Source: Tubulanus polymorphus (Eukaryota; Animalia; Nemertea). From it: a stretch of DNA of 64,000 nucleotides. Where the stretch lies: NCBI RefSeq assembly GCF_964204645.1, contig NC_134033.1:10052655-10116654 (forward strand). The letters run 5' to 3'. The position numbers and the translations under genes are program-made. Below the pieces are notes generated by a model. That model was not told where the DNA came from. It ran no database searches and was given only the letters and a program-made list of their open reading frames with translations. Below, one piece after another: positions 1-64,000 of the stretch; positions within the stretch are counted from its first letter, which is position 1; each line of letters starts with the position of its first letter.

Positions 1-321
1 CGTAATGAGATTCCAGAGTGAAAGAGTGAAGAGTGAAATCATAAAATATATCCACCATTAGCCTCAGAACTTTAATCAAGTTATATTTTTTTCACATAAC
101 ATATTTCGATCGGTCGCATTAGGTGACTCTGAGTGATATACTGTGAAGGCCAAGTGAGTTGAAGGTCAAATACAAGAAGCCACGGCGTAGCAGTTAGAAT
201 ACATAAGTTGTGGCGACATTAAAACTGTTCTTACTAGAGCCGATATTTCACAGACAATGACAGCATGGAGTCAGCTACCCCTTTACAAAACTATAATAAT
301 TTTGAGAGAAATGTGAGAAGT

Positions 322-1110
322 TTATTTAGTTTCAGCGGCGTCGCGCACTGCCGGATTATTCTCGATGCCGCCGAGCAGTTCCTCGTTGCCGCCGAGGACG
401 GCCGCGTTATTCTCGACGCTACCGCAGTCGTCACACTCTTCATCCGTTATGTTCAAATCGCTCAGCAAGTTAGCGGATTCGAACCCAACCGTCGAATCGT
501 CCATCATCAAGTGACCGCCGGTCCTCTCCGTCTCGCTATCGATACCATACGTCACGGGATCACTCGACGATCGGTTGAGTTTCCCCTTTCCGTCGCTAGA
601 GGCGCTACTCTCCGTTGAAAGCGTCCTCTGGCGGATACGAGTGTTTTTCTGGCGTTCTTGACGAGTTTTATTGAGTTTCCAGTCAGTATACGCTACGTGA
701 AACGCTCTGGACAACTCGAGCGCTAACATATTCGCTTTTTCAGACGAACTACAGTAAACCGCGTAACACTGCATCTGCTGTTCAGCTTTATTATTATAGA
801 CCCATGAGAACAGTTTCGGGTGGATGTCAGTATCTGCACTGCAATAGGATATATATCGAATATCGAATTTATCAGTCATAGCGTGTTTCGAATGTTTCTC
901 GCGTAGAAATAAACCGCTTGTATTCACCGTTATGACAGCTTTACGAAGGCTGCGCTCATCAGTCGTCGCAAGCGAGTCGACTAACTTCTGGACGGGCAGC
1001 TTCGTACACCCCTTACCGCTACTGACTAATGTATCCGTGTATCCGAGAAATCGAACCTGGAATTCAGGATCGTCCTCGCTGAATATGATTGTACCGCGCC
1101 AGTTAAACAT
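322..1110 (-). CDS. FAM43A/B-like PTB (PID) domain protein, single coding exon
   Basis: 262-aa ORF. SEDDPEFQVRFLG..SGKGCT..V..L, ISYCSADTDIHPKLFSWVY and MQCYAVYCSSSEKANMLALEL parallel FAM43A (SEDPTYTVLYLG, GDGCT, VTYCVAD..LPKVFAWVY, LRCHAVLVSKPEKAQAMALLL). A possible 5'UTR acceptor (ttcaatctccAG) lies at 1548-1549 on -. Confidence 0.8.
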   Translation of the reverse strand: MFNWRGTIIFSEDDPEFQVRFLGYTDTLVSSGKGCTKLPVQKLVDSLATTDERSLRKAVITVNTSGLFLREKHSKHAMTDKFDIRYISYCSADTDIHPKLFSWVYNNKAEQQMQCYAVYCSSSEKANMLALELSRAFHVAYTDWKLNKTRQERQKNTRIRQRTLSTESSASSDGKGKLNRSSSDPVTYGIDSETERTGGHLMMDDSTVGFESANLLSDLNITDEECDDCGSVENNAAVLGGNEELLGGIENNPAVRDAAETK

Positions 1111-1149
1111 GTCATCCCAGTTTTCGCGCGATTCGCAAATAGAGGGTTA

Positions 1150-1362
1150 ACTACTCGTATTTAATGTCTTAACTCCAAGATGTACTCGTGAACCCTAAAG
1201 TGTACTCGTATGAAATCTAAGTTGTGTTCGTATCACCTTACGGTCTTCTCGTACGAACAAAAAGCGTGTACCCGCATGAAGTGTGTCTTGTATGAACTCT
1301 AAGGTGTCTCGTATGAACCCATAAAGATTTCTCGTAACTGAAAGGTGTACTCGTACGAAGTC
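1150..1362. repeat. Degenerate ~21-22 bp tandem repeat (tgtactcgtatgaaccctaaag-like) in the probable 5'UTR of the FAM43-like gene
   Basis: About 9-10 recurring tgtactcgta/tctcgtatgaa units. Confidence 0.65.
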
Positions 1363-2608
1363 TGAGAGCTATAATGAGCCTTCTATATCCATGTAACCAG
1401 GACTATTCATTCTGAAATCAGAACCCGCATCAGAATGATCGAGTTTCGTATGTGTCGCGTGGTTGTAATGATGTTCGTTGTCACGCGGAGACGTCTGGTG
1501 GGACAGGTAACCGGTATGAGTTGGGTGGGTTTCCGGTGTCACTTGACCTGGAGATTGAAAATTATATTATGAATGCCACTGCCGTTTTGAGAGAGCTCTT
1601 CTTTTAATAGGCCTATTCTATATTATTGTAGCCATTACAAACACTTGAAGATGAATGAATTTATGTTATCGAACCATTGCAAGGTGTACCCATACGAGTT
1701 ATGTATAAATTTTACCTTAAAGTCTTTCAAAGAAACAGTTAATAGAGGCAGTAATATGCTCAGATATTTTTGCTGAATATATACATCGAAATCTTATCAA
1801 ATTTCCAATACATGCGTACATCAGTTTCTAAACTCAATATAAACACAACACTCTTCCCAAAACCCAGGATCAGGAGTGGTCCTAACATCAGACAATTCAT
1901 GACACATTGTCTATCCGCGTTGTAACGATAATATGTAGTCGCAGGAATAGAAACAGAGTCCAGGATAGGTCTACTTATAATTCCTGACGATGAAAGTAAG
2001 GAAACTAGTCGAAAATAAACCAATAACTGAAGGAAACATTCTTGCTCGCTGCTTATTGTAGGATTATATATATCATAATTTTGGAAAAGAGTTCTGCTTA
2101 TATCTTACTTATATTCTGAATATAGCGTATATAATGTTCACTAATCACTATATTGTGTTGTGTATCGTTACCTCTGATACCCTTCATATATGAATTCATT
2201 CCCAGGGAAATTAATTGATAATTTCCATCTGTACAAAAGGCTCTAAACCATTGGTATCGATTTGAAGTGAAATTTATACCTCGAGCAGAGAAGGCTTTCA
2301 TTGCGTGTATTACTGAGTATATGCGGTTTGAAGTGGCCATACATACGTAGTGTAACATTACACAGCGTGGATATGTTAAACATCTAATATCTTACAAATT
2401 CAGCCTTAAAACCGGTGAAATTACTTAATTAAAGTGTGAAAATGTAAAAATGGAAAAGTGAAATAAGTCGCCAATAACCGTTTCTATAGTACATGGGCTC
2501 AAAATAAGGATTTTAAGCGCAGACATAAGAATTGTCGGATTGACCTCAATCTCCCCTACCATATAATAGATACGTGCATCATACTTTAGGCTTGGCTTTC
2601 GTTACAAT

Positions 2609-2729
2609 GAGGCGGATCCAGGGGTGTTTCTAGGGTTCCAGAACACCGTCGAGACTTGTCAGATCTTTGAAAAGATAAGTGCCCTTTAAATTAAGGAACA
2701 CCTTCAAGATATAGCGCTGGATCCGCCCC
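2609..2729. mobile_element. Short MITE, PIF/Harbinger-like termini
   Basis: TIRs GAGGCGGATCCAG (2609-2621) and CTGGATCCGCCCC (2717-2729); TSD not clean. Confidence 0.55.
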
Positions 2730-3322
2730 AAATTTCTAAAACCTTAACCACAAAAATAGCAGTTCGAATAGTGTTGAGGATAGAATAGTATTGATGATAA
2801 GATACAAGTTTTACCGATTCACTTATCCTTAAATATTTCTCTAGCCACAGTACACACGTTACGTCGACAAATTGAGCCGATAGAGGGAGTTATCCGAATC
2901 ATTATAGCGTAGTATGGTAGTGTTATTGCGAGAGGTAGTGAATATCCCATGTGTTCCCGCACGAACGCTTAATGACGCATTGACACGCACCAGATGCTGC
3001 TCGTGGGACGCGACTGATATGCACGTAAATACGTATCATATACACCAGCAGCTGCAGACCATAAAAATCGACAATAACGACACTCTGCGGCGATGCACGC
3101 GTACTTATAATGTGTGGTTTTTATATTTCGGCAGTGTTATAATGCAAAAATGTTTTGTATAAACTAGAAAAAGCGTTTAAACTCTTGCGTTTCTAGGATT
3201 CGAACCCACCAACCACCTAGAAGCACGGATTCGATGACGCATGTACACTCGAAAAGCTTCGCGAAAAGGAACCCACCGATTACTAACAACAGAACGGATT
3301 TCGCACAAATAGAAAAAAATAA

Positions 3323-3328
3323 TTTATT
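3323..3328 (-). terminator. Polyadenylation signal of the cyclase-family hydrolase gene
   Basis: AATAAA on - about 75 nt downstream of the stop codon at 3401. Confidence 0.5.
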
Positions 3329-3400
3329 CAAAATTTGGTGCATGTTTTTTCACGCATAGTCAAACTACGACTTACAAGATAATCAAAAGTATAACGAATT

Positions 3401-3811
3401 TTACAAACTGACAATAACTAACAAGGTAATGAATAATACAATAGGGTGCGCTGCAATTGCAGTTACACTACCTGTTAGATCACAACGGCCGTTCAGTGCA
3501 ACGATCCGCACGGGGGCGCCACTGCCTCCTCGTATCTTAATTGGCATGACGACGGCTACAGCTCCAGATTCCCGAACCAGTTTCAGATTAGCCACGTTCT
3601 CTAGACCGTACACGTTATACGAGCCGGTTTTAACGTGTACTGGGAATAGAGTACTGGATCCCGGGTCCAGTGAGGGCGTGTCAACACCGATACCGAATGG
3701 CAAACGATTCTTCAACAGCCAATCAATAGCCTCGATACTCCATCCGGGATAACGAAGTTTGGACGTTCCGTCTTGCGCTTTCCAGTTTGTTACATCCGTA
3801 TCACCGAACGT
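3401..3811 (-). CDS. Cyclase-family hydrolase (KynB/isatin hydrolase-like), exon 3 (last)
   Basis: Acceptor tttcggtAG at 3812-3813, phase 0. Encodes YPGWSIEAIDWLL..GIGVDTPSLD..GLENVANL..PIKIRGGSGAPVRIVA (cyclase family C-terminal motifs), then the hydrophobic tail AHPIVLFITLLVIVSL*. Confidence 0.9.
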   Translation of the reverse strand, partial: TFGDTDVTNWKAQDGTSKLRYPGWSIEAIDWLLKNRLPFGIGVDTPSLDPGSSTLFPVHVKTGSYNVYGLENVANLKLVRESGAVAVVMPIKIRGGSGAPVRIVALNGRCDLTGSVTAIAAHPIVLFITLLVIVSL

Positions 3812-3989
3812 CTACCGAAAATACAACATATTCAAATACCCAAGATATAAAAATACTCAAAGATATTAATATATAATAAGATATAATAGAGGCAGAATAT
3901 TAAAACATTTACAAGTTCTCATTAAGACGGTACAGAATGAAATAATGATGCAGCTTTATGGAAAAAAGACCATTAGGTCTCTTCTAATA

Positions 3990-5232
3990 CTTCTATTCAG
4001 ATGATTTGAATGTTTGCCGCCACCACTAGGTGCGCTAGTGTTCGGTCACCTAGGTCAAAGGGGAAATGAGAAGAAAATCGTCCGAAATCGACAGTGTGAG
4101 TAGAATTTAACGAAATTAACGAACTGTAAACCATAAAGAGCCACCGGTCACTGAAGATTGAAGTATTTAAATTATTTAATTTATTTTTCAGTACATGATG
4201 TGTAGCAGCCAGAAAAGATTCCACAACAAATTGTCTGTGGTCTAAACGAGCCGTTTATTTACGCAACATACCAAGCTGTTTCTATAAAAAATACAAAGAA
4301 TGAATGCTCTAAATGACAATCAGAAATTGCCTATAATGAAAAAGCTTCAATGTTCGAAATAATTGAATTCTAGATTCTCAAATATATAAGGAAAATGAGC
4401 CATTAATTTACAATGAGTGAATAGTGAATACGGTCGAAAATATAAAACTTACAGAACGGTTGAGACATAAATCTAACGAATCAAGGAAAAAACAGCCACC
4501 AGCTACACGTCAGATCACAAGACTCAATATCAACTGCCCGGACAGTGACCGGAAGCATAACAAAGAAATAAAATTTTTATCAATGATAGCGGCGCAAAAT
4601 ACAGTAAATAGGGCGCCACAATTTGAATTCTGAAACTACTATTGAACGAGAGAAAAATCGTTTACAGATTGAACAACACGAATGTACTGTTATATGCCTT
4701 TGATTCCTCAAAAAATTACATTAAATAAGATAAATCAGCAATGCAATAACAAGACAATGATGGCAGCACTATACGGTCATTATTATCAGATATTTTGTAT
4801 ATCGGGTCGCACTAACCGAATTAGTGCCCGCAGTCAAATTATTCAGTATATTGGAACTGTCATATCCGTATTATCATAAATATATAAATTATTATCATAA
4901 ACTTTTGATTTAGGTCCTTTCATATTCTATCACGAAGCTGCGGCAAGCGAGTATACGTGTTGCATAGATTATCATGTGATTGATTAGACTTCTCCGATAA
5001 AATTGTCAAATAGAGCTACGAAACCAATTCAAAATATAGTTTTGATCATCTCCAAAAAAAATAAAACACTGGAACCTTCTAGAATTTGGAGTTTGCAAGA
5101 GAAGGGGATCTCTGTCTAGATGTAGTTCTAGGAAAGTCACCCACAATTCAATGCATTTTGCCTTTGAGGTAGGTTACCCAACACTAGCGCCGCTAACGGC
5201 GGTGGCTAACATTGAAATCATCTGAATAGAAG
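3990..5232. mobile_element. Non-autonomous DNA transposon (~1.24 kb) with ~80-bp imperfect TIRs and TA target duplication (Tc1/mariner-type)
   Basis: Left CTTCTATTCAGATGATTTGAATGTTTGCCGCCACC..GCGCTAGTGTTCGGTCACCTAGGTCAAAGG matches the reverse complement of 5150-5232. TA on both sides, in a palindromic taaTAtta context; no transposase ORF. Confidence 0.75.
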
Positions 5233-5631
5233 TATTACTTTGGGTACGGATCCGTCTCCCGAAATTCTGCAAAAATCATCGAATCGAAAAAAACTAATTT
5301 TTCTAGTTGTTCGTGTGTTTATCGAAGTTTTTCAAAACCTTTTTGTTATGTCCGGTTTTCTTTCAATCTGGTCACTTCCAGAATTCATGGTTATCTTAAT
5401 TCATCCCAACTTTCACTTCTTTTTAATTTGTTCTGCAGCCCTTCCAAGGTACCGATATTCTAATTTTTTCCCTGTTCCCTTTCATTTTAAAACGCCGATT
5501 ATGAAAAAGATTCTTATTTTCATTATTTTTCACTCCCTATTTTTCTTGAAAAATCCGTACTTCGGGTTATTAAAAAGGCCTTACGACACTTCCTATTACA
5601 CAGGGGCCAGTCGATAGTTGAGGCTTGAGTC

Positions 5632-5920
5632 AGAGTGACCCTAAATCTTAAGACCGGTCGCAAGTTATAAGATCGGTTATAGATTGAACCAAGATGAGCT
5701 TAGGCTGGTCTTAGATTGTTTGTTCAGATTGCTTGAGCTTAGGAATGATGTAGAATTGTTAGATTTATTATAGAATCAAATTGAGCTCAGACTGGTCCTA
5801 AAGTTAGATTGGCTTTAAAACCAAAATAAGCTTACACTGGTTTTAAGTTGTTGGATTGGCTATAGAACCAAAATGAGCTTGACTGGTCTTGACTTGTAAG
5901 ATTGGCTGTAGAACCAAAAT
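5632..5920. repeat. Degenerate ~46-bp tandem repeat
   Basis: About 6 units of agattggctatagaaccaaaatgagcttagactggtctt-like sequence. Confidence 0.7.
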
Positions 5921-6136
5921 GGAACCGGCCTTTGGTTTGAGGGAGAAGGATGGAGGCAAGGATTCAGGGGAAGTGTTGCTGAAAAAGATTTGCGACAACC
6001 TCATTCAACCACTGGTCAATGTCGAAATGGCCTCATTGGCTTCGGTATACTAGTTGCAAGTTCAAAACGGGCCCCCTGTTCGGATCAATCAAAGTTTGAT
6101 CTCTTTGTATTTGTTGTTTGGGGGGGGGGGGGTTAC

Positions 6137-6419
6137 CTTTAGTCGATCAGGCCAAAAGTCTGCCCAACCAGAATCCATAATCACGATTGAGCCTTTCTTT
6201 ATCTGACCGTGTTTCCGTTCCCAGTTTAGTAGATCGTCCACAGTGACGGCCACGTTTGGGTTTTCAGCAGCTCTGCGAGTGATATCGATTTTCACGAGTG
6301 GTCCAATCAGTCTATCTACCGGTATCTCGTGCACCCGCCACGCGTCTTTGTAAAAGTGAGCCGGTGAGTCTAAGTGAGTTCCCAGGTGTTCGGGTGACGA
6401 GAAAGTATTTGACTCGTAC
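6137..6419 (-). CDS. Cyclase-family hydrolase, exon 2
   Basis: Acceptor gtAG at 6420-6421 (phase 2), donor GTAACC at 6136 (phase 0). Contains the metal-binding signature EHLGTHLDSPAH (HxGTHxDxPxH) and GSIVIMDSGW. Confidence 0.92.
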
Positions 6420-6505
6420 CTACATACAATACACAATACGCAAAACAAAATACAATACACAATACGCAATACACAGCATGCAATACAAAATGATCAGCTC
6501 CATCA

Positions 6506-6580
6506 TCTGGGGTTAATTTTGTTTCTATTTATTCCCAAATCATCACTATTTTTAGATTTTATAGTCTTTTCACCTCCCAT
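6506..6580 (-). pseudogene. Truncated gene start, possibly the Polinton major capsid N-terminus (MGGEKTIKSKNSDDLGINRNKINP)
   Basis: TATAAATGGGAG start motif shared with the other relic genes; NKINP recalls the G.KLNP start of invertebrate Polinton MCPs. Confidence 0.35.
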
Positions 6581-6784
6581 TTATATAACAAAAAAGATAG
6601 TTGTTACAACTAAAATTTAACTAGAATGTTACTAAAAATATACTAGATTTAACAGGCTAGTTGAATTATTATTGTTTTTATTTATTTTTTGTTGAATTGT
6701 ATTTGATTTTTGTTGCAACTACCAACAACAAAAATTTAACTAGAATGTGACTAAAATATACTGGATTAACAAGCTAGTTGAGTT

Positions 6785-7165
6785 GAATTCATATTTAAAT
6801 GGGTGTTGTTATCTAAATAATAATTTTGATCTGTTATTATTTTTCAATTTATCCATGTATTCATTATATAAATCATGTGGAATAATATCATTTTCCTCAA
6901 GTGCATTTTTCATTGATTTTCTATCTTTATTATAGAATAATACTAAAAATCAAATGTTTTCTCTACAATCTTTGACAATTGAATTATATTTTTGATTTAA
7001 AACCCACGTTGTTATTCCAAAATGTCTATATCAGAAAAAGCTAAATAACATAATTCACTTTCACTAATTTTTGAATCACTATCATCTATAATAAGGAATG
7101 TATTTGTTCCTTTATAAATATCAATTGCTATTTTAATACAATTATCTAAATTGTCTTTAACTGTT
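6785..7165 (-). pseudogene. Polinton A32/FtsK-like DNA packaging ATPase, C-terminal half
   Basis: Manual translation KGTNTFLIIDD (Walker B)..ELCYLAFS/RHFGITTWVLNQKYNSIVKDCRENI*FLVLFY..LKNNNRSKLLFR*QHPFKY, with one frameshift and two stops. RH..I..W.L.Q and REN motifs are typical of this ATPase family. Confidence 0.75.
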
Positions 7166-7199
7166 TATTATTTGATTTATCTTATTTACTTGGCACCAT

Positions 7200-7298
7200 A
7201 TATTTTTTTACAGAAGAATAGGCTACTGAACTCTCAGGATTATAATATGAATTTCTTAAATATTGTACTTTAGGATTAAGAGAGTTTTTATCTCCCAT
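7200..7298 (-). pseudogene. Polinton retroviral-like integrase, N-terminal fragment
   Basis: MGDKNSLNPKVQYLRNSYYNPESSVAYSSVKK resembles the L..IYY.P..P..(F/Y)S...KLY start of Polinton integrases. Confidence 0.55.
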
Positions 7299-7328
7299 TT
7301 ATATGTCATTAATATTATTTTTATATTA

Positions 7329-7660
7329 TCAATATTGAATACTATGTAATTGTGGATTTGTTATACTTAATCAGCATCAGAATGTACATAAATATGCATT
7401 TTATAATTATCGACTCCTTTTTTCTTTTTCATGAATAATTCTATTCCATCTTTTGTATTTTGTAATTTTTTCCCAGAACCATGTAATAAGTCATCACCAG
7501 TTGTTCAAATTTATTGCCAGTATAATAATCAATTTGATTGATATTACAATTTTCAGATGATTTTTATTTTTTTTGTTTTTTAATTTCTACCCATTGATCT
7601 ATCATTCTCATTCCTTGGCTAAATATTCTATTTGCTATACCTTCAATTACTTTTACTTTG
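7329..7660 (-). pseudogene. Polinton/adintovirus double-jelly-roll major capsid protein, C-terminal fragment
   Basis: KVKVIEGIANRIFSQGMRMIDQWVEIKK / NINQIDYYTGNKF / TTGDDLLHGSGKKLQNTKDGIEL / MHIYVHSDA / LSITNPQLHSIQY* across frameshifts. Matches the recalled invertebrate MCP pattern EG.PN.L(Y/F)SQGMR..QW.E, D..LHGSG....N..DG and SDA..NI...L.S.QY. Confidence 0.72.
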
Positions 7661-7776
7661 TAAGTCTTTCTAGAATCAACATATATTCTATATTCTTTTA
7701 ATTTTACCATTTATTGCTTTAGAAAATTACCTCGAACCCCACAGAAAATAATTTCAATGAAATTTGTCCTAAATAC

Positions 7777-7875
7777 ATGGTTAAGAAGATAGAGTGTGAA
7801 ATTTGCAATGAATTACAAAGTAATATGGCAAGACATATGAAAAAACATGATGAAAATTATAAACCCCCTAATTAG
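7777..7875 (+). pseudogene. Short C2H2 zinc-finger ORF inside the Polinton relic
   Basis: MVKKIECEICNELQSNMARHMKKHDENYKPPN*. Confidence 0.4.
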
Positions 7876-8007
7876 TAATGTTTCTAAAATTTCAATCGCA
7901 TCTTTTATTTCTAGCAAATCAATATAATTTCTAACATTTTCCATATAAGGTTTATTTGAAATAGATTTTTTTACTTGAGATTTATCATCAAGATATTCTG
8001 TATTATT

Positions 8008-8304
8008 TTAACTGAAATTTTGTTGATGTTTTTGTGATTCAAGATGTCTATCATAATTCCTTTTACTTATAAATTCATTACAAACATCACCTTTAATTTC
8101 ATCTTTTTTTTTCATATTTTCTAATTGTTCTTTTCTTTCATTGGGATTTTCTGGTATCTCAAAATCAATAACATTATTTTTATGATTTGCAGATTTTTCA
8201 TGATGAGATTTATTAGATTTATCAATGTATTTTTTACAACATGTACAATAATATTGATTTTTATTAACATCATTTTTTCTTGTTTGGTGTTCACTCTCTC
8301 CCAT
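8008..8304 (-). pseudogene. Zinc-finger ORF (C2H2, jaz/U1-type spacing) of the Polinton relic
   Basis: YYCTCCKKYIDKSNKSHHEKSANH and a degenerate second finger DVCNEFISKRNYDRHLESQKH; start TATAAAATGGGAG. Confidence 0.55.
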
Positions 8305-8423
8305 TTTATAAGTAAAATTAAAAAGTGTGATGAGTCATACTCTCGTACCCTGACCTGAAACCCTGATTTTGCAATTACTTCTACTGTATCTCAACAGCAA
8401 ACGTCGACTATTACAATACGTAC

Positions 8424-8635
8424 CAGTAATTGGGGAATTGTTCTCTAACACCGATCAAAAACTGGAAATAGGGATTTGTCGGAAATTGCAGAGAATCATT
8501 GGACAGCTCGTGCGTTAAATCGACCATGTTACATTTGTGCGTAGAGGAGACGACGCCGCTGACTGGAGCCGACCACATCAACCATAACACGCTGACAACT
8601 ACACCTTGCATGATATTAGCCGTCATTTTTACCAA
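8424..8635 (-). CDS. Cyclase-family hydrolase, exon 1 (signal peptide)
   Basis: Hydrophobic GVVVSVLWLMWSAPVSG followed by MVDLTHEL (family N-terminal VDLT/SH motif). Donor TG/GTACGT at 8423, phase 2, joins exon 2 as NYW-YESN. The true start may be a downstream ATG. Confidence 0.85.
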
Positions 8636-8844
8636 GTCACAATCTTCTCTCGACTGTTTCGGTCGCCGTTATTCTACTGGTAAATTCGGTCTGTTCTTAT
8701 ACCGAATTTTCACACCTGACCCTTATGGAAAACAAGTTTAATTGTTAATGTTTGAGACGCATTTATAGCACCAGTACCGACAAAATGTAATCCGTCAACC
8801 CTTTATCTAGTTACCACGCATCGATAGAGCCTTCAAGTAGAGAA

Positions 8845-8968
<124 letters not shown>

Positions 8969-10767
8969 CCCCTCCAGCGAATTGCATGATATTATGCTTA
9001 AATTGTGGGACTACCATTGTTCGAACATCGCCGAATCGCTGAAACGCTGATTATAATATCAATTTTGCTGATCCATAGAATTTATTCCTAAACACGCTGA
9101 ATCCATGTCACCCTATCGCATAAAAAAACGTATATTATTTGGTCGCTTCATTGATAAATAGTGTTACATTCGTTAAAAATTCAGTTGGACTACGGTAACG
9201 GACGTATTTTGCAGAGAGCGGTAATGGCTTTCGGCAAACGTCATCGGTACTTCGATGTAGTCCAGCTTTAGTAGGGATTCGCCCTGGGAACCCGAGGTTC
9301 AGATATGCTAGAAAAATATACAAAAAATCATGACGATTCATTAAATCCCGGTGATTCTTAGAAGAATGGATTGGCACGTTTTTCTTTTTAAGGAAGTGGC
9401 GCTGTGGTGAGCTCGAATACATATAGTAAGCTCCACTATTAGATTCCCCAGGCGGAGGCGAATTGAGGTCACCTGCGTCTCTGTAGAAAAACAAGCAACA
9501 GCCAATGGAGCATCGCAGTAATCTCTACTATTAGATTCCCCGCGAGGTCACCCGCGTCTCTGTAGGCAGAGAGATGAATTGAGGACAATGGACTGTCATT
9601 GTTCAAGTTCAAGTTCAAATTTGTTAGCAAATTGTTGTGCTCCCTTGCTTGTATAGTGTTTATGCCTCTGTAATTAAGCCTTTGTTATATATCAATTATT
9701 CCCCAGCCTGGGGCTGCTTCTACAGTACTCTACTAATTGCTCACTCGGTGACTATTTTTGTTTATTTTACGTGTTAATTAGTGCTAATAAGTGTCACCAC
9801 CTCTAAGATTGAAATTATATAATAATGACTCAGCCACTTGACCTCAACTCAGTTGTAAACCAAATTGATTTAGCTGCATCTCAAAATGATATCAACGATG
9901 ACATTTTCAATTTTACGCCCTCTCCTTATTATGAATTAGATGCCTTAATTGATACCATTGAACTCCAGAAAAAAATCATGAGGAACCAGTAACCTTAAAA
10001 TTTTGAATTGGAACTGCAACGGTTTAAGAAGTAAACTTGAGGACTTATCAACTTTCTTATATTTGCTCCAATCTAAGTGCAACTTTCATTTTGATGTTGT
10101 TTCTCTTCAAGAGACCAAATTAGATTCCGAAATGACTTCTGCCATTAATTTAGATTCATACAATTTTGAAGCCTTCTGTCGTAATGCTCATGGAGGTGGG
10201 ATAGGTCTTTTTATATGTAGGAACCTTCAATACTCTATAATGAATGATTTAACATCCTGCAAGGATGATATCTTCCAGTGGAAATTCGTGAAAGTTTGGA
10301 GAAGTAAATTCAGAAAAGATTATAAGATCATTGGCTCAGTGTATACCCCCGAATAGCAACTTATCTGACTTCATTACTAAATTTAAACAAACTCTCACAA
10401 AATTAAAAAACAAAAATCAGGAAATGATTATCTGCGGTGACTTCAATATAGATCTTCTTAAGTGTAATGAGGAAAACTATAGTTCCCAATTCTTTGAATT
10501 GATGGTTGGAAATTCCTTCAAACCCCTTATCACTCTTCCAACGAGAGTTGAACTCTTCGAACAAGTCGAACTCTTTCTCTTTAAAAAATATCGCAATAAA
10601 CTCAATGAGATAATTAAACTTTCGAAGAAACTCCATTTTCAAAAAGCACTTTCTCTTTCAAATGGGAATATTTAAAAAACCTGGAACATTCTCAAAACTA
10701 TCATCGGTAAAACTAACAATAAGTCTGACATTATCCACACCTTCAACATTAACAATGAAGAGATCTC

Positions 10768-11904
10768 GGTATACGGTAAAAATGTCCCGGGAAAAAATGT
10801 CCCGGGAAAAAATGTCCCGGAAAAAATGTCCCAGGGAAAAAATGTCCCTGGAAAAAATGTCCCCGGAAAAATTGTCCCATTTGTAAAGTAGGAAAAAATG
10901 TCCCAGTCTATTATTAACAACTTGGTAATTCAGTGAATTCCACATCAAGCTGTCGGGTTGAGGAGTTGAGTTACTTCTTTGATCTTTAATTAATAATTAT
11001 TACTTAAGAGTTATTTAGTCACGGAGCCAACCCATTTGATTTACAGTTATTAACTTCTTTGATTTTTTGGGCACTGGAGTGATAACCCCTAAGATGATTT
11101 AAGAATAATTACTGTAGAGACAAAATACTTATTCTAAGGGTACGAGTCAGTTGATTGAAATTGGTCATTTAAACTAAAGTGGCTAATTAGGAGTGGTCAC
11201 TGTTGAATAATTATAACTTAAGAATTATCTAGTCGCGGAATTATCTAGTTTACAGTTATTAACTTCTTTGATTTTATCTAATGTACTTATGTATTCCTAA
11301 ATAATGTTGAAAAAAGTTAATCTTTTCTACTCTAGTTTTATAGAAAAGTGGATATGGGGGGATTTTTACCAGGGGGGGATTTTTACCTAGGGGGGATTTT
11401 TACCGGGGGGATTTTTACCTGGGGGGATTTTTACCTTGTCGGATTTTTACCGGGGGGATATTTACCGGGGGGATTTTTACCGGGGGATTTTTACCTACAT
11501 TCATTTAATTTAGCAACCGTGCATTCAATTGGATTGTAAAATCTTCTTAAATTTGGCGTACCATATAATGTAAATAAACATATACCAAATTATCGTGTTC
11601 ACTTGAAAATAAGGCTTATTTCTTTTTAACTAATAACCAAGTTTGTTCTGTGGTGATCTCTGAGTTGGGTTATTTCACTAAGATATCCACTAATCGTTCC
11701 TTTTGATTATCAGGATTACCCTGAAGTTTGGTTTTGATTTTTTACTGAGTTGACACGTTCTCAATAAGCAAAATGAGTTGATGGGACATGTTTTCCTACC
11801 CTACAAATGGGACATTTTTTCCGGGGACATTTTTTCCCTGGGACATTTTTTCCTGGGACATTTTTTCCGGGGACATTTTTTCCGGGACATTTTTACCTAC
11901 ATTC
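10768..11904. mobile_element. Mutator-like/foldback non-autonomous element inserted in the LINE
   Basis: Inverted arms built of 15-bp GGAAAAAATGTCCC(G/A) repeats; termini GGTATACGGTAAAAATGTCC and GGACATTTTTACCTACATTC. 9-bp TSD AGAGATCTC (10759-10767) / AGAAATCTC (11905-11913); removal restores the LINE frame NEEISGP. Confidence 0.85.
11350..11502. mobile_element. Nested single arm of a related foldback element (GGGGGGATTTTTACC repeats)
   Basis: About 9 tandem units ending in the same TTTTACCTACATTC terminus as the host element. Confidence 0.6.
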
Positions 11905-13462
11905 AGAAATCTCGGGCCCTCATTTAATCACTAACTCATTCAACAAACAGTACAACAACATAGGGCCAAATCTTGCCAGAAAATTACCTACTCCAACGCA
12001 GTCATACATTGACTATCTAAATCGTACATTTAGGCACAATACTAATTTTTTTCTCACGCCAGTCACAGAATTGGAAGTTATTCGCACGGTTAACAGTCTT
12101 AAGTCGAAACACAGTTACGGCGATGACTTGCTATCCACATTTCTGCTACAACAAATTATCTTACTAATTTCCTCCCCGCTAACTAATCTTATAAACCAAT
12201 CATTTAAATTAGGTATATTTCCAAACTCACTCAAAATATCAAAAATAATTCCACTTCACAAAACAGGGGATAAATCGAGCTTAGAAAACTATAGACCAAT
12301 ATCTTTATCATACTCTCTGTCAAAGGTTTATGAAATGCTCATGCATGATAGATTAATAAGCTACTTAGACAACAAGCTTTCCTCATCTCAATATGGTTTC
12401 CGAAAGGGCCACTCAACTGTACATGCCATTATGGAATTAACTGAGCGTATATCCACAGCTATCAACAACAAATACTGGTCAATTGGAATCTTTCTTGATC
12501 TTTCAAAAGCTTTTGACACGCTCAACCATGATATTCTTATTCATAAGCTTCAGCACTACCGTATACGAGGAACTGCTCTTAATTGGTTGTCCTCCTTTTT
12601 ATCAAACAGACACCAATATGTTTCTTTTCAAACGGTTAATTCATCTGTTCTTGAGATTTCATGTGGAGTACCTCAAGGTTCTTTCCTCGGGCCATTATTA
12701 TTCCTCGTTTATATCAATGACTTGTACATTTCAACACCTAACTAAGACTTAGTTCTTTTTGCAGACGACACTACAGGGTTGGCGTTATGACAGGGACATC
12801 AATTCTCTTCTAACAAAAGTTAATAAGGATTTAGACTCTCTTCACAATTGGTAACTTGCTAACATACTATCTCTCAACATGAAAAAAAACAAATTTATCC
12901 TATTCCACTCTAGTCAACGTAAGCCTTTCATTAGTAATGCATTGAGAAATCCCCTAAAACTCTTTATTAAAGGTAAAGAGATAAGTAGAGTAGACCACAT
13001 TAATTTTTTAGGCATTATTTTACAAGAAAACCTGAACTGGAAACCCCACATAGAAAAAATTCACAAACGAATTTCACAAGGCCTGGGTATCATCTATAAA
13101 TGCAGTCAAATTCTAAATCAAAATCACCTCATCCTAATCTACAGTGCACTTGTCCTTCCTCACTTAAACTATGGTATATTATCATGGGGTCACTCACCAC
13201 ACACGCATAAATGTCTTTTACTTCAAAAACAAATAACTCGAATTATTACTAAGTCTAACTTTACTGCCCACTCTGAACCACTCTTCAAACAACTTAATCT
13301 TCTCAAAATAAATGATCTCTACACACTTAAAGCCTCTCTTTTCATCTATGACACACTCAAAAACAACCCTCCAAAATACTTCAAAAACTTTTTTACTGCA
13401 GATCTTCTCTCAACAAATTACCTAATAATTAAAAGCATTCACTTCGACCACAACTATTCTTC

Positions 13463-13787
13463 GAATGTAGGTAAAAATGTCCCAGGGAAAAAATGTCCCC
13501 GGAAAAAATGTCCCATTTGTAGGGTAGGAAAAAATGTCCCATCAACTCATTTTGATTATTGAGAACGTGTCAACTCAGGAAAAAATCAAAACCATTATTT
13601 CATGAGAGAAACTTCAGGGTAATCCTGATAATCAAAAGGAACGATTAGTGGATATCTTAGTGAAATAACCCAACTCAGAGATCACCACAGAACAAACTTG
13701 GTTATTAGTTAAAAAGAAATAAGCTTATTTAAGTGAACACGATAATTTGATATATGTATATTTACATTATATGGTACGCCAAATTTA
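13463..13787 (-). mobile_element. Second, one-armed inverted copy of the foldback element inside the LINE 3' region
   Basis: Near reverse complement of 11548-11904, starting at the terminus GAATGTAGGTAAAAATGTCCC. Confidence 0.85.
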
Positions 13788-14245
13788 CTTACAAACCCAC
13801 ATTTTAAAGAAACAAAATCACCGAAAGAATATCTTGCTTATATATGGGGAACATTACCAATTAGTAACGTTATCGACCTTCCAAGTAAATCATCCGTTAA
13901 ATGTATGTTAAAGACCTATCTCATCTCCACTTATAGTAACCTAACTTTTTGAACTGCTATAACTGTTATTTAAGATTATCGAATCCCCAAACTGTATAAC
14001 TATTAACCAATCACATAAAAATTACGCATCCACATTCTGCTGAGTCATATTGTTAATTATATTTGTATAATTTGTGTATATTTTTGTTACGGTACTTTGT
14101 TTGATTTTTTGAATGGGTGCTAGCGTTAAGAGGCCTTTCTGGCTTTGCTAGGCCTGTATAGATTGTATATATGTTTACATGTTGTATTCTATTCTATGCA
14201 AATAAATCTATTGAATTGAATTGAGGTCATCGGCGTCTCTGTAAT

Positions 14246-15029
14246 CAGCGGTACTCGAAAAACGCCTAATGAAATACACCGTATGGGAAAACGCATAACG
14301 CCTAATTCCTAGAAAATGACCTAATTTCGTAATTGCACCATCTACTGAGACTCACAATCCAACTCATCAACGGAACAGTTTGAAAATACATGTGTTTTAC
14401 GCTTCACGAAACGAGACTACTACTCTAATAAACTTCATTATAGGATGATGATAGAATGTCCGCCGTGCAAGCGATCAATCACATAACGCCATAGAAGTGT
14501 AAACTGAAACAGTTTACACTTCTATGATAACGCGAAAACAAACGCCGCGGTTATAAACCGGCTTTCTTGAATTTTGAAACCGGAATGCATAAATATGGTA
14601 CAACCTTCGCTCGTAGGTACAACGCACACAGAGACTGATAAAATAGCCATTCTCAAAATTATCCTCCAAAAATGTTCACAACCACGCTAATCTTCCGAAC
14701 CTACCGAACCAATGAGAGACTAAATAATGTCCAGCCCCTGAACTTCCTTGAACAAAAATAATAAACTATATGTTCCATAAAATGATGTCTTTTATTATCA
14801 TAATACTCTGTCTTAATATGAAATAATAACACAGATAAGCCTGCGTAACCAAAGACAGTAGAAACGAAGATGGAACAGGCGGCGCTCCACGCACTCCGAC
14901 GTGAACTATGTAGCGTTGTGTACATAGTTCACGTAGGGATTTAGGTCAATTTCTTGGATGTTACTTGAATTAGGCGTTATGCGTTTTCCGATTCGGTGTT
15001 TTTCATTAGGCGTTTTTCGAATACCGCTG
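14246..15029. mobile_element. MITE with ~60-80 bp imperfect TIRs and 4-bp TSD
   Basis: CAGCGGTACTCGAAAAACGCCTAATGAAA... versus ...TTTCATTAGGCGTTTTTCGAATACCGCTG; TAAT at 14242-14245 and 15030-15033. Confidence 0.85.
14490..14526. mobile_element. 37-bp hairpin micro-element (P-element-like CAT..ATG ends, 7-bp TSD)
   Basis: CATAGAAGTGTAAACTG-AAA-CAGTTTACACTTCTATG flanked by ATAACGC on both sides. Confidence 0.75.
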
Positions 15030-15708
15030 TAATCAGGCACGCTATACAAAAACCGAGCAACAGCTGACGCTCAAATGTTTGTCTTGATCATCACGCGCCC
15101 TGGTTGTGAATAATGAGGAATGAAGAAGTCCCAAAAATCCAATAAGAAATTATTCTGAAAATTGATCGGATGCACCCATGAACCGATCATCTAATGGCAA
15201 ATTCTTTTTTGAGGTATGCACTCCGAAAATAATCTAGAAAAAGGAAATAATAGGACGTCAAGAATTCGAAGATAAGAAATTTAAAGATGATCTAGTTCAT
15301 ATTTATTCATCACATTAGTTCATTTATAATCTCCCTCCCCAAGCAACATAAAGTAAATTGCGTAAACTGAGGCGCAACGCGTAGAAATCATTGTCTTCTC
15401 CACCGCTACATTCCGTCAGATGCCGCCTGCGTAGAATAGATTGAGAATTAGAGGTTATTTGCACGAGCCATTAAAAACTGGTTTTTCGGTGGAGATGAGG
15501 AAAGAAAAGCGACGTAGGGTAAAAAGAGAGAGAAAGAGAGAGTAGTGTGATCACGTATGTTGATAGAATTAAATTAAATTTATTGTTTTCACTTTAAGAT
15601 AACAGTGAAATGAAAAATATAAATGCCGAGTTTTTGATTGAATATAATCGATACACTCACGCCTGCCCAATATAAAAAAGAAATGCACCTAGTTCCACAC
15701 TATTGAAA

Positions 15709-15992
15709 CCAGTTCAGGGCAGAGTTCTACAATTCAGGGCACAGTTCCGCAGTTCAGGACCCAGTTCCATAGGTCTGGATCCAGTTGTAAATTTCTGCAC
15801 CCAGTTCCACAGTACAAGGCCCAGTCCCACAGTTCTGGACCCAGTTCCAGAGGCCTGGATCCAGTTCTAAAATAATGGTCACAGTACCACAGTGTTCCAG
15901 ATAAAGTCTTACAGTTCAGGGATCAGTTACACAGTTCAACTAGTCCCACAGTTGTGGACTCAGTTCCAAAGTTTTGGGCCAAGTTCCACAGT
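15709..15992 (+). repeat. Degenerate 20-21 bp minisatellite (ccagttccacagttc[a/t]gga[c/t])
   Basis: About 14 units; same family as 26669-27090 in opposite orientation. Confidence 0.8.
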
Positions 15993-16487
15993 CAGGATCT
16001 GCATTTAGTTTCACGGTAAGTTCTGCATTAGAATTTACCTATAGTTTTCAAATTAGCGCTTGCGTCATCTTTTTAAAATCCACAACTGTGAAACTGGATT
16101 CGTTTTGATTTTCTGGGTATTCTTAGATTAAATTAAAACTTTTACGTTCTTTGATAAGATGTCTCACAGAATGGCCGTTTTACGCATTGTTTAGAGCATA
16201 AAGACCACCAACGCGAAATAACTTATTTACTGGAGCAAAACAGCAAAAGCAAAACTATTACATTTTCGTATAAGTGAGGTTTCAAGAGGGTCAACAATAT
16301 ATCAAACCATTTGTCGGACGAATTCAGGTCTAAACCGCACATAACTTAGTCATACACGATATTAACATGTTATGTGTATTATGATATAAAGCATATATTA
16401 TGATAACGCAATGTATGCTGTACAGATAGATATTAATTTCTGAAAATTTCACTTGTAAAAACAACGTTTACCGCAAACAGTATATGC

Positions 16488-16656
<169 letters not shown>

Positions 16657-17770
16657 TTTATATCCACTGACACGCTTTACACTAGCGCTTAGTTCGATGA
16701 TAATGAATATAGGCCTACGTAGTTTTTATTTATTTTGTGCTCTATGTCAGTATTGAATATATCATACGCCATATGTATCCGGTTTTTGGTTTTTGTTTTG
16801 GTATTTTCGGATTCTATTCTCTCACCACCGTTAAAACTCGTCGTGAACATAATGCATATTCGTCGTGGAAATTTGTGATAGAATGTCGTAAAAAGTGTAA
16901 AACACAAAGTAAAGATCGTGATATTTGTCACTATTCATAGACTATATCCGGCAATATACCCGGAATTCGTTACTATTTCAGGTTGGGTTGTCTACAGGTG
17001 ATCGCACGAGGTACTGCCTTATTTTAATGAGGTAGGCCTATAGGACCGACATAGTATACTTGATTACCTATAGTGTTTAAATGAATGCAGCTGGAAACAT
17101 GATTGTTGAAAATTCTTATGCGACGGATTTTAATAACGGGTGATTGTTACCAAATGCTTCCTCTGATTAGTGCGGGCCGCCAATATTGTGAATTAAATTG
17201 ACGCTAGGACACTTTGTAACTCCGAAGGAAACTCCGTGGCCAGAACCAGTGTTATGTATACATACGTATATGTCATTGAGATCATATGAATCATTAGAAA
17301 AAAACTAAGGTGTTGTGATAATTTTGAATACGTTCATGTTACTGGCGAAATGAATAACGACGTCAGAGGAGACGGTTCGACTTTCCTATCGCTTGGTATT
17401 TCTCCCCTCCGGCGCCTCCGACGAGATTTCCGTCCGATTGATCTTTGTATTTTACGTGCACGTGCGCGGCGGGAAAAACCGGCTGCCTGCCTGGCTGCTG
17501 TAGGTTATAATGTATAATCCCGTTCGATCGACCGATCTGTGTAAACTAGGAGGAATACGTACACACCGCCGCCGCCACCGCCGGTACCGAGGAGCAATAG
17601 ACAATAAAATGATGCAATACGGCTACAGAAGTAGAGCTATTTTCTACAGCGTTTTCTCACATCAAAAACTACCGTTTTTCGAGGCGTTACTAGTACCATG
17701 GATAGAGATACCGTTTCTAGGATTTCTAGTCGTCGTTCTCGGTCGGAGCTGGCAGACATCTTGCTCGTTC

Positions 17771-17860
17771 ATGGTCGACGGCCCTAAACGCAGACGCGAC
17801 GCCGTCAGGTCAAGGTCACCGTCGAAAGATGAAAGTGTTACTGCGAGAAAAAAGCAACAG
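17771..17860 (+). CDS. Giant plectin-repeat-tailed protein, candidate coding exon 1
   Basis: MVDGPKRRRDAVRSRSPSKDESVTARKKQQ then donor CAG/GTAGGA, phase 0, matching the acceptor phase at 20726. The ORF stays open upstream to 17510, so the start is uncertain. Confidence 0.55.
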
Positions 17861-20099
17861 GTAGGAGGAATTCTGTTTGTGGTAGCTGTATAGATATGTA
17901 GTATTTAGACAAGACGAATTCCATCACGGAATGAAAAACAAAGATAGCCGTCATTCTTGTTACCCATAATGTATTCAAGATAGAAAATCAAAGGTTACAT
18001 ACAGCCCGATGAGCCAAGCTACGACGTATAATTTCCTAACCCATTCCGATTGCTTATAGCTAGCGATATCGACGACCACTATTGACCCCAATTCTGACAG
18101 AATAGAAATACAAGCCACCGCCACATCATTACTATATAAGATACACTACAGCGAAACCCATAAAAACATAGTTAATTTTGGATCTATATCTAATATGAAA
18201 AGCCATATTTAACCATATAGTGACAACGTCTCAGCGCTAGAAAAGGAATCTATTCAAGGAATCTGTTGTGAAGAAATCAAAAGAAACTTGTTCTATGGTT
18301 TTCTCCTTCTTAAAGGCGTAGGAAATATTAGGAAGTAAAAAGTGTTGAAAATCTGGGTCATTCCACCAACAAGTCACTTTTTTGTAAAGTTCTATGTCCA
18401 CGTTTTCATTGTAACGGAAACTGACAAATACTGCAAAGTTTTGTCGCAGACAGAATCGAGGAAATTGCTCCTTCTCTGGGTGCAGAGTACGCAACAACGA
18501 GAGGCAGGAGGACTACACGGGGTAACTGTGACAACACCTCGGGCATCATTTCCTTCACAACAAGCAAATCATCAAATACAAAAATTCTCAGGTCCAATAA
18601 ATTAAAGCAGGTAGAAAATAATTTCATCAATGATGAATGTTACATTTGTTCAGTTTTTGTATAGTATTTTATGACATGCGGTTTTGAATTTCAAAAAACT
18701 CTCGTATCATCTACGTTCGTTTCCTTAGACATTTTGGGCACTTGTTGATGATTCTGTATAAAAAATCGTTTAATGAAAATCAGTGACAAATAAAACGCAG
18801 GAATCATTGTTCTGGGTTACCCGCACGCAAAATACTCGTGGGTAAAGTGAGGAAAGACTTGTTCATAGTAAATGAAAAAAGAATTGTATTTGTCACTCCA
18901 TCTATCTAGTCATGGTCGCCTGCCAACTCGTTGTACTATACGCATGTATTGTATATGTGTTTTATTAATTGTACGTGGTAGCCCGCTAACACAGTTTACC
19001 ATGTGTCACCCGAGCATTAAATATGTGAACAGCCTTTAATGTATTTATACAGTGACAGTTATGAAACTGAACTGTATTCACTATTCTGAAGTCTATGAAA
19101 ATCGCATAGAATGAGATCCATTAGCAATATAGTTTAAAGATTTAAAACAGTTTTCCTGACTGATAAAATCTCATCTTTAATTTTGGCTTCGGTATCGGTT
19201 ATAGGGCGTTCAACTATCTATATTATTGCGACTTTGTCAAATGATGTACCCTGTAAATCGTGGTGTGAAAAGTGTCTAAATTCATGCCCTAGTGGCCCAT
19301 ATCCTGTCTTATCTGACCTCGTTACCAACCCATACTCACAACCCATACTTACAGAACACTCCACTCTCACACATACATACTAATTTTTTCTTAGTCTCAT
19401 CTACGAGCAATTTTTGCTCGTAGGTCTCATCGAGGTCAATTCAGTAGTCTTGAAGACAAATTCTAATCTTGTCGAAATCTAGCCAATCAAAAGAGCCATC
19501 TTGGTCTGTGTTGGTGAAGTCTGCCATATATCAAAAACATGTAATATTTTCATTATGAACATAAATTATCTATGATATTCATAAAAATAGTACTAAAATC
19601 GATATATAAAATCACCATTAAAAAATTTATCGTATCTACGTATTACATATGTTGATATTCAAAATATATCAGGAATCGATATTTTTATAGTATTATATAT
19701 AGCATATTTTATTAAGAGCGCAGCTGATCTTTTATTGAATCGATATTTACACTATTTCAAGTGTTTCCTACAACTCCACTATTCTATACATTTTTTACAT
19801 GTATTACAGATTGAGTTGAATTGAAAAGGATTTTCTCGCCTGATATTTGAGATACTCGCCTGGTTTTTAATCACGTGTGGTTTTGGATCAGTAAGCATAA
19901 AGACAGTACTTAGAAGATTAACCAGATTCATATGAAGAGCGAGCTTTTGTTTGGATTTAATAATATGAGAAAATGAATTGTTACAAAGATAAGATGAAAA
20001 TAGCTCATTCTGCTGGCTCTACCTAAGTAATGTCGGAACTGTTCAATTCAGGGATAACCGTTCAACTTTGATGTGTCTGAATCTATGAATTAGGTATAC

Positions 20100-20123
20100 C
20101 ATGGACGTATAACTACGTCCATG
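20100..20123. mobile_element. 24-bp hairpin micro-element (CAT..ATG ends, 7-bp TSD)
   Basis: CATGGACGTA-TAAC-TACGTCCATG flanked by GGTATAC at 20093-20099 and 20124-20130. Confidence 0.65.
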
Positions 20124-20725
20124 GGTATACACACCATCCTCTCAACCCGTACATCGCTCGGGCAAGTTTCCGTAGTCTAAATAAGATAAACCAACTCTCA
20201 TATCGCTCTCCAATTCGGTTAACTTAGTAGTGACTTGAGTAGGGTTGACTGTTATAAAAATGTATCTGTCTCATAAATGGAATCAGTAATAACCCCGTGA
20301 CAAGGCCACCGTGATGATTAGTACAATTACTACGAGTTCACTAGCCTCTCTCCCTCTCTCTCCCTCTCTAATCTCTCCCCCATCTCTCTCTCTCCTGTGA
20401 AGTTTGAGAGAGCATATGGCATAGAGAACCTTTCAAATTTATCGGATATCAAACTGCGTGCGTCTAGTCTAAAGTAGACACGGCATAGAACCCGGATTGA
20501 GGTCAACAACGGTCCTCGTGATGTCATCTACTGCTGCTGTCGACAATTCGACTATATACATACATATTAATATGTTTTTGCGATGACTAATAACGCGATA
20601 ACTGTGATAACTAGATGAGCAATGTTTCTTTCGAATATCTATATCATATTCAGTTCACGGTTTAGTTCCACAATATACAAAAAGTTAGAATTAATGAAAT
20701 TTAATAAATTTTCATTTTTTTTCAG

Positions 20726-23171
20726 AGAACGCGGAAGCGGGCCTGGTGGGCTTGCTGGTACAGTTTGTTGTGGGGATGGACGCAGTTCATCAAACCGCTA
20801 TTCAATTACACTCCGAAAGACGATAACCAACCGGAAACAAGTGATATATCGAAACGTAAAAAACGTCGACGCAACCGGAAATCATTGCTCGGCTTTGACC
20901 TTGTCGATGCGGTTGAAATAGTACCAAGTTACGTGGTTCGCGGAAACGAAATTAGTGGCGAAATTCGGACTTTGAACATTAAAAATGTTACAAATGCTGA
21001 AAGTTTGGCTGAGCTACCGGGTCGAATCTCACCGGAGCTGTCCTTACCGGGACAGTCTCAATGGGTTCACAGACCGTCAGAGCTGTCCGCACGGGTGCAG
21101 TCTCCACGGGTTCACTCCCCATCGGAGCCGTCTCCACCGGTGCGTTCTGCGAAGGAGTCGAAAGTCGATATCAAAACAGTCGATCGTTTAATCGAAGTTT
21201 CGAGCGATTTATTGAAACATCGTCGGTTTATAGATGGCACTCATGTCGCACAAACGGAATTGAAATACGATGACGTCATAAAAGAAAATAGGTCATCGAG
21301 TAAAAGCGATGTTGATGACGTGTCCGCTGAAACGACGACCTCAACTCAATTCCATTCAATTAGCGCTGCAAAAATCGGTAAAACCGTCACGACTTCACCG
21401 AGACTTCCGGTTCCACTCCCTAGACAACCGAAATCAAATACCGCGATGACGTCAGCACATCCATCAACCACCAACAACAGCGGCGGGAAAAAGAAAAAAA
21501 CTAAAAAGAAGAAATCTGTTTCTGAACCGTCGAGTGAAAATATAAAACCGGAAGTCACTAGCAATATAGAGAAACCGGAAATTGCATCGGATGTTCCGCC
21601 ATGTTGGGATCTAGATGAGTCTCCACAGTTGAATAGTGATCTCACTCAACCGCTGTTTGTCTCTTCGTTACCGAGTGACCTTCACCCGATGACAGACGGT
21701 GGACACTCGTGTATACTGAAGAGTACGATCTCACCGCTCTACAACCGCCATATTACACTTAATGCTGCTGTATTACTTAATCCTGCTGCTCAAACTGGGT
21801 TAAATATTAATCCTGACCAACAGCTCAATATAGAACATGCTGATAGATACCCGCGTAAAGGCCATCTCAATTACAACCAATCAACGCATTCTACCTCAAA
21901 TTCAAACGATAATTCCCGACTTCAGAAGTTCGTCTCTGAATCGGGGAATGGCTTGAGGTCAATTCCGACCCTGGATATCGACGCCAATTGGAAGGATGAC
22001 GTCATGAGGGGAATTAGTGACGTATCACCACCTATCGTCGACTATGCGAAGATAGTTGTCGATTCGGCGGAGCCGCTTCCTAAGCGGTCTACTCCTACCG
22101 GCGGTAAAATTAGTCTAGTTTCGAAACTAGCTCGACTTGAGGGTGTGGATATTCGGGATAGGAGGACAATACAAAAACCGACAACACTTGCAGATTACAT
22201 GGTGCCCGAGGTATCGGACCACCGCGGTCGGGAAAAATCCCCTAGAAATAGGCGGGGTAGGAGCCTTGAGCTGGATGGAGCAGAGAGATACCAGTGTCCA
22301 AGTGATCAGTCCAGTGTCCCAGTTGATAATAGTACTAACTCAACCTGTCAGTTACAAGATGACATAATGAATCACGATAAAGCTGGACCTGGTAATAACT
22401 TGCCGAGTCAGGAAAGCGCTTCGTTCACTAGATCTTACAATAAACAGGTTAAAAACGAATACTTGAATGCTAAAACGCGTGAAGTTCATGTCTCACTGAT
22501 GGCGGCTGGAATTACGGCCATTCCTCAGAGAAGTCAGGATGATCACATCTTACAATCACAATCACAATCACGATTAGAATGTAAAATAGTTGATTATGTG
22601 GATGGGTCTGACGTCCACAGTAAACACAATTTCAATCACAGCGAATACAAGGCAGTTGAAAAACCTGAATGGGAAGAGTGCTCTAATCAAGACATTAAGG
22701 GGATTCGTAGTGGCGAACCGAGTTCAAAAAACATTCCGGAATTTGAATTAGCTCAAGCTGTCAGCGGTACAAATAACACGATAGAGAAATATAGGGCAAA
22801 TACAGCAGAGAATATAGACAATATACAACAACCCGGACGTGATAGGGACATTCAGGATGATACGAGTTTAGCAGGCCCTATACACAGGACTGGTAGCGTG
22901 TCTAGGGATGTATTCAGTCCAGCTCGTGCCCAGGGATCTCACGAACGTAACTTTTGGACAATAGGAGCGAGTCGTGTCCATCAGACACCGTCACCCCGGG
23001 CGGTAGTACGACTCGGAGAACAAGCCAAGGATACTCGGCATAAGGGTAAAAATGACGCTCCTTCTACTGTGGATAATGTGACCTGTCGCAACACGGCAAC
23101 CTGGGCAAATTGGAAAACGAGAATTAACAAGTCGGTGAAGGGAGTTCAAGTAGAACAAGAGCCTAAACGAG
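20726..23171 (+). CDS. Giant protein, coding exon 2 (2.4 kb; Trp-rich hydrophobic segment then disordered region)
   Basis: Strong acceptor tttttttcAG at 20724-20725 in frame with the 817-aa ORF. Donor CGAG/GTAGGT at 23172, phase 1, matches the next acceptor. Confidence 0.8.
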
Positions 23172-23460
23172 GTAGGTGTAGAAATCTATTCAAACATTCC
23201 GTGGACTGTCAAGTGTAAATATAGGCGCTTGACTCTATGTAGATAAATATCTTCAAAACCTTTATCAAGCCACAATTACCATCCCCTCCCACTCTTCACA
23301 CACACATTGATGACGTCACCGCTGCATTCCAGAAAAGAATCTATTAGGCAATAATGAAACCATTAACTCTTTATTGTAGAGTTAATTATTTTGTTGTTGG
23401 AACAGATTAAATCAGAGAAAGGCGTTAATGAATTACATATGGCACTGATTAACTCATGTA

Positions 23461-23480
23461 CAGCGCCACCTGCTGGTTGG
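23461..23480 (-). promoter_or_regulatory. CTCF-like motif
   Basis: Reverse complement CCAACCAGCAGGTGGCGCTG is close to the CTCF core consensus CCAGCAGGTGGCGC. Confidence 0.45.
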
Positions 23481-24821
23481 CAGTTCACTTACCTTTCTCT
23501 GTCCCAGCAATGTTTCTTGTGTGTTCAGCTTTATTCAAATCACTGGTTTTAAAGTCTAGACTTGCGCATGAACTGACTCGTATATATTTTTTAGAAGTTG
23601 AGTTTTTAAGATTATTTAAGTCGCATTTTTATATATTTTTCATACTTGTTTTTCATATGTTAACATGTTTCTCATATCTATTTTTAAACTGCTTTTGATC
23701 CGGTTTCGCAGATGTATAGCAGTTAAATATCTGTGACGTGAGTTTGAATATTGAAAACAAAAATTACAAAACAAAATTATGAATTAGAATTAAATGATTC
23801 ACCTGATTTTTTCCTAATTAATTCATCAACTATATCAATCAGTTTTGCATTATTTTTCACCCAATAATTTCAATGATTCATCACCTATCGCAATTGACTT
23901 TCATTAATTCATCGATCATCTCAATCATTTTTGTGTTGTGTCGTTTGGTAAAACACGAATTTCTGGCGCCATCTTATTCTATTCTGATCGAGTATTAAGA
24001 TAAACACAGTTAAAATGTTTGCATGGCGCCTCGTTAAAAAAACCTAATCGAATTAGGTTTCCAAGTCTCAGAATAAAAAGTATCAGATTCTTATCTACAA
24101 AAACAATATTCGATTAGTCTTAATCAGTTATCGTCAATGCCAATAATTTGGGTGTGATAAGGCCCGGGGTTGGGATATAACAATGCTGAAATATTGCATT
24201 CGATTCGATTCAACTAGAATGAAATATAAACGAACAAATGCCACCCACAACTTAGTAACTCGTGAATCGTTATTAGGTATATTAATCGGCCTGCTATATC
24301 ATCCGGCTATTCTGGCGAATACTCTGTATGAGTGTGCGTTTATGTCTGCAAGTATGTACTTTAATAAAGTGTACTGGTGTGCGTCTTGGAGAAAACAAAT
24401 TCTAATACCCTCTCGTCGCACATCTCTTTAAAAGTAGCCTCTTGACGAGTCTCCTTGACATGAATGATAGGAACGACAAACTGATATCAATGACAAAAAC
24501 ACCGTGGAGCACTTGAGAAGTAAAATATGTTTATATACAGTACATGCATGCATACGATGCATAAAACAATTTTCCCAGTTTTAATCGGGGGTTCATTTCA
24601 CATTGTGCGCAGAAGGATTTTTAAATGTCGAAGTTTAGGATTATAGAAACGAAGCAGGTATTTCATTCAAAAAAGCTTTATAAAGAGCATCTGTTCTAAG
24701 GTATCCGATAAAAAATATAATTTATTTGCTGTGGTGCGAAAAAGCTGTAAGTGAAATGATTTGGGGGAAATGCATTTTGCAAAACAGTTTGCACAATAGA
24801 TGTCAAGACTGGATTTCAGAA

Positions 24822-25045
24822 GATGTAGGGCCTTTACTAATGCCTGGAGCAAGCCCACATATCAAATCATAGGTATAGGAGCCAGCCCACCACAGAGGTA
24901 GAGGGCCTGTGCCAGAAGCAAGCCCGCATGTAGGGCCTGTACCAGGAGCAAGCCGAACGAGATGTAGGGCCAATGCGGAAGCCAGGCGCAGACCCTTAGA
25001 TTCAGGGCACGTGCCAAGAGCAATCGGATATAGGGCCGATACCGG
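24822..25045. repeat. Degenerate ~30-35 bp tandem repeat
   Basis: Recurring gatgtagggcctgt..caggagcaagccc units. Confidence 0.6.
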
Positions 25046-26668
25046 TGGCTGTAAGGGAAATAGTTAAGGTTATTACATATTACAATATGAAAACAAAAAA
25101 TGAGAATGATAATAATATCTGCTCTACTTCCTTAGTTGCATCAATCACGTTTTCATACCAGGCACTCCATACTGCATACTGAATAAATGTGCCTATTGCT
25201 TTTTTAAAAAACGTTTTTCTGTAAATAACATCTCCAGTCAGCCATCAATTGTACAACTGTTGTTGCTGCTTTTGTCTGAATAGGATTTTTATTCCTGTCT
25301 ATAGTTTTATGGCTCATCGTATCGAGAAGAGCTTTAAGATTCTTTACTACGAGAATCTGGAATTGAAGATTCTATCCCGATCGATTGTCAGTTGACTCGC
25401 TAACATCAATCCCTCTCAAATGATTCTTGATTTATGTCACTGCCGTGAATCTAATATTGCCGCCGCTAGCTCGTGCCAAGACAAACAAAAACCTTATATC
25501 CTCAGTGGTGTAATGTGTGCACTCTATTGATACAAAAATTAACTCAGTTACTGTAGGTCAATAATAGAACCGTCTTTTAAACAGGTTCATAGCATTTTCA
25601 AGGGCTGCACGGGATATCATTCTACCAATTAAGGAAAACTTGTGGCAAAATATAAAGTTGGGGATGAAAATAGAGCATAACAAAAGTTAGAAATATGGGG
25701 TTGTTTGGCTATTTCTACAAAAAGAAACATCCCTAAACCTGTGTGGACACGATCCAGCGACCTCTAGCATGTTTGCCGAGCATGGTAACCAATAGAATAT
25801 AAACTGGTTGCGATTAAAGGCGTTTGCAAGTTCGTCTGGCCAGTGTGGTGACCGGTGACCAGTCAGGTGTAGTTCGTTAACGGTACCCGCTGTAATTCTC
25901 TGTTGATTACGACAGTTTCTAGTCGGAACCATTTGTCAAGAATTCTTATCCGGTCAATTCTTCCACCGATAGAAGTAAAATTTAGAGAAACTTTAAACGT
26001 AACAATTAGAAATATATATGTATAGTACCGTATTTCACAAACAACGATTCTTAATGGTCTATCTACTAAGTCCTTATTTGGTTTTTCAATTAATGCATAA
26101 TCTACTGACATATTACAATGCAGTCCTGTTGAACAAGGATATATAGGGCTGTATAAGGCCTGGGACAGGCCTACTCATGAAATTCATGTCCAACGATTTG
26201 CAATTCAACAATGCATGTAAATGACATGGTTTTACCATGGTAACGTTGTATATAGCAGCAACTGATGTATGTATACTTTGACTCAATGACTCCTCTATAA
26301 TTCAAGCAACGATGCCGGGTAAAATCAATATGCAGCCCACGTTTGGACAGACCTTCCAATTAGTTCCACGAAAGAAGCCGAATTCTTCGTAGCTTCGGAA
26401 ACATTTGGTTCACAAAGCAATGAATTCAATCATCTAGCTTTAATTTCTCGGCACCCTGGATACACAGAGTTCCACAGTTTGAATTACGATTTAACTCTAT
26501 AGAATTAATTAATTCATTTGTTACTGAAAATGAACTGATTCAATTTTATATCAAGTCAAATATTCACCGAAATTTATAGAAGTAGATCTTAATCCAAATC
26601 CATATTTACGCCTTACTTACATCTTTGGTTGAAACTTTGAAACTCATTTTTCTCATGATTAAAAACCG

Positions 26669-27090
26669 AGAACTATGGAATTGGGTCATGAATTGTAGAA
26701 TTGGGTCCAGAGTTTAACTTCGTCCTGAGTGATGGACCAGGTTCCTGAACTGTGGAACTGGATCCAAAACAGTACTGTGGAACTGGGCCCAGAACTGGGA
26801 ACCAGGGTCATGAACTGTGGAACCTGATCCAGAACAGTACTGTGGAACTGGGTCCCAAACTGAGGAACTGGATCCAGAACCGCGGAAACTAGGGACATAG
26901 CTGGTCCTGAACAACACTTATATTTGGGCCCAGAACGGTGGAACTGGGACCGGAATATGGAACTGGATCTAAAACTATGGAACTAGGTCCAGAACTGTAG
27001 AACTGGGCCCCGATCTGTGGAACTGGATCCAGATGTGGAACTACTTCCGGATGATGAAACTAGATCTCGAACTGTGGAACTGGATCCAGT
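26669..27090 (-). repeat. Degenerate 20-21 bp minisatellite (gaactgtggaactggatcca)
   Basis: About 19 units; reverse complement of the 15709-15992 family. Confidence 0.8.
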
Positions 27091-27451
27091 GTGAAATTGA
27101 GCCCTTCAGCTGGCTCTCGAGTTATAAGTGCAGTGAATTTAGTATTGAACAAGCCCTTCACGATGAAACCAGGCCTAGCTATCATTGTCTTCCTCCAGGT
27201 CCAGATATTTGAGAGCATCATATATTTTGTTATTACGTGATGCAGTAGGAAACTGATCAGACTCAAATGATACGTTGTATTATTGTTAACATATTCTTTT
27301 ATGTGGGAACGAATAACTAATCATATTTGCATACGCTAACATTAACAGCAGTGATATGATATATACATATAAAAATGAAATTACTATTCTCTGTTGTGTA
27401 TGAATCGTCATATGAGATTCGTGTTACGCGGAATTCTCTATTCTCTTTCAG

Positions 27452-30400
27452 AAACCGACAGTATACTCAAGACCGACGAACAATTACTGAAATGTGATCG
27501 TAGTTCTACGGGAACCGCCGATACAGGGGAGGTTTACGGAGCAGTCGACAACAATACAGACCAGAAAAATGCGGTTGCGGACGATCCGTTCAAACAGACA
27601 TCTGTTGCAACCGATCCTGGGACACCAGCACAAACAGCGCCTACGATCATCGATAGCGGAGTAGAAGTAACGGAATTTTCATCAGCAAAGCCTCGCTATA
27701 TAAAATATGACACTGGAGACTTTTCCGATAAAACAAACCTGCAGACAACAACATATACAAGTGATACTCGTATACAGCAGCGGCATATAAATAGAGAGAA
27801 GGATTGTGAAACTGTTCATTCGACTCCGGTGGACGGTGCTACTACTGCTGAAGGCAGGCTGTCCCCTTATAAAAATAGTCAGCCAGGAGATTTATGTGAA
27901 GCACCTGGAACAGGCCTCTCCTCGTCACCGGCAGCCTGTATAAAAAGGAAACATCCGAGCGAGGAGTTTTCTAGCGAAGCGGATTGCAGATATCACCTGT
28001 CGAGTGGTCGAAACAAGTGTAACAGAAAGGGTGAAGGAGGACAGGAGACTCGAGTCGTCGAGACGGTGAGTCTGACTAGCGGCGAACAGAAGCAGCAGCA
28101 ACAATTGTTTGAAGATTCACAACAGCGGCAAAAATATTATAGCGATACTAAACGACGACAAGAACCCGAGCCCGGAGAATCTGATCGCGTCCCTGGTAGA
28201 AATCGGAGAAAAACTACAAGGAAAAATAATCTAAATGTCACCGACGCCGGAGAGAATGCGAAGTTAGAAAACAGTGAGGCAATAAACGAGGATACTCGCG
28301 GCTCGATCGATTACAGGGGACCGGCGGTTGAAACGGCTAATGTTCATGTCAATAGTAGATCTATGGAAGAACAACACCTAGATCAGTGGCGGAGAATTAA
28401 AGATATTTCTATTGAAAATCAAAGTCTTGAATACGATGATTTCCTAGAGAATTATCATCAAAATAACCCGGATAATTTGAATACTAGCCCTGTTGCATAT
28501 TCATCATCGAAACAACCCATACTCGATCCTAACTATAGCGTCGATACTAACTATAGTTTCTTTTTGGACGGTTCGAATTCGTCGCTTGATTTCACTGCGA
28601 GAGACGAGGAACTACAGAAACTGTTCGATACGTGTACGCCTAACTCGATCAGTACAGACTCACTGAACGAACACGCTTCTAAATATAGAACGACGGCCAC
28701 CGTTTTATCCGATATCGAAAATTGCGAGATGGAATATAAACACGATCCAAACGATGATGATTCGGTCGGGGTTGTAGATTCGGGAGATATCAATAAAACT
28801 GTGGATCCCACTGTAACCGGTGGAGATGATGACTCAGACGTGTCTCAGCATTATAAAGTGAAATTCACCGATGACGAACATTTTACTTTAACAATCACGA
28901 AAACTGTCGAGAAAACCTCGCCGAAAAAAGAACATAAACGGGCTGCGAAGCGGATCAGGCTTCGGCGGTGGATCGAGTGCCCGAGGTGTCTCGACAGTAG
29001 GACTGCCGTCTCTGGAAGTAGTGATTCTGATTTTCAGCCTGATCAAGAAGATGCATTGTGGATCACGGAAGGAAGGCGCGCATCTAAAACGTGCGTGCAT
29101 TTACGCGACGGGGAACAGTTAACACCTGCGCAGATGCAATACGTAGATGATATTACTGAGTATATGAAAGGCAATAACGATGAATCAATGGACGAGTTGA
29201 GGTTGAATTCAGTGTCTCGTGAGGCGAGTGTCGACCCGGATGGGAGGTTGAGATTTAACGGATCGGTGTCCAGAGACCCGAGCGTCGAGCCGGATAACGA
29301 TGACGTTCAGGTTAACCCGAATTACAGACGCTTCAAATACGTTCACAGTTTGGACCAAACGAGTATTAATTCTAGCGATGAAATGCAAAGTAGGACCGAA
29401 TCGGTCAATTCATACTATATGAGCGAGGACGGAGAACTGTACCCGGTTCAGGAAGCTGTAGGCGAGCAGGTCTATCCACCTTATACAACACAAGCTCAGC
29501 TCGAGTTAGAAAAACAATATGAAATTGATAGTGATGATACGTGGGAGCAATGCTGGCCTGGAATACAACGACAAATACACGGCTCAACAGGCTCGTTACA
29601 TTCGAGATCAACTCAATATCAGATTTACGAATATCGAAATGTTCACAAGTCGCAGACTTACGACTTTACCGAGTACAGAGGTAGTAATATCGAATATGAT
29701 TTACACGGACATACGATCCCCGATCGTAGTTCAACGGATAGACTTCCTGTACAGGATAACTGGGACGATTTCGAACGCGTTTTGTTTCCCGATGGTCGCC
29801 GCGCCTCGCGAGCTGTCAACTCGCTTCCAGAATCGGTCGCCCGTCGCGGTAGCACGTACATCGTACAACACGAACCAGCAGCTACAACTGCATCGGACGC
29901 CAGCGCTACCGCAGCAGCAGCTTTACAGCTGCCGTGTGCTGCCTCGGAAAACGATAGCAGTTCTCAAAGTGAATCGCACAGTGAGAATGTGGATAGAACG
30001 TACGATAAAACTGATAGCAGAACAAACGAATTACAACAAGCCACTAAACAACTTCAGTGTATTCTCGATAATAGACAGTTATTACCGGTAGTTAATTATA
30101 AGCCAGGAGTAACTACAGACGATCAGGTTACATCTTCAGCAGTCGCCGATACCGCGGTGGTGGTGACAGATGAATTGCGTGTGTGCGCTGATCGAGTCAG
30201 GAGAAACCGGCGACGATTAGATGAAAGCGAAACGTCAAATACAGCAACGAGCGCCGTACGACTTCAGCAGCACGAGGCTCCGCTCAAGTCTGACGACAGT
30301 CCAGCGCTTAAAAACAATTCATCCGAGGCTCTACTACAAAAACAACTCGAATCGGATGAATTATTTACATCGGCAGAGCTTTCAACGACTACAACAACAG

Positions 30401-33400
30401 CAACAAAATTGCCACAATCGGATAACGACGAGACTATATTCGCAAAAAGCTCTACACAGATATCTGAAGCCGATTATGACGCTTCCATACATTTAAATGT
30501 GACATCGCCGCGAAAAGACATCCTGTTAACAGCGTCGAGTCGTTCATCCGCTAATAAACTACACTCTAATGGTGACGAGGATGCGAGTAAAATTGATAAA
30601 TCATCTTCTGATACTGGGATAAATAACGATACAGGAATAACAGCTGAACACAGCGGACTCGACACGATTCAACCACTGACTGAAACAACTATCGATGAAT
30701 TAATAGATTACGGACAACAGGACGTGAGCAGTGACGATCCGAGTGTAGTTAAACAGTTATTTATTGCCAGTGGTGGAGATCTTACTACGCGAGAAGTCGC
30801 TGCAGCTGCTACTACTGCTGCGGCTACTGCTAGTGCTCATCCTGTTGAACTGATTACGAACGATAAATCTTTAGAATGGCCTCGTAAAAATCAAACCAGT
30901 TGCAGCGCCGATAGTCAGAACGATATAACATTGGATTCTGACCGGCTAAACGATACAGGAGCAAGAACAGCAGGAACAGATCATAAGGTTTTACAGGATA
31001 CAATTGAATTTATAGTTCATTCACAGGACTCTGAGAACGATATCAAACTTCCCGGTGATGTAGATTATAGCGATTCGTTGGGATTTACTATCAGTGCAAA
31101 TTTTGAACAGGGAATAAAGGATGAAACGGAGCCAGTACTCATTACTGGTGACAGTGAGATTAAACTAGAAAAAGGACGACGACATAAGAGAAAAGCTAAA
31201 GGTAAGAAGACTTCAACTTCACTGAAAAATGTTGATTCTCCATCGACCGAAACTGCACGATTTAATATAAATGAATTGGAAACTGAGAGAATTGAAGATA
31301 GACCGTTTCAGGGCGAAACAGAAGAATCTGTTATCAGTGATACTACTCATAAACCTGAATACGATAAGTCGACATTGAAGTCAGAGAATGACATAATTGA
31401 GGAGACCATGCCCATTTATGTATCTCCTGAACACCTCGATCAGGGTCAAACGGGGTCTCATGTTCTAATCACTGGTCAAATATTAGATCCAAAAAATACT
31501 GACGTCAAAACAGACGGTGAAAATTTGAAATCGACAAAAAAGAAAAAAAATAAGAAGAAAAAGGTCATAGTGTCTCAAATTACTGGATCTTCTCAAGACC
31601 CTGAAGTGCCAAAAGATACCGGAAGACTTCCAGATACTGGAGAACGACGAGAACATGGAGCACGACGAGATCCTGGAGTACCACGAGCAACTGAAGGACT
31701 GCGAGATAATGAAGGAATTCCTCTAGACAGCAAAGTTTTGCCGCAAGAAGACTCAAATATGTCAACGACTGAAATCAAACCTGAGAACATTTACAGTTCT
31801 TCATACGGCATTGAAATCCGACTCGTGGACGATTCATTATCAAGTGAAATATCACCAAATGATAAGAATGTTTCCCCCGAGAAAGCAATAAACAAAGAGC
31901 GACCAGAAACTGATGTATGGAAGGAAAGTGCCACAAAACCAATATCAGATACTGAAAACATGCCACGACAGATTACAATATTACACCGCAGGGAGTTAGA
32001 TTCAACTGTAACTTGTAAGATGAGTTCGGATGAAGATCATCTTTCCGATGTGGATCAATCCCCCGATGTCTCAATGACCTCGTCGAATCTGAAAGCTCAG
32101 GTCGCGTCGTATAGTCAGGTGGATACTTCGGACCAATTATTATCCAGCTCAACCGAAGTTGCCTTGAAAATGGATCCGAACATAACGACTGTAAATCAGA
32201 CCCAGTCATCTGAAATGAATATGCCGACTTCTAGAGAGGAGACTGAGGAGATAACTGACAGACCTGATAATAACTCGATCGAAGTTTGTCCACAATCGAA
32301 CATTTTAGATTCAAGCAAATCTATGCAAACTCTTTCAAGTAAGACTACATTAACTATAGAACAAACAGGTACAAAAACCACAGGTGTTCGATCAGAAGGA
32401 ACACCTCAGCAACCACAGCTAGACGCAGAAGTAAAGACTGAACAAACAATTAACTTGGAACGATCTGAAACATTAATGAGTGACAAACCGATGATGGTTA
32501 CCAGTGAAAAACGGAGGGGTAAAAAGAAAAAGGCTAAAAAGCACCACCAGTTACGAAATGATGACAGTATTGATAAATCTATAGTTACAGTTGATCCAAC
32601 AGGTTTTCATATAGAGCACGCTTCTGCAGATGAAAAGAGTCAACATGAGAATGAAACTGGATTTACACAAGAACGATCTACATATCCATCAGAAATCGCT
32701 AATCAAGATATTACCGATATTGGATCTAGACAGGGACGACTGGTGGCAGTGCCATCAAGAGTTACAGTTGAAGTAACTGATATATCTCTTGTATCAGTAA
32801 TAGAAGCAATAGCAACAGAGGAGGAACTTGTGAGCGTACCATTCGGAGTAACAGATGATGTCATCGATGTTTCTCCTGAATCAGTAGCAGCACAGGAAAA
32901 AAGGGCTTACTCACAAACTGACATAGATTCACCCGAGGTAAATGTTAAGAGTGCGTCAGAAGAATTCAATCCGGTGAAGAACGAAATGCCAATATTACAC
33001 AATATAATTATGCTTTGTCAGAATGATGATTTGGCAGCGCCTGATAAATATCTTCAGGAAGACGAGAAAGAAAACCCTGCAGCCAATGAAGATAACTTTG
33101 TAGATGTGACTGAAACTGAACACTTAGTTAGAACAGATTCTAACCTAGACATGAATAAAACCATAGCACAATGTGATAATAACTCTCACCCTGAGGATAC
33201 CGATGATAAACCTCAGAATGGTACGCGCCCGACTTCTTCAGTCGATCGAGGATTTGCATTAGTTACTGTGTCAATGAGCCAAGCATTTACACTTCCTAAA
33301 CAGGTTCAGACTATAACATCCAGTGATGATGTTAAAACTATGTTCAAATCTTCAAATGGTAAAAGAGAACACGAAATTCCGGGTTCAAGGTCGCAAAATG

Positions 33401-36400
33401 AATCATTTGAGGCTGATAGGGAAGATAACATCCAACTAGATGGAATACAGATGGACCATAGAGATAAACATAAGACAGATTTCGAGAATGCAAACGTATC
33501 TGTTGAAATGGTAGAATCATCCTTAGAGAATGTTGAACAGGAAGCAGACGGTATTGAAACGGCTGTTAGGACGAAAAGCCCCGAGGTGGGAGAATCTTCT
33601 ATCGAGTACCAGGATAAGTTTACGTCTCCTGCGCATGAACCCTCAATTGAATATACACAGATTGTAAGTACAACTGATCAGATCAACGCATTGAACCTAC
33701 AGACGAGTAAAGAATCAGTCGGAATGTATGATAGCTTATACCATGATTCCAGATCTGATGAATCCAAGGCTCCGGCGGATCAACCTGCCTTCGATCCACA
33801 CGCTGTAATCGATCAAACGATCATTTTCAAGGACATGCCAACAACTGTTGAAGTCACTGTGACGTCTGATGATGTAGTTCAAGACCTGAAACCCACACAT
33901 CATGTGTCTCTAGACACTACAGATGCACCATCCGGGACGTATGATACGGATAGAGACCAGCCAGTGACACCTGACGAGCAGCCAAAACCCATAGAACATC
34001 TACCTACAAATAAGGAAAATGAATCAGTCGTGTCTACTGAAGATAGTTCGCTAGAATATCTCCATCCTGGGCAAACCACAATATCAGATGGAAAAAATAG
34101 TGATACCAGGCCTGATGAATCCAAGGCTGAAGTCGATCAAATTTATATGTCTATGGATCCATCTACATGTAATGAGTTATCCATGACATCTGAATATTTT
34201 GTAGGTAAAAAACCACCGCCTTTACCTAAGGCTAATAAGAAAAAGAGGCGGAAAAGAAAGAAGTCGAAGACAGATTCCAATAGTCTATCGGAGGATGGAT
34301 CCACCACCACGCCTCAAATTGCCACAGGCATTGATCATAATACATTTGAAAATCTGTCACCAATTTCAAGTGGAATCTCTGCATCAGTGGAACTAACATC
34401 CACTAAAACTATTGGCGATATGACTACCACATATACTGGAGAAATAAAAATTCAACCAACTGTAGATGTTGCAATCGATGATGCAGAACTTAAAACTGTA
34501 AGTGATAATTCAGATGAGTCTCCTGTTCAGAAGGATACGTACGAAGGTATTGACTGTACATCAACTACGGATATTGATAAGATTAAAGATGGCGGCATTA
34601 TTGACAAACCAGATGATTTCTCTGATTCAGCAAAACCATTGGATAATCTAGGGAATTTTGACGATATCTCAAGAGGCACTAGTGTTACACATCAGCCAGG
34701 TGATCCAGCGATATCCGATGATCAGTCGAATCCGCCGGAATATGTATCTACAGACAAGGAAGGTGCAGCAGTGATGTCTACTGAAAATAACAAACTATAC
34801 TATCTCCCTCCGGAGCAAGCTCTCGAATCAGTTGGAATGTATGATAACTTGGATAGTGATTCCAGATCTGATGAATCTAAGCCTCCGGCAGATCAACCGG
34901 CTTTCGATCCAAACACAGTAATCGATCAAACGACTATTTCAATTGGTACGCCAACTGTTGAGGTCACGTCTGATGATGTAGTTCAAGACTTGAGACCCAA
35001 AAAACATGTGTCTCTAGACGCGCCATCAGGGACTTATTTTGGAGAAAATACGGATAGAGACCAGCCAGTGACACCTGGCGAGCAGCCAAAACCTATAGAA
35101 TATCTATATACAGACAATGAAAATGTAGCAGTTATGTCTACTGTAGATGGTACACTAGAATATCTTCATTCTGAGCAAACCACCACATCAGATGAAATAA
35201 ACAGATACACCAGGCCAGATGAAGCCAAGGCTGAAGTCAACCAAGCCGATTTGTCTATAGACCCGTCTACAAATAATGAGTTCCCCATGGCATCTGAATA
35301 TTTTGTAGGTAAAGAACCACCGTCTTTACCCAAGTCTGATAAGAAAAAAAGGCGAAAAGAAAAGAAGTCGAAGAAAGAATCCAATACTCTACCGGAGGAT
35401 GGAACCACCACCACGCCTCGAAACCAAAACATATCTATCGATGATCACGGGAAGACTGATGCATGCATCGATGCCAAGGGTATTGTAATAGCTGACACCA
35501 AGCATGACAGTGAATCTAATCCTCAACAGGTTGACAAATTTGAAAAGACAGAGCAAGTAAAAGAGATTTCTACATTACATTCGCCTAGAGTTATCAGAAC
35601 AGATACTTCATCGATTGAGAAAATAAAGACTTCAATTGAATTAACTAGCTCTACCGAAACAACAGCTACAACTTCAAAAAATATTTCCTTGTCGGAAATG
35701 GAACCCGATAAAGAGGCATTGACTGATAGACGCATCGAGAATATATTTATCGATTCTATCGATAGCAATTCAATTGTCACGAATATTTATAATGAAACAG
35801 TTACAATTATTGGTATGATGGATAATGGGGCCCCCGTAGAAGTTGGAGATAAGCTGAAGGCACCAACTATAAGTGCCTTGCTATTAGACACATTACCCCC
35901 TGATGGACCGAAAGATGATAGTTGTGTTGGAGATCAAAGTAGTGAAGGCACTTTCCATTGGGTCTGTGATAAGACTAGGAGAGGTACGGATGACGAGGAA
36001 AAACAAGTGCCTCCTATCCCTGTACCTCTGGATTATACTGATGATATCAATGTTACAATTGACCGGACTGAAAGACGTATAGTAACGACTATATTGGATC
36101 AGTTAGTAATTACCACTGGCACTAAGATATCCCGTACGAGTGCAGAGCTTGAATCAGAAATAGGAGTAGAGCGAGGTGAATCCTGGCTAGAGATGGATGG
36201 CAGAGCTTTAATTCATTTCCCTTGTGAATCTGAACCTGGTGAACTAGTCGCAGCCAGCGAAGATACAGTGGAAGATGTTGAAATCAGAAATGTACAGAAC
36301 AAACCAGTTGATAGCAGAGAAGACGATGGTAAAGTAGCTTCGGGAGATGATCCAAGTGACACCAAAGACGTACCAGGACAAATACCTGACGAGTCACCAA

Positions 36401-39400
36401 CTGAATTCACTGATAGCGATGTAATAAAATTCAGACAAATTGAAACTGGAAAAATCTTGGTTACATATAGTTATTCTATAATAACTACCGGGACCAGAAT
36501 AATCTATAGCGACGTCACTGTGAACAATGAGATTTGCGCTGAGAGGGGTGAATATTTTATTGAAGCTGATGCTAGACCATCGATTCAATTCAGTGAAGAA
36601 CCTAACATGATTGAGATAGACGAGGAAACTCTCGGTGAACCAGAAATAATTGCAAAGGTAGCATCGAATCTGAATTTGACTGAAAAAACTACTGTGGTTG
36701 GAACTAATGACGCAAGTCTCCGAGAACCAGATGAAGAGAAAGGAAATGTTATAGACAATGAGCCTTTCTTATCCACACATGCTGAAATAAACCCGGGAAC
36801 AATAGCTCGAGAAATAGCTGTAGTCAAACCTGACGATCAAGCTCTCGAAGCGCCTTTATTGACGAAGAAGAAAAGGAAACAGAAGAGACAAGAGAGACAA
36901 AAGTCTCACAGAACACCGAATAGTAAACCAAATGAGGGTAAATACATTCCACACTCGAAAAACGACTGCGATCCGGGTTTATCAACTGAACAACCGAAAC
37001 AGCCTACTGAGGATGTACCACAACCTACTGAAGGTGTATCGCAACCCACTGAAGATGTATCACAGCCTACTAAGGATCGACCACAACCTACTGGAGATGT
37101 ATCACAACCTACTGAAGATGTACCACTCTTTACCGAAGATGTACCACAACCTGCTGAGGATATATTACAACCTACCGAAGAAGAATCTCAAAATACTGAT
37201 GATGTATCGCATCCTACTGAAGATGCATCAAAACCTAATGAAGATGTGTTAGAACTTAATGAAGATGCACAAAAACCTACGGTGGATGTATCGAAGCCCA
37301 CTGAAGATATATCACAACCTACTGAAGATGTATCACTACCTACTGAAGATATATTACAGCCTACTGAAGGTGTATCACAACCCATTGAAGATATATCACA
37401 ACCTACTGAAGATATATTACAACCTACTGAGGATGTACCACAACCCGCTGAAGATGTACCACTACATACTGAAGATATATTACAGCCTATGGGAGATGTA
37501 GCACTACCAAATGAAGATGTATCACAACCTAATGAAGATATATCACAACCTACAGAGGATGTTCCACAACCTACTGAATATCTATCACAACCCAATGAAG
37601 ATGTATCGCACCCCAATGAAGATGTTTTACAACATAATGAAGATATATCTCAACCTACTGGAGATGTATCGCAATCTACTGAAGATATTTCACAATCCAC
37701 TGAAAATGTATCAAAATCTACTGAAAATGTCCAACTGGGCAAGAAATCGAAAAAGAAGAAGCGAAAATCACATGGAAAAAAAGGAAAGCCTCTGAAGCCG
37801 ATGGATTCAAGTGGGGTCAGACCAGAGGAAAAATCATCAGCTGATGACCCCCAACCAATAGCAAATACATTAGACATCATTACAAAGATTTCCAGCTTCT
37901 CCCATAACGTAGACCTGGCAGCTCAGGAAGGAATAAACAGAGAACCTGAGGGGTTGAGTATATCAGCAATATCTACTGAACCAGATAGAGTGCATCAATC
38001 TGGATTAAAACATTTTACAGACGAAGCTGGTAGAACGCTACAGCAAGCTGTGGACAATATTTCACTTGATTACTTGACGTCGACTGGTACACAGCAGTTT
38101 ATTTCGAGTACGGTTTCATATTCAGCCACTATTGAAAGCCAGAATGTGCTGGAGTCTCCGGTTGATGGTGTCAAAGATACTAAAATATCAATCAGCGACA
38201 GTCTGGCTGAATTTGATGACCAAGACGGAGGTGATCCTGAGAGCAGAGATTACTCGAACCTAATACCTAATAAAACGTCTACTACCTATGTTGACTGCAC
38301 GGACACAAGAACAATCATGTTTCCATCGGACTACCTCGTTTTCATTCCTGGGACAATTGTGTCATACAAGGAGGTCGTTAACGACTCACACGCTGACACT
38401 GAAAGAGGTGAGACGTGTTTAATATTCGATGGGCGGCCATTGATCGATTCCACCGAACGATCAGGCACCCTGGCAGCCAGAAGTGACGTGGATGCGAGGC
38501 ATAACTTTCCAACACAGTCAGACACTACTTTAGCAGACAGGGAAGATGTGGATGAGGGACGGGACACTCGAACAAAACAAAATGTGGATAAAATTCCAGT
38601 TGATACTAAGATATCACAGCAGTTTGTTCCAAGTACACTTTCATATTCAGCTTCAATTGAAGGCGCGAATGTACTAGAGGCTCCGGACGACGAGGCCAAA
38701 GATGCGCACACATCCACCAGCGCAATTGTGGTTGATGTTGTTGCTTTAGATCAAGGGGGAGATCATAGAGCAATGACCAAAGGTTCTGCTGTTGTTAAGC
38801 TAGACGCAGGAGACCCTGAGATCAAACATAACTTAACGCACAAACCCGATAAAGTTTCTACAGTTGATGGTGACCTTACAGACACAAGACCGATTCGAAT
38901 TCTATCCGATTGTCTCGTTATCAATACTGGGACGTGTATTTCATTCAAGGAAGCGGTAATTGACTCGAAGGTTGACAGTGAACGGGGTGAGTCGTGGATT
39001 AAAGTTACTGGACGACATTTCATTAATTCTAGCAATCAATCAGACATAGCTGTGTCAGACAGGGACTTAGAAAAAAGACAGGACATTCCGACTCAACCAA
39101 ACACTACTGTAGCTGCCACGGGTGATATGAAAGAGGGACAGGACATTCGGACTGAACTAACAGAGGTCAAAACCAATATACCAGAGACAATGGTTAATCA
39201 TCCCGAGGAGGTTTACCCGACAGAAACCGTGCTATATATGGCTACAGAAGACGGAGGAGTGAAGGAGCCCAGTAAAGAGTCTCCGTCGACCAAACCTGAA
39301 CAAGGAAGAAAGACGAAAAAAGGAAGAAAACACGAGAAGTCTCAACCTCGGGAGAAACCAGATGATTCAGGAGATAAACGCAAATCTTCTACTGACAGAG

Positions 39401-42400
39401 TTGATACATTTAGTGAAGTACCGATGATGTCAACTAAGGAGGATACTTCTTCCAAACACGGTGAGAAATCTAGGAAAAAGACAAAATCCAGAAAAGGTAA
39501 GAAGAATGAACCTGCAACGAGCTGCGTAGAAGTAACTTCAATGGGACCAGACTCAATAACTATAGTGGCCTCGACAGTTTTTACAAACCTATCAGAGGAA
39601 CTCGAGCAGCAGCAGCTGACTAGTGACGACTATCAATCAACTACTGGATATCAAAAGGACAGTGATCTACAAGTGAATAAGCGTGATCGAACAACCGATA
39701 AATCAGCTACATCAACAATTGGCGATACTCAGATTGGAGACCGAGATCAGACATCACGGGATCAAACTATTGATAAGTCAAGTGAACTAACACCTGAAGA
39801 CACTCGCACTGATGACCGAGACCGGACCTACCCGGATCAAACTACGGATGAATCGACTGAACTAACTTCTGAAGAAAATCAGACTGACCATCGAGACCAG
39901 ACCTCACGGGATCAAATAACTTATAGATCAACTGAACTAACACTTAAAGACACTCGGACTGAAGACCGAGACCAGACCTCTCCTGACCAAACTACTGATA
40001 AATCAACTAAACTAACACCTGAAGACACTCAGATTGAAGACCAAGACCAGACCTCACGGGATCAAACTACTGATAAATCGATTGAACTAACACCTGGAGA
40101 CACTCAGACTGAAAACCGGGAACAGACCTCACGGGATCAAACTACTGATAAATCGATTAAAACAACACCTGGAGACACTCAGACGGAAGACCGGGACCAG
40201 ACCTCACGTGATCAAACTACTGATAAACCGATTAAACTAACACCTGAAGACACTCAGACTGAAGACCAATACCAGACCTCACGGGATCAAACTACTGATA
40301 AATCGATTGAACTAACACCTGGAGACACTCAGACTGAAAACCGGGAACAGACCTCACGGGATCAAACTACTGATAAATCGATTAAAACAACACCTGGAGA
40401 CACTCAGACGGAAGACCGGGACCAGACCTCACGTGATCAAACTACTGATAAACCGATTAAACTAACACCTGAAGACACTCAGACTGAAGACCAATACCAG
40501 ACCTCACGGGATCAAACTACTGATAAATCGATTGAACTAACACCTGGAGACACTCAGACTGAAGACCGGGAACAGACCTCACGGGATCAAACTACTGATA
40601 AATCGATAAAACTAACACGTGGAGACACTCAGACTGAAGACCGGGACCAGACCTATCCGGATCAAACTACTAAAATATCAATTGTCTTAACACCTGAAGA
40701 CACTCAGACTGAAGATCGAGATCAGACCTCACGTGATCAAACTACTGATAAATCAACTGAACTAACACCTGAAGACATTCAGACTGACGATCGAGACCAG
40801 ACCTCACGGGATCAAATAACTTATAGATCAACTGAACTAGCACTTAAAGACACTCGGACTGAATACCGAGACCAGACCTCTCCTGACCAAACTACTGATA
40901 AATCAACTAAACTAAGACCTGAAGACACTCAGACTGAAGACCAAGACCAGACCTCACGGGATCAAACTACTGATAAATCGATTGAACTAACACCTGGAGA
41001 CACTCAGACTGAAGACCGGGACCAGACCTCACGGGATCAAACCACTGATAAATCGATTGAACTAACACCTGGAGACACTCAGACTGGAGACCGGGACCAG
41101 ACCTATCCGGATCAAACTACTAAAATATCTATTGTCTTAACACCTGAAGACACTCAGACTGAAGATCGAGATCAGACCTCACGTGATCAAACTAGTGATA
41201 AATCAATTAAACTAACACCTGGAGACACTCAGACTGAAGATCGAGACCAGACCTCACGGGATCAAACTACTGATAAATCAACTGAACTAACACCTAAAGA
41301 GACTGACACTGGTAACACGAATGAATATGCTGTCAATATTGAATATCTGGGTGATAATAATTCAGTAATTATCGCACCAATCCTCACCGATGATTCATCA
41401 TTAATTACAGGTGTGATAAACGATAAGAAATATACTACATTAGAAGACGGAAATCAGATGGAAGACTCAAGCGGAGATTGTGAAATGGTATCTCCGCCTG
41501 ACGTGCTGGACCAACCCGACGATGATACATTAGCCAGCGGTGAAGTTCATTCAGAGAGTTGTGTAGTGCGGGAGAATGCGCACCATGGAGTCGCCAACTC
41601 TGAAATAGTGTGCCTGGTTAATGACCCCGAGGTTGTTCCTCGGAATGTGTCATCTAAAGGTAACGACATTAATTCAGTAACCAGTGAAGAAGGCTTTACG
41701 GAGGTGCAAGAAGTCTGGGAGAATACACAACCTAGTGATAGAAACCCTGGGACTGTATCTGAAGACAAGGACTCGGAGTCAGAGCCTCAGAAAGAGGACT
41801 TTACCGAGGCAAGTGAAGCCAGCCCGGCAGACAAGGATCCTGAGCCAATAAATCAGGATATACCGGGTAAGGACAGTATCGGCCAAATGACTAGCGAGAT
41901 TAGTTTGACAGATGTGAGTAAAGAATTGAACAATCGACCACCAAATTACCCTGAATCAGTAAATCTAGAAATACCAGGTAAAGTTGATGACGACGATAAT
42001 GTAACCAGCGAAGGAGGTTTTATGAAAACATTAGGGGTTTGGGAAAATGAAAACAAACAACCCGCAGAGAAAAACGTTAAAGGTGAGACCGGACCTGACA
42101 CTGACACTGGACCTCAAACTGAAACTGGTCCTGAAACTGAGACCGGACCTCGCCCTACTAGGAGAATTCGATTCGATGATGAACTGATTACTAGCGAAGC
42201 TGGTTTCTACGAGACTCGTCACGTGTTAGTGAGGAAACCTGTTGATGAGGAGGTGAGTGACGAGGAGACTGATGAACTAGACCCAGCAGCAGCTCGTGAA
42301 CTGTGGGAGAAACGCAGGCACGAGTTACTAAAAGCTAGCGATGCGGTAAGACAGAAGGGCGACGCGTTTTCTACTCGGCGGATGAAAACTAAAAGTGAAG

Positions 42401-43674
42401 GTTATGATGAAACTCGTGAACGCGAATACTGGATCCGAACTGAAATCTGGAGTAATCCGGATATGAGTGAAAACGATAAACTAGAAGCGATGAGACGCAT
42501 AAGTTTGAGCGGTCGATTTCTAGATACCGATGAATGGTCTCGTGTTAGTGAAATGAGAAGCCCCGATCCGTTTAAATCGGATGTAACGTCGTTTGACCAG
42601 GCGATTGCTGAGCGTAACACCGGCACGTTCAGATGTGTGCCGCGGGACGAAGACGCGGCAGCGGCGGGTAGTGGCGTGCATGATCAGTCGGTGGAGGAGT
42701 ACGGCGGAGGTGAGATGGACGACGAAGAACGCCGCAAACTAGAGGAATATTACCGCGTATCGAGTGGCTTCAGTTCCCGGGGTCGAGGTACATATAAATC
42801 TAACGTCAGGCGACATAGTCTGGCTACTGTGGAGAAATGGACCATGTCTTTAGACGGATCGATGCATCGAAATTATGCCGTTAATGCGTTAAACGGAATT
42901 TCAGCTATCAACCCGGGACAGTTCAACATCGCGCAACAAAGTACATTTTACGACGATAGCGATAGTGATGATGATTTGGCGGATATCGGACTCGCCGCTC
43001 CAAAATCTAACCGACGACCGAGTCGTTCTTTAGAAGAATGGTGTCATTCGCTTCAGAGACGATTATCCCTGGCCGCTATCGGGGGTAAGCGTATGGAGCG
43101 TGATGTGGTCGCCGGGGGTGGGCGTAGACGCTGGTCTATGGTGGCTAAAGGTGCTCACACTGGCGTGCCCTCGCGACGCATGTCGGATATACCCGATATA
43201 CAGTACGGCGCTAGCGAGGAAGATGAGACTAAACTAACCGGTGATGAGTACGAAAGTGATACCGGTGAAACTAAAATCTTCAGTGATTTCTATCAGGATC
43301 AGAAACAGATTCAACTAGCTACGTTAACGGCAGGTTCGGCCCTGGATGCGGCTCGAGCTGAGCAGGAGTCCGAGCAGGAGTCCGGGTCAGCAGCCGCGGA
43401 TGAGTCCGAAGAGGGGTGGACGTCGACCGAAACCGAATACTACAGCGTGATGGAAGTCGAACAGAAGTTCGTAATAAGCGGTGTAGTAGATCCTCGCGTG
43501 CCAGCGGGTGAACCAAACGATATAATCTCGCTGGATAAAGCTCGTGAGGAAAATATAGTCTGTTGCGATCGCGGTGTTTATATGAATCCGTTAGATGGCA
43601 GCACGATTCCGCTACTGGAAGCGATGAACGAAGGTCTCATTCACGTTGACGTCGTTTACGAAAACCAATCATAG
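27452..43674 (+). CDS. Giant protein, 16.2-kb terminal coding exon; acidic low-complexity repeats with C-terminal plectin/plakin-type repeats
   Basis: Uninterrupted ORF of over 5,400 codons. Acceptor ttctctttcAG at 27450-27451, phase 1. C-terminus ISGVVDPR..IISLDKAREENIV...GVYMNPLDGSTIPLLEAMNEGLI fits the plectin-repeat pattern. Confidence 0.88.
36995..37731 (+). repeat. Coding 21-bp (7-aa, QPTEDVS) tandem repeat
   Basis: About 35 in-frame caacctactgaagatgtatca units. Confidence 0.92.
39700..41300 (+). repeat. Coding 75-bp (25-aa, TPEDTQTEDRDQTSRDQTTDKSIEL) tandem repeat
   Basis: About 21 in-frame units with 225-bp higher-order duplication. Confidence 0.95.
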
Positions 43675-46544
43675 AACTTTCAGAAAAAAATGAAATCTTT
43701 TGTTATCGATTACAGTTACGCAACAACATCTGTATGTACGTGTACGTGTGCCTCAGTATGGACATGTACGGTGTCGCTCCACGTGTGCCTTCAATATCGC
43801 TTATTGGAAACTCACTGTTTCTTGTGAACTCGGATATACTGAATCTTTGTTATTTCGTATTACCACCTGCTCCCACGCGCTCAATGCAATCCACAATATT
43901 CAAGCGATTAGACAAACTCTGAAAAATGCGCATTCTTAAGTGGATGCAGTTAATATTGTGACTGTATCATCGATTGTGTAATGTGTAAATGGAACCGTTT
44001 GAAGAATAATTTGCCTTGAATTAAACGCAGTCGTAATTCCATTTCATTCCTCAATAACTCTATCGTGTTGTCTGTGATTTATAAGTTGATCTCATCGTCG
44101 CTATTTTTCATTGATCATTAAGCGCGAATTAAAGAGACTCGGTCCAATATTGTAATGAGCGTCGACACGACGTATTTAATGACCGCCATGTGTACAGTTA
44201 CATAACATCAATCACAGCAACAACCCGAATGGAGATACTACACACTCCGATAGCGTACATCCATACGCGCAATTGCGGTTTGTTTTACTTTGAAGCGGGT
44301 TCCGAGTGAACGTATTCTGGTTGAGGAATATCAAATCTGGATTACAGACTCTCTACCGGCCGCTTCTAACCAGATTAACAAATTACGCTATTCCGGAATA
44401 GGTAGAGCGCATTCTGGCCAGAAAGGAATTCTTATCGAAACCTACGCGACTGAGATATGTCTTGAACGAAGTTTTACCAACTGTAAAATTGTGTATTAGA
44501 ACTTCTCAAAATGCTACATACATAATGAGCACCTTTTTTATATGGTGACGTTAGTTAAAAAATGCTCGTTCGCTATTGTATTTCCTGTAAATATTACTAG
44601 TTATTATACTACGAAATGAGGTTTTTACCTGCGGGGTTGAGAGGCGTGAGAATACCATACTTTACGATAATAGTATTCGTCAGGCGTGTTGGTAAAATAA
44701 CTAGTATTTATGGCTGTAAGTTCGCTTTGGTGGAAATCCGTTGGGATCTGTAGCTGCTGCTGGTCGCTGCTTAAACTAGTTATCAATCCCCGATCGTGTG
44801 AACAATCACATAGATTGGGTTTTCATCCTCTCATTGTAAATATTATATCTATCTAGAAGCTACTTAATAACATGCAGACGGTTTAGAACATATTGGTGTA
44901 ATCCAAATCTTCCCTTTATGTGCATGTGCTACTTAGCTTGCTCTCGGGAATTGTTCACGTAATCATTCAGGACTGTGGGGACTGTGGTTCCCGAGATATA
45001 GATAGCCAACTATAAAAACAAATCTGAATAATATCTTATGTATGGATCTGGTGATGGTTTGGTTGGTTTGATCGTATATGTACATTTATAAAAAGAAATT
45101 ACTGCGGAACTGAATGAAGTTATGTTAGTTTCATGTATTCCTGTAAATTGAAAATAAGATCTGAAAACCGTTTAAACGGTTACGCTGTATCACGAAACGT
45201 CGTAAAGTTTTATGACAACTCTTTTACTTGTCTCAGCATAAGCGACCGAAATGTCTCAATATATTTGAATCCAAACTAGGATCCAGTTACACAATAAACA
45301 TACATGGTAATGACTCTCATAAACTGTAGATATATCTACGGAATGAATGTTTTGTTCAGTAACTGGGTCCAAAGTGTATTCTAGGTATTAAAACCTTAGG
45401 TTACGGTTGATGTGTACATAATGTAGTCCAGAGTGTAGCTTCTGTGCCAAAAATATTTGTGATAAACGAGTGTATGCCTGATGAAATGATGATGAGAATA
45501 TCAGATAGTTGGATTAATAGATTGTAACCATGTTAGCAAGATAAATCAACATCTGGTGGTGGTGGTTGGGGTTAAAGAAAATGACTGATGTCTGGTCACA
45601 TATCAGAAATAGGCTTTTATATACAATGAAACTTGCTGCTCAAGTCGCCACACCAGTTGAACTAGAAAAATAAATCGGGACTCGGGAATAGAGACGACTT
45701 CACTAATGACGAGTTATCCAAATGATAACTTATAATTAGTGAAATGAATTGCAAATACAACACATTATATAAATTTGGAACTCGACACAAGTTTGAGTGT
45801 ATTGCATAATTTGCATCGTATCCATATGAATGAAGTATAAATGTCAAAACAGCATCAATGGTTCGGTATCCTGTACTATCGCCGAAGTTTGGCTTTTCAT
45901 TTTACTATTCTAATGTCTATATATTTTTTGTCAAGGAAGGAACTCTCTATCATGACAGTTAAATTTTCTCCTCTAGTGCTACGGACGCGTTAAACGGCGC
46001 CCGAGCATTCACAGAGTGTCTCAACTTAATGCACTGATAGAATCATTGCCCTTTACTGTAGTAACGATAATTTGATTACAATGTATTACCTGAAAAACTA
46101 TTTCGAGCGATTACACGCTTTGCCTTAATGTTTCTTACTCGATTAGTTAAATGTCAGAGTCAGGAAAAATTGCCCTGAATCCGATGAGCTTAACGAGATA
46201 CGAGGACACAATAAAAGTACATGGTAACCGCGTTTATGGTTTCGGCTATATTATATGTACTACATGTATATATAGTCAGTAAGGGGTCGGGTAAATTAAG
46301 TACTGTGAGGTGTTTTAGAAGTCGTACCCGATGTTAAATAGTTGTTTATTATTGGACAACTCGAGTGCATTATGTGTGATATCATTACCAGTAAATTCAG
46401 TTGAATGGTTAAAATAAAATGTAATTATTTTTTGTGTAACGCTGAAACTATATTATTATCAAGTGCCATGAACATAATGTAATAATGTATACGTTCAATG
46501 TTGTTTTGATGCTGTATTCATACATTCCACTGCTGCTGGTCGCT

Positions 46545-46554
46545 ATTAAATAAA
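46545..46554 (+). terminator. Candidate polyadenylation signal ending a ~2.9-kb 3'UTR of the giant gene
   Basis: Overlapping ATTAAA/AATAAA followed by a GT-rich stretch (ttgattgtcgttgcttgtcgtg); other AATAAA copies lie upstream. Confidence 0.4.
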
Positions 46555-46769
46555 ATTATATCATTTCATCCAATATTGATTGTCTCTTGATTGTCGTTGC
46601 TTGTCGTGATAAAAGATATCAATCTGCTGCCCGAAACATTCTACCACGATCCGATCATCATCATGCAGGCGGGCCAGGTCACAGTCAAAACATCATCCTA
46701 TAATCAGGTCGACACTACTCTCTAAGTCTGGATGGTATCTCCTAATGGGTAGGACATCACTATAATTAC

Positions 46770-47610
46770 TGGGACCTGCGTTTGAATCCGGGATATCCCT
46801 GTACATCCTCTATTCAGCATCAGGACCACCCTGGACCAGTATCAGTATCAGTAATTACCGGGTTCGAACCCGGGACAACCAGGTTGTTATTTATTCGATT
46901 TAAATATTAATTCCAATAGATGGCGAACACATAATGGTAAGTCAATCGACATACGATTCCGACACCTCTGTTCATCCTCTATCCAGCATTTAGACACTCA
47001 GAATCAGTATCAGTTATTCCCGCGTTCAAACGCGGGACCCCTGTATATGTATACTAATCAATATCATCAATCACTGGCTTCGAACCCGGGACAACCCTGA
47101 ACACCCTCCTATTCAGTAACAGGATAAGTCTGAATCAGTAACAGTGATTACTGGGTTCGAAACCCGAAACACCACAGTACAACCTCTATCCAGCATCAGC
47201 ACCACTCTGCATCAGTGTTAGTGATTACTGGGTTTGAAACCCGAAACACCCCTCTTCATGCTCTATCCAGCATCATTACCCGAATCAGCGTAAGTAATTA
47301 CTGGGTTCAAACCTGGGATGTTCAGTGATTACTAGGTTCAAATCCGGGATACCCCTGTACATCGATTATTTAGCACCGGGACCACCTTCCATGAGTTTTA
47401 GTTATTACTGAGTTCGAAACCGGCGACATCCTTGTTCGTTCTCTTTTCAGCATCAGGACCACTCTGTATCAGTATCAGTAATGTGTGGGTTCGAAACCGA
47501 GACACCCCTGTTCATCGCCAGGACCACTCTGAATAGGTGTCGGTACTTACTGGGTTCGAAACCGGGACACCTCTGTAGATCCTCAATTCATTATCAGGAC
47601 CACTCTGATA
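46770..47610. repeat. ~76-bp tandem array, each unit carrying a Pol III B-box-like GGTTCGAA(A)CCC
   Basis: About 11 units of ctgggttcgaacccgggacacccctgtacatcctctattcagcatcaggaccactctgaatcagtatcagtaatta-like sequence. Confidence 0.8.
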
Positions 47611-47886
47611 AATGGGTATGACACCACTCTAAAAGTATGGACGATGTCTCCGTATGTGTAGGACACCACTCCACTACGGACAGTGTCCCGAATTGGCAGG
47701 ACACTACTCGGTTAATCTCCTTATGGGTAGGAAGGATACAACTGACTCTGTCTCATACATGTTTTCTAACAGTCTGTTTTAAGCCGGACCAACAGTCCGA
47801 ACATAATCCTATATGCAGGTCGTTTCACTGGCAAAAACAAATAACAAAATCAAACTGTTTTGTTTGCCACTCATAGATTTGTCATA

Positions 47887-47892
47887 TTTATT
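47887..47892 (-). terminator. Candidate polyadenylation signal of BCOR
   Basis: AATAAA on - about 1.15 kb downstream of the stop codon, followed by GT-rich sequence on -. Confidence 0.4.
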
Positions 47893-49035
47893 ATTTCCAC
47901 GTTTTAATCCATGTACAAACTTCCGTTTAAACTTTATACAAACAATTTTAAAATGTGTGACATTTATTTACAATATTACAACAAAACCCAACCACGTGAC
48001 ACCGACGTATTTACAAACGTGACACTGACGTATTTACACCTACATAAATATATACAAACTTTACTAAACAGTTCAAAGACTCGTCACGAGGTGGCACTGT
48101 TACGTCAGTTTGGCATTAATCAAGATGAATACAAAACGAACTTTGCAATTGAAACTAGAACAAAAATTCTTGAAACCTTTGAAACTACGTTTTCACCGCG
48201 TACATCGATAATTCCACCCAGTTTAGGGATCTGAATCCTGAAACTTAATTGTTACATAATTCCAGCTAGGATATCACGAAAGAATTAATAATCGAAAAAG
48301 CGATACCGTTGGCATGGTCACTACTTATATGCAGAGACTCTGAGGCCGAGAGATGATCTCGACGCGAGTAGGCTCGAATCCCTGAATACACTAGCTACTA
48401 GCTGCTACTGACTAGAAAAAAAATAAAGATAATTAATTTCAACACTAACTAGAAACAATTATTAACATAAAATCCTGAATATCTCGAGTAGCTGAATAGT
48501 AGCTTTGTTGAACGTATCGAAAAAAATCAAATCAAGGATATCATCTAGGCTTTATGTGAAGAAAAATACATCATATGGCACAAATATAAAAAAATACGAT
48601 CTTAACATTTATTAATTACCATCAATCTCTTACTAATTATTATAATTAATATATACATTCATATTATTAATATCGATATTAAATATAACTTATTATATTT
48701 TCATTTCCAGAATCTTCTGACATCGATGAAAACGTACGACATAATCATTAATATGTTTCAATACAATATCTATTGATTTTATACAGTTCACATCGATATT
48801 TTCTATGTACATGAACTACCCAGACTTCAAGTGCTTTTTAACTTATTTTAGACACTCAATTCGATGAACCGTTTCTTTCTGAAGATCATGCGGTTTAGAA
48901 GCGACCGTGAGACCCCTTACGATTGTTTAACGCTAAGCAACGCGATAGCATAGTATGTGACGGGGGCTAATGACGTCGCGTTAACGGAGATCTAGTGACG
49001 TCGCTATTACGGATAACGGGAGTGCAATGACGTAA

Positions 49036-50857
49036 TTATAACGGTTGACAGTTTGAATAGTCCTGGTATTCACGCGAGGTACTACTATTCTGTATCGGGC
49101 GGTTGGTACACGGAGTATTCAGTTCGTTGTTCGTTGTTTCCTCGCGTGGTGGCGCTGTGGTTGTGGATGTTGTTGTAGTTGTAGTAGTTGTTAAGGAGTC
49201 GGTTATTGCACTGTTGTTGTTGTTATTGTTGTTGTTGTTATTCGGCTGCTGTTTACCGGTCGTTAACGAGTAACCGACCTGATTAAAGTTGCAATCTTCC
49301 TCCACTTGTTTATCGGTTCCTTGGTCGTCTATGGCGTCGTTGTCGTGGGAAGTCGATTTTGAAGTAACAGATGGTGAGTTATCGGAGACTGATTGCTGCT
49401 GCTGCTGCTGTCCATCAACTCTCACTACCGGGTCTGAAGCGGTTAATGTCATATGACTCGCTGTCGTTGCTGTCGTCGTTGTTTCAGCAGCTGATGTCGA
49501 TACGGTTACCTTTTTATTCGACGCGTTTTTATTTCCGGTACTAATCGGAAGTCGCGAGAGTTGCGCAGCTGTCAAGCCGCTGCCGCCGCTGGTGCTGCTG
49601 CCGGCGCTGGAATGTAGTCGGGACATCACGTGTGAATTATGATGATAAGTCGGCATCGGTTGCGAGGCTGTGTGCCCTCGGTATAGGGGGCGCTGCGGCT
49701 GCTGCTGGTATTTAATTTGCTGCGTATAAAATTGAAAAGAAGACGGCGACGCAGAAACGGCGGCTCCGGAAACAGGCGAACTGAATCGATGATGAATTGA
49801 AGACGGGTGATGAAACTTCGTCTGTACCTGATGCTGCTGTTGCTGCCGCTGCCGTTGCTGACTTGTAGCGCCATAGAATCTGTTCATATATAGATTATTA
49901 ATCGGAAGTCGTACATTATTGATTAAATCGATATTAACAGCAGCAGCAGATGAGGGGGAAGATTGAATTTTTGTTTGCCTGTCGTTAACTGTCGCGTGAT
50001 AATGTATTGTTTGACCGGAAGTTGGTCGTTCCGGTTGGTTGTTTATCGTTTTAGCAATAGCAGGTGATTCGACGTTATTTTGTTTTGTTGCAGCGGTAGT
50101 AATATTTATTGTTTTATCGGGTTGAACGTCACCGTTTCTAGAGTTGACACAGGCCGCCTGTTTTGAGCCGTTACCCGGTAACGAGGCTGCGTCGCTTTTA
50201 TTATTTACACTATCGATTTCCGCCGTATCGTTGTCTCCACAACCTACGATTGTCTCGGAGCTAGAACTGCTCAGATTGGCTAATACCGAATCGGTTATAG
50301 CGCCGGTTGATGAGTCATAGCCCGCACCGTCACTACCACGCCCGGGCTCTATCCCGGGACGTACGGGTCGCGATAGTTTTTTCTTATCGGGGCTCTCCCA
50401 ATCGTCCTCATACACGATGCCCTTAGCGACGGAACATTTCAGTTTTTTCTTACAGTTCGAGCCCTTACTGTCGGTCGAGACGGTCGAATCCTGACTGAAT
50501 CTACGTTTCGTCGCACTAAACCTTTTCGTAGATGACGTCATTGATAGCTGCGTATCGCTGCCGAATCGTAGTCGGTCGTATTCGCAGTCGGTCCGCGCGT
50601 TTAGCCTGATCAGAGCGCCATCTATTAGATTACCAGCGACGCTGTCTAGTGGAACGACGTCGAAATAAGACGGTCCCCGCTTGCCGATTTGACTGATGCA
50701 CTCCGGCAGTTCAGTCACGACACTCTCCTGCACTTGTTTGCGGAATATCGTCGCCGACACCCGCCGCAAATCAACATCACCGTGTTTGTTCACGAATTCC
50801 GCCTTCGTCAATTGCAGTTGCCCGATTACGTGATTCAACATGACGTAGTGTCGAGGC
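49036..50857 (-). CDS. BCOR: BCL-6 corepressor (BCOR/BCORL1) orthologue, last exon: PUFD second half + long low-complexity tail
   Basis: Acceptor ttgcAG at 50858-50859, phase 2. RPRHYVMLNHVIGQLQLTKAEF..VDLRRVSATIFRKQVQES..FDVVPL aligns with human [46 protein letters not shown]. Confidence 0.85.
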
Positions 50858-51326
50858 CTGCAACGAAATTAACAAATATATTTTAGACACACAGAACACG
50901 AACAGGCCTTAAATACAATTCTAAGCACGTCGGTCGGAAAGGAATAACCTATTCCAAACACGTTTGAAGAATCTACTTCTATCTAGTGTGGTTTTTTAAA
51001 TGTTTCAATTTGAATTTTCAGTAACAGCATGGATATAAAAACGAATATAACTATGATTACATATCTAAAACAATATTCTATATCTTAAACAGTTAAGAAA
51101 TGTCTGTTGTTGTCATCTATTCTTGTCACTATTCACGACACATTGCGAATTATTACTTCTTTTACAAAATATTAACATAAAGCCCGACGAATGCTACACA
51201 GAGAAACATGGAAACATGTTTCAGAGCATTTCTCGGTGTCGTGTACGTTGGACTTTAGGGAATGGAGGCTAGAAAAATTCCAAATAGTGTTAATGGAGGG
51301 GGTGAGCTAAACTATTCGATGGATAC

Positions 51327-51573
51327 CTGGTATCACCGGGAAGATGAAGAACATATGACGTAATCTGTGGTCGGCTGCTGAGTTCGATCTGTATGTGGAG
51401 ATCGGCATCTTCATCGTCAGGCGGTAAATTATCGAATAGATTACATCCGATGTCCTCATCATCAGCGTCCAAACAACGACTACCATAGAAACTCCACTCG
51501 TCATCGTCATCAGCCACTCCAGCATCGCCAGCTGCAGCTGCATCGGAACTACCGTTTATATCTTTAAGAAAAC
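51327..51573 (-). CDS. BCOR: BCOR exon: linker and PUFD start
   Basis: FLKDING..WSFYGSRCLD..GCNLFDNLP..IELSSRPQITSY versus human YLNDLQG..WDFYGSSVCE..GYDVLANPP..FEFSETPLLPCY; phases 1/2 consistent. Confidence 0.9.
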
Positions 51574-52202
51574 CTAGAAAAAAATACATCAGCATTTACA
51601 CATCTTCAGTGTGTATTTCCATACTTCAAACTCAGAACTGACGCTTTGTGTTAAGTGTCAATTCAGCAATATCCAATCGTTTGTCTGTGGGTAAAATTTT
51701 AACTTAGTAAATTTTCAATTTTGCTTTCTTCAATAATGTAAACAAATTAATCGACTTAACAAGGTCCTTAGCAAATTTTCAACTTTGGGTTCTTAGATAA
51801 TGTAAACTAATTGGTCGACTGAAAACGGACTCGAGCCGTTTCGAAGCAAGGTTTGACCGGTGAGGAAAAAACTGAATGAATTTTAGTGGTTGAATCAAAT
51901 CAGGAACATGAATCAAATATGGAATACGAGTCCTAAATTAAACTGACTCGGTGTAATTTAAATGAAAGTGGTGACTGCGGCTGCGGTTTGCATTAAAACC
52001 GACCCTGGCGAGTCAATTTCCGACTCGGCAATCATACGAATTTAACATCCTCACTTCCGGATATTGAGACACTTTGACGTCATAGATAACGGAAGCAATT
52101 TAGGTAAAATATCCCACCACTCAATGCAATACATCAACTCGTTATTTCGCTGCGAGCTGCGACGCCTACTTTTTAATCGACGAGAGGAAAATGTCAACTT
52201 AC

Positions 52203-52515
52203 CCCGGAGGAATGCTTTCATGCACGACGTGCGCGCAATAGACAGCGGAGTCTTACCGCCGTACGTGGCCAACAATGGGTCGGCGCCGTAACTTAGCAAC
52301 AGTCGCACGAATTCGATTCGATTGTTGTCGACGGCGTCGTGAATTGGACGGGTTCCGTCGCTAGCGCTGCAGTTGACGTCAGCGCCGAAGTTGATGAGGT
52401 GGATGGCGACTTGTATGTGACCTCTTAAAGCGCACTCGTGTAGCGGGGTGTAGCCAGCGTTATCCCGGATATTCACGTCCACGTGGCCAGTCTCCAGACA
52501 ATACAGAGCCACGTC
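52203..52515 (-). CDS. BCOR: BCOR exon: ankyrin repeats
   Basis: DVALYCLE..DVNIRDNAGYTPLHEC..GADVNCSASDGTRPIHDAVDN..VRLLLSYGADPLLATYGG is nearly diagnostic for BCOR; AG at 52516-52517, GTAAGT donor at 52202. Confidence 0.95.
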
Positions 52516-52599
52516 CTAGTAAAATACAACAGAAATCATGTTTGATTAACACTTTTTTGATTGATCGTTAAAAATTGAATTCTGTCCTGTGCTAGAAAT

Positions 52600-53375
52600 T
52601 AATAGGTTTAGAAAGCATCCATGGATTCAAGTAACTAAATACAAAAGTCATTGACTCGTTGAAATACACGTTTGACCTGCATGTCCTGCAACTCTTGCCC
52701 AAAAGCGCCCCCAATTTTCATTCTCCTGTCTCCCCGGGGTTTATAAACGTATTTTCTCAATTCAATTTTGGTTTATTTGATTATCGTCAGTTCAGTTGTA
52801 GATTTATCTATTTGTTAGTTTTGGCTCAAAACCCGCTACCTCATTAAATTCGGTTTGAGTAATCTCACATTCGTAACTTGGCTTCGGACCATAGCACCCG
52901 GCATAGGATCTTTTGCGAGTATTAATTTATATATTCAGCATATGTTTACTTTGTTACATTATGAATTATCATGCGTAATTGATTTCAAATGAAATAGGTA
53001 GTTTATGTGCCTTGTATGATATATATTTTTATATATTCTTATAGTTTTGGCAAACTCGAGATTTTATCTTGATTCCGTTCCCCCAAATATGTTTTGTGAT
53101 TAAGATGAAAAGGTTTAGAATGCATCCACGGATTCAAGTAATTAAATACATGGACTCGTTGAAATACAAGTAATTAAATACATGGACTCGTTGAAATACA
53201 CGTTTGACTATGTCTTGCTGATAAGATAGATAAGATAATTTTATTACTCTCCAACCATTTCCATGGTATGTGGAGGGAAAAAGGATTTTGTTTACAAATA
53301 TCTATATCCTGAAACTCATGAGCAGAAGCGCCCCCTATTGTTATTCTCGGATTTTCATCAATTCATCTTAGTTTA
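52600..53375. repeat. Diverged intronic direct duplication (52600-52775 vs 53110-53375); the second copy has a 32-bp tandem duplication and a short retroposon 3' tail
   Basis: Shared aggtttagaa.gcatcca.ggattcaagtaa.taaatac..gactcgttgaaatacacgtttgac; at 53220-53245 the - strand reads AATAAAATTATCTTATCTATCTTATC. Confidence 0.6.
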
Positions 53376-55684
53376 TCTCACCAAAACATCGTCATAATAC
53401 TGATAAAAAAGTTGTTGCTTTGAAGAAATGACGGATGACTATTTATTCAGTTTATTTCCCGTCGAGTAAGACGTAATTCATGGGTTGCGGGCTCGCTAGA
53501 CACGTGACGCGATGGTCGGAGAGCGCCCGTTACGCCCCGCACATCGCACAACACGCACCACGCATTATTTCATATCCGGTCTTAGTCGAGCGACACGCCG
53601 TTTGTCAGCACCGTTAGAATCTCGCCTGCCCTGCGAGATTACGCGGGAAATCGTGTGATCTGGCCTCGGTTTAATTACTGAACCAGCAGCGGCAGCGCAG
53701 CCGGAGCCGCAGCGGAACAGCGTTACGCCGTAATCCCGTTATAGTTTTATATGCAGCTCTTATCGCAGCTGTCGCGTCGGCTGTAATTGCACCGGACATA
53801 ACAACAACTAACGCTGCGACGTTTCGTGCATACGTTAATAAGCGGCGGCGACGGCGGCGTTGACGTTACGGCGTTATCGCGGCGTTATATTGAACGCAGT
53901 GACGGGTGAGAGCAGGGATCGATTGTCACGTCAATCTCTCTCACACAAACCGCCGCCGCCGCCGCCAGCACCGAATCATAATTTCATCAACGTCGGAAAA
54001 AAGACACGTAAAAGTCGGGACCTACCCGGGAGTCGCAACTAAGCACCCTCCTCCCCTTCCGAGTCGACGACGTAATCTTAGAAAAATAAATACTTTTACT
54101 AGAAGTTGAATAAACGTATTCTGTGGTACGAGATAAATTCCACTATAATGTCAGCCAAAGATGAAATGTTGTTATGTTACTATACATAAATGCTCTAATT
54201 TTCATTTTTGGTTGAAATGTGGGATTTATCTTGTATATCCACCTTACATGGATATTGTGTCACGACTTTTGTCTGTTGCAATTTTAACTTGAATTAACTT
54301 GAAAGGTCCGTTTAACCAGTTAAACTTTACGCGGAGTGCATCGAATTTCAAAGTGGTCACATACGTATATATATAGAGAGCTAACGCGACCAGTAGGTCA
54401 GTCCGATCTTGGAGTAAAGAGACCGTCTTTAATATTATTACCACAAGGTCTGACGAGGGAGTCATTGATAGGCGCGCTCGTATCAGCCATAAACAGCTTT
54501 ACCGGGAAAATGGACGAGTTTTATCCAGCTCTCTGTAGACTGCAGGTTATCGAAGTACGCACGTGATAGATCATCAAGCACCTGAGGGGCAGTTTTAGAT
54601 CGATGGGAAGTCTCTGAATACTCCGCACCGAGCGAGCTGCTGCCGCCGCGGCCGCCGCCGCCGTCGCGGCAGCTCTTTAGATCTTACAGCGCTCCCAGAA
54701 CCGTCTATTTCACTTTCATTAAAACGGCTTTGTTGTAAACGCGACGGTTTAATATCGACTTGGTTCTTATCATTTTTATTTCTGGCGTCGCAATTTTATG
54801 TTTACGATCGTATTTCAAACGCATTCGTTTTGCCGGCGTGCGTGCATACGTGGTGTGCGTGCTTGCAAGTGCTGAAACAGCGATATGTAAATCAGTCCCT
54901 CGTCGATACTTTCTTTTTGCAAAATAAGAAAATAAGAAGCGCCAGAATCGAGACTCAAGTTTACACAATAAACAACGAACCTTTTCGTTTTTTATCGAGT
55001 CTATCGATGGCATGCATGTGCGTTAAATGATGGAACTAAATAAAGCCCAGTTGTACAGTCGTGACTTCCAAACCAAAAGACTGGTCTGGAATAGTAAGAC
55101 CAGTTAAACGTTCTGGTCTTAAATCTAAGCTATGGCTGTGCAACTGGTCTTTGGTGAACATTTAATCGTGTTTTGTACTTTTCAACCGCCTGTAATTCAA
55201 GAATTAATCACAAAGCAGTCGTTTGGGACAAGAAGATATCTTGGCTCGATCGGGGGTGATCCGAGACGATTAGCTGCGAATAAAGATAGCCGCCAGGCAG
55301 CTCAGGGAACTGGCGTCACTCGGTGTTGTAGGAGAGACAGCGATCAATAATAGGATTTTATGAGTGTCTCTCGAGGGTTTAAACTGGTTTAAACTGGTTC
55401 TCACCACACGCGATCTTTAACACGCTAAGCCAATCGATATTATCGATCCGTCAACGACAATACGGCACGAACGTTAATCACTTTACTACCTCACTTACCC
55501 CGGGCTGGCTCCTACAGCCAGGGATACGGTTAACGGTGTGGTAGCTTATCATCAAGCGCTGGGGAGATTTGTTCCGGAATAAAGGCTCGCTATCATCGAT
55601 TACCTTGACACGATTAGATGAACGAACGACCCGCGTCACAGAAAAAAATGTGTTGTTACAAATAAACGGGTCAACACAATGGGT

Positions 55685-55880
55685 CGCTACTAGGTGGCGC
55701 TGATAATCGTCAACCACTGTGTCAAAGAAAGTGGCACCCTCTAGTTGTGAGCGATGTCGTCTATACGTGACGCTGCACCCTCTATATGTGAACGAGATCG
55801 TCTGTACATGATGTGGCGCCCTCTATATGTGAGCGCTGTCACTTCTACGTGGCGTGGTCCCCTATAGATGTGGGCGATGT
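55685..55880. promoter_or_regulatory. Cluster of CTCF-like motifs, partly in a ~41-43 bp tandem repeat
   Basis: CTACTAGGTGGCGCTG, then four units with gtggcaccctctag / ctgcaccctctata / gtggcgccctctata / gtggtcccctatag. Confidence 0.4.
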
Positions 55881-56095
55881 TATCTCTATGTTATCTCTCT
55901 GGTGCACGATCTATTTAATACCGAAAAAAAAATATAGCGATTTTCTCTAAAAAAATTTTTCAACGGAGGCAATTCTGAGAAATCGACAACGGCGTGGTTC
56001 TCCACCGCAACAGACGACAGGAGGGAAACTAACATCGATTTTATGTCATAATTTGCTGCTCGACGATTTTCTGTTAACGCCGTTTGAGCTCGTGC

Positions 56096-56460
<365 letters not shown>

Positions 56461-56721
56461 AGACGGTGGTATGGAGGCGTCACCGGCTTCAACATCGCCC
56501 ACTTCTTAACTGGTGTTGCTGCCGCTGCTGCCCACGTCTCATACGGCAGAGAAACCGATCTGAAAAACTGACCCGAGTGACCTTACTGACCCGACTGCAC
56601 CGACCATCGAGTTGGTGATAATTGGCTTCATTGGCACTACCGACACGGAATGCGTGTGAGTGGGCTTAAGTGGGGTTTTAGAATGGTAGAGATCGGAGTA
56701 GAACGTGCTCCACATGGAACA

Positions 56722-56860
56722 GTGGAGTGTTCCGAATGGATTCTGTTCCGTACGGAGTGGAGTGTGTTCCGTACGGAGTGGTGGAGTGTGTTCCGTACGG
56801 AGTGGTGTTGTGTGCCGTACGGAGTGGAGTGCGTTTCGCACGGGATGGAGTCTGTTCCGC
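56722..56860. repeat. Short tandem repeat with palindromic core TCCGTACGGA
   Basis: ggagtgtgttccgtacggagtg units, 21-24 bp period. Confidence 0.7.
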
Positions 56861-57117
56861 ATTCTTTCTCGACGATTCATGTAATGATTACGCGTTACGC
56901 CGTACTGCGGTAATCCCCGGTAACGTACCGTATTATTAACGTTCGAAATGTCAGCGTTGACGTCTCTCAGACGGCGACGAATGCTGGGGAAAAAATAAAC
57001 TACCAACGTCGTCGTCGTCGTCGTTTCAGCGGCGATGCGGCAATTTTTATAAAAGGCTAATTTTGAGATGGAACGACACGACTAGGGTACGGATAGTTAA
57101 CATCATACACCGCTTAC

Positions 57118-57246
57118 CTCGTAACTCAGTCTGGCGGCGCGATGCAAAACAGTCTCTCCTGAATTCTTATTAACCACCATTCGACGCATGAGTGGCGGAA
57201 CTGCGCGTCGACCGCTAGGGGACGCTTCATCACCCGTGAAATTAAC
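57118..57246 (-). CDS. BCOR: BCOR exon: start of ankyrin region
   Basis: [23 protein letters not shown] versus human [23 protein letters not shown]; AG at 57247-57248, GTAAGC donor at 57117; not in the ORF track. Confidence 0.92.
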
Positions 57247-57338
57247 CTAAAAAATATAGATAGAAAATATAATATCTATGCAGAAATAAATCAAAGTATC
57301 AATGAAATTCTATTGAAAGTAGAAAATGCGATACGTAC

Positions 57339-57529
57339 GTCGTTGTTTTCTGGTTGGTTTTCATTGTCACGAGGTGGCGCCTCCTTCGTCGAAGTTTTGT
57401 TCTTCTTGGCGCCGGTGACGCCGCGTTTACCGGCGGAGAGTTTTGAGTCGGACTCTGACGAGCTATTTTGATCGTCTGTCGACCCGTCTTCGTCGGTTCG
57501 TTTTCTTTTCGCCGTTGTTGATTTATTAC
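57339..57529 (-). CDS. BCOR: BCOR exon: basic/acidic region with NLS-like KRKR
   Basis: Acceptor tttgtAG at 57530-57531 (phase 1), donor GTACGT at 57338 (phase 0), 92-bp intron to the next exon. Confidence 0.75.
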
Positions 57530-58549
57530 CTACAAACAACACAAAGAAATAACGCATTATCAGACGCAGCGAGTTGTACGGGGATGAATTTGGCCCCGTG
57601 CCAACAACGATTTATTTTTTCTTCTTCCAATTCCTCGGCATGCTTCGAATTCTCAACGAGACGAATTAAACTGATAACTCGATTCGCGTAAATAATTTAT
57701 GAAAACTCTTTTGTCGTTGAACAGAGAAAAAAGTTCTCGGTTCGATCGTCGTTTCGCCGTCGGTTCATTTTTTTATATCTTTACGACGTCTACCAGCGGT
57801 GCTAGGCGACGCCCTTTCTTCCCCGGGCACGTCAGACGATACCTTTCTATTCATATTACAAATATATCGTTACACTAACACGCACACACACACACGCACG
57901 CGTGGAGCCAAGATCGATTTCACAACCTGCCCGTAAATTTATATACATATATACAACACATGACACGACACGAGAAGAAAAGAATGTATCCCATATACGC
58001 AAAACGAAGCTCGAGGCCATGACGAGCTTCTTCGTTCGGCTCGAGTTCTAGAGCGATATCATAAACCAGTTCCCTATCGACCGACGACGACGATTTGTTA
58101 GCCGATTCGAGTAAAAATGGTCGCGATGACGATAGTTATATATTTGTGTTCGCCGTTAAAAAGGACACGTACACAGGTAATCGCGTACATTGATTTTGCG
58201 AAAGTTTTCAGCGTTTATTCGACGTGTGCGAAAAGGTTTTTCTTTACGTCGGTATTTTCCCCCCACACAAAATTCACGTACGCACGCAACGATTTTGCGT
58301 TACGCACTTTTTACTGATCGATCGATTTTTTTTTCAACCGCGCTCTAAACTGCGCTGCAGGGGGTCGAATAAACATAAACAAAAGCAAACAAAAAAAACA
58401 GCAAAATTATTTGCATTTATTTCGCAGCCTGTAAAGAGGGAGGGAGTTGGGGAGCGCGGAGAGTGAAGAGGGGTGGAGAGCTGAAGGAATGGGAGTGGGA
58501 GGTGAGATTACAGAGAGCGATGATGGTGGAGATATAGTCCACGAGCCCA

Positions 58550-58865
58550 GAGTGATTTGGTCAGCCGAAAAGGTTACCAATTTCTAAGCACAGCTGTGCA
58601 TTAAATAGGAAATTCTATAAATGAAAATGTATTTCTGCTTGCGCAACTGTGGTGGGTGTGGTCACAATCACCAAATTTTCACATGGTGAAAATAGGCTAG
58701 ATCAGCTGAAAAGGTTACTGATCCAAACCCCAACCAATATCACATAAATCATGTATTTGTTTATGAATGACATGTGCCAGATATTTTCGTTGGTGGTGAG
58801 GGACCGATAGACAGGTTTTAATGGGGGGCTAACATGTGGCTAGGTCAGCTGAAATAGTTAGTGAT
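58550..58865. repeat. Degenerate ~141-bp direct repeats
   Basis: g(g/a)tcagc(c/t)gaaa(a/t)ggtta-like core at about 58559, 58700 and 58842. Confidence 0.45.
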
Positions 58866-60289
58866 AATAGAAGAGCGCGGACAATGAGAGGGGATAGGAA
58901 GAGTATCAGGAGTGCGCTATTTCATTTCGTGGCGCACAAACTGCCGACCTTATACCGCTAATTAAATGCGATCGTCGTTTCGTGCGGCAGCGGAAATACG
59001 GTAGTGGTGCTGGAAAAATTTCATTAATTTCGCTCAATTAGGCGTCAGTACGGTATCAGCGTGCGACGCAGGGTGAGCGAAGAGGGGCGCAGGGAGACGG
59101 GGAGCAGGGCGCACTATCAGCCAGTTTCACAGAGAGACACACGACAATTTGATCAATAACGTTCTCTCTTCTCTCTCCTCTTTACCTCTCTCTTGCTATC
59201 CTCTCTCCCTCGCCTCGTCACTCTCCCTCTCTCCTTCTATTCTCCCTCTCTATCCTCACGTCGGCGGGGCCTGGACGTTTACGCTGAACGTCAGTATCGA
59301 CTCTGACGGCGGCGGAATGATTACGTGATTACACACGGTTCGACGCGTTAACGCTGTAGGCAGATCGCTGCAGATTGATTTTATATTTATTCGTCCCTGG
59401 ATTCAACAAAACGGTTCAATCGATCGATCGTCCGTCTTAGTGAGACTGGTTCCCGCAACGGGCATCGACTTCAGTTTTACGTATAACTAATGCATTCCCA
59501 AATATTCGGATACTAATAATCTTAGCTCGTATCAAAATCGTACCAGATTCTATGGCAGGGGCAGAGAGTTTGCCTTCACAAAGTCACCCGGAGATCACTA
59601 TTGACGTCAAAAATAACAGGAAGTCAGGAATTCGTTAATTAACATCAATTAACACTCCTATTAACACGCGAGTAGTGTGAAAAATTTCTAAGATTCGTGT
59701 CGTAACGCTAGAATATCCGGGGCACCTATACGTAACGGAACGCAACGCCTTACTACGTACAAGGATTCGAAACCATGGGATTGGATCGATACTACGCAAC
59801 GAAATATTTAGAGACGTTTGTATGACTGGGGCCCAAACCCGCTTTCCCGGTAGATGACTCTCGTCCGGGTTAGGGTTAAATCGGATACGTGGCAATTGAC
59901 GTGGCTATTGTACGGCGAACGATCACATTCCGATCTGTCTGCGAATACTCGTTAAAATATCTGCGTTAATTGGACCCAACGCGAACTGTCGATACGTCGC
60001 CATCGTGTCGGCAGCTGCTGCTGCTGCTGCTGTTGTCGTTGATGCCGCTGCTGTCGCCGCGCTGTTAGTACCGATTTTACGGCCAACATAAACCGTCGGA
60101 ATCGACTTACAGATAGAATCAATAAAGGGAATTATCTGAAGCGATCCCTGGCAGTCGAGCGAGCGACGTTTATCTGCGGAGTTGCACCGACAGCGAGTCG
60201 ATAATGATTAAACCGGTCGCTAAGGCCACGTGAGGGGCATTACTTAGATCTTCGGCGATTAATAAATACTGAACCCGCACCTCACGACC

Positions 60290-60755
60290 TTGGAGAGAAA
60301 AGATTCTTTGAGTCCATAACCGAGGTTAACTGATATGGGGCAAAGCCTCGAATGCCCAAGCCTGAAATTCATCACCACATGTGCTAGGTGCTAGGCTCTT
60401 TTCCCCTGGCGGCCAGAATTTAAATTTCAGACCTTTTAGATAGGGATCTGCCCTAAGCGATGCCCTAGTTGTGAACCAAATTTAAAAATCATCGGCTGAC
60501 AAGTGCGGTCTCTAGGCTGTCGTTTTACATGTCGGCCCCTGGTGACCATTATTTGAACCTATTCGTCCCAATTTCAAATTGGGTTCTGCCCCAAATGCCC
60601 TTCTTATGAACCAAGTAAAAAGAAAAACGGCTAACAATTGCGACTTCTAGGCTGATATTAACGTCACATGCGGTGGCGGCGGCTGTCGCGGCGTATTCAG
60701 ACGCGGGTAAATCTATATGTCCCCTCTCAACTAAAGTCGAGCCGGGGACAAAAAG
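60290..60755 (+). mobile_element. Possible non-autonomous Helentron-like (HINE) element
   Basis: 3' stem-loop GTCCCCTCTCAACT-AA-AGTCGAGCCGGGGAC followed by an A-run (60719-60754), preceded by a GCG-rich simple repeat; 5' boundary uncertain. Confidence 0.3.
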
Positions 60756-61957
60756 ATATATCCTGTCCAAAACAAAAGCAAGCATTGATGCAATGTTTTT
60801 CTGCAATATATTCAGGCTTATTGTGAGGCCCTCGGCCGTTCGGTTGCCAAGCATGGTTACCACACGAGTTCATATTTGAGGTTAGAATACCGGAACCTGA
60901 ACCAGAACGTGTAAAAAACTTCAACAGTGAAATGTTTCTATTTCGAGCTGTTGCACGATCGCGAACTATTCTATTGAATTCCATTAACACCCGATAAACT
61001 AAAACACACAGATACCGCATAATGTCAGACACGCCATTTATACGTGTTCCCCATTTTGAGGGGAAGCAAGGAGAGGAAGGAAGAGAGAGAGAGAAAAAAC
61101 CGATTGAACGGAAACTCCGCGCGTTTCCAGTGAAGTAATCTGAACTGCAGGCGACGGCTTGAAAAAAAACTCCGATATCGGGATTGAAAAAAAAACTCGA
61201 AAAGCACTCGTCAGTCCGCTGTGCGGCTACGGCGGTGCGGTGCGGTGCGGTGCGGGGCGGTGCGGTGCGCGTGGTATTGATTCAGTCTCAGCTGGGAATA
61301 TTTAAAAAATGCCACGGCGACGGCGACGACGACGACTGTGGTATATCGTATAATTGCGTCTATAAGCAGCTGTTGGTCTGTGTATATAACGCTCGATTCT
61401 TGTGTCACGACATCCAGACATTTATATGTATATATATAAATCCGTTATACTAACTACGGAAATGGACGATTCTTCCTTATGGACAGCGACGACCCACCAG
61501 GGGCGCCAGTAGTTACTCATCTGATGTGTGATCACGTAACATTTCAACGATGATTAAAAGTGAAATGCGCGCCAGCTGGTGAGATAGTTGGAAGTAACAA
61601 CATGCGGTGGCGCCATCTATGTATTGACAAGCGGGTGGATATATTTTTTCTAACGGATGAAATACTCTTGCGAGTTATTTCAAATTTACCAATCTTCTCG
61701 AGCCGGCTCGTACCGCCGATGATGGCAAGCCGGCTCCCCGGGGACTGATTCAGCGTCAGTAAACCCTTGAATAGTAATTGCGACGGTTACGGTTTGAAAA
61801 GACGTCGAACGAAATACCGTCAAATTAATATTTACGACACACACACGCCTCACACACACACACACACAACCCTCCGTCACCGTCCGGATCATCCACTTTT
61901 AAACGTTGCTTAGCGTTAACGGCATCCGGCGCCACCGACCGAAGTAACCGCCGCCGC

Positions 61958-62073
<116 letters not shown>

Positions 62074-63902
62074 CGGTAACTCTGGAGGAATAAATCCTCG
62101 CGCGCGATATCAACGGTTCTAGCTACGTGACCCGAATGTGTCACGACACACGGCGTCAAATCTCGCAATTATCGTCGCCGCCTATTTTCGCTCGTTGGTT
62201 AATTCCGCGGGGATCTATCATTCGCGACAGCATTCGCCGAGACGCTAGACGCGCGCGTGACCTTTACGATCGCGACCTGGGTGTGTCTTCATAACAGTAC
62301 GATGACCATACAAGACCGAACAGTACGCTAGGTTTAAAACTAGCGATGGAAATCATTCCAAAAACCTCTATCCCCCTCCGCTTTCTTTCCTACCTCTCCC
62401 CCTCACTCTTCTTTCCTCTCCCAGTCTACTGTCTGACTTTCCATCTTCCTCTCCCTTTCTCGACTCCCCTATCTATTCCATCTCCACTTCTCAATCCCCA
62501 CGCTGCCCCCCCCCATCTCACCCTATTCCCCCCTCGATCTACTCTCTCTCTCCTTCCCCTTTCCCCCACTCTTTCTTTTTTTCTGTTTTTTTTTTCTGTC
62601 TCTCTCGCTGGGAATTAGCATCGACACGAACGAGCTGTCGCCATCAATTCTACAGTCAGTTAAAAGATACCGGACACGAGCGAGCGAGTGAGCGCCGCGA
62701 GAAAAACTATAATCACCCTGGCGTCGTCGGTTCGGGTGACAGATTATCAACTTATAACGACGCGTATTCGTATCGAATCCAGGGCCGCTGCCGACACCGG
62801 CAAATAGTGTAAAACACTAATGACATTGAAGGGTCATATTTTTAAAGCCAGACAATCAGTCGTTTACCACCGGTTTGGGTTGGATGGAAGATCTATTCAC
62901 ATGGACAGGAACCAACATTTCCAACTATATCTCACTTCGATTTCCGATTTCAAAATCGAAACCCTTTTAACCCACCAACCGATGAATCAAATAAAGTAGA
63001 CAATTTCCCTCCTTTGCAAGTTCTTAAAAAGAACTCCGGTAAAAATACACCACGTGTCTCGATGATGATGATGATGATGATGACGAAGACCTTTTTGAAG
63101 TGACTCTCGCCTCGCTAGTCTGACAGCGAGCGAGCATGTCTCAGAGCGGAGAGAGAAACACGACAAGAACCGAAATGTCATTGAGAATCGATATCTGCGC
63201 GCGGAGAAATACACGACATCTAAAAGATCACCGCCGCCGCCGCCGCCGAGCCGCGCGGAGTAATATTCCCAGTCGATAGCGACGAGCGATCGCCGAGCGA
63301 GCGAGTCTGGCATCCGGCCAAATTACCATCGGCGAAAAAAAAGAGACGGTAGATTTATAACGTAAAAACGCCCTGAAACGAACGACGACGGCGACGACGA
63401 TGACAGCAGCAGCGACGAGAGAAGAGCGAGTTGGAGAGAAGAGGGAGTCGGAAGGAGAAAGCCGTAAAAACTCACGTCTGATATTGAGTAAATAACGTCG
63501 AAGGAAACCCAAGTAAATCCGGCAAAAAATGTCACCGAATCGAAAATCACTTTTTCCGCATTTAGCGCAGCAAAACAGAAACCTCAAAACAGATATCGTT
63601 TAAAGAGAAAATAAACATCGTTCAATTCTAAATGTCAAAACTAAAAAAAACCCCAAAAATTCGCCAATTTATCATCGTTCGATAAAATGACGCACGCTTA
63701 ACTAACTGAGTTCGAATCCCGCGTATAAATAAACATAAAATATTTTTCTAAAGTATCTTTTATTCTCTGGCAGTCTGTGTCTTAGAAGGATCGATTTTTT
63801 TCTTCGGGAGGTTGATGTACGCGGACGCCCCCAGAGTAAACAGCCGGCAGTAACGGGTAAACGCCTTGTTAGCGAGATGTGTGCCGTGGACCCGGTACTT
63901 AC

Positions 63903-63915
63903 TCAAAGCCGACAT
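63903..63915 (-). CDS. Candidate first coding mini-exon of BCOR (MSAL-S)
   Basis: ATG TCG GCT TTG A / GTAAGTA: consensus donor, phase 1 matching the acceptor at 57529, with an in-frame TAA 13 codons upstream. Confidence 0.3.
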
Positions 63916-64000
63916 ACCACACGCGTCTAACGGATAATGGTTGACCGATTTTTACGTCGCTATCGGTATCTGCTCTCCCCCCCCCCCTCTCTCTCTCTCT

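Follow-up and report, generated by a model that had tools for sequence, protein, structure and literature searches.

The window, a 64,000-nucleotide stretch of chromosome C9 of the ribbon worm Tubulanus polymorphus, contains a plus-strand reading frame that runs for 5,431 codons from stop to stop without interruption (27379–43671). Open frames in the window average 17 codons, and the next longest after those of this gene has 610. Two further plus-strand stop-to-stop frames, of 129 codons (17504–17890) and 836 codons (20708–23215), belong to the same gene, which we predict to consist of three plus-strand exons. Exon 1 (17771–17860) is a basic segment of 30 codons that opens at ATG 17771 and closes at a predicted phase 0 donor (CAG/GTAGGA). 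Exon 2 (20726–23171) comprises 815 codons between a predicted acceptor (ttttttttcag/AG) and a predicted phase 1 donor (GAG/GTAGGT), and exon 3 (27452–43674), behind a predicted acceptor (tctctttcag/AA), is coding without a break over all its 16,223 nt, of which the TAG stop is part. Joined, the exons give 18,759 nt encoding 6,252 aa with a single terminal stop, which reproduces exactly the three-exon model and the 0/0 and 1/1 phases of the original prediction. The model has canonical splice sites with matching phases, read from sequence alone, which makes both junctions, like the start codon, predictions. Length, composition and motif counts were taken from the joined model, and database searches were run exon by exon.

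Log-odds of codon usage, for which the annotated 3′ half served as training set, lie at about −0.6 in introns and flanks. In contrast, exon 1 scores +0.22 in frame, and exon 2 scores +0.07 in frame, its other two frames reaching −0.49 and −0.74. Exon 2 lacks an in-frame ATG in its first ~240 codons and thus needs an upstream exon. A single-exon gene starting at ATG 27400 or 27412 is less likely, because the 25 open codons 5′ of the exon 3 acceptor score as non-coding (−0.62) and because exon 2 requires a downstream partner, without which it would end 44 nt past a strong donor. Inverted arrays of a 20-nt minisatellite flank exons 1 and 2 (15723–15992 and 26736–27087); we rejected them as mobile-element ends because copies of the satellite are scattered throughout the genome (at least 159 matches) and exon 2 has a single genomic copy. 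Given the frame lengths, the in-frame codon log-odds, dN/dS values of 0.42–0.57 between internal duplicates and the canonical, phase-compatible splice sites, we conclude on sequence grounds that this is a real, protein-coding, single-copy and lineage-restricted gene, with nearly all of its coding sequence in a single exon of 16.2 kb.

The 3′ 2,795 codons of this gene are already public: positions 35287–43671 of the plus strand encode a protein 100% identical to a 2,795-aa entry that starts at an internal ATG (P0002; NCBI, UniRef). The claim that the product is undescribed thus stands for the 5′ part and falls for this one. Automated annotation pipelines often truncate very long repetitive exons, and the public entry most likely represents this gene in truncated form. 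We consider it quite unlikely that the entry is instead correct, with a product of 2,795 aa beginning at 35287, and that the 2,636 codons upstream, together with exons 1 and 2, form another transcript or isoform or a decaying remnant. Several observations fit that account. The 2,795-aa protein is the only one on record, and word searches confined to candidates of 0.55–1.75 times the query length matched no recorded protein to the 5′ half of exon 3 or to exon 2 (for the latter, no database relative of 460–1,463 aa). At a paralogous locus, an entire 7,733-codon frame falls inside a 25-kb intron of the annotated isoform (801 aa) and is skipped by it, suggesting that giant exons in this family may be optional; position 35287 could, moreover, be a real internal start. 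However, the 2,636 upstream codons contain no stop, whereas a remnant would have gained some, and their codon usage resembles that of the annotated part (in-frame log-odds +0.25 over the unannotated 27454–35286). Furthermore, an internal duplication on the plus strand (33712–35421), whose two ~200-aa copies (33712–34317 and 34825–35421) are 69% identical, lies mostly upstream of ATG 35287 and has a dN/dS of 0.48. Public annotation appears to lack more than half of this 19-kb coding sequence, and the 23-kb open frame of the related gene is likewise absent from it; taken together, the two omissions mark giant exons as a blind spot deserving re-annotation.

At its C-terminal end the protein carries a plakin-repeat pair (43468–43653, plus strand) with a 62-aa core laid out as strand, repeat, repeat, strand. 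A leave-one-out profile of 46 other modules scores it at 72.4 bits, compared with a maximum of 8.6 in 5,000 shuffles; the match spans 43426–43668 and is the sole one in the window, bearing out a lone plectin-repeat module restricted to the last ~65 aa, or ~1% of the length. All 52 matches in a whole-library HMMER search fell on the last ~110 aa of the protein. Searched against the PDB, the family profile recovered desmoplakin (4.5e-24), plectin (2e-16), envoplakin (4e-14) and periplakin (1.6e-4). Similarity of the C-terminus to plectin repeats is therefore present by family profile, although Pfam Plectin (PF00681) itself misses the module, both at E ≤ 10 with the last 100 or 500 aa and in a scan of the worm's own genome, where the module site is unlisted. 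The nearest modules (41–45% identical in alignment) do exceed the PF00681 cut-off, and several belong to proteins that also carry spectrin repeats and SH3_10. An AlphaFold2 model of the C-terminus (pLDDT 80.5) orders residues 30–100 as strand, repeat, repeat, strand. Foldseek ranked desmoplakin and envoplakin as the top three structures for this model, but with non-significant E values of 2–3, and VIA-align gave a weak match (Z 2.6, rmsd 3.5 Å over 51 residues). Judged by profile and alignment, the C-terminal ~65 aa form a true plakin-repeat pair that is homologous to bona fide plakin repeats and of the same type as the pairs of spiralian 'envoplakin-like' mini-plakins. They do not amount to a full plakin repeat domain, the 4.5-repeat globule, the whole window holding one pair (two motifs). 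By composition only, the module core has 4 K/R against 11 D/E, a net charge of −7 compared with a family mean of −2.7.

Searches across the rest of the gene returned little else. Pfam, applied at E ≤ 1 to all 6,396 open-frame codons of the three exons, was blank for CH, spectrin, SH3_10, GAR/EF-hand and any other domain, which agrees with the predicted lack of calponin-homology, plakin and spectrin domains. Mini-plakin heads had no match in the window by tblastn, and no plakin head was found within about 0.9 Mb, the nearest SH3_10-like match on the chromosome being weak and ~0.93 Mb away. The last 792 aa, compared with 1.84 billion representative proteins, retrieved relatives of the plakin-repeat module only and no orthologue. 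No relatives of the rest of the ~6,180-aa chain, outside the last 792 aa, emerged from narrower searches, and the 364 aa preceding the module gave no usable match when the ESM Atlas was searched for look-alikes.

The chain itself is acidic and repetitive. Exon 3 residues are 10.8% D, 10.7% T, 10.2% S and 8.9% E, and the whole 6,252-aa model has a net charge of −457, with Thr and Ser at 21% and Cys at 0.8%; the D/E/T/S-rich character described in the original prediction is evident in this composition. The ~6,250-aa chain is most likely disordered. Within it, on the plus strand, lie four copies of a ~100–190-aa unit with an invariant ERGE motif (35833–39156, at 35833–36705 and 38041–39156), of which the third and fourth have a dN/dS of 0.42. 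No paralogues of this unit were found elsewhere in the genome, and its AlphaFold2 model, built from the four aligned copies only, was not confident (pLDDT 37.5). Two plus-strand tandem arrays accompany the unit: 35 copies of 21 nt encoding the heptad P-T-E-D-V-S-Q (36999–37730) and 21 copies of 75 nt encoding a 25-aa D/T/Q/R-rich unit (39727–41311), with a mean inter-unit dN/dS of 0.57. Just 5′ of the plakin-repeat pair, a plus-strand cluster (42493–43185) contains six R-R-x-S motifs, compared with 0.41 expected in shuffles, and accounts for six of the nine in the whole protein. R-R-x-S is the consensus of basophilic kinases.

Near the other end, the Trp-rich N-terminal segment of the original prediction is confirmed: this hydrophobic stretch (20741–20803, plus strand) packs five W into 13 aa between polybasic clusters on both flanks (basic-hydrophobic score 1.03). 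By its look it is at most a basic-aromatic peripheral membrane motif: it lacks Kyte–Doolittle transmembrane character, as does every 19-aa window of the three-exon model (maximum 1.46), leaving the predicted link to a membrane without firm basis. A candidate N-terminal extension (17510–17770, plus strand) may also be translated, depending on the transcription start. It begins at ATG 17510, which has an A at −3 and lies 87 codons upstream of ATG 17771 in the same open frame; its codon log-odds are ambiguous (−0.28), and it contains a ~25-aa hydrophobic stretch broken by two Pro and two Glu.

These features bear on a very different role, in which the protein would be a membrane-anchored or exported polyanion, such as a mucin-like or ion-binding coat or a component of tube or mucus, with its Ser/Thr/Pro-rich repeats outside the cell and a hydrophobic anchor at the N-terminus. 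The high Thr and Ser content and the P-T-E-D-V-S-Q array would suit such a product, as would the hydrophobic stretch if translation begins at 17510; the polybasic patches may resemble proprotein-convertase sites, and ribbon worms secrete abundant mucus. We nevertheless hold this role to be very improbable. Neither start model shows an N-terminal signal-like h-region or signal peptide, Pro and Glu interrupt the hydrophobic stretch, and the Trp-rich segment is not transmembrane-like. In addition, Cys is scarce, no extracellular or Cys-rich flanking domains were found, and plakin repeats are not known outside cytoplasmic proteins.

The polybasic patches, 7 by a strict and about 16 by a looser count within a chain of net charge −457, raise another alternative. 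Condensate proteins typically have their charges arranged in blocks, and at least ten K/R clusters could serve as nuclear localisation signals or sticky blocks of a nuclear or condensate polyampholyte scaffold, leaving the plakin pair as a little-used inherited end-piece. Polybasic clusters are also missing from the giant exons of two paralogous genes. Preservation of the module at 72 bits and the adjoining R-R-x-S cluster argue instead that the end-piece is used, and Pfam detected no nucleic-acid-binding or other nuclear domain; we thus regard a scaffold of this kind as doubtful, with only a small chance of being correct.

The gene is not a one-off, as two more genes on the same chromosome share, in outline, its design of a giant acidic exon followed by a plakin-repeat cap. 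One (C9:5.523–5.560 Mb) has an open frame of 7,733 codons with a net charge of −715, and the other (C9:12.589–12.604 Mb) one of 3,682 codons with a net charge of −311. Both differ from the present gene in that small exons of their own encode the cap and that there is a head with weak SH3_10 similarity. The three giant exons show no detectable sequence similarity to one another, and the polybasic and R-R-x-S clusters are absent from the other two.

The explanation we favour, to which we give slightly less than even chances, is that the gene encodes a headless mini-plakin derivative whose public model is truncated. The gene would have arisen from the mini-plakin family with loss of the head. The C-terminal pair would dock the chain to cytoplasmic intermediate filaments or to another plakin-repeat ligand, and phosphorylation of the adjoining R-R-x-S cluster could tune this docking, by analogy with desmoplakin. 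At the other end, the basic aromatic N-terminus and polybasic patches might hold the protein on an acidic surface, for example the inner face of a membrane, and the intervening chain would form a long and flexible spacer or spring. The original idea of a tether thus remains plausible while being unsupported in detail. Its attachment to a filament system, in particular, was inferred by homology only, and the acidic module speaks against filament docking, since the known filament-binding surfaces of plakins are basic grooves. More speculatively, and on balance unlikely in its entirety, at least three genes on one chromosome could constitute a ribbon-worm cytolinker family in which a mini-plakin end-piece became fused to a giant-exon polyanion. 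The gene described here would have lost the head and acquired its basic, aromatic N-terminus, regularly spaced polybasic patches and the kinase-site cluster, and the product would be a kinase-gated, megadalton-scale entropic tether or ion-buffering spring between membrane and filament network.

Three genes of a single genome combine a giant acidic chain with a lone repeat pair, which suggests that the two-motif module is a docking unit that can be carried from protein to protein and needs no plakin head. The result is relevant to the working of plakin repeats in invertebrates, where few of their ligands are known, and will be of interest mainly to those who study cytoskeleton evolution or proteins that are giant or disordered.

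Among known proteins, AHNAK and the PEVK region of titin also combine a very large single coding exon with charged low-complexity repeats and a presumed role as flexible spacer or spring. The likeness is one of analogy only, as both are vertebrate proteins with other end domains, and no sequence relationship was found. Giant coding exons together with homologous plakin repeats, as here, occur in Shot, plectin, desmoplakin, dystonin and MACF1b (PMC2173965, PMC3352950). These classic plakins and spectraplakins, however, carry arrays of repeats in 4.5-repeat globules along with CH, plakin, spectrin and GAR domains, whereas the present gene has a single pair. Invertebrate repeat-array giants (P0001, P0009 and others, including one in the worm's own genome at C2:23.14 Mb) use the same repeat-pair unit at 25–40% identity, with pairs filling 38–71% of their length as opposed to about 1% here.

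In layout, the module resembles the periplakin linker (PDB 4Q28), in which two repeat-like motifs are joined by long β-strands and an electropositive groove binds vimentin (PMC7035337). In both, a long protein terminates in a lone two-motif unit clasped by long strands, and the family profile matches the linker at E 1.6e-4. Where periplakin carries a plakin domain followed by a coiled-coil rod, this gene has neither head nor rod and a predicted disordered acidic chain of ~6,180 aa. Periplakin and envoplakin bind filaments through electropositive grooves (PMC7035337, PMC4782060), and the module core, with its net charge of −7, does not have the composition of a periplakin-type groove. In desmoplakin, a phospho-regulatory motif around S2849, near the repeat domains, controls filament binding (PMC4347645), and the R-R-x-S cluster may be its counterpart by analogy. 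The plakin repeats of fly Shot function in an animal that has no cytoplasmic intermediate filaments (PMC2173965), and it would therefore be unsafe to assume filament binding by default. The T. polymorphus genome does contain intermediate-filament genes, at C5:21.89 Mb and C7:15.68 Mb, as candidate partners.

The closest pairs are those of the spiralian mini-plakins, namely P0031 of T. polymorphus (XP_074658143, 366 aa) and P0030, P0044 and P0050 (about 740–800 aa). These proteins are 8–17 times shorter and carry a spectrin-repeat/SH3_10 head that this gene lacks. Their pairs are 30–41% identical to the module in alignment and up to 46% locally, with the motifs F-x-I-x-G-V-x-D-P and P-I-x-x-A-M-x-x-G-L-I in common, and in P0031, as in the giant gene, the plakin-repeat pair forms the C-terminal end of the protein.

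Three forward-strand open frames, measured stop to stop, stand out: 17504-17890 (129 codons), 20708-23215 (836 codons) and 27379-43671 (5,431 codons). Because the mean open frame across all six frames of the window is 17 codons and the longest after these exceptional frames is 610, the two long frames lie beyond chance. From the frames and their splice sites we recovered, base for base, the three exons of the original prediction: exon 1 at 17771-17860 (donor CAG/GTAGGA, phase 0), exon 2 at 20726-23171 (strong, pyrimidine-rich acceptor; donor GAG/GTAGGT, phase 1) and the giant exon 3 at 27452-43674 (acceptor likewise strong). Joined at these putative, sequence-derived junctions, the exons comprise 18,759 nt and encode 6,252 aa with a single stop at the end; length, composition and motif counts refer to the joined exons, whereas searches, folds and look-ups were run per single exon. 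Exon 2 has no in-frame ATG over its first ~240 codons, and an upstream exon is therefore required. Where translation begins is uncertain: the gene may start at the predicted ATG (17771), which 89 open codons precede in the same frame, or at the ATG at 17510, which has the better -3 base (A versus T) and opens a stretch of ambiguous codon log-odds (-0.28).

The neighbouring gene on the left is an open frame with a PTB/PID phosphotyrosine-interaction domain (322-1110, minus strand, E 6e-20); on the right, the locus is bounded by a 601-aa ATG-started frame without a convincing Pfam match (49036-50841, minus strand) and an ankyrin-repeat frame (52051-52512, minus strand, E 1.6e-16). Upstream, at 11807-13562 (plus strand), are what are probably the remains of a retroelement: an RVT_1 reverse-transcriptase fragment (E 6e-26) and, after it, an open frame of 227 aa that matches nothing in Pfam. 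At 16489-16663, ~1.1 kb 5' of exon 1, is a (TA)88 microsatellite, and 20-nt minisatellite arrays in opposite orientation (15723-15992 and 26736-27087) sit on either side of exons 1 and 2; this minisatellite has at least 159 matches across many chromosomes, often close to chromosome ends.

Tubulanus polymorphus is a palaeonemertean, and its public protein record covers part of this gene. In a full HMMER search, the 2,795-aa database protein P0002 (NCBI and UniRef) was 100% identical across the entire 792-aa C-terminal query, and it maps exactly onto 35287-43671, starting at an ATG internal to exon 3. It shares a 16.48-Mb contig with XP_074658143, 'envoplakin-like [Tubulanus polymorphus]' (the 366-aa mini-plakin P0031). 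A word search with the C-terminal region among candidates of 2,990-9,500 aa found no longer recorded protein, and word searches found none for exon 2 or the 5' half of exon 3; exon 2 and the 2,636 open codons upstream of 35287 in the same frame are thus absent from the protein record. Most simply, this public model, an automated one, would be truncated; less probably, 35287 is a genuine internal start. With a codon table trained on the annotated part (35287-43671), mean log-odds were +0.25 in frame across the unannotated 5' half of exon 3 (-0.53 and -0.89 out of frame), +0.07 across exon 2 (-0.49 and -0.74) and +0.22 across exon 1 (-0.05 and -0.52), as against about -0.6, similar in every frame, in introns and flanks. 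The 25 open codons preceding acceptor 27452 scored as non-coding (-0.62), so we favoured this acceptor over a start at ATG 27400. dN/dS was 0.48 between 200-aa duplicates (33712-34317 and 34825-35421), 0.42 between two copies of a unit with an invariant ERGE motif and ~0.57 among 25-aa array units, which places these internal duplicates under moderate purifying selection.

The lone terminal plakin-repeat module that had been proposed was upheld. Although the Pfam Plectin model did not match it and a plain PDB search returned desmoplakin only weakly at the top (E 0.034), a leave-one-out profile of 46 other modules, excluding the window's own sequence, scored 72.4 bits at residues 5350-5430 of the exon 3 frame (43426-43668). 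This was the single match across the window's six-frame translation, and the maximum over 5,000 shuffles of the last 100 aa was 8.6 bits. Searching the whole library with the last 792 aa, we found that all 52 other matches were confined to the last ~110 aa, many of them to proteins made of tens of repeat pairs. The closest modules in the 47-module alignment (41-45% identity) themselves exceed the PF00681 cut-off, and several belong to mini-plakins, which are short and headed by spectrin repeats and SH3_10. Against solved structures, the family profile matched desmoplakin (4.5e-24), plectin (2.1e-16), envoplakin (4.4e-14) and the periplakin linker (1.6e-4). AlphaFold2, given the 47-module alignment, predicted an ordered unit (pLDDT 80.5 overall, ~90 at residues 50-90) running long strand, repeat, repeat, long strand; structure searches ranked desmoplakin and envoplakin top at non-significant scores (Foldseek E 2-3; VIA-align Z 2.6). 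The sequence-profile scores establish homology to plakin repeats at that level.

The core of the module (43468-43653) carries a net charge of -7 (invertebrate family mean -2.7), whereas the filament-binding plakin surfaces known so far are electropositive grooves (PMC4782060, PMC7035337). The fly, which lacks cytoplasmic filaments, uses the plakin repeats of Shot at its adherens junctions (PMC2173965). Given the acidic core and the Shot precedent, filament binding is a hypothesis rather than the default. The T. polymorphus genome does code for intermediate-filament proteins. Six R-R-x-S motifs crowd the 230 aa directly upstream of the module (0.41 expected), and the attachment of desmoplakin to filaments is governed by a phospho-regulatory motif around S2849, near its repeat domains (PMC4347645); by this analogy, docking of the module could be regulated through the adjoining cluster.

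The protein had been described as showing no calponin-homology, plakin or spectrin domains, and indeed no Pfam domain matched any of the three exons. The last 792 aa minus the module had no relative among 1.84 billion representative proteins, and we found no own-genome paralogue of exon 2, the ERGE unit or the pre-module region. The chain is rich in D (10.8%), T (10.7%), S (10.2%) and E (8.9%), with 0.8% Cys, and contains tandem arrays (7 aa x 35; 25 aa x 21), one 200-aa duplication, four ERGE units and polybasic patches (7 strict, ~16 looser). Within the ~200 aa following the 25-aa array (41900-42400) are three copies of T-S-E-(E/G/A)-G-F, a few residues, then V-W-E-N or H-V; this could be a small linear motif or else a repeat that has degenerated. 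The basic N-terminus has a Trp-rich segment (5 W in 13 aa) that scored as a basic-hydrophobic patch, on a scale usable as a heuristic only, and not as a transmembrane helix. The original observation holds at the sequence level, and its interpretation is supported in part: the protein is real, giant and largely disordered, with a lone terminal plakin-repeat pair and no further domain of plakins or spectraplakins. Its proposed role as a membrane-to-filament tether is a reasonable model; the main rivals are the shorter product of the public annotation, a polyanion that is exported, and a scaffold in the nucleus or in condensates.

Elsewhere in the genome, classical giant plakin-repeat genes lie at C2:23.14 Mb and C1:22.82 Mb, and four sites carry cap-type modules: C9:15.38 Mb (P0031), C9:5.555 Mb, C9:12.603 Mb and C6:11.50 Mb. 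On C9, the chromosome piece that also carries the window, giant acidic frames precede two caps: 5530581-5553779 (7,733 codons, net charge -715) and 12592099-12603144 (3,682 codons, T/E/G/D-rich, net charge -311), each with a weak SH3_10 head upstream (at 12589209 for the second). A 284-aa open frame with plakin-repeat pairs at its start follows the latter (C9:12603313-12604164). P0030, an annotated mini-plakin of 801 aa, has a 25-kb intron that encloses the whole 7,733-codon frame on the same strand; this frame is probably a giant optional exon left out of the public annotation. No sequence similarity was detectable among the three giant exons, and only the window's carries polybasic and R-R-x-S clusters. 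The gene fits best as a variant of the spiralian mini-plakins, one with a giant exon and no head. Long database matches were all repeat arrays with 38-71% repeat-pair coverage, whereas the window's protein, at ~1%, resembles none of them; in function, the closest analogue to it is the linker of periplakin.
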